Assembly: GCF_002571385.2 (NCBI RefSeq)
Contig: NW_019217852.1
Location: forward strand, 55,071 to 119,070
Length of the DNA stretch: 64,000 nucleotides
Source: Stylophora pistillata
Lineage: Eukaryota
Direction of reading: 5' to 3'
Shown: one piece after another, positions 1 through 64,000 of the stretch
Layout: the number at the start of each line of letters is the position of its first letter
How positions within the stretch are numbered: the stretch's first letter is position 1
Translations under genes and position numbers: made by a program
Notes under the pieces: model-generated
Databases searched by the model: none
What the model saw: only the letters and a program-made list of their open reading frames with translations
Told to the model about the DNA's origin: nothing

Positions 1-2190
1 TTTTCGCAAAATTTGCCTTCTTAACGGAAGGGAATTAGTACTTCCTCCTGAAAGCTGTAGTGTAGAGGTAATTATTTGAACAAATTCACTTGGCTACCAT
101 CACATCACCCAGTGCGACATATTGATATCTTTAAAACAACACAGTTTCCCTCGAATCAGAGAAAAAAAGTAATTTTGACAGATGTTTCAAGTTGTTACTT
201 TCATAAGATAAAGGGAGAAATTTCCCGTTATTTCATCATTATTTATTCATGTGATGCTAGAAATTTAAGTTTGACAAAAACGTCATTTTGGAAAAAAAGA
301 TCGCGCTGTTTTCCTGGAAATAATAATCAGGGAAATTGTAAAAGATTACCCGGTGAAAATTGATGTAGCCAAGTGCCTCTGTTAGGATCTCATAAAACAT
401 TTTGACGAAGAGCTAACCACTCTCCCAATGCAGCAAAATTGTCACTCCGATGATTTTCTCGATCTTTTGCTAGCTTTTCCGCCTCCCTTCGGCCAAAGCT
501 CCTCAGGACTACCAATTACTCAGGACTTTTGTTCGATGCTTAATGCAAAAGTTGAGCAGGAACAATGGACCATTTCTTGATACGGTTTGTGGACAGTAAC
601 CATGTAATAAACGGCTTAATCACTATGTTGCTGCGGCCCATAACGTTACGATGGTCCGCGAAGAAGACAAAGTGAAGTGGTGATGACAACGCTCAGATCG
701 ATTGCCACATTGGTCGTCTGCAGTCATGAAGGTTCTCTTAGTACAATCCTCATTTTCTGTTTCAGAAAGAGTATTCTTAATAATTAACTCCTCTTTCAAC
801 GACTCGCAAGACCATGCTCCCGTAGATTATGTTCAGGCTTGTGTTATGCTTCAGTACAATAAACACTGATAAGCGTATTACTCTGTTTCCTTGCTTTGGC
901 TTAAGAAGCTCCATCGATTGAAAAATAATGAGCAGTATACGTATGATGCACGATCCTTCGCAGTAGATAGCGCTATTTATGCAATAGCGAAAATCAGACC
1001 TGAAAAAAATCAGGCCTGTACGGGATTCGAACCACTGGCCTTTGCGATACTAGTGCAGCGCTCTACCAATTGAGCTAACAAGCCAACTGGGAGCAGGCCG
1101 TTAACTTGATTCGTAATAAACCCGTGATGATAAATCAGATACAATGAATATATGAAGTCCATATATTTTGTACAGGCCTGATTTTTTTCAGGTCTGATTT
1201 TCGCTATTGCATAAATAGCGCTATCTACTGCGAAGGATCGTGCATCATACGTATACTGCTCATTATTTTTCAATCGATGGAGCTTCTTAAGCCAAAGCAA
1301 GGAAACAGAGTAATACGCTTATCAGTGTTTATTGTACTGAAGCATAACACAAGCCTGAACATAATCTACGGGAGCATGGTCTTGCGAGTCGTTGAAAGAG
1401 GAGTTAATTATTAAGAATACTCTTTCTGAAACAGAAAATGAGGATTGTACTAAGAGAACCTTCATGACTGCAGACGACCAATGTGGCAATCGATCTGAGC
1501 GTTGTCATCACCACTTCACTTTGTCTTCTTCGCGGACCATCGTAACGTTATGGGCCGCAGCAACATAGTGATTAAGCCGTTTATTACATGGTTACTGTCC
1601 ACAAACCGTATCAAGAAATGGTCCATTGTTCCTGCTCAACTTTTGCATTAAGCATCGAACAAAAGTCCTGAGTAATTGGTAGTCCTGAGGAGCTTTGGCC
1701 GAAGGGAGGCGGAAAAGCTAGCAAAAGATCGAGAAAATCATCGGAGTGACAATTTTGCTGCATTGGGAGAGTGGTTAGCTCTTCGTCAAAATGTTTTATG
1801 AGATCCTAACAGAGGCACTTGGCTACATCAATTTTCACCGGGTAATCTTTTACAATTTCCCTGATTATTATTTCCAGGAAAACAGCGCGATCTTTTTTTC
1901 CAAAATGACGTTTTTGTCAAACTTAAATTTCTAGCATCACATGAATAAATAATGATGAAATAACGGGAAATTTCTCCCTTTATCTTATGAAAGTAACAAC
2001 TTGAAACATCTGTCAAAATTACTTTTTTTCTCTGATTCGAGGGAAACTGTGTTGTTTTAAAGATATCAATATGTCGCACTGGGTGATGTGATGGTAGCCA
2101 AGTGAATTTGTTCAAATAATTACCTCTACACTACAGCTTTCAGGAGGAAGTACTAATTCCCTTCCGTTAAGAAGGCAAATTTTGCGAAAA
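1..2190. repeat. Long inverted repeat (fold-back): arms 1-1021 and 1170-2190, 148 bp spacer
   Basis: Position i pairs with 2191-i wherever checked. ORFs 76..363(+) and 1828..2115(-) translate identically. Pairing stops at 1022/1169. Confidence 0.95.
1012..1084 (-). repeat. tRNA-Thr(AGT)-like pseudo-tRNA / tRNA-derived repeat head
   Basis: Minus strand reads GGCTTGT-TAGCTCAATTGGTAGAGC (A box)...CT-AGT-AT...GGTTCGAATCC (B box)...ACAGGCC. The acceptor stem pairs but the anticodon and T stems are mismatched. An oligo-T run follows. Confidence 0.7.
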
Positions 2191-2394
2191 CTTTTGTTCT
2201 TGTTTTTATAACTAATGTTTTTGTATTTTTTTTATGGATATTGTAGCTAATTAATAAAGAATTTGAATTGAAAGGCTTTTTTTGTTCATTTTCTACGTTT
2301 CTCCCTCTAAATCTAGTGAGGTGAGTTTCAGTACAACTTAATCAGTGGTTTTTGCACGGCGTTTGAACGAGAGATTTTCCATGCCGTCTTAATA

Positions 2395-2692
2395 AATAAA
2401 TAATAATACTAATATAATAATAATAAACAGTTTAACGTGGAGAAACACTTTGCTAGAAGCTAGTTTACAGGTTCTCTACGAAACAACTTAAACAAATGAT
2501 TCAAATTGAAAATAAAGTTTTTAAGAATCCCAACTGGCCGAAGGCAAACCAATTGGCTATATTACAAGCATGGCCTAGGATTTGAAACTCGGGGCTACCG
2601 TGAAACAAATCCAAGTAGTGGAAAAGGCGGGACTTGAACCCAGGAGCGACGGATTGCAAGTCCGATACGCTGACCACTCGACCACGCTGCCT
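2395..2692 (-). mobile_element. tRNA-derived SINE
   Basis: Minus strand has AGGCAGCGTGGTCGAGTGGTCAGCG (A box) and GGGTTCAAGTCCC (B box), then a body and an AT-rich (TTA)n-like tail near 2395-2425. Confidence 0.7.
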
Positions 2693-4994
2693 TCTGTCTT
2701 ATTCCTGAAGAGACTCGTAAGCATCAAAACATATTTATGCAATGAAATCGGTACAACCTGTAGCAGTGCTCAAGTTAAAATTAAAGATTCAGAATTAAAC
2801 CTTTTTTTTGTCATTCTAAGATCATTGACAGAGGTAAACACCGAATATCCTATCAAAAAATGACTGAAAAACATTTTTAGCATTCATGTTAACAGTGACG
2901 CACTTTTCATGAATTTCACGCCAAAGGCTAAAAATTAATCTGGTACTTACTTTACTCAAATTTTGACATGCGACGTTTTGCTGATCACGCTCTCCTTTTA
3001 CCGGATAAAATCATACAAGCCAGCTACCATCTGCTTATTTCCTTTGTGTTCTTCTAAGAAAACCGATTAAATACGCCAGATAAATTTTATAAGCGGCGTT
3101 GTGACACAGAAAACGCTATCAAAGATTCCCTTCTGCATTGAAAATCGGATGAAATGTGTGCCCTCCGTACGAGAGCGAAAACTAGGGACGGAGACAGAGA
3201 CCTCAACGAGAAGCAACCAATAATCTAGCGAGCAAGCAAACTAGCACTGAATTGATAACCACAATCTTGAAACTTAAATCTTTTCTAGAAACTTAAAAAA
3301 TACATCCGGTTACCTTTGTCTTTGCCGGTAAACTTTAACAATGTCCCTCGTAGACCAAATTTTAGAAAAAGAGAATGATCATTTATTTAAAAATTACTCG
3401 AACACGTGTACATGAAACCTTGATTTCAATTCTGCATGAATAAATAAGTTGCTAGATGCTCCTTTCCTTGTCATATAAAGGGACAGTTTGAAACAGCTGT
3501 CAGAATTATTATTTTCACTGAATGATCTGAATTCAATTTTTACCGTTCGATGGCGACTGAAACTGCACATGATGTGGGATAGCTCGTGAGGTATTCAATC
3601 AGGTAGGTGAATTTGTTGTTATACGAGCTCTCTTGGTTTATTTATTCCATTTATCAGGTTTAACTGTAGCAAGTAAAATTATGTACAGGAACCAGAAATG
3701 AATTTTACGTATTCAATCATCTTGCCGAGATAATTCAAGTTAGGAAAGGATGGCGAGTAAAAAACTTAGGGAGCATGAAATGGCTGAGTAAGGTCTATTA
3801 CAAGAAACAAACTAACTCGCCAGCAAAAGCATAAAAAAATATGAAAATGAATCAATGAAAAAAAGTTTGGTATGGGTTCTTCCCATCTTTTCATCAGGTC
3901 CAAGATGTTTATGAATAATCCTTGATGGCCTCTAACATCTATGAGGGTTTTATTAATGAATAGATGCAAAATATGATGATAGAATTGAAAAAAAAAAACA
4001 AAGACAAACAAAACAAAGGAAAAAAACTCAAGTGAAATGTTGATAACTTCCCTTATTTAAGATACCTATATCTTATTAGACGTTTTGTTGTGTATTATCG
4101 CTGATTATTTTTTCTCATTTCGTGACCGGGCGGTATTCTACAAATCCTCATTCGGCCCGCTCCCATTCGGTCCGCTCACAGCGGGCGGTATCCGTTTCGC
4201 TTGATTGACTTGGCCGAACATCTCAAGCTTCGTTTCAATTTTTTCACAAATATATCTCATTTGGTCGGCCGGGGAGAATTTTGAAGCAAAGACTTCGGTC
4301 ACGACGTTTGTATATTGATGTACTGAGACAACTGACCAGAATTCAGCAGAATATTGAGAAGCAAAGTTAGTTAATTAACTTCTGCCAACTGGTTAGGACG
4401 AGCAAAACGTCAGCAACATTTTCTAGTGTCCCTGGTTGCACGTTGTCTTGGACAATTAGTCAAAGAGGTCAGAACAGTGTGAAAAATTCACGAGTGGCCC
4501 TTTTTACGCATTTCTCACTTTTTTTATTTAAATACGATTTTAATTCCCTAAACTTACGAACTGATCTTAAACAATGTTTACGACTGCACGTAACTTGCAT
4601 TCATTTATTTCCCTTTGTTAGGGAAGATGTCTATCAAGTGTAACTGGATTTTCATTGTTGTTTTAAGTAAGTCAGTTCTTCCTAACGAATTTTTAAGAAG
4701 TTGAATTCATTTTTCAGCCGGCCTGGGTCAAATAACTGTTTTTTAATCCCCAATCGATGCCAGTTTTTACGCGAAAAAACATTTTATACCAATTTACTTG
4801 CGTTCACCGAGAATATATTTTAAAGGATTATATGTGTCCAAACATTTTTTATTTCGTGAGTTAAACATCGATCTGTGTCACTTTGCGATTAAATTGTGTG
4901 TGTTATAACAATTTAGTACAACAATTTTCAAAAACTCCAGACTTTTTTTAGCTTTAGTTTGAAGATGTTTCTATTAAGTAAAATAATGTTAATT

Positions 4995-6540
4995 ATAGAC
5001 CTTATTCATAAATGGCCGCCGCGCGGAAACGGACTGGTTTGGAATGCATGAAAGCAAGGCTTGGTAGGCCAGAAAATTCTTGGAGAGCACATTTGTGACC
5101 GTATAATTTCTCAAATAATATTGTTGAAGTAGTCTAAAGTTTTTGAAGATATTGGCAGGAAAAATATTTCTTAGTCACTAAACGGGATATCCCTAAGTTA
5201 AAGAAAAATTTCCGCGTGAAGAGCCTTAGAGATGCCGACAAATTGTTGTGTCCCGCTCTGTACGAAGAAGGACAAGCGGGACAAGGAGACGGGTGAAAAA
5301 ATTTCTTTTTTCCGTTTTCCAGAGAAGGAAAACCAAAAAAAGCGATGGCTTCATGCTATAAGAAGAGATATCGGAGCGAATTTTTCCTTTAATGGGGGAA
5401 GTAGAGTTTGCTCCAGGCATTTCAGGAAAGAAGATTTGCAGAGAAGTCTTAGTGGAAAAGTTAGCCCCACACCAGGAGCTATGCCGAGTCAATTCGTGTG
5501 GAAGCGAAGTTCGCCTCGTAAACGAGCACAACCGACACCACGCTTTACGGCTACAACAGTGACAAAAAAGAAAGCGCTAGAAGTTAGGGAGGCTGTGGAT
5601 TCGTCCACCGAATGCAGCGAAATTATCAGTGAGCATGCTACATCAACAAATATGGCGGACTTAACAGTGGAAATAGAAAACACAACACAGGAGCGTGAGT
5701 GCGGCACTGATTTTGTCGAGAAATCAGGAAAAGATTCATGCATAGCTGAGCTTAAGGACAAAGTTGCCGCAACACCAGCGAATAATGAAGAAGTGGAGAA
5801 AGGGGTTTCAAACCTTAAAGAGAAAGTTGAGGATCTTGAGCGGAAATACGAGAAATGTGAGGAGCGGTTGTTTTCCTTTAAAAAAAATCGCCTCAAATGA
5901 CTCACTAATAGCATTTTACACCGGCTTTCCAAACTACCAAACAATGATGGCCCTGTACGAATTTTTGGATCCTGGTGAGCAGGATGAGAACATCAACTAT
6001 TGGCGGTCTGGAAAAGGTTTTGATGGCACCCCCAAGTCTGTGAAAAAAGGAAGACCACGGATCTTAAAACCAGTGGACGAGTTTCTTCTCACTTTGTGTA
6101 GGTTGAGGCAAGGTTTTGCTGAGTTGCATTCAGCCCAATTATTTAATATTTCTCAGCCAACTGTTAGTCGCATCTTTATCTCCTGGATAAACTTTTTGTA
6201 TTTAAAACTTGGCCATATTAATATCTGGTCATCCAGAGAACTAGTTAATGAGACAATGCCTGATGATTTCACGGCAAAGTATCCTACCACAAAGGTAATC
6301 ATTGACTGCACAGAGGTGCGCTGTGAAATGCCTAGTAGTCTCCTTTTAAATAGTGACCTCTTTAGTTCATATAAGAACCATACCACTTTAAAGGCATTAG
6401 TGGGGATTTCACCTAAAGGGGATTTCACATTTATTGGGCAGCTGTATACTAGAAGCATATCTGACAGGGAAATTGTAGAGCGGAGTGGCTTTTTGAATCT
6501 TCCCTTTTCGAAAGGAAACACTGTGATGGCTGATGTGTGA
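4995..6540 (+). mobile_element. 3'-truncated PIF/Harbinger-related (ISL2EU-like) DNA transposon
   Basis: Probable left end TAGACCTTATTCATAAATGGCCGCC followed by a THAP-HTH-DDE transposase. No right end is visible. Confidence 0.75.
5232..6540 (+). pseudogene. THAP + HTH + DDE_Tnp_4 transposase, frameshifted and truncated
   Basis: THAP motif CCVPLC...FFRFP...W...VCSRHF...P in 5232..5900. HTH (DEFLLTLCRLRQG) and DDE motifs (IIDCTE, YKNHTTLKALVGISP, ISD, VMAD) in 5764..6540. The frame changes at the A-run near 5880 and the ORF stops right after MAD. Confidence 0.85.
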
Positions 6541-6772
6541 TTTTTGTTTTCAGTAATATGCGAAAAATGGGAAATATGATCAAATGCATTCTAGAAGACT
6601 TCTTGAAGAAGACTAGGTCAATTTTTGTTTCAAGCAGAGCGAAGTTGTTCAGCCATCATAGTTTAGGTGAACGTTAATACAGGCTTATAAATAATCGCAG
6701 GCAACGATTCATCACGTTACTGTACAGTACGTGTATATCTTTTTCCTGATTTACGTTTTATACTTGCTACAG

Positions 6773-7105
6773 TGGTAACAATCACGAAGGTATACACCCG
6801 ACAAAGTATCCCCGAATTCAAAACAAGTCATCTACTTCAAGTGGAGAAAGGGCAATACGTGGAAATCAGTCTTAAACTACGCCTACCGCCTCATTTGCCT
6901 GGAGCACCTTGTGCCGATGAGGAATATCTTGAGATCCGTGATGGTTATGATCAGTCTGCCAATCTACTGGGTGTACTTTGTGGAAGGAATTTTCTTCATT
7001 TTATCCGGCGATCCAGTGGACGTAACATGTGGTTAAGATTTTCCGCTCAGCGTAGATACCAGGATGAGTACAGTTACTATGAGGGAAAGGCACTAAATGA
7101 AACAG
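6773..7105 (+). CDS. CUB-domain exon of the LRR-GPCR
   Basis: CADEEYLEIRDGYDQSANLLGVLCG...SSGRNMWLRF is the CUB core. AG acceptor at 6771-72 and GC donor (GCAAGT) at 7106. Confidence 0.8.
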
Positions 7106-7193
7106 GCAAGTGTTGAGAGGGCTCAATTATGTTATACAGTCGGACTGTTATAATTAAACGAAATTGATGAGTGTTTCTCAAATTTGTGTTTAG

Positions 7194-7444
7194 TTCCTAC
7201 AAACATGATGAATGTAGCACAAACTCAGTTTGTCCTGCTCAACCATTCGTCATCTTTGTGGTGCCTGGTAGAAAGTGACCGGCTCCTTATATTGTTTGGA
7301 GAAAGAATGAGACGGTTGTGCAAAACAGCACAAGTGTACGACTCCAAATCAACGTTACTGAAGAAGAAAGAAATACAAAGTACAGCTGCGAGGTGGACGA
7401 TCATGGTCAGTTGCAGAAGAAAAACATAAGCCTTGTTGTCGAAA
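7194..7444 (+). CDS. Immunoglobulin-domain exon of the LRR-GPCR (1 bp frameshift near 7278)
   Basis: SSSLWCLVES / PAPYIVWRKNETVVQNST...KYSCEV gives the Ig C-W-YxC pattern split over two frames. AG and GTAAGT boundaries. Confidence 0.8.
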
Positions 7445-7969
7445 GTAAGTTTTTTAAGTTCCATTTTCAAGAGCCTACCAATATCATCTTTCCTATAATA
7501 TAGATAATTCCAACTTGGAAACTTTTTTGTATAGTTTAAACAAATTAAACTTCAGTCATAACTACGGTTAAAGCTTTATCAAATAGGCTTTCGGGATTGT
7601 TTTAAATAATTTTACGTGGGTTCAAGACTATTTCTAGAACAAGAAGTCGTCATCCTCATAAGTCCGAAACACTAACTGTGCAGCAAAATCCTCAGGCGAA
7701 CTCATAATCCAAATTCAGCGAGGAAGTCCACGATAACTCAACTGCAAAATCATGCCTCTATGAGCAAAGCCATGTATACTATGTGTCTTAGCCTATAAAG
7801 ACAGAAAGTGTCGATCTGTAAGGGTGGTAATGAACCATTCATATCGATTTTGACAATTTTTTATCCAATTGATTCTTATCAAGAGATAATTAATATTCTC
7901 TTGTTCTTATACTGGTGACTCTCTGCGTTTTGTAGAAATGCGGAATAAAATTAAAGCATCGTTTGTTAG

Positions 7970-8093
7970 GTTGTCCTCAACCATGTCAATGCAGTGATCT
8001 GAAAGGTAACATGAAAGGCCTAATAAGGGTTGATTGTAAAGAAAAAGGGCTTCCCTCAATTCCACAGAAAATTCCAAGCCCTACAGCAAAACT
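7970..8093 (+). CDS. LRR N-terminal cap exon
   Basis: CPQPCQC...VDCKEKGLPSIPQKIPSPTAKL between AG and GTAAGT. Confidence 0.85.
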
Positions 8094-8820
8094 GTAAGTA
8101 CTTAGGTTAGCAGAGAAGACTAGAATATAGAATATGATCTATTACGATCGAAGATCCTGTTCCTATAAAGACACGCATGTGTTAAAAAACCATATAGGAT
8201 GCAGTTAACTTCAATTTTTGTGGTATATTTCTTATTTATTGTCGTTAGATAAGTAAAAGGGGTGTTTTAAAAATACATCCAGCAACAATTTCGATATTGC
8301 TGTTTTTAAAGGAATGTATATATGAATATCACTTTCATTTGTGAGCAACATTTCAATTACTTTCTTTCTTCTCGTGTTCAGGCGAATGATTACTTATAAA
8401 CGCTGCTGCTGTGAACAAAAGTTAAGTTCATTCACAGCAGCTTAAGATTTGGAATTATTTTTGACAAAAAATTAAGTTATCATTATACTAAAATTGAGGG
8501 ATATTTCTATTTGAATGTATCTAGTCTAGCCCTGGCCCCCTAAAGTTACTTGTTAGTTTTCCGTGGTATTCATGGTTCGCTGATTGACCAAATTGACAAG
8601 GACTCGTCAGACGAAAGTACTATACCAGGGAAATAAAAACAGGCTTTCCAAAGACTCCTTTTGCCACTTATAAGGATACCCAAACGATTATCAGATAATA
8701 CTTACCACCCTATCCGCTTAATGGATAGCAACTTGCTTTAGTCGAAAGCGTATTACTAGAACGTAATCATAGCTGGCAGCCAAGTCCTTACATTTCTACG
8801 TTATCCCATGTTGGTTATAG

Positions 8821-11800
8821 GGACTTATCAAGAAATCAGATAGAGTCAATACTGCCAGGAGTTTTTGATAGCCTGACTAAGCTCAGTATCCTGTAAGTAG
8901 TCTTTTCGGTGTAATTTCACTGACGTGTGCGACTTAATGTTTAAAATTTTGATGTAAGCAAAACAATTAAAAGATTTTTTTCGAGGACTCTTCTCGCCAC
9001 ACATAAGCATACTTAAAAAAAACACTATGTCATAATCACCAACCTATTTTTTAAATGAATAATAACTGCTACTCCATGAGAACACATCGCTAATACCCAT
9101 TTCATGTCCATCAGCTAATAAGTGAGACTTCTATGATGTTCTATTTCGGTAACAGGGACTTGTCAAAAAGTTCGATAAAGACATTACCACCAAGAGTTTT
9201 TAATCACTTGACTCAGCTAGGAGAGCTGTAAGTAGTTTTTTTAGTGCATATGTAATTCCGCTGACGCTTATCAGTATCACGGACGCAGTCTCATGTTTGA
9301 AAATCTCATGTGACAAAAAAACTAGGGACTGCTCTCGCCACATATGAAAATACCCAAGAGAATACTATGTCAATTTCATTCCCAAATTAATGTAGAGCTA
9401 CTCGCCTTCTTTAACGTCTCATGGCTAGGACCTTAATAATAGATGGCAGCTAAGACCTAACACTTCTGCTATTCCCTCTATTGTTTACAGGGACTTTTCA
9501 GAAAATCTGATTGAGACATTACCGCCAGGAGTTTTTAATAACTTGAGTGCACTTTATAAGCTGTAAGTAGTTCTCTAGATACAAATTTAATTCTACTGAC
9601 GCGAGCAATCTCATATTTAAAAATGCCATCTGTACATCTTTTGTTTACATAAAGCGCTTCTTTGCATTCCTTATGTTCGATTGATCACCAGACAGGGCCT
9701 TAAGGTGCTTGAACCAAGGAAACCCACCGATCCTTCATTCAGTCCTATATTTCCCTGTCCCTTAAGATGACAGGCGACGAACTTCTCAGTTCTCAGAGCT
9801 TCTCTGTTCTCAGTAACTGATTAGCCGCCGAAAATTTCTCTCCTCTGGCAAGTCATCGATGACTACTGATTGTCTTCTGTAGTTTCAATTTGCATTTTCG
9901 CAAACGTGTTGTAAATACTTCCTTCGTGAAAGTTGAAGTTCAGTAAGAGTCCACTGTAAAAATCATAAAGAGCACCATGCTAAATTCCAAAAGTGCAGAG
10001 CTATACTGGCCCATAGAGATATTAGTGTCCCAAAGGCGTCAGGAACTACCTATTGAAGGCAACTTCAACCAGGAACAACCCCATTAAATGTGATGATCTA
10101 AAACATTAGCAGCAAAGATCAAAGTTTCATGGTACCAAGAGATAGTAACCTCAAAGCTGACACCATATACAACAGGCTTCCCAGAGTTACGGAATCTATG
10201 CGGAATATGAGCGGTCCTAGTGCCACAAACCTTTTTTCCCAAATGCACTCCCTCTCAGAGATTGCGTCGGTTGGTTAAAAAAGTGAAAAGGACAAAAGAA
10301 GAAAGGAAAAAAGGAAAGGAATATTGACTTCATGAAAAGCCTAAACGCTAAGTAACAATATCTAGTTTCGAGGCACATTCCTTCGGTGACTCAAATGAAG
10401 ATAAACGTTCTCGAAAGTTGTGGAAACAATATCTGTTTCTAATAAATTCTTAGTCAAATTATTCTAAATCAAGTCGTGATATGGAATTTAATCCGATATT
10501 AAAAGTTGCTTGAATGTAGTAAAAAGATACAAAGTTTTATTAGAGATTTGTATTCGTGCAAAAATCCAGCTGGTGGCAGATATGAATGATATGGAAGCAT
10601 TCCACCAAGGCCTGCGAGAGAGGCAGCTCTAAAAAAATGGGCAGCACACATTTCATTGCAGCAAATGGGTTGACACTTCTGCAAGAGAAAGAAGGACTAC
10701 TGGACAGATTTTCTGACCACTTCAACCAACTACTCAATGTATCAGGGCCCTTGGATAAAGCAGCAAAAGAAGAACAAAGAGAGACCTATAGTTATCGAGT
10801 TAGAGGAGGAGCCTACGGTTGAAAAACTTCTGTCAGCAATCAAGGAATGCATTTCGGCTTCACATACTAACACTGCAAATCTGGAGGTGTGAAGATGTTC
10901 CACAAGGATGGAAAGCCACTAAAATAGTACTATATTCAAGAAGGCAATAGGAAGAATTGTGGGAACTATCGTGGTCTATCTCTACTCTTAATTATCAACA
11001 AAATGCTCTCGCGTATCCTCTTAAACAGACTCAACTTGCACATAACATCACAAAATACGACCAGATTCAGTGTGGCTTCAAGAGTGGCGGGAGCACAATG
11101 ATCGTGATTTTCTACCTACGTCAGATGCAGGAAAGGAAAAATGTATCGAACGCAACCTGCCTCCTTTACATAGTGTTCATCGACTTTCGGAAACCCTTTG
11201 ACAATGTNTGCTTGAATGTAGTAAAAAGATATAAGGTTTTATTAGAAATTTTTATTCGTGCAAAAATCCAGCTGGTGGCAGACATGAATGATATGAAAGC
11301 ATTCCACCAAGGCCTGCGAAAGACGCAGCTCTAAAAAAATGGGCAGCACACATTTCATTGCAGCAAATTGGTTGACACTTCTGCAAGAGAAAGAAGGACT
11401 ACTGGACAGATTTTCTGACCACTTCAACCAACTACTCAATGTACCAGGGCCCTTGGATACAGCAGCAGAAGAAGAACAAAGAGAGACCTATAGTTATCGA
11501 GTTAGAGGAGGAGCCTACGGTTGAAAAACCTCTGTCAGCAATCAAGGAATGCATTTCGGCTTCACATAATAACACTGCAAATCTGGAGGTGTGAAGATGT
11601 TCCACAAGGATGGAAAGCCACTAAAATAGTACTATATTCAAGGAGGCAATAGGAAGAATTGTGGGAACTATCGTAGTCTATCTCTATTCTTAATTATCAA
11701 CAAAATGCTCTAGCGTATCCTCTTAAACAGACTCAACTTACACATAACATCACAAAATACGACCAGATTCAGTGTGGCTTCAAGAGTGGCGGGAGCACAA

Positions 11801-14800
11801 TGATCGTGATTTTCTGCCTACGTCAGATGCAGGAGAGGAAAAATGTATCGAACGCAACCTGCCTCCTTTACATAGTGTTCATCGACTTCCGGAAAGCCTT
11901 TGACAATGTGTCCCGCCAAGGCTCGTGGTCTGTTCGCAAGAAATATGCCTGTCCCAATAACATATCAACATATGCAACACCAGCACTAAAGACTTTCAAT
12001 TCACCAATGGCGTGAAACAAGGTTGTGATGACGCCCACCCTGTTCTTGTTTTATCAGACAGCTTTGCTGGAAGTGGCCGTCAAAGACACCAGAGAAGGAG
12101 TTTACATTCGAACCAGGAAGCTTGAAATCTAAATACCATGATTAGCCTGAAAGCCGTCAGAGATTTGTTGCTCGATGACGAAAGCGCTCTTTAATCACAC
12201 AACCCTTTGCATATAAAAATTGTCGTTCACAAACTCGCCAAAGCTGCATCATAGTTTAGCCCAAAGAACAGAGCTGTTTATACCAACCGCATGAATTCTT
12301 GACTGATGCTATGCCGACAGCGATTAAGGTCAAAAACTAACCGTTCACAATGTATAAGATATAAGCATTTTATCTATCGTTACAGTAAAGTCTCAGAGAG
12401 GCCAAGACTCGATTAGGGAATCACTATGGGAATGGGTAAGGCTAGTGTTGCGAATGGGAAACTTCAGGAAAGAATAAGGAGAAATTGGGGGAAATGTCAT
12501 CACCAGAAGTAAATGTAAGCTGTTATGCTTACCACGTACATTCCTCGATGGTACCGAAACTTGGACCATTTACCTGCCACAAGTGAAGATCCTAAATGTA
12601 TCATGAGCAAACTAAGTGGGATAATGACTATCTCTTGGACAGACAAAATCACAAACAAAAATATTTTAAAGAGTGCAGGTCTCCTATCTATGGCTGAAAT
12701 ATTAACCCAGATGAACTGAGATGAGTCGGCGACGTAAGGAGGAGGGAATTTTGCGAAATTACCTAGGCAGTTGCTGTACTCCCAACTTCGAGAAGGCAAG
12801 AGAAACCAGGCAAGGCCTAGGTTTCGATTCAAGGACACCGCGCAAGAAACCCGAAGCAGAAGAACATTGCAGAAGGTACATGGAAGCAGGGAACAAAAGA
12901 CAGAGAAGCCTGGAGGAACCTGATTAGAGCCTGAGCTGACATAAAACATTCCTTTTCAAGTCCCCAGAGTAGCAGTAGTAATATAATTTACTGTTTCCAA
13001 AGTAGTTTATATCACCCATCTTTCCCGCTAGGGTAACCTATCAAAACATAGGATTTACTTTATTATGAACACGGTCGCAACTGGTTATTTAACGAGCCTG
13101 ACTATGGGTTTCCCTTGCTCCACAGGCGACCCGGCTTCAGGGATAATATGCAGGCTGGGAAATGAAACATTTCCATGTAGTTGAGGTCTTAATCACATAC
13201 CACTATATGTAATAGAGTAGGTGAAATTGATCCAGTATAGAAATTCTGTCTTTCAAAGGAAAGAGTCAGCCGGGCGTTGGAAAACGAAAGCTTTCAAAAG
13301 GATGATCTCAGATTATCTGGCACTTTAAAGCTTTTGTTTATCGTTTAACGTAAACAGGGACGTATCAAACAATCAGTTAAAGAACTTCTCCTCAGGAGTC
13401 TTTGATCCGCTTTGCCACTTATTAACTCTGTAAGTAACCGCCATCATGTCTATTGGTCTTTCAGTGGACGTCCCATAAATTTTGGTTTTTCTTGTTACTT
13501 AACATGATTATTTTATTCTCTGTATTAATTAATGTATTTTTTGTCATCTTGGTCGTTATTTGAAATGCAACACTGACACATTCCCATTACTTAGTTTTCA
13601 TTATTCACTAACTTGTTGATTAGTAATCTTTTTGGACATAATTTTGCCTCAAATGAAAATCGGTGAACTGATAATATCAATAAATGTGGATTTTACTGTT
13701 GGTGTGACTTCCCCCGATGTTACCATCTTTTACATAAATTTCACGTGTGGATGTTTCCGCTTTTGCAGTGATCTGTCTTACAACCTACTAGAGCAATTAC
13801 CTTCAGCAGTTTTCTTTCGTAATGATTATCTTGAAGAGCTGTAAGTAGAACTTCTATGTATTGTATACAAGTAAGTTATTTGATGGCAGCAGCACTCAAG
13901 TTCAGGAATTTTATAACTTTTCAATTCCCTATCAGAACTCGGTACAACACATGTTCAAACTTTAATACACCCACATGTGAAATAACCTTTTGTTCATATG
14001 TGTTAAAAGGACATTTTTTCCAATTTTTTAGTGTGGTCCCGCTCTCTGGATGATTTCTTTTTTTTTAGCAAAGTGCTAAGCATCCCCCAAAAGGTTTTCC
14101 GTTATGGGATATAATTGAGATCATATTGTAGGATTGCCTAATGAATTATACAAAAGGTTTCTTCAAATTGGAAGGAATGTTATCAGTGATATCTTCAATT
14201 CAATGACTATCGCAAATATTATTACAAGCTCATACCCACAGAAACAAAATCACTACCTTCAGTGCCTACAATTTTTGCATGTGGCAGTCAGCAAAGTGAA
14301 CGCTCTTATCATGATTGCCTTCTTCTTCCAATTCAGTAACACCTAAAAAATAGACTCGACAACGTTGCCCGTAACAGGTTTTGTTTTTGATGACCTTGCA
14401 GATTCTTGAACAACAACAAGTTAACTAATTTCTCTTCTGGTCAACTTCCTCTCTTTCGGGTTTCATGGTTGAGCAAATTTCAAAACTTGTAAGTATGGCG
14501 CGTTCAAAACTTAACTTTTGCACAGTAAACTGATATCAACTTCAAACTATGCAGCATCTATTTGGTAGCCTTGGAAAAGTGCATCTTGCTAAGTGGGCCT
14601 CACCTGAGAATTACCCCACCAAAATTACTTAAAATGCATCATGAGCGTGCACTGATACCAAAAAAACCCTATCAACTTAACCTCCTAAAGAGTTTTTAAT
14701 CAAAGGAAACTAATACTCTTGAAAAATATATGAATTGGTGCCCTTTTATAACATCTAAACGTGAGAATTAATCTAGGCAGCCTTTTGAAGTTTAAACTTG

Positions 14801-17800
14801 ATGTGATCTCAAAAAGTAATCCCGGGTAATTTGTATGTTCACCAACAACTTAAAAATGCGCTATACGCTGTGTTCTGCGCTTAACTGTTAAGAATAAGGT
14901 TGACAAAAATGACAGGACATGTTTTAAGCGAAAATAAACCTCAGGGTTGGGTTTACTAACGCGGCTGTTTTGTTTAGCAAAATTTAATCTCGGAGAAAAT
15001 TTCAAATAGGGTGAAAAACTGCAGACAATCTGCAAAATTAATAATTTATTTTCTAACACAGAACCCTGGACTTCAACAAATTGGAGACACTGCCACCGGA
15101 TGTGTTCATAGCCCATAAGTTATTTGATCTGTGAGTAAATATTTCTCTGAAGCTCACCATAAAGGCTCTGAATAAATGGGTCACATCAATGACCCCCCTT
15201 TATCTGAGCTAGGTTTCACTGTTCCCAGTCGACCAAGTATCCACTAAATCATTCGGAAGTGTTTTCTTTCCGGTTACTTCCTCTATAACTTCATAGATCC
15301 TTTCTAACTCAAACCCTTTTCGATTTTGTCAATCATGAGTAACACCGCAAATAACATATAAACATTTGAAAAATGTAACTGCTGAAAAGAATCAGTGAAA
15401 AATCATTAAAAAAAAAGTAATGGATGATTTCTGGGTATGGGTGTCCACTCCCTTCCCCTAATTTACCAGTGGTTTGAGCATCGCTTCCTTTCATCTCGAT
15501 TTTCATCTGTCAGCATTTACTGGATTATAATTAAATTGATACCAAATCATAACAAGATAAAGTACGGCATCCTTATAGAACGACTGGGCTGATCAAATAT
15601 CCAGATGGTAGATTTCTCGGGCTTCCCAGACTCTAGAAAACCAATTAATAAATGCATTTATGCATCAAAATCTAATGATTTATTTTGAAAATCAAGAAAC
15701 CCTCATGCCGTCGATGAGTGCATTTAAATTCTAGACCTTTCGTAAGCTCGATTACCAGCCGCTGTTCGGGAACGGGAGCCCGCGCTCCTCCCCGAAGCGA
15801 CGGCTGGACGTTGTTTTGTTGTTCATAGCCAATCAGAATTTCGCCTGCAGATTTTTGTAAGGCCGCATAAATTATCTTGTCAGACAAAATTTTCAAAGTG
15901 GTGGACGATGACAAAATGACGAATGTGACATGCGATCGACAGTTTGACAGATTTACAACCAGAAGCTCTAGAGAAACTGGTTAGCGGCCAGCATGTCTTC
16001 GAGATTCCAACCAACGGTTAGACAGTTTTTCAGCCCGCTCCGATTGTTTTTGACGCGGTGATATCATATGAGACCTTTGTTAAATACGAAGTCAATCGCT
16101 CCTGTCATTTCTCCTATGGGTTCACTTTTGGAAGATCAAGTTCGATTTCTTAAATCTGTGGGAAGTACAGTAAAGTTTATTTGAGACGAACAAACGAGTT
16201 AAGAGACCATTTAACTCATAGAAAGTGGAGAGCGCCAAATCGTGTGCAGTTCACCCAAGGCGTTTCTGTCAACTAAACGATAGCGGTACATGCCTCTCCA
16301 AAGAGAAGTTATGTCTGATTGCAATTGACGAGGCTGACTGCATTTCTCATTGGTGAGCGGAGCTATATTCGAAGCGCGTTTCGTATATTATTCAAGGATT
16401 AGTAGTCCTTTTAATAGCACTTAAACCTAAATAGCACAAGGCTTTCATGCACGATGGAACATTTCGAGCCATGGGTGAGAGAAATGAAAATTAAACAGGA
16501 TAAGATGCCTGTGTAGTGTTTATTGTTGCTTTTAAAACTTAGATTTAATAAAGAACGAAGGGGTTCAAACTTTGAGTAAAATCACACCAAGTTATGGAAA
16601 TCAGTCTGCACTTAAAGCCTTGACAAATAAGGCTTTTCAGTAATTTTTTGTCACAACAACTTTAAGCCTGATTTGTGATTATTTCAAATACAAGCAAGCA
16701 GTTTACTAAACTACAGAAAGTGGAGAGAAACCACTCTATTGGAGACCCTTTGAAAGAATCCCATAATATTTCTCGGTGTAGTTTTATTTTCAACTTGAAA
16801 GTGCAGTTCTAAATTAGTTGGAAATGATAGTCTTTTCGCGGCCTTAACTCTTCCTTGATCTGCTGCGTGACGAAGAGATATGACAGCGCGGCAACACTTG
16901 GTGAAATTGCGGAATCGGAGGGCACGTCCGCGCTTCGTTCTATTCACTCACATCCAGTTCTCGAGTTAAATTTAATCCGCGTATCAGCGGTTATATGTAC
17001 GCCATCCATTCGAATTGGAGTCCTCTTTCATTTCCGGTGACACCTGAGAGCGCATAGATTAATTTTTTCAAATTAAGTCACAGACATGGTTGGCCGCTCA
17101 TGCGTCCAGCCGTCTCTTCTCGGAGAGGAACGAAAAAGACCGGACCCGAGAGAGCGGCGGAAATCGAGCCTAGACCTTTCGTTGTTCACTGAAATAGCAA
17201 TTAGGAAAGAGCCAGATGATTTAGAATCCCGCTCTCTATCTTAATTCCCTTCATTTTATACAATTGATGAAATTCTTTTGACACGTTTTATTGGACAGCT
17301 GGATGGGAAACAACAACTTAAAGACATTACCTGAAGATCTGTTTGCCGGGCAAAATCTGTTAAAATATCTGTGAGTAATAACTTTCTTTCAAAAATTTTC
17401 ACTCGAAAGTCAGTTGTCCTGCTCTCTTTGGCTGCTGACGAGGGCACATAAGAGAGGCAGAAGAACTTCCTAAATACAGTTGATCCTAGTCACAAAATAC
17501 CGTCATTTGGTCAAAAGTCTCTGGGTTACATTGAGCAATAATTTTTTGAAGAACGTACTTCTTTGAACCGCTGGCTCAAGTATCAGTTTCGGATCAAATG
17601 GAATATGAGAAGGGATTACAAAGGGGTCCTGTTGTTGTGATTGTCCTGTTGTTGGTCATGTTTGTAACTTTTCAGGCTTTACACTGTGCAACTCCTTTAA
17701 ATGTATCTACTTATAATGATCACTTTGAGGCTTGGTTCTCATTGTTTTTCGCGTTTGGCCAGCGTTGTATCTGTTGAGCAAAAAGGCATGTTGAATGTTT

Positions 17801-20800
17801 CTTTATTTAAACCCTTTTCTCGTTTTCAAAATTTATGCAGACGTTTGGTTGGCAACCGTCTAGAAACACTACCTCGCAACATATTTCATGGATTGACCGT
17901 TTTGGAGGAACTGTAACTATGTTTTCGTAAATCACTTGTACAAATCGTCAGTTTAGGAGTGAAATAAACGTTCTTGTAATGTGCCGTGTAATTGCTCCTT
18001 ATTCTCATCTGATTTATCCTCCCCGCCAGGTGGGGGTAAATTATTTTACAGATCTCCTTAGAAAGAGCTGCATGAGAGTAGGCGTATTCTACCGGCAATC
18101 GAACTTTGCTCAATTTCAATCCTGTGTGTTCAATTTCTTTTTTTTTTTTTTATGCTGTTTTGTAATGAACATATTTTCCAGTAGTTATACAATCTCTTAT
18201 TGTCAGGGACTTGTCCTACAACCAGTTGCAGAGGTTGCCAAGAGGTGTTCTCAGCACAAATACTGAGCTAAAAAAATTGTAAGTGGAGCTCTTTTTAATA
18301 ACAAACGGTTATAATGTTAATCTAAATAGTGTTTAAGATTGTATCCCATTTTCCACCTTTTTCTGCCTTCACTTTTCAGATTGCACTTCAAGTTTTCTTT
18401 TTTCATTTAGAATATTCAAGGAGCTCTGTGATTACTAATTCACAAAAATGGACTCGATTATTTTTTGGAATCAACTTGGTCATGAAGTCCAATTGCTTCT
18501 GCATTAGTGTTTATTCGTTGCAACAGTTGATGATTTCTCAGGACATATTTTAGAGGCGCAACACATGTTGATAAATCACGCTCCCTTGCTTCCAATTGAA
18601 CAGATGACCTAATCCTGACTAAGCAACTACTGAAAGGGTGAGGGAGAGAAGGGCGGAAGAATGTTTTTCTTTTTCTCAAGAAGAAGTGACGAATTATCTC
18701 TCACAGCTAGCTTTATTCCAATTACTGTTTCAAGGGATTTGTCATACAACGGTATTGAGCGTTTGCCCCTGGATGTTTTCGGCAACCTCACTAAGTTGAA
18801 AAAGGTGTAAGTGGCTTGCGGTTTAAATGTAATAATAAAGCTAGTTCTAGCGTTAATTTTTTCTCAACGTAGTGTCTCTGGTTTTAGTCGGTCTTACAAA
18901 AATGTTTCACCTTGCAATTTGGCTAACAACTAGAGCATTTAAGCTGTTTGGCTCTATAGCAATATTTCACAACATTGACCTGTTTCACCTTGCAATTTGG
19001 CTAACAACTACAGCATTTAAGCTGTTTGGCTCTATAGCAATATTTCACGACATGTACCTGTTCATGATGTTGTTCCTGCAACACTTTACAGAGGGTGTAA
19101 AAATGGCACTTTTTTCCTAATTCTTAGGAATCAGGTGAAAAAATTTTATATACTTTGGTTAAATGTGTCAGGTTAAGACAGTCCTATCATTTTGCCTCGC
19201 AATATTTAAAATACTCGGAATTGTTTTCAAAACAACGAGGGCATCATCCAGAAAGGAGAAGAAACTTTTTAGGAATCTGTAAAGCTAACATATTTGTTCT
19301 AAGTTTTCACTTTTTATTTTCCTTGCAGCTTTCTTTCCAACAACAAAATTCAGCGTTTGCCACATTTCAAAAATCTCTCCGACATTGAGACATTGTACGT
19401 AATTCATGTTTGTAATGAAATCTGAGTAAATATAGGGGCCTCGTATATGAAAAAAAATATAACTTTTAAAAGTTCCAAAATATATTTCAATCCGGATGCA
19501 AAGAAGGATAAATATTCAGCTACTGAGAGGTTCCGATCGATTTGGTAGAACAAGTTTTAAAGTCTGATGATGCTTTCACGATCTTAAACTGACATTACTT
19601 ATGACCCTGGGCAATGACTGCAACATTACTGGCATGGCTTGAATGATCCTGTATCCCATTATTTCATTTATTATGTAGATACATGGACAATAACAGGCTC
19701 AAAGCTCTTTCCCCTGATCAGTTCCATGGCCTTTCCAAACTGAAAGACCTGTAAGTAAACGTTCTCATCTTATTGGTATGATTAACACTTTGGTTTTATG
19801 TCAAGTCTTCTGATAGATCGACAGAAACATGATCATCAGTCTAATAAGAGATTCTTGCATTTGACCATGGGATGTTCTGATTAAAAAGCTCAAATCTCGA
19901 CACCGAAAATTAAAAACCTGGGCTTCTAATAGTTTAATTATTCTCCATTATCTTTTGGATGTGTTAAGGTCAGCAGTCTCTAAAATCGCTATTATATTTG
20001 ATTAGATATCCGGAATCAATAAAAACTATTGGAGGGCTTGCAACATGAGAGTTTTTTTTTTGTAATCTTTTCATTCAATTGAGATGATTGTGTGTCTTTG
20101 AAGACTTGTTACTACCGGGTTCTCTATTCTTGGGTTTCATGTGACGTCACAAGCTTTGCTGAAGTTAGTGTCCGCAATGTTGGTGTCCCTCGGGTGTCAA
20201 ATTTATGAATAATTAGTCGATTTCTATAGTGAAGCCCTCTCTCTTATCGCCGTATCATTTCGCTAACTACATGAATATCCAGAAAGAAAAAAGCGATAAA
20301 AGTATCTGGCAATCATCTTAAGATATCCCAGTGCTCTCTGAGTATGCCGAAAGCTTAGAGAGGTGGAAGGAAAGATGTTTGCAAAAGATCTCGATCATCG
20401 GGGTTGACCCTGCAAGCATACCAGCCGAGAAGTTCAGTCCAAAATGCTTGCCTCCTGTGGAAGTGTCGGACTTGCTGAGTTACCTCGTTCTTGAGACCAG
20501 CTTCTACACCAAGAAGCAGTTCAAGGCGTTCAAGAGTCTAGAGGCGTTTAATCAAATGGTGTCGGGATTTGTAACCTCAGTTGTAGGCAAAGTAATCGCC
20601 GGCAAGTATGTCGTGAGAGCACGAGTTTGGCATTCACAGCATATGAATGATCCTTTTGTCTGAGTTTTCGGGGTGTGAGTTTTCGTGACACCCCAAGCTT
20701 ACTTGCACTCAGGTAAAATGCTCATGGATTTTGCCGACATAGGTCAATGAAGTGCCGTATGCGAGGGCTAAAGACATCGATTTCTCATCGGCTAAGAAGC

Positions 20801-23800
20801 TCAAAGAAAAGCTCGACCAAAAAATCGAGGATCTACAACAGCCGCAAGCCTCGAACAATACAACAACTTCTAGTTCCTCCTGTTCTTCCCCTTGATTTGT
20901 GATGATCTTAGGTATAGCGCATTAGATCATATATATAATGAATTTTGCGCTATAGAAATAATAAAATTATTAAATTATTATACGAAAAAATCCTTAGTCT
21001 TTATGCTTTCCACTTTTGCTCGAACAGCTAACAACAATGCATAAAACCATCCCTTCTTTCTCACATGAACTCTTCGTTAGATACGGTTTGTTTACGCTCG
21101 AGGGACACCAAGATGGCGGATAGTAACCGTTGCTAAGGTATTGGTCACGTGGGTGAAATCCAGGAATTCGTCACTTTTTACCACGTGACCTCCGTGACTC
21201 TGAATGTTCTGTGTAATGACAGTCGTTTGATCGTTTTGTTATCGATTCGTTTATTGTTAAATGCATAAAATTGCACTGCATATTCAATCGAAGTAACAAG
21301 GTCTGCAGTGGTAAACTTGGGGGATTTTTGGTTCTTACAGGGCTGTTTATGACAACAACATTGAACATCTGCCACGTGAAGTTTTTAAAGACACCAAAAA
21401 CATGTCGTTCATGTAAGTACATGTTCAAATTTTTATTCCTGATTTTCTGTAGTTAGTTATTCGAAAAATAATAAGTATCACGAAGGAAAGTATTGCCGGA
21501 AATTGGCTTTCCGAATAAGCGGTACTGGACTCAATTCTTTCCAGAGAAAACCTTGATCTTCGTTGATTTAAAATGTACTAATAGCTCCAAAGGCGCTTGT
21601 GCTACGCTCTGAAGGCTATGGCACCTGCTGCATTTCTCCTCTCTGTAATATATTCATAAGTCATCATACCCATGATGCTTGGTGAATAAAGGAGAGAGAA
21701 CACACCTCGTAGTTGTTGTGCTTTTCTTAGTGTAATTATCCTAAAATACAACATTTCCGGCAACAAGGATGGCTGCTAGTGCACCTTTTGGTAAAGTCGG
21801 GGAGTTTAGTCCTGAGAAAGAGACGTTCAGCGCCTATGTTTAAAGAGTTGAGATGTCTTCCACTGCAAACGGTATCGTCGAAGGAGCGGGCGAACGACAA
21901 GAGGCGGCCAACGAACTGATCGAAGAAAGACAAAGGGCAATTTTTCTCACAGAAGTTGGGCCAGAAGTTTATTCTACACTAAGCAACCTTGTGGCGCCCA
22001 TGAAACCGAAGGAAATTCCACTGACCAAAATAATCGAATGTCTGGAAAAACACTACAATCCGCGTCCACTCGAGATTGCCGAAAGTTTACACTTTGGCAC
22101 ACGTAATCAAAAGCAAGGTGAATCCGTGAATGACTTCACTGTTACATTAAAGAAATTGTCTATACACTGCAATTATAGACTGTTTCTGGACAGAGCTCTG
22201 AGAGATCGATTTGTTTGTGGTCTCAACAATGTCAAGGTACAAAACAAGCTGCTGAATACCGAAGACCTTACGTTTGATCGAGCATGTCGGATTGCAAAGT
22301 CCATGGAGATGGCTGAGAAGAGTTCACAAGACTTTCACCCTGCTGCTGCCGTAGGAGAAAGTGAAAGAGGAACTGTTAACCAACTTAAAACTGAGAAAAT
22401 GAGCGCAAAGGAAAACTCGTCCAACAAATCATGTTTTAGATGTGGAAGAAAACACAACTATAATAGTTGTAAGTTTAAAAATGCTAAATGTTTTAAGTGT
22501 TCAAAAATAGGGCATATCGCCACAGTATGTCGTGCTAAAAGTGAAGAAAACAAAGCCAACTCGTTTTCGGCTAAGGGTAGCATTCAAAACATGCAAAGTA
22601 ATGATGAATATGATGAACTGGGTATATTTTCTGTCGAAACCACTGTGTCGAAGAATGATAAGTACAAAGTTAACATGTCACTCAATGGTTGTATGTGCGA
22701 GATGGAAGTGGATACTGCAGCAGATCGCTCAATTTTGAGTAAGAGCACTTACTAAAATTCAGTAACTTCACCCTTGCACCTTCAAACGCTATACTTAAGA
22801 CCTACACGGGGGAGCTGGTAAATGTGTGTGGAGAAATGAGATGTGATGTGGTATATAAGGGCCAAACTTACTCGTTACCCTAGTTAGTTGCAGATTACAC
22901 AGGGAAACCAACTTTGCTTGGGAGGGATTAACTTAGTTGTGTTAAGTTCGATTGGGAAAACATCTTTCAGATTAAAAGCCCAGAACCTCATGGAAACACA
23001 AGTCAGCTTGACAACTTTATTTCAAAGCACAATTTTCTCTTTGAGGATAGTTATGAAGGTCTTCAGTGGTTGGAAGCCCATATAACTATTAGAAAAGGGC
23101 CAAAACCTGTTTTCTTTAAACCCAGAAAAATGCCATATGCCTTAAAAAGATGCAGCTGAGCGTGAGCTAGATAAGCTGGAGGAGAATGGTGTCATAAAGA
23201 AGGTTGAGAGGTCTGTGTGGGCAAGCCCAATAGTAGTAGAACCCAAAGCTGACAAATCAGTCAGAATATGCGGTGATTATAAGGTCACTATAAACCATTC
23301 AGTGGAGGATGAACCATACCCTCTTCCAACTACACAAGACTTGTACAATGCTCTTAGTGGCTCCAAAGATTTTAGCAAACTTGATTTGTCGCACGCTTAC
23401 GCTCAACCTAGTGTTGACAAAGAAAGCCAAGAATACCTTACCATAAATACACATAAGGGGCTGTATTCTTACACCAAGCTTCCTTATGGGGTTAGATCCT
23501 CCCCAAAACTCTTCCAGGCAAAAATGGACCTTATATTACAGGGTGTAGAAAGGTGTGTTTGCAAGCAAGATGATATTCTCATAGGTGGTGGGGACTCTCA
23601 GGAAAATCTGAGAATCCTTTCAGAGGTATTAGAACGCTTGCACAAATATAATGTACACTTGAAGCTATCCAAATGCGAATTTCTGAAAACAGATGTAGTT
23701 TACCTTGGCCTACGAATAAGTGAAGCTGGACTACAGCCGGTTGAAGAAAAACTTGAATCAGTTAGAAAAGCACCAGTACCACGTGATGTCAGTAAGTTAT

Positions 23801-26800
23801 GGTCATTCCTGGGAATGATCCAATATTACCATTCCTTTCATCCAAACCTAGCGAGTTCTCTAGCATCCCTTCATGATCTTTTAAGGAAGGGAAAGGCATG
23901 GGTTTGGACTACTGAGTGCCAAAACGCCTATGATGGCTGTAAAGAAGGCCTTACGAGTGACTCTCTGCTAGTTCACTATGACGTCACTAGAGAGCTTAGG
24001 CTGGCCTGTGATGCCTCCAGTTATGGGCTTGGAGCTGTCATAAGTCATGAGATGGATGACGGCAGGGAAAGGCCCGTTGCTTATGCCTCAAGAAATTTAA
24101 CGTCTAGTGAAAGTAATTACGCCCAAATTGAGCGTGAGGCACTGTCTATCATCTATGGGTTAAGGAAGTTTCATCAATTCTTATATGGGCGGAAGTTTAC
24201 TTTGGTCACCGATCACAAACCTCTGCTGTCAATTCTTGGACCAAAGTCGGCCATTCCCACATTAGCTGCAGCCCGGATGCAGCGGTGGGCCCTAGTTTTG
24301 TCAGCATATGACTATGAGATTGTATTCAAATGATCTGAAGATCATGCCAACTATAATGCATTGTCACGACTGCCACACAAAGGCTCTGATCTAGCTAGTG
24401 AAGCTTCAATTTATCGTGCAAGTGCTGTTGATGATGATTTTCCCATCTTAGCCAAATACATTGCCAGAGAAACCCAACATGATCTAGCAATGAGCAATGT
24501 CCTTCATTTTGTTATGTCTGGATGGCCAGACATATGTGAGGATGAAACACTAAAACCTTATCACAATCGTAGGCTAGAGTTGTCCTGTAAACAAAGCTGT
24601 ATTCTTAGGGGTTCAAGAGGAATCATCCCACCCTCTCTAAGAGTCAAAATGTTGAAGGAGTTGCACTGGGAACACCCTGGGATGTGCGGGATGAAAGCAA
24701 TTGCACGCTCATGTGTGTGGTGGCCCAAAATGGATAAGAAAATAGAGGATGTAGTGAGGTTCTTGTACAGTGTGTCAGAGTACTAGGACTTCTCCACCAT
24801 GTGCACCTTTACTTTCATGGAAATGGACAAGAAAATCATTCCAGAGAATTCATGTCGATTTCTGTCAAAAAGAAGCTGATTACTTTCTATTAGTTGTTGA
24901 TAGCCACTCCAAGTGGATGGAGGTCAAACATATGACCTCAACCACGGCTGATAAAACAATTGATGAGTTACGGTTGATCTTCGCAGAGCATGGTTTACCA
25001 GAAGAGCTAGTCTCTGACAATGGTCCACAATTTGTGTCCCATGAGTTTTCTGAATTTATGCCTAAAAATGGAATAAAACACACTTTGGTCCTTCCCTATT
25101 ATCCACCATCTAATGGGGCAGCTGAGAGGTCTATGAGAGTGTTGAAAGAAGCATTGATAAAGCAAGTATTGGAGGGAACCAAGAGAATATCCATGAAGCA
25201 TAGATTGGTCAATTTTTTGTTTAGGTATCGCACAGCCCCTCACAGCACCACTGGTGTGACCTCAGCAGAACTCATGGTAAAACGTAAATTAAGAACTGGG
25301 CTAAGCTTAGTTAAATCTGATCTAGAACAAGCTGTTCAACACAAGCAAACTAAGCAAGCAGTTTATAAGGATCCTAAAGTTGATGCAGAGAGATTTTTCC
25401 AAGTATATGATAGAGTGCGTGTACGAAACACCAGACCAAAATCTCAGGTTGATAGGTGGGTTCCAGGGACAGTTGTTAAAGTCTGTGGTCCCAGAACATA
25501 TATTGTTAAAACAGGATATCGGAATCGTTATGTGCACACTGATCACATGATAAGGGCTTGTGTCAATGCACCTGATAAGGTTGAGGAAGCTGAAGTTATG
25601 GTTCCCGAGTCATATGAACAGCCTGAGCAAGAGGAAAATCCTGAAAAAACCTCAGAATTGTCACAGATACCAGATAACTCAAATCCAGTTGTGCCAATGG
25701 CACCTATTTGTTTAGGTCATGAGGCCTCCGCCTCTCCATGTGTTTTGAGGAGATCCGAAAGAGTTTAAAAACCTGTTGATAGACTTAACCTTTGAGCATC
25801 TAGGTATTTTCATTTGCTGATTGTTATTGTTGAGTTATGTTGAAAAAGAAACCCCACTTTGCTTTGTGGGGGAAATTAGTGTAATACATTCATACGTCAT
25901 CATACCCATGATGCTTGGTGCATAAAGGAGAGAGAACACACCTTGTAGTTGTTGTGGTTTTCTTAGTGTGATTATCCTAAATTATAACACTCTCCACCTA
26001 AAAAAGTGACTAGATATCTTCTGTATTCCACCGTCTTCCGGACCTCTTTCTTTAGTGGAGCAGTTAGGAGGGGCATTGATATGAAGCCCAAACAAGACAA
26101 AACAAGTCTGCATCCGAGGAGAATCTGTCGACAATTTGTGCTGCTTGATCCTTTACTATTATAATTGCCACAGGGTGAAGATCATTTCCGTTGTGGATCT
26201 TCTTGAGTTCGTGAGACTTTGTGATACAAAACAACCAGCAAACAACCAAAAGTAAAGTAAGAAACATTAACTATCCTCAGAGCAAATCAGAGGACATGAT
26301 TTGCCAGACATTAAACTTTCACTCATGGCCCCGTGTTCAGTTGTGTTCTCTGCTTATTGCTCCCCCACTTTAACAGATGAAAATGGCTTTTCGCAAGAAT
26401 GTCGTCCTCTATTGTCTCCTTCAATACAGCTTCCCCCTGATGCCATAATAACTCCAGTCTGGCAAACTAACATTTCTGATATTTCCTCACTTTGCAGGAG
26501 CTTTTATCTCAACAAAATCCGCACAGTGACCAATGAACAATTCAAAGATGTCGCACCAACCATTCAATTCCTGTGAGTATGCATAAACTGAAACGATTCA
26601 AGGCATTATGAAAATTTTACGGAATGTCAATTTCTAGTTAATACAGGGAGTAGAATGTTAGTACGGCATAAATTTAGGTGTTTTAGTGTCCAAGGTTTTA
26701 GATTATGTTCTGTATTACATGGTCATTTCAGAATTACTTGTATGCGAAAATGTGAGATTATCTTAGCACCAGAGGCTTACATTGACTGCTCTATCGTTTT

Positions 26801-27164
26801 CCTTACTCACCGAAGGTCTCCTTTCCTCAGAATTTGGCAGAATTTAGGTATCACCAAATTATAAGAGGCTTGGCTAATGTGAGAACGGTATACCCCTCCG
26901 TCCTCTTAGGTCCCTAAGTGTAGCATAAATATTGACATGTTTATGAGTTCCTACAGTTTGAAGAATTTGTTTGTACAAAGGAAGAGGGAGAGAAGACGCC
27001 CTAGAAGAGGTTTATATGAAGCTGAGGAAGCACCATGTCATTACAGAATGGGCAAGCATTGTTTAACTGAAATACTTTCTATCCATTTGCAGGTACTTTC
27101 ATTACAACCAAATGCGAGAGCTACCCAGAGGGTTTTTCTCGAATATGAAGAAATTAATAACAGC
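8821..27164 (+). CDS. Array of 14 single-LRR exons (66-87 bp, mostly 72 bp, all phase 2-2)
   Basis: Each encodes xLxxNxLxxLPxxVFxxLxxLxxL, e.g. DLSRNQIESILPGVFDSLTKLSIL and DLSYNGIERLPLDVFGNLTKLKKV, with AG/GT borders. Confidence 0.85.
10507..11909. repeat. 701 bp direct duplication joined by a single N (10507-11207 / 11209-11909)
   Basis: Both copies run TGCTTGAATGTAG...TTTGACAATGT with scattered substitutions. The N is at 11208. Confidence 0.9.
10507..12930 (+). mobile_element. Degenerate RTE-clade non-LTR retrotransposon in an LRR intron
   Basis: Broken RT motifs: DHFNQLLN, CGNYRGLSL, QCGF...IF.LRQMQE, FIDFRKAFDNV, NGVKQGC and C-terminal SQLREGKRNQARPRFRFKDT. Many stops and frameshifts. 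The element may extend further 5'. Confidence 0.8.
15743..17172 (+). mobile_element. Non-autonomous AcademH-type DNA transposon with RecQ helicase remnant
   Basis: Imperfect TIRs TAAGCTCGATT.../...AATCGAGCCTA and a perfect 9 bp TSD GACCTTTCG. Internal VISPMGSLLEDQVRFLKSVG and IAIDEADCISHW (about 16090-16353). Confidence 0.82.
18903..19058. repeat. 78 bp tandem duplication (2 copies)
   Basis: TGTTTCACCTTGCAATTTGGCTAACAACTA... occurs at 18903 and 18981. Confidence 0.9.
20126..21167. mobile_element. Internally deleted ISL2EU-like (PIF/Harbinger group) transposon
   Basis: TIR ATTC(T/C)TGG(G/A)TTTCA and inverted subterminal TTGGTGTCCCTCG. The + strand ORF 20331-20663 (FKAFKSLEAFNQMVSGFV...RVWHSQ) continues as TCTQVKCSWILP at 20701. 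A convergent THAP start MVLCIVVSCSSKSGKHKD*GFFR begins at 21050(-). Confidence 0.72.
21644..21753 (+). repeat. 5' LTR
   Basis: Direct repeat of 25880-25989 with about 8 substitutions in 110 bp. Confidence 0.93.
21769..25768 (+). pseudogene. Gypsy gag-pol (zinc knuckles, protease, RT, RNase H, integrase) with stops and frameshifts
   Basis: CFRCGRKH/CFKCSKIGHIATVC, VDTAA, WASPIV..CGDYK, KQDD, CDASSYGLGAV, TDHKPL, HWEHPG, SDNGPQF and SNGAAER. Stops at 21841, 22753 and 24331. Confidence 0.92.
25880..25989 (+). repeat. 3' LTR
   Basis: Preceded by the purine tract GGGGGAAA and followed by the TSD CTCTC. Confidence 0.93.
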
Positions 27165-27368
27165 GTAAGTGAGCTAGATTAACCTCAATGCCTGGTCTGA
27201 AGGGATTTATGCTTTTCCTCTCAGAAATGTTTTCCTATAGCCTTATCTCTAGCCAAATAATTAGACCTTGTTATACATCATAATATTACACCTGCGTCAG
27301 TTTAATTAAATACCATTGCTTAACAAGTTTTTCCTCCGGATGTATTGTAAGTGTTTTTTGAACTGCAG

Positions 27369-28326
27369 GACTGTAGACACCAACCTGATGTGCTGTCACT
27401 TAACGAAAGAAGACGCAGATTGCGATTTTGTCTATGTCGACAGCTTTGCCAGTTGTGAAACGATGTTCATGAATCGAGCTCCCAAGACGTGTATCTGGGT
27501 TATTGCTATCATGTCTCTGGTTGGCGCTGTGTTTGTTATCACATGGAGAATGATCCACAGGGAGAAAGATATTGTACAGCCAATCATGTTAATACACTTA
27601 GCAGTATCTGATGGCTTAATGGGTGTTTACCTAATCACCATAGGTTATAAGGATGCCATTTGGACGGGGCAATATTACTTGCATGACTATGAGTTGCGAT
27701 CAAGTTTGTCATGGCAGATAAACGGTGCAATCGCTGTATTATCAAGCGAGGTGTCAATAATGCTTCTTTCTCTGATCTCTGCTGACAGGCTTAAAAATAT
27801 TGTGTTCCCTTTTTATGTCGGTGGCCTAACCAACAAAGACACTCATGCGTTGTGCTTTACTATCTGGATCATCGGTTTCATAATTGCTTTTCTTCCCACT
27901 TTTGGCATCCAGTATTTTGAAGGCCCTGGAGGTCATCACTTCTATGGAAAATCTGTTGTATGTCTCCCACTTCAGCTCTCCCATGATAAGGCACTTGGTT
28001 GGGAATATTCTCTGGCTGTCTTTGTTGGCTTAAATTTGGCTTTTTTGGCATTTGTTATTGTCGCTTACCTTATAATAGTTGTAAACAGATGTCGGGTTCA
28101 GGCAATGTCAGCCAACACCCAGCGAGAGACAGCTCTTGCCAAACGGGTGTTTTTCATCATCCTGACTGACTGCATCTGCTGGATGCCCGTTATTGTGATT
28201 GGACTAAGGTCCATCGCGGAAAAGGCGTTCAGGACACGAGGAGATCTTGCCGTATGGATCGCAGTGTTTGCTCTTCCATTAAACTCCGCCATCAATCCAA
28301 TCCTATACACCTTGTCCACCACACAG
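27369..28326 (+). CDS. Hinge and rhodopsin-type 7TM exon (GRL101/RXFP-like)
   Basis: MCCHL...SCE hinge, HLAVSDGLMGVYL, LSSEVS...SADR, VCLPL, FFIILTDCICWMP and LPLNSAINPILY. Confidence 0.92.
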
Positions 28327-30267
28327 GTAACTATCTCTTTAGAATTTGTAAATTCAAATAGAATTATCATAAACATGAAAGCTCTGCTAGTTTATCTCAC
28401 TGAAACACATCACCGAAATGTCAATAAAAAGATGACAGCCTACAATAGTCAACTCTTGAACAACTGACGAAACTAATTAGGGGAGAGTAGGAAGAATTAA
28501 GGATTTACCCTTTGTAACGTTATAAGGTTCTAAACAAAATATGCATTAAAAAATACATTAGATGTATCATGGATTTCACATTACTTATTTTTTTGGTATT
28601 AAGTTGGATATTACTAATATTAAGTTAGGATCTCACCAATCATTACCCTAGTTACTAGATCGATATCCTTGAGTAAGCGCTTTTAAAAAGATATGTTTTA
28701 GATTTAAAGTAATAAGAAGTCAAACACTTTATCGCAGAGGGACCAGTTTATGCGAATATCCTCAAATACAGATAAAATTTAAAATTTACAGGTTTAAAAA
28801 AAAGAACCAAAATAAATACGTTTTGTCACATTAACTTTTAGTAACACAAAGCCATCTCGCATGACCTGACATGGCCTTTCGATATTTTCATTGGAGAAAT
28901 GTTTAATTCAAGGAAAAAAAAAATTTTTGTCCCAAATATAGGTTCGAAACGTTCTCAAAGCAAAATGGCAACAGCTGTGCAACTATTTCATGGCAAAGTG
29001 TACTCGAACCCAAACCAGAGAAGGTATGGGCCTCCGCTGATGTTTTGCTTCAGCTAATACTCACCAATTAAGATGGCAACTCAGTTCTATCTTACTTTTC
29101 TTATTAAGATGTGAGAGATCCGGGTCACGATCAGGCTTTCGAGATGAGGACTTTCGGAGCTGCTGGAAGGGAAGAGGGTACGTGAACCGGAAAAAGAAAG
29201 ATATATTGGTTTTACTTTGTTCGTTTAACAATCTTTTCCTTTGTCCATTCAATGTCCTTTTGGATCTATGCCCCAAATATTGACCTCAGTAACCATGAAC
29301 AGTGTCTTTCTTAATGGGTGTTTCTGAGAAGAGAGGAAAGTAATATGCATGCACTGTTAGCCATTTTGCCGATCACATCTTTGACGATAGTACAAAATCG
29401 TTTGAAACTTTCATCGGAGAAAACCAAAAATAGACATAGGCTAATTGACCATTTCATCTTTACAAAAAAAAATAATCTAGACTGTTCTCTTTAATCATAA
29501 ATCACTAGATATGCTTTATAGACCGCAGGAACGAATGTGTAGAACATTGTGTCGGCCATTAACAAAATGAAGAACAAAATAACGATCATAAAGAGAATAA
29601 GGAGACTTTAAAAAAGCCAACAAATCCGAAATTGAAGCATGCTAAGAATAAAGAACCCACTGGATAACTTCCAAATGATCATAATGGTATTTGAGCCACA
29701 GAGTGGTCTTATTTGTTTCTCAAGTCTCATTTACAAGCAAGCAAAAAAAAATTCAACCGAGTGGATAAATTTCAGAATGGAGGAACGGCAGTACAAATTT
29801 GCAAGTTCTATCTTTGTGATGATGTTGTGTAATCCGCTTTGTCCACAAACCGATCTCACAATAATTACTAATCTCTTAAAGTTGCATATTCCACACAGGA
29901 CCAGACAAAGAAGCCGAAGAAGAAACTTAAAAAGAGCAAGAGGAGGTCCACAAACATGATCACTCACGTGTGGAACACACTGGACCCCGAGATACATGTA
30001 AAGGGCAGCTGAACACAATACAGAAAGAGCCTGCCAAGCCAGGACAGCCTGAAACTGAGCCTACCGATCGCGACTCTACTGACAAGATAACAGTACAGCC
30101 AATGAAGACAGAGGCTGAAGATCATAAACAGACCCAGAAAGATGTTGCAGAAAATTCCAAATATGAAGAGCTACACACAGACTTTAAAGGAGGTGAGGAC
30201 CAATCTACTGATTAAAGTAAGGTTTTCTTCATCACTAACTCCAAATTTAGGTATTAAAATCTATTTA

Positions 30268-30414
30268 TGGGTCATCCTCGGTGTTAAAACCTAACGAGGT
30301 TTTCTTTGTTTCATGAGGTATTGTTTTGTTGTACGCTATTGTTTATAATGTTTTGTTGTCTTTGTCTTACGTCACTCGTGAGCTTCAAAGGTTTTTACAC
30401 CGAGGATGAGCCCA
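30268..30414. mobile_element. Small MITE in the last GPCR intron
   Basis: About 24 bp TIRs GGG(C)TCATCCTCGGTGT(T/A)AAAACCT flanked by ATTTA(T) direct repeats. Confidence 0.7.
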
Positions 30415-33400
30415 ATTTATGCACTCCGTTATTCCTAAGTGCACAAAGGGAAGGTCATAACAGGGTACCGGCATTATCATGATATCTGGTATGGCATCCT
30501 CATGGCATCTTGTCCAATTAAATGTAAAACACAATTTCCTCAGGCAACTTGTTGGCAATCAAACACAGATGAGGATTATTTTATTATTTCTCAGAGCAAA
30601 ATCAAGAAGATGTTGCCAAAGATCACTCGAAGGCCGAAGGAACCGTAGCGGCTCCTCAAACCAACTCGGACGAGGAGGTTTACGTGATAGTGTGGGAAAC
30701 AGCTCTATAATCCGGAAATCCACCTAGAAACGGCGACAGTGATACTAAGTTCAAAAGTTGAATTGTTTAATCCAGGTCTCATATTTGAAACATGGGTCTT
30801 CTTCACCCCTTATAGCGAATACGTAACCACAGCAGTTTGAATCAGTGCTTCTCATTGATAACCGGTAGTATACACTGTCATTAAGTATTCGCGATATATT
30901 AAGAAATCGTAAAATAATGTTTTAAGAATCTCTTTAGACACTCAAGGGCACAGATGATTATAGTGAAGTCCTGTGGAATCTGGTACAACCTTTGAAAGAA
31001 ACTATGCAGATTTCAAAGGCTCATAGAGTTTGCAGGAGTGCTTTTAGTTACAGAGATTAAAATTTAATACTCTTTTTTCATCCGAATAGTCGTTATTCGT
31101 CGATATTTAACTTTTGAGTAGATGGCCACATTGAATACCAGTGTTAAGCCATTAATCATGTTTACTCAACCACACACCATTCTAAGCTGGATGTGATGGC
31201 TCATATTCATTTATTCTGATTTGTTGTAAAATTAATATTAACATAAAGTTTTGTAGAAGCTTGTGCAAATGTATGTAGACAGGGAATCACAATGCTAAAC
31301 CTTAGAGCTGCCATGCACATTACTAATGTGCCCAGAAGTACCAACAGAGAACCCCTTTATGAAGATTTGTCAAGCTTGTAAAACTAATTCAATGATTAAA
31401 GATTTAAAAAGGTGTGAGACATGAATAGCAACTGCATACAAAGGTGGTCAAAATAAGATGTTGGGGATTGTCATCAAGGTGATGCTCAACATCCCTTTAA
31501 GGGCCCAATCACTTCTGTGTCCTAATTTTATACTTTTTTTCCTGAGTTCTCTCCTCCTCTTAAGTGTCTCAGAAAAACCAGAATTGAAGAGCAACATACT
31601 CGCTGCAAAAGAAAAAAATTAAACGGACAACTGGAACACCATCTTGAAAACAAACTATATCCAACTGATAATCTTAGTCTTTCTTAGTACGAAGAAAACA
31701 GACGCAATCAATTCATCTGAAACATGCCGGTGAAAAGCTGATTAAAACAGAGTTCATGTGGCATTTTTGAGTAACATCATCGAGATCAATTTCCTCCAAG
31801 ACGGGGTTCATCTACGAAGGTATTTTTTAAAGCCGAGAAAAGCTGTTATAACTTTAGGGAGAAGTATAGGAAGAAAAGGAGACAAGTTTGAGCAGTTCGT
31901 TGTGCGAGGAGATTCATAGATGGGATAAATATAGAACGTAACGAAGGGATTGAATTTCGGGATGGCTTTTCTGTTCGTCGTTGGAGCAAAGCAAGTAAGC
32001 TTATCAATTATGCCAGAAAAAAAAAAGGAGAATACTGGTTCTCCCAGGGGGACCTCGTATCCTTTGATAACTTTGTGCCACCTTTGAGCCAATTCGGTGG
32101 TTTGAGCACTATCGCCCCTTGGCTGAATACATGTACATATACGTCTGGCTTACTCATGGACAATTTCTGAAACAGTTCTTCGTTTTGTTGAAAGAAATTA
32201 AAATTTTGATGCCTCCCCTCCATCAACAATAACAATAATGCATAGTTTAAGGTTGTATTGTTAATTAAAATGCGTTAATACAAGTTATGCATATCCTTTA
32301 GTTTGGAAAATAATTCGCGTTCTAGAAAGTTTTAAGAACTAAATAATATCAAACAGCCCTTCAATGAACTGACAGCAATCATTATGTAACACTTAACCTG
32401 CGTCAAAACAACGATACTGCAAGGTTGAAGGTTTATCTGCAGTGCACAAATTTGAGGAGAAATTACAAATGGGGGGCTTTTCCAGCTTTTGAAAATACAG
32501 TAGAAAATTCTCGATAAAAAAAAAGGTTTGGATTTTTTATATATCTCAGCTATCTGCTTTAGCCACAAGATGATTTCAATATCTAAGTAAGTTTTAGGTT
32601 TAAATTGATTAAACTGGGCAAACATTTCTTGTGGTTTGGAATAAATTGGTTTGGTTTACCAAAATTGGATTAAATTTAATTTTTCAGGGGTTCGTTTGCA
32701 ATATTTTGACCGAAAAACCCTCTGGTTCTACCATTTAGAGGCTGTTAGTACTGTCCTGAAAACTTTTTTCAGATCTTGTTTTCACTACTGCTTAAGTAGC
32801 TCACAAACATTACTGTTCTGGATGTATCAACATTATCAAGACACGTGTTGGAATTATTGATTTTGCTACGAATAAATTTCGATCCCACCTCTTTGCCGCG
32901 GAATCTAACCGTAATCACAGGCTTATGCAGGTTGTTTACCTAATTAACGTTATACGAGGCCAGCTAAAAATAGCTATACGAAAATTTCATTTTCAACGGT
33001 AAATGTAGCGATCATGCCCTGACGTATTTCCCGTTTTACCTTAAAAAAAAGAGCAGTAATAGGTTTTGGGATTGCTTAACAAAAAAGTAGCTAATCTCAA
33101 AGTTTCCAATTTCAAGTTTCTCTTTGAATCGGAGCTCCAACTGCTCAAAACAAAACGTCGCGGGAGGTAAACTTTCCAAACAACTAATATCTTTACCTGG
33201 TTGGCGAAAGAAACGGAGCATCAAATTTTTCTCGCTCTCCTAGAGGATTTAATTGTTATCTCGATCAGTTGTATACCGAGGATGATTTTGAACGTATCAA
33301 GAATCAAAATAACCTCGAAGTCGCAATATGAAACGTCATCCGTTTGATTCAACTTTGCATGAAGAACGTTCTGCCTTTTTTAAGTCCATCACTTCTAAAC

Positions 33401-34178
33401 CGACAGCCTCAGGGGGGGGATCAGTTGTTTTCCTAGTAAACTTTTCACCTCTATCGTCTTCATATTAATTTTTTATGTCCGCAATATCTGTAAGGTGCTT
33501 CTCAATAACATTCTGACAAAAGTACGCAGGGATTGTATTAGGTTTACAAGGATACCCAGCTGTTCTTTCCTATTATCGACCTGCAGAGTTCGCTGTATGG
33601 TAGCGCTTCAGTTGGGGAAAAGTATGGCTTGAATTCATTTATTTTGGCTTGCTATTAAATAATAATATCCATCGAACTAAAAAATATCAAATGCTTAGTA
33701 ATTTATTCATATAAAACGAAGAACCAAAATGCCTAAGGAAATTAGGATAAAACTATCGTATTGCATTACAGGACATTCTGTAAATGCGCCCGAATTTTTT
33801 TTTCCAAAAATCGCGCGCGTAAATATTATGAGAATATATATTATTGATAAGTCGACAATTTGGCGATGGACAATACGGCTAATTGATTGTTTTGCAAATT
33901 TTTTGGTTACGAATAATTATCACCAAACCTCCCTTAGAAAAAAATATTATGACTAAACCATTACTATCAAAAAATTGTCTTTGGCAAACGATAGTGCATT
34001 TTTATACTAAATTCTAAACCTTTGCGGGATTTTTTGTCATAAGTGGAACGAAGCTAGCAGGTAAGATATGTTTAACTTCAATACATCAATCTGCTAATTA
34101 TTTAGAAATCTCTCAAATTCGATCGATTGTAAAATTTTGAAGTCACGTTTACAATGTTTAATTACATTGGATTCCAGA

Positions 34179-37100
34179 ATGAGTTCGCCATACACGTTGG
34201 TGACTTTGTTACTGATAGCAGCTTCTTCCAGCAGTGGGTTTTCGATTACAGGCCATCGATACGAAAGGTAATTCGTCTATTCGTAAGCACACGAGCGCCT
34301 TTGAATCTCGCATTCAAGGGTTGTGATGTTTTAAAATTTGTTATCCAAGGAAAACATATCATTTTCTTAGTTTTTATTCTTTACGTTTCTGGCCGAACAA
34401 TTCTGGTGACCATGATTTATCCTTCTTTCCTTAAATTCATGCTTTATGCATTAGTCACTACATATTTATCACCCGTGTTTGTGCAGGAATGAGAATATCA
34501 TTTGAAGCAAAAAGCTTTTCCAGCGAATGAAAATGTTCGTACGTTCCTTAGATTTAGCGTAACAACATCCGGTTTCTTTTCATAAGTTTCCAAATGCAAA
34601 ATCCTGATTGCTAATCAAATTTATGACAGAAGTTACCAAAACCGACTGTTAAAAAGCATGGCCTATAAATATATTTACTAGCAAATTACAATAAGAGAAT
34701 AAACATATTGACCCAACTCGTTACTATTCGTTGTACTACTCTCAATAGCGACAAAAACAACTGAAGATGTAAACAAAAGTAATGTATAGAACAGTTTTTT
34801 TCCTCAAAGGGTTGGAAAATTAACGAAAGAAAGGAGAGAGCTTTGCAGTTAGTTATGCATTGAATTGCTTGTCAGACCGCTTCACGCTTGTATTTACAGG
34901 AGATTTCCAAGATCCAACTAAACTAGACAGAAAATCGCCATGAAATAATATTTAAAAGTGACCTTGTCTCGACTGAAAAGACAGGCAGTTTTTACTAATT
35001 ATGCCTTGAGGACTCTAAAATTTGCTTTTTCGAGCTATACCTGTAACGTTATTGTATCAGTTGAACGGTATATTTTCAGCGATGTGTTCCTTTATCGCGT
35101 TTATTATCAAACACAGCACTCTATTGTGTTTGATAATAAACGCGATAATCTATCTATTGAAAGCTATGACTTCCTCCCTCGGAAATTTCTATCTAACAAA
35201 GACATTCAAATAACGGAGAAAGAATAATTCCTAATTTTGAGTTGCTAAAACAATACGTAACTTGGTGCAATGAGATCTACCTCAAAGGCAGCAAACCTAA
35301 AAAGTTCTCTGGATTGGGAATCATTCATTCCAGAGAAATTGACTAGCATAGTATTCACAAAACAGATACCCGTAACTGATTATACATAATTTCTTACACG
35401 GAGTTCTCGCTGCTCTATTTGATTTTCTCCAAACCCGGATAAGATTTCATCATACCACTGAGTTTTAGATTCTCTTATTAAAAAGGTTGAATGCATGCGG
35501 CGACGTATTCTTGAAAGCATATTTCGCGGATTAATAGAGGTATAAATATTTCCTGTAATAGAAATTTTACCGGGCTGTTATTGCTGGAGAAGTTATTTCA
35601 TCCTCATAAGCAAATCTCCAAAGTGATGTTTTTATAATTCTATTTGAAACAAACATTCCCAAAGACATCTGCAGCTTTTCTTACTTTCTCAATACTGCAA
35701 ACACACTTTGATAACACAAATATTTGGAAATCCTTTTTCTATCCCGCCACATTTTTCAAAAGAATGCAAAAGTAGCACGTTTTTACGAAATCATATTTCA
35801 AAAAGAAAGCTTGGAAGTCTGTTAAGTGAGACAAGTCAGAGTGCCTCTAAATTCTACCTTAACCTTCAGGAATGTTATTTTTTTTTTGCTCCACTGTTAT
35901 ACTACTTTATTGTTTGTGTGTATCATATTTAAGGACTATTCTCATAAGCCTAATTTAATAAATCGAATTATACATGCACGTTCACGTGAACCTCTAAAGA
36001 CGTCGAAAATACTTCATCAAGTTTACTGGACACCAGCTTCATCGGTTTCAATATGAACTTACCCATTTAACTCCCATGATTGACCACAGTAACTCCCATG
36101 AGTTACCACGACAGAATTTCTCCTTACAATATCAATACAATCTCAAGCAGACAAGTGATGAGAACAAGTAAAAAAGAAAAGCAGGGGATTATCAGTTGAT
36201 CCAATACCAAATTCTCCAAAGTAACATCATGAGAATTGTATGGCAGACAGTAAGGAGAATTGCTAATGAGATCTTGGGAGTGAAGGGTACCTTCCTCGTG
36301 ATATTAGGTCTTTAAACTACCGTGTGCTTTAATGCATTCATGTTTCATGTTTATATAAACAGGTCTTTAGAGGAGGATGAAGACTGGATACGAGGCAAGC
36401 AGGAGGCTGCCAATTTATCTTCCACCATTAATGAAATACTAGCCGCGTATGACCCTAAACTCCGCCCTAATGCCGGAGGTAAGCTGCTCAATGAAATGTA
36501 TCAGACTGCAAAAAAAGATCAGCTACAGCTCTCACATTTATATGTACAAGACCAGACTTCTATGAGTTTCTATTCCTCTACCCTAAGTATATAATCAACC
36601 AATACATTCCTGACTTGTGACAAGGTAAGGATCAAAGATGGCGAAAAGATATGCTAAAAATAGATGCTGTACATTGACTCCATACTGTTGCTTCTTTAAC
36701 GTTCTCGGGTAGACAACAGGAAGGCTTTCCTATTCAAAGTATCTCCAGGCCATTCCACCCTATCCTGACACACTCTGAACTACTTTCACTCGATTTACCC
36801 TTTGTTAGTTATAGGTGCACTCCATATGATTAGTTTTTTTCCTTTGGTTTATTTTTTAATAGGTGAACCTGTTGAAGTCACCGTGGAGATCAAAGTTGTT
36901 TCCTTTGGAGAGCTAAATGAGGCAAACATGGTACAAAATATTATTTTTGTTGGTGTAAGGTGTAAGGCACAAACACAGTTGTTTAACTGAGATAGTGCTC
37001 GGGTAAGAACGACAAGTGGAGATAAGTGAATATGGACTCAATTAACTGGCACTGACTTATCTTGATAAAAATCTAGTTACCCATATCTTATGGAGATTCT

Positions 37101-60545: not shown

Positions 60546-63500
60546 CTAATAATTCAAGAGCTAAGGTTCCTAAATAATAGAGAACTCAAAAATTCAAAGT
60601 CCTTGTGGTTCTATAGCCCTTAAAGGAAAATATACAAAAAAAGCTACAAAGAGAAGTCTGTCAAAATTATATCAATAAGGTGGTCAAAGGTAAGTGTGTG
60701 GCTAACAGAGGCTTAAAAGATTGAGGAGAAATTTTCTTTCGAAATTATTTGCAAAAAAGTACTCACAATGGAAAATACTAAACTGCTCTTTCAGCTTCTG
60801 AAAATTAAATGTTCATGCTAAATTCACAGCATTCTTCTTAGTTTACGTCGTAATTAGATATATATTCAGTTGAGAGATTTTCATAAGTTGTATTGAATTA
60901 CATTTTTATCTTTAAAAGGTCAAAAGTTGAAATTTATTTTCTGCAAATGATTTTCGGTCTCAAGATAATTTTCAATAAATTTTAAAGCTTTTACAACAAT
61001 TAATTGTTCCTGAATTATCACACTTATTAATTTCAAATCAATTCCTAGTCCGCGGTCGATAAACTTTCATTTGCTATGCGTATGAAGAATTTGCCTAAGA
61101 TTTCTCAAACACAAGCTCGACGACGAACGTATTAATGTGTCCGACGGCCAGACTCAAAGATTGAAAATAACTCCAAACTTTAAGTCCTTTATGTTAATTA
61201 CTTGACGCGCCATAGGGCTAAAGCTTGACCCTCTACAAAACAGAATTGTTTCCATCCCTAAATGTTGCAAATCACCAAAGCTCAAGTTGGTTTTAGCACC
61301 ATAAACCAGGGGTAATCAGATAAATACTCTACCGGCTTCTCAAGTTCACTTTTCAACGATAAGAAGTAATGGCAGACTCTTTTTCAATAAGTACAAAAGG
61401 AATAACTGAAAAGTTTCCTTGTAAAGTGTACTAAGATAGTTTCCTTCTTCCACCACAATAGCAAGTGTAAAATTGATATCTTTTTTCCTCACTGATTCCA
61501 TTATTGAATACATTCAAAATTATCCAAATAGTTATTTACGATACTGTTTTGCTTTTTAAAAAAAATGTAATTTAATTGATCAGAACTAACGAAGAGAGGA
61601 ATCGTTTAACTCTGTTTTTGTCTCGCATGGTAAGTTTCATGACAAAATAAAATTATTTAATCACTTCACGAGAAAAACTGGAAAAGTAATATTTCAATGT
61701 ACCTGAGTTTCCCTTGAGCCTCAATGTCTGGTCTGAGCAAAGAAACCTTGTCGAGTACAATGCGATATCGACCTTAAAAGAAAAAAAACATATGAAGTCA
61801 ACGAAAATTCTGGAAACGTTTACGAAATGGCTTTGAAATTCCCTTCACCCTCATTCTACCCCAAAACATATACCTCTTCTTCAGATTTCTACCTTCAAAC
61901 ACAAAGGTTTAAAACAGTGATTCAGAGGTAAAAACACAAACTTGGTAGAAAGGAACACGTCGGTTTGTTCAAAGCTGAGGCTATTGTCTCACGCTGGTAA
62001 TACGCACACGACAAAGCCAGTTGATTATGATCGATCTTTTGTCTTGTTATTCATTATTGTTCCTCTCATTATCCGCATTCAGATCTCGGAGTTTAAAAAC
62101 AGAACGCTTCAAACAAAAAACGTTTGAAATCAGACCACCTGTCACGTGTTATATCGCTTTAGAAAATTCCGCTCGATCAAATTCTCCGTCTGAAAATATC
62201 ATTGGCATCAGTTAATGAAAAATTTGGTCAAAGCGATTCGTGGAAGATTAATTACGTATATTTAAAACCAGAATTCTAAAGTTTTGATCAAGGAGTGTCA
62301 AGTTGATATTATATTTTTAATGAATTAAAGACCCTGGAATAAATATAATGTACAAGTGAAGATAACTTTCATCTGTTGTGGGACCACAAATGATTGAGAA
62401 GAATTACAAAGAATTACTCCAAAATCGACAGTCATGTTATTAAATATTGTTGTCTCAGAGAATTAAGGTGAAGAAATAAGGCGTCAAACACTCACTTCAT
62501 GATGAACCAAAGAAATTAAAACGTATCCTGTAATGCTGAATATTGCATGAGGTGTTACGGCTTAATTTGACACACAGCAAGAGACGATAAATTTACAGGC
62601 TTTCCATCGGCTAAACGACGTCAGCATCTTGTCGCGGATCTAAAGGCATTCTTCATAAACTAAAACAGACTATTACATGTAATTACCTTCTTTAGTGGTT
62701 TTGTTTCGATTTAAAAGGAAAATTTTCATCGCTGTAAATATTTAACCAAACTTCAAATCTTTCCGCGAGTAGTTCGGATTGGTTCATCGCTCACAGCACT
62801 CAAAAAGAGATCTCTTCAGGATGGGACTCAGTGAATGGAGTGATCGAATCACTCACCTTGCGGAGATAAATCTTTAAACATGAACGATGAAGAACGCCTA
62901 CACGATGATCAGATAACTCATTCGACCTTTATCAGATGCGTTGAAAACAAGCACAAAACCGCAAAATCATGTTGAATTTCCCAAACTATTTTTACATGCA
63001 TTTTGATATACATTCCCCTCTTCGTAAACGAATTTAAACTGCTTCTTTAACAACAACTTGTCTCCTAATTGTGTATTTTTAGGCAGAAAGGCCTCTTTGG
63101 GTACCGTGACCATTTAATCAAGGTGTGCTATCGACAAAATAACGTAACATGCGGTTCTACATTACTCATGCTGGCATACCCAGCATTTCGTTTGATAATA
63201 TTTAACCCTTTTTTGGTCGACACAAGGTCATCAAAATTGAGTGTTTGAATATTTACTGGTTACCTAATGAGCTTAACGCAAAAAATATGAGGTGTAACCA
63301 AACTAACTAAATTTTTTTAACGTTTGTCTTTGAATTTTAAATGCACCCGACTTCTACGTGCAGCTCAATTCAGATTCTCCGAAGGTAAGTTGTACATTAG
63401 AAACAGTCTTTTATTACATGTTTTTATCTGCGAGATAAATTGACTTTTATCTAAAAGAAGATTTACGACTTAGATGAAAAATTATTTCTGGCGTTTTCTT

Positions 63501-63889
63501 AAGGTAGATTATCTACGTCGCTGACGTGAAATCACTAATTTGACTTTGGAATGATATCTTTCCATTCAATGTTTGGGCATTGGTATTTTTTAAGCATGAT
63601 TAGACTATAACCTAATAAAGATATTTCTAGTGATAACTCAAAGGTTGAAAAAATTGGAAATCCAAATTTACATGTTTTTGAAGTTATAACTCGAGAAAAA
63701 TCGTTGCTAGGCAACAAATCATCCCTTGCGAGACTGGCGACAAAATGCATAAAAATACTTTTGATCACAGAAATATTTACAAATTCCTTACTCTGAACGT
63801 TCTTTGAGAATTTTCTTTTTCTTTAATTTCAAAAAGCAGTTTACCTTTAATATAGTATATATTCCCTGCTAATTAGTCACAATTAGTCT

Positions 63890-64000
63890 ACTCTATATAA
63901 ATGATCTTTGCAATTTGTCAAAGGTCTAAGACTTTATTCTCTTTGCGAATGACACAAATATACTTTTTTCCCACAAATATTTTAATTTACTTTCTGAGAT
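63890..64000 (+). mobile_element. CR1/L2-group LINE reverse transcriptase fragment running off the window
   Basis: LLYINDLCNLSKV*DFILFANDTNILFSH is a decayed YINDL...FADDT motif. Confidence 0.7.

Follow-up and report, generated by a model that had tools for sequence, protein, structure and literature searches.

The question raised by this locus is what kind of receptor is formed when a CUB and an Ig-like domain stand in front of the leucine-rich repeats (LRRs) of a seven-transmembrane (7TM) receptor, in a position where the relaxin receptors carry LDLa. The window, a stretch of 64,000 nucleotides from Stylophora pistillata, would hold, with a probability that we put at about one half, a null allele from a stony-coral LGR family that has expanded in tandem and whose intact members form a diversified cell-surface recognition panel.

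The gene reads signal peptide–CUB–Ig–LRRNT–16 LRR exons–short Cys hinge–7TM–acidic tail, throughout on the forward strand. Its first coding exon (4627..4666, phase 1), taken to be missing in an earlier note on this DNA, starts with ATG, encodes a hydrophobic segment and ends in a GT donor, in phase with CUB; it has counterparts 5' of CUB/Ig in 8 of the 10 loci scanned (one being the haplotig of the same gene) and matches the N-termini of P0023 and P0016, the signal peptide itself being predicted from the sequence alone. Intron 1 holds a polymorphic transposon piece with Pfam THAP and DDE_Tnp_4 domains (Harbinger-like; 4999..6531), in place of which the sequencing runs X17 and X19 have a joint, 4998>6532. 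The CUB exon (6773..7105; GC donor, one disulfide) scores 26.2 bits with Pfam CUB (cut-off 21.4), and its product is predicted to adopt a CUB fold, with spermadhesins among the matches. The Ig-like exon (7194..7444; 251 nt, with a frameshift near 7276 in this assembly) is present as proposed, but as a fragment scoring 24.4 bits with Ig_2, where the cut-off is 27; P0016, an intact relative from Pocillopora, reaches 36.2. The LRRNT cap exon (7970..8093) precedes five distal LRR exons (8821..13840, at 8821, 9156, 9491, 13358 and 13769), the first three a tandem triplication of a 335-nt unit, and eleven proximal ones (14402..27164, at 14402, 15062, 17299, 17841, 18207, 18735, 19329, 19679, 21341, 26498 and 27093), which keep the same order in paralogues; LRR exons are in phase 2, and their number, 16, replaces the 14 LRRs counted before. 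A decayed LTR retrotransposon (RT, RNase H, integrase; 21644..25989) lies inside an LRR intron. The hinge (CC..C..DSFASCETMF) and the 7TM share an exon with an open frame (27369..28326), followed by two short tail exons (28942..29177; 28942-29023 and 29109-29177, from the P0001 model), an acidic tail exon (29899..30216) interrupted in frame by stops at 29928 and 30213, positions at which paralogues continue, and a last tail exon (30595..30710) homologous to the C-terminus of P0006; the latter, with which the interval of the earlier note ended, sits 3' of both stops.

Automatic annotation conceals this architecture: the RefSeq-type model of the gene (P0001) begins only at LRR exon 8, and CUB-Ig is often absent from protein cluster representatives. 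The full-length structure model has a pLDDT below 50 in CUB/Ig, so domain packing is not read from it. RNA reads are few on these exons and yield no splice joint above the listing threshold, so it is gene models and exon phases that link CUB-Ig to the LRRs; RNA contig runs share 18-46% of the 7TM words and are left out of the evidence. That the two halves belong to one type of gene, as had been proposed, is seen in intact models with all domains from Stylophora (P0023), Pocillopora (P0015/P0016) and Montipora (P0264).

The copy in the window is itself broken. A single base is missing from its Ig exon in the two assembled haplotypes alike, and the spliced reading frame ends after 202 residues, so that, contrary to the earlier claim, the exons are not in phase throughout; X17 and X19 carry one additional Ig base at full depth, which gives an intact Ig frame, so this copy looks like a null allele. 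Two changes in its 7TM, C3.25 to Trp and the ECL1 Trp to Leu, are unique to it, and its tail carries the early stops noted above. A gene intact in the sequenced colony, with the lesions arising as assembly errors, would agree with the Ig lesion being a single base and with the intact frame in X17 and X19; however, the haplotig C1272 carries the identical deletion while differing by SNPs on both sides (its CUB is 100% identical in protein), and the further lesions add to the case against it, leaving it with very little credit. The window copy is thus likely a frameshifted, non-functional allele of one family member. Across CUB, the X17 and X19 contigs differ from it by 0-3 letters over 300-450 bases.

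Judged from the genome sequence, the CUB-Ig-LRR-7TM type is a stony-coral expansion with dozens of paralogues. The Stylophora genome has 66 CUB and 80 Ig matches; for 53 of the 66 CUB matches a same-strand Ig lies within 16 kb. Of these pairs, 17 are on a contig with a listed 7TM match, on the same strand in all 17 cases and with the 7TM downstream in 11, in a count that leaves out 41 of 113 7TM rows as weaker or duplicate. (Receptor rows that were short (19), fish RXFP1 (27) or identical were left out before counting.) Family members have 12-19 LRR exons, the number of distal LRRs being variable. A CUB-Ig query of proteins has matches in only 4, all pocilloporid, and with the Montipora CUB-Ig region as query none of 513 candidates matched, nor did an Atlas search give a usable match; these searches are uninformative, since cluster representatives lack that region. 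The pocilloporid CUB profile shows no significant or special likeness to the Montipora CUB; a secondary BLAST alignment to Montipora is colinear across CUB, Ig and LRRNT. CUB adjacent to LRRs predates the family (Nematostella P0099, Acropora P0044, Oculina P0046), so what is new is the Ig and the loss of upstream modules.

Upstream LDLa exons, which the earlier note had left possible, are not seen: an LDLa profile reaches at best 12.5 bits in 14 regions (controls 45.2 and 37.6; N runs make parts of several regions unsearchable), and tblastn with RXFP1 and a multi-LDLa protein gives 7TM matches only. Together with a signal exon in phase with CUB, the profile search speaks against such an exon here, and the gene shows neither the one N-terminal LDLa of type C1 nor the multiple LDLa of type C2. 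The remainder is that of an LGR, with LRRNT and LRR ectodomain, Cys hinge and rhodopsin-type 7TM. Against solved structures, hinge+7TM (of a neighbouring paralogue) matches RXFP1 best, at 186 bits (next 97); the earlier assignment of the CUB, LRRNT and hinge+7TM exons is borne out. Orthology to RXFP or GRL101, in contrast, does not hold: the family 7TM forms its own clade inside an anthozoan LGR group (SH-aLRT 100), and AU tests reject its union with RXFP/C1 (p 0.010), with GRL101-like receptors (1e-4; two multi-LDLa rows, of which P0115 is named GRL101-like, with Lymnaea GRL101 absent from the tree) and with type A/B (0.009; three loci of this genome, one checked as LHCGR-like). The AU tests use 29 rows under LG+G4 on a quick IQ-TREE tree, and all trees cited are quick ones.

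The motifs of the signalling core are largely kept. D2.50, DR3.50, CWxP, NPxxY and the ECL2 disulfide are all retained in the family; the ECL2 C-phi-P-phi, bonded to C3.25 family-wide, is found in nearly all of 54 family rows, and 48 of 49 rows keep the Cys and Phe of the hinge. The hinge is of the short type-C-like kind, with CC, C and FxxC common to the multi-LDLa rows. Two changes run through the family: the hinge Ser is Ala, and N1.50 is A or S in all 51 filled rows (N in 157/157 other rows), a loss that could impair G-protein signalling. In RXFP1, C-phi-P-phi is described as the internal agonist, and S397A as lifting basal signalling to 55% (bioRxiv 2022.01.22.477343). The conserved hinge and ECL2 motifs offer a route of activation other than CUB-Ig doing the job of LDLa.

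Known receptors resemble the family only in part. RXFP1 and RXFP2 share the short hinge and ECL2 C-phi-P-phi and are the best solved-structure match, but have LDLa in place of CUB-Ig and about 9-10 LRRs, against 12-19 LRR exons in a multigene family; RXFP1 lacks the hinge Phe and Cys that the family retains, and a single clade is rejected. Type C2 receptors share the Cys-rich short hinge DxFxxCxx(L/M), the database name 'GRL101-like' and in many cases CUB modules, as in the bilaterian CUB-CTL-LDLa forms P0088, P0118 and P0116; they differ by several LDLa ahead of the LRRs, where the family has none and an additional Ig, and form a separate clade. LGR4/5/6 (type B) have a long LRR solenoid and give the best fold match of the predicted whole model, and the 16 LRR exons here fall within the 14-18 LRRs of type B (PMC9545775); their 7TM, however, is far more distant (58 bits), the family has a short hinge, and the AU test rejects a grouping with the genome's type A/B-like receptors. 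Anthozoan CUB-LRR-7TM receptors of the same well-supported clade (Nematostella XP_048584250, Acropora P0044, Oculina P0046) have CUB directly before the LRRs; these differ by long MAM/LDLa/lectin/pentraxin N-termini or kinase-like tails, by fewer LRRs and no Ig, and by retaining N1.50 and the hinge Ser. They probably belong to the 'novel, non-A/B/C' Nematostella LGRs of PMC9545775, whose TrEMBL identifiers were not matched to these three proteins. The expansion is already tabulated as the coral-amplified 'relaxin receptor/GRL101-like' orthogroup OG0000096 of Noel et al. 2023 (PMC10236652), with 327 genes across 11 corals, of which 40 are from S. pistillata; one of its listed best matches, XP_027054123.1, sits in the 90% cluster of P0016. 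Only GPCR and LRR domains are given for it (five rows), and it is probably broader than the family. Architecture, tree or selection analysis for OG0000096 was not found in the available parts of that source, nor was any published account of the family's architecture or selection found. Of the earlier idea of a poorly described, lineage-specific class, the coral expansion and its own clade stand, while the expansion is in a published supplement and CUB-by-LRR is older.

On the codon evidence, CUB is under positive selection, in loops aligning with the predicted ligand face of CUB domains, and the distal LRRs are so more weakly. For CUB, M2a against M1a gives a 2dL of 63.6 (25 exons; subsets 29.1, 17.3 and 14.8), with a site class of omega near 3; none of 24 null simulations reaches 29, and their maximum, 17.4, occurs under shuffled-tree recombination, so that the strictest subset (17.3) is within reach of an extreme-recombination null. 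The distal LRRs give 53.7 from 23 codons, mostly at convex-side positions. Control regions give 0.0 (7TM) and 4.5 (proximal LRR), with no sign of positive selection in either, and 2.0 and 5.7 (Ig, borderline). The site test was coded for this analysis and lets branch lengths vary only by a common scale factor; 6 of 31 CUB loci and 5 of 31 Ig loci, which had stops or were short or absent, are excluded from the codon tests. Averaged dN/dS stays under 1 in every region (CUB 0.52, Ig 0.38, 7TM 0.23), and pairwise dN/dS finds no region with omega above 1, nor do pairwise counts find excess change on the LRR concave face. The selected CUB sites fall in segments aligned to the cubilin loops that precede the Cys, follow 'CG' and follow the last 'xSD' strand; in Ca-binding CUBs the ligand site is described as built from odd-numbered loops (PMC8051872). 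Of the Ca ligands, the 'xSD' Asp position is mostly Gln, His or Asn, the 'FxLE' segment is variable, and an acidic pair stands before YLE; Ca binding by this CUB is tentatively judged unlikely. Every CUB family shows divergence in its loops. Selection on the loops would fit diverse ligands.

A large tandem family with pseudogenes and positive selection on a predicted binding surface agrees in these traits with a diversified innate immune receptor family. In such a recognition panel, CUB loops and distal LRRs would contact rapidly changing ligands outside the cell (proteins or glycans of microbes, symbionts or other non-self sources), with the Ig as a putative spacer; conserved proximal LRRs and the Cys hinge would relay the change to 'CLPL', the internal agonist in ECL2, much as other LGRs do but with no need of LDLa. 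The hinge Ser to Ala change found throughout the family, which relieves repression in human RXFP1, may have made activation easier, and tandem duplication, LRR-exon duplication and null alleles would provide gene birth and loss. A further-reaching version, in which an LGR hormone-receptor scaffold became a germline-diversified pattern-recognition repertoire, with antibody-like hypervariable CUB loops, exon-modular LRRs, LRR exon skipping and a pre-sensitised LDLa-free 7TM (RXFP1 S397A equivalent, N1.50 loss), is offered tentatively.

Endocrine or paracrine receptors, whose proximal LRRs bind insulin-like or cystine-knot peptides of the coral, which multiplied by ordinary tandem birth and death and in which variation of CUB tunes affinity or is largely relaxed, would account for the concave positions of the proximal LRRs changing less than their other surface positions (dN 0.18 against 0.38); every deorphanised LGR binds protein hormones (PMC9545775), and tandem GPCR amplification is described as pervasive in corals (PMC10236652). 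A site class with omega near 3 is, however, unexplained by relaxation, the genome has separate type A-like (L046) and CUB-FN2-LDLa receptors (P0271/L040), and dozens of copies far exceed the hormone receptors in the ambulacrarians surveyed (PMC8286064), which makes this alternative doubtful. Allorecognition or fertilisation, by self/non-self or gamete recognition of polymorphic coral surface proteins, would draw on selection in the CUB loops, on the spermadhesin matches and on the well-studied allorecognition response of Stylophora, but allelic difference at the locus is low and variation falls between paralogues; we consider it improbable. Still less probable is a role in adhesion, scavenging or scaffolding, for proteins with a long acidic tail whose 7TM no longer signals through G proteins: this would explain the replacement of N1.50 and the OTU or kinase-like tails on some relatives, but neither the other 7TM motifs retained nor purifying selection on the 7TM (omega 0.23).

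Coral genomes are described as holding many amplified orphan GPCR families, with a role guessed to be immune or symbiotic (PMC10236652). As a recognition panel, this family would be a concrete case, in which three CUB loops make up the variable surface, the signalling core is conserved and null alleles occur naturally; as an LDLa-free LGR with a hinge change that activates human RXFP1, it bears on the mechanism of LGR activation. The fast-evolving CUB-Ig tip likely allows one member to detect other external molecules than the next, some of them possibly microbial.

In the window (G000:C69:55071-119070, on contig NW_019217852.1), the receptor gene has a hinge+7TM exon (27369-28326) that is 100% identical to a Stylophora pistillata protein named 'GRL101-like' (P0001), a 593-residue model that begins only at the eighth LRR exon. 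Ahead of that exon, splice scanning yields 16 phase-2 LRR exons (8821 to 27164), three of the distal ones forming a tandem triplication with a 335 nt unit. LRRNT (7970-8093), Ig (7194-7444), and CUB (6773-7105; GC donor) each occupy one exon farther upstream, and the first coding exon, which has the ATG (4627-4666), is in phase with the CUB exon. This ATG exon, considered missing in the earlier note, agrees with the N-termini of the family models P0023 and P0016, and a scan of 10 loci, among them the haplotig of the window gene, turned up a counterpart in 8, the haplotig included. From LRRNT through the end of TM7 the exons splice to 747 residues without a stop; as the Ig exon is 251 nt long, however, the full spliced frame terminates after 202 residues. 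The modules described earlier are thus all present (CUB, Ig, LRRNT, LRR, hinge, 7TM), but not the common reading frame, the count of 14 LRRs, or the absent first exon. An LDLa profile, run on 14 genomic regions (partly N) for upstream LDLa exons, which that note had not excluded, reaches at most 12.5 bits, against 45.2 and 37.6 for the control.

An LRR intron contains a tandemly duplicated fragment of 300 nt plus (10507-11508 and 11677-12950), which from sequence likeness we take to be LINE-like, and the element at 20164-21127, with imperfect 37-nt inverted ends and a 113-aa ORF for which Pfam gives no match, is probably a non-autonomous DNA transposon. Elsewhere in the window lie exons of two Cys-loop ligand-gated ion channel genes that face each other (37264-41234, plus strand; about 50900-51213, minus strand; Pfam Neur_chan_memb and Neur_chan_LBD). 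A perfect inverted repeat of 1021 nt (1-2190; arms 1-1021 and 1170-2190, 100%) is likely an assembly artefact; the haplotig alignment starts only at about 1760.

That CUB-Ig and LRR-7TM belong to one gene type is borne out by complete models from Stylophora (P0023), Pocillopora verrucosa (P0015/P0016), and Montipora foliosa (P0264, in which both CUB and Ig score below the Pfam cut-offs). Among the matches listed, the genome has 113 for the 7TM (54-100% identity in the top 32), 66 for CUB, and 80 for Ig, counts that haplotigs push up and the limited length of the listings holds down. A same-strand Ig lies within 16 kb of 53 of the 66 CUB matches listed; 17 of these pairs share a contig with one of the 72 7TM matches entered, in every case with at least one on the same strand and in 11 cases with one downstream. 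A tandem paralogue lies 41 kb upstream of the window gene. Among the 31 loci examined, 25 give an intact CUB alignment and 26 an intact Ig alignment, after one row with a stop had been taken out by eye. About 11 proximal LRR exons form a fixed-order block common to the paralogues, and the distal ones vary in number and sequence; one Pocillopora locus has six isoforms, known as database models, each without different LRR units and keeping 12-18 of 19. One paralogue (P0041; G000:C69:676001-706000, L067-L069) is modelled as signal-Ig-LRR, and no CUB match was found in the stretch holding its Ig; it is either a natural CUB-less variant or a deletion. Two CUB-Ig units of equal score, 19.5 kb apart (G000:C738:47024 and 66557), are a very recent duplication or an assembly repeat, and the OTU-like protease domain modelled in the cytoplasmic tail of family members P0013 and P0025 could be a fusion or a model artefact.

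The window copy itself is likely a null allele of a member of this interesting family. Haplotig C1272, 98.9% identical along 9 kb and distinguished by SNPs to either side, has the same Ig deletion. At 7276, contigs from sequencing runs X17 and X19 read one extra base, which has full depth, and they also contain a joint skipping the Harbinger-like insert of intron 1; since the runs come from a single study and share heterozygous sites, they may represent one genotype. Alone among 214 filled 7TM rows, the window copy lacks the ECL1 Trp and C3.25; in RXFP1 the latter Cys holds ECL2 in place (bioRxiv 2022.01.22.477343). Its tail is interrupted at 29928 and 30213 by stops at which the paralogues read on. 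Its dN/dS against the nearest paralogue (0.26) is family-like, so the decay is recent.

The family forms a clade with support 100 in FastTree (221 rows) and quick IQ-TREE (58 and 29 rows) trees, within a larger clade (support 99-100) whose named members are from Nematostella, Exaiptasia, Acropora, Oculina, and Desmophyllum. The 7TM, first described as GRL101/RXFP-type, is not an RXFP or GRL101 orthologue: under the AU test a common clade is rejected for the family and RXFP/C1 (p 0.010), two GRL101-like rows (p 1e-4), or the genome's type A/B-like receptors (p 0.009). Several receptors of the enclosing clade have a CUB directly before the LRRs and MAM, LDLa, lectin, or pentraxin modules farther upstream; we infer that in stony corals such an ancestor was trimmed to one CUB, gained the Ig, and multiplied its LRR exons. 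The 7TM tree and the colinear alignment point to a single origin of the Montipora and pocilloporid members; CUB likeness gives no basis for it. The 3282-residue Nematostella protein P0099 (XP_048584250.1) has lectin, F5/8, LDLa, MAM, LamG, FN2, pentraxin, and CUB before its LRRs, and the related Acropora/Desmophyllum LGRs P0043-P0051, with a C-terminal degenerate protein-kinase-like domain, are GPCR-kinase fusions.

In PMC9545775, Nematostella has 13 LGRs (9 non-canonical), Trichoplax 46, and type C LGRs include CUB; the CUB-FN2-LDLa architecture drawn there for Nvec-LGR4 is matched in this coral by a gene apart from the family (P0271, L040), not by the family. The supplement rows of PMC10236652 list the same expansion as OG0000096, with GPCR and LRR domains only, CUB and Ig not among them. 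That LGRs expand in single lineages, and that some LGRs bear CUB, is therefore already known. Neither a description of a CUB-Ig-LRR-7TM family nor its architecture, diagnostic residues, or selection signal was found in the literature searched, which covers few subscription papers and includes portions of PMC4079206, PMC8286064, PMC9897584, PMC6208414, PMC12630909, PMC2246102, PMC8051872, and bioRxiv 2022.01.22.477343.

Median pairwise omega falls from 0.52 in CUB through 0.38 in Ig to 0.23 in the 7TM. For 25 CUB exons, our own implementation of the M1a/M2a site test gives 2dL 63.6 and puts 12.5% of the sites in a class with omega 3.2; the value is 29.1 for a set of 15 close exons without gaps (17.3 after removal of gap flanks) and 14.8 for the remaining 9. 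Null simulations of the 15-exon set peak at 3.2, or at 17.4 if extreme recombination is imposed, and the observed 29.2 is reached in 0 of 24. Values are 2.0 and 5.7 for Ig, 0.0 for the 7TM, 4.5 for the proximal LRRs, and 53.7, from only 23 codons, for the distal LRR exons. Within CUB, selection falls on sites close to the N-terminus and on three loops whose counterparts in the alignment are the variable loops of cubilin (L5/L7/L9 in our own mapping). In Ca-binding CUBs the ligand site is made up of the odd-numbered loops, which also diverge as a rule (PMC8051872).

The 7TM retains D2.50, DR3.50, CWxP, NPxxY, and the ECL2 C-phi-P-phi motif. The family hinge, DxFAxCExMF, aligns with TSHR DEFNPCEDIM, the segment named 'P10', and with RXFP1 DGISSLENLL. 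At the position of RXFP1 S397, 46 of 49 family rows have Ala, as against Ser in all but one of 147 others; position 1.50 is Ala/Ser in 51/51 family rows as against Asn in 157/157 others. In RXFP1, ECL2 is an internal agonist restrained by the LRRs and hinge, S397A raises basal signalling, and the ligand response requires LDLa (bioRxiv 2022.01.22.477343). Unlike RXFP1, the family would signal without LDLa: variable CUB loops and distal LRRs would capture the ligand, the conserved proximal LRRs and hinge would relay the signal, and ECL2 would drive G-protein output, a scheme drawn from sequence to which we give a probability of about one half.
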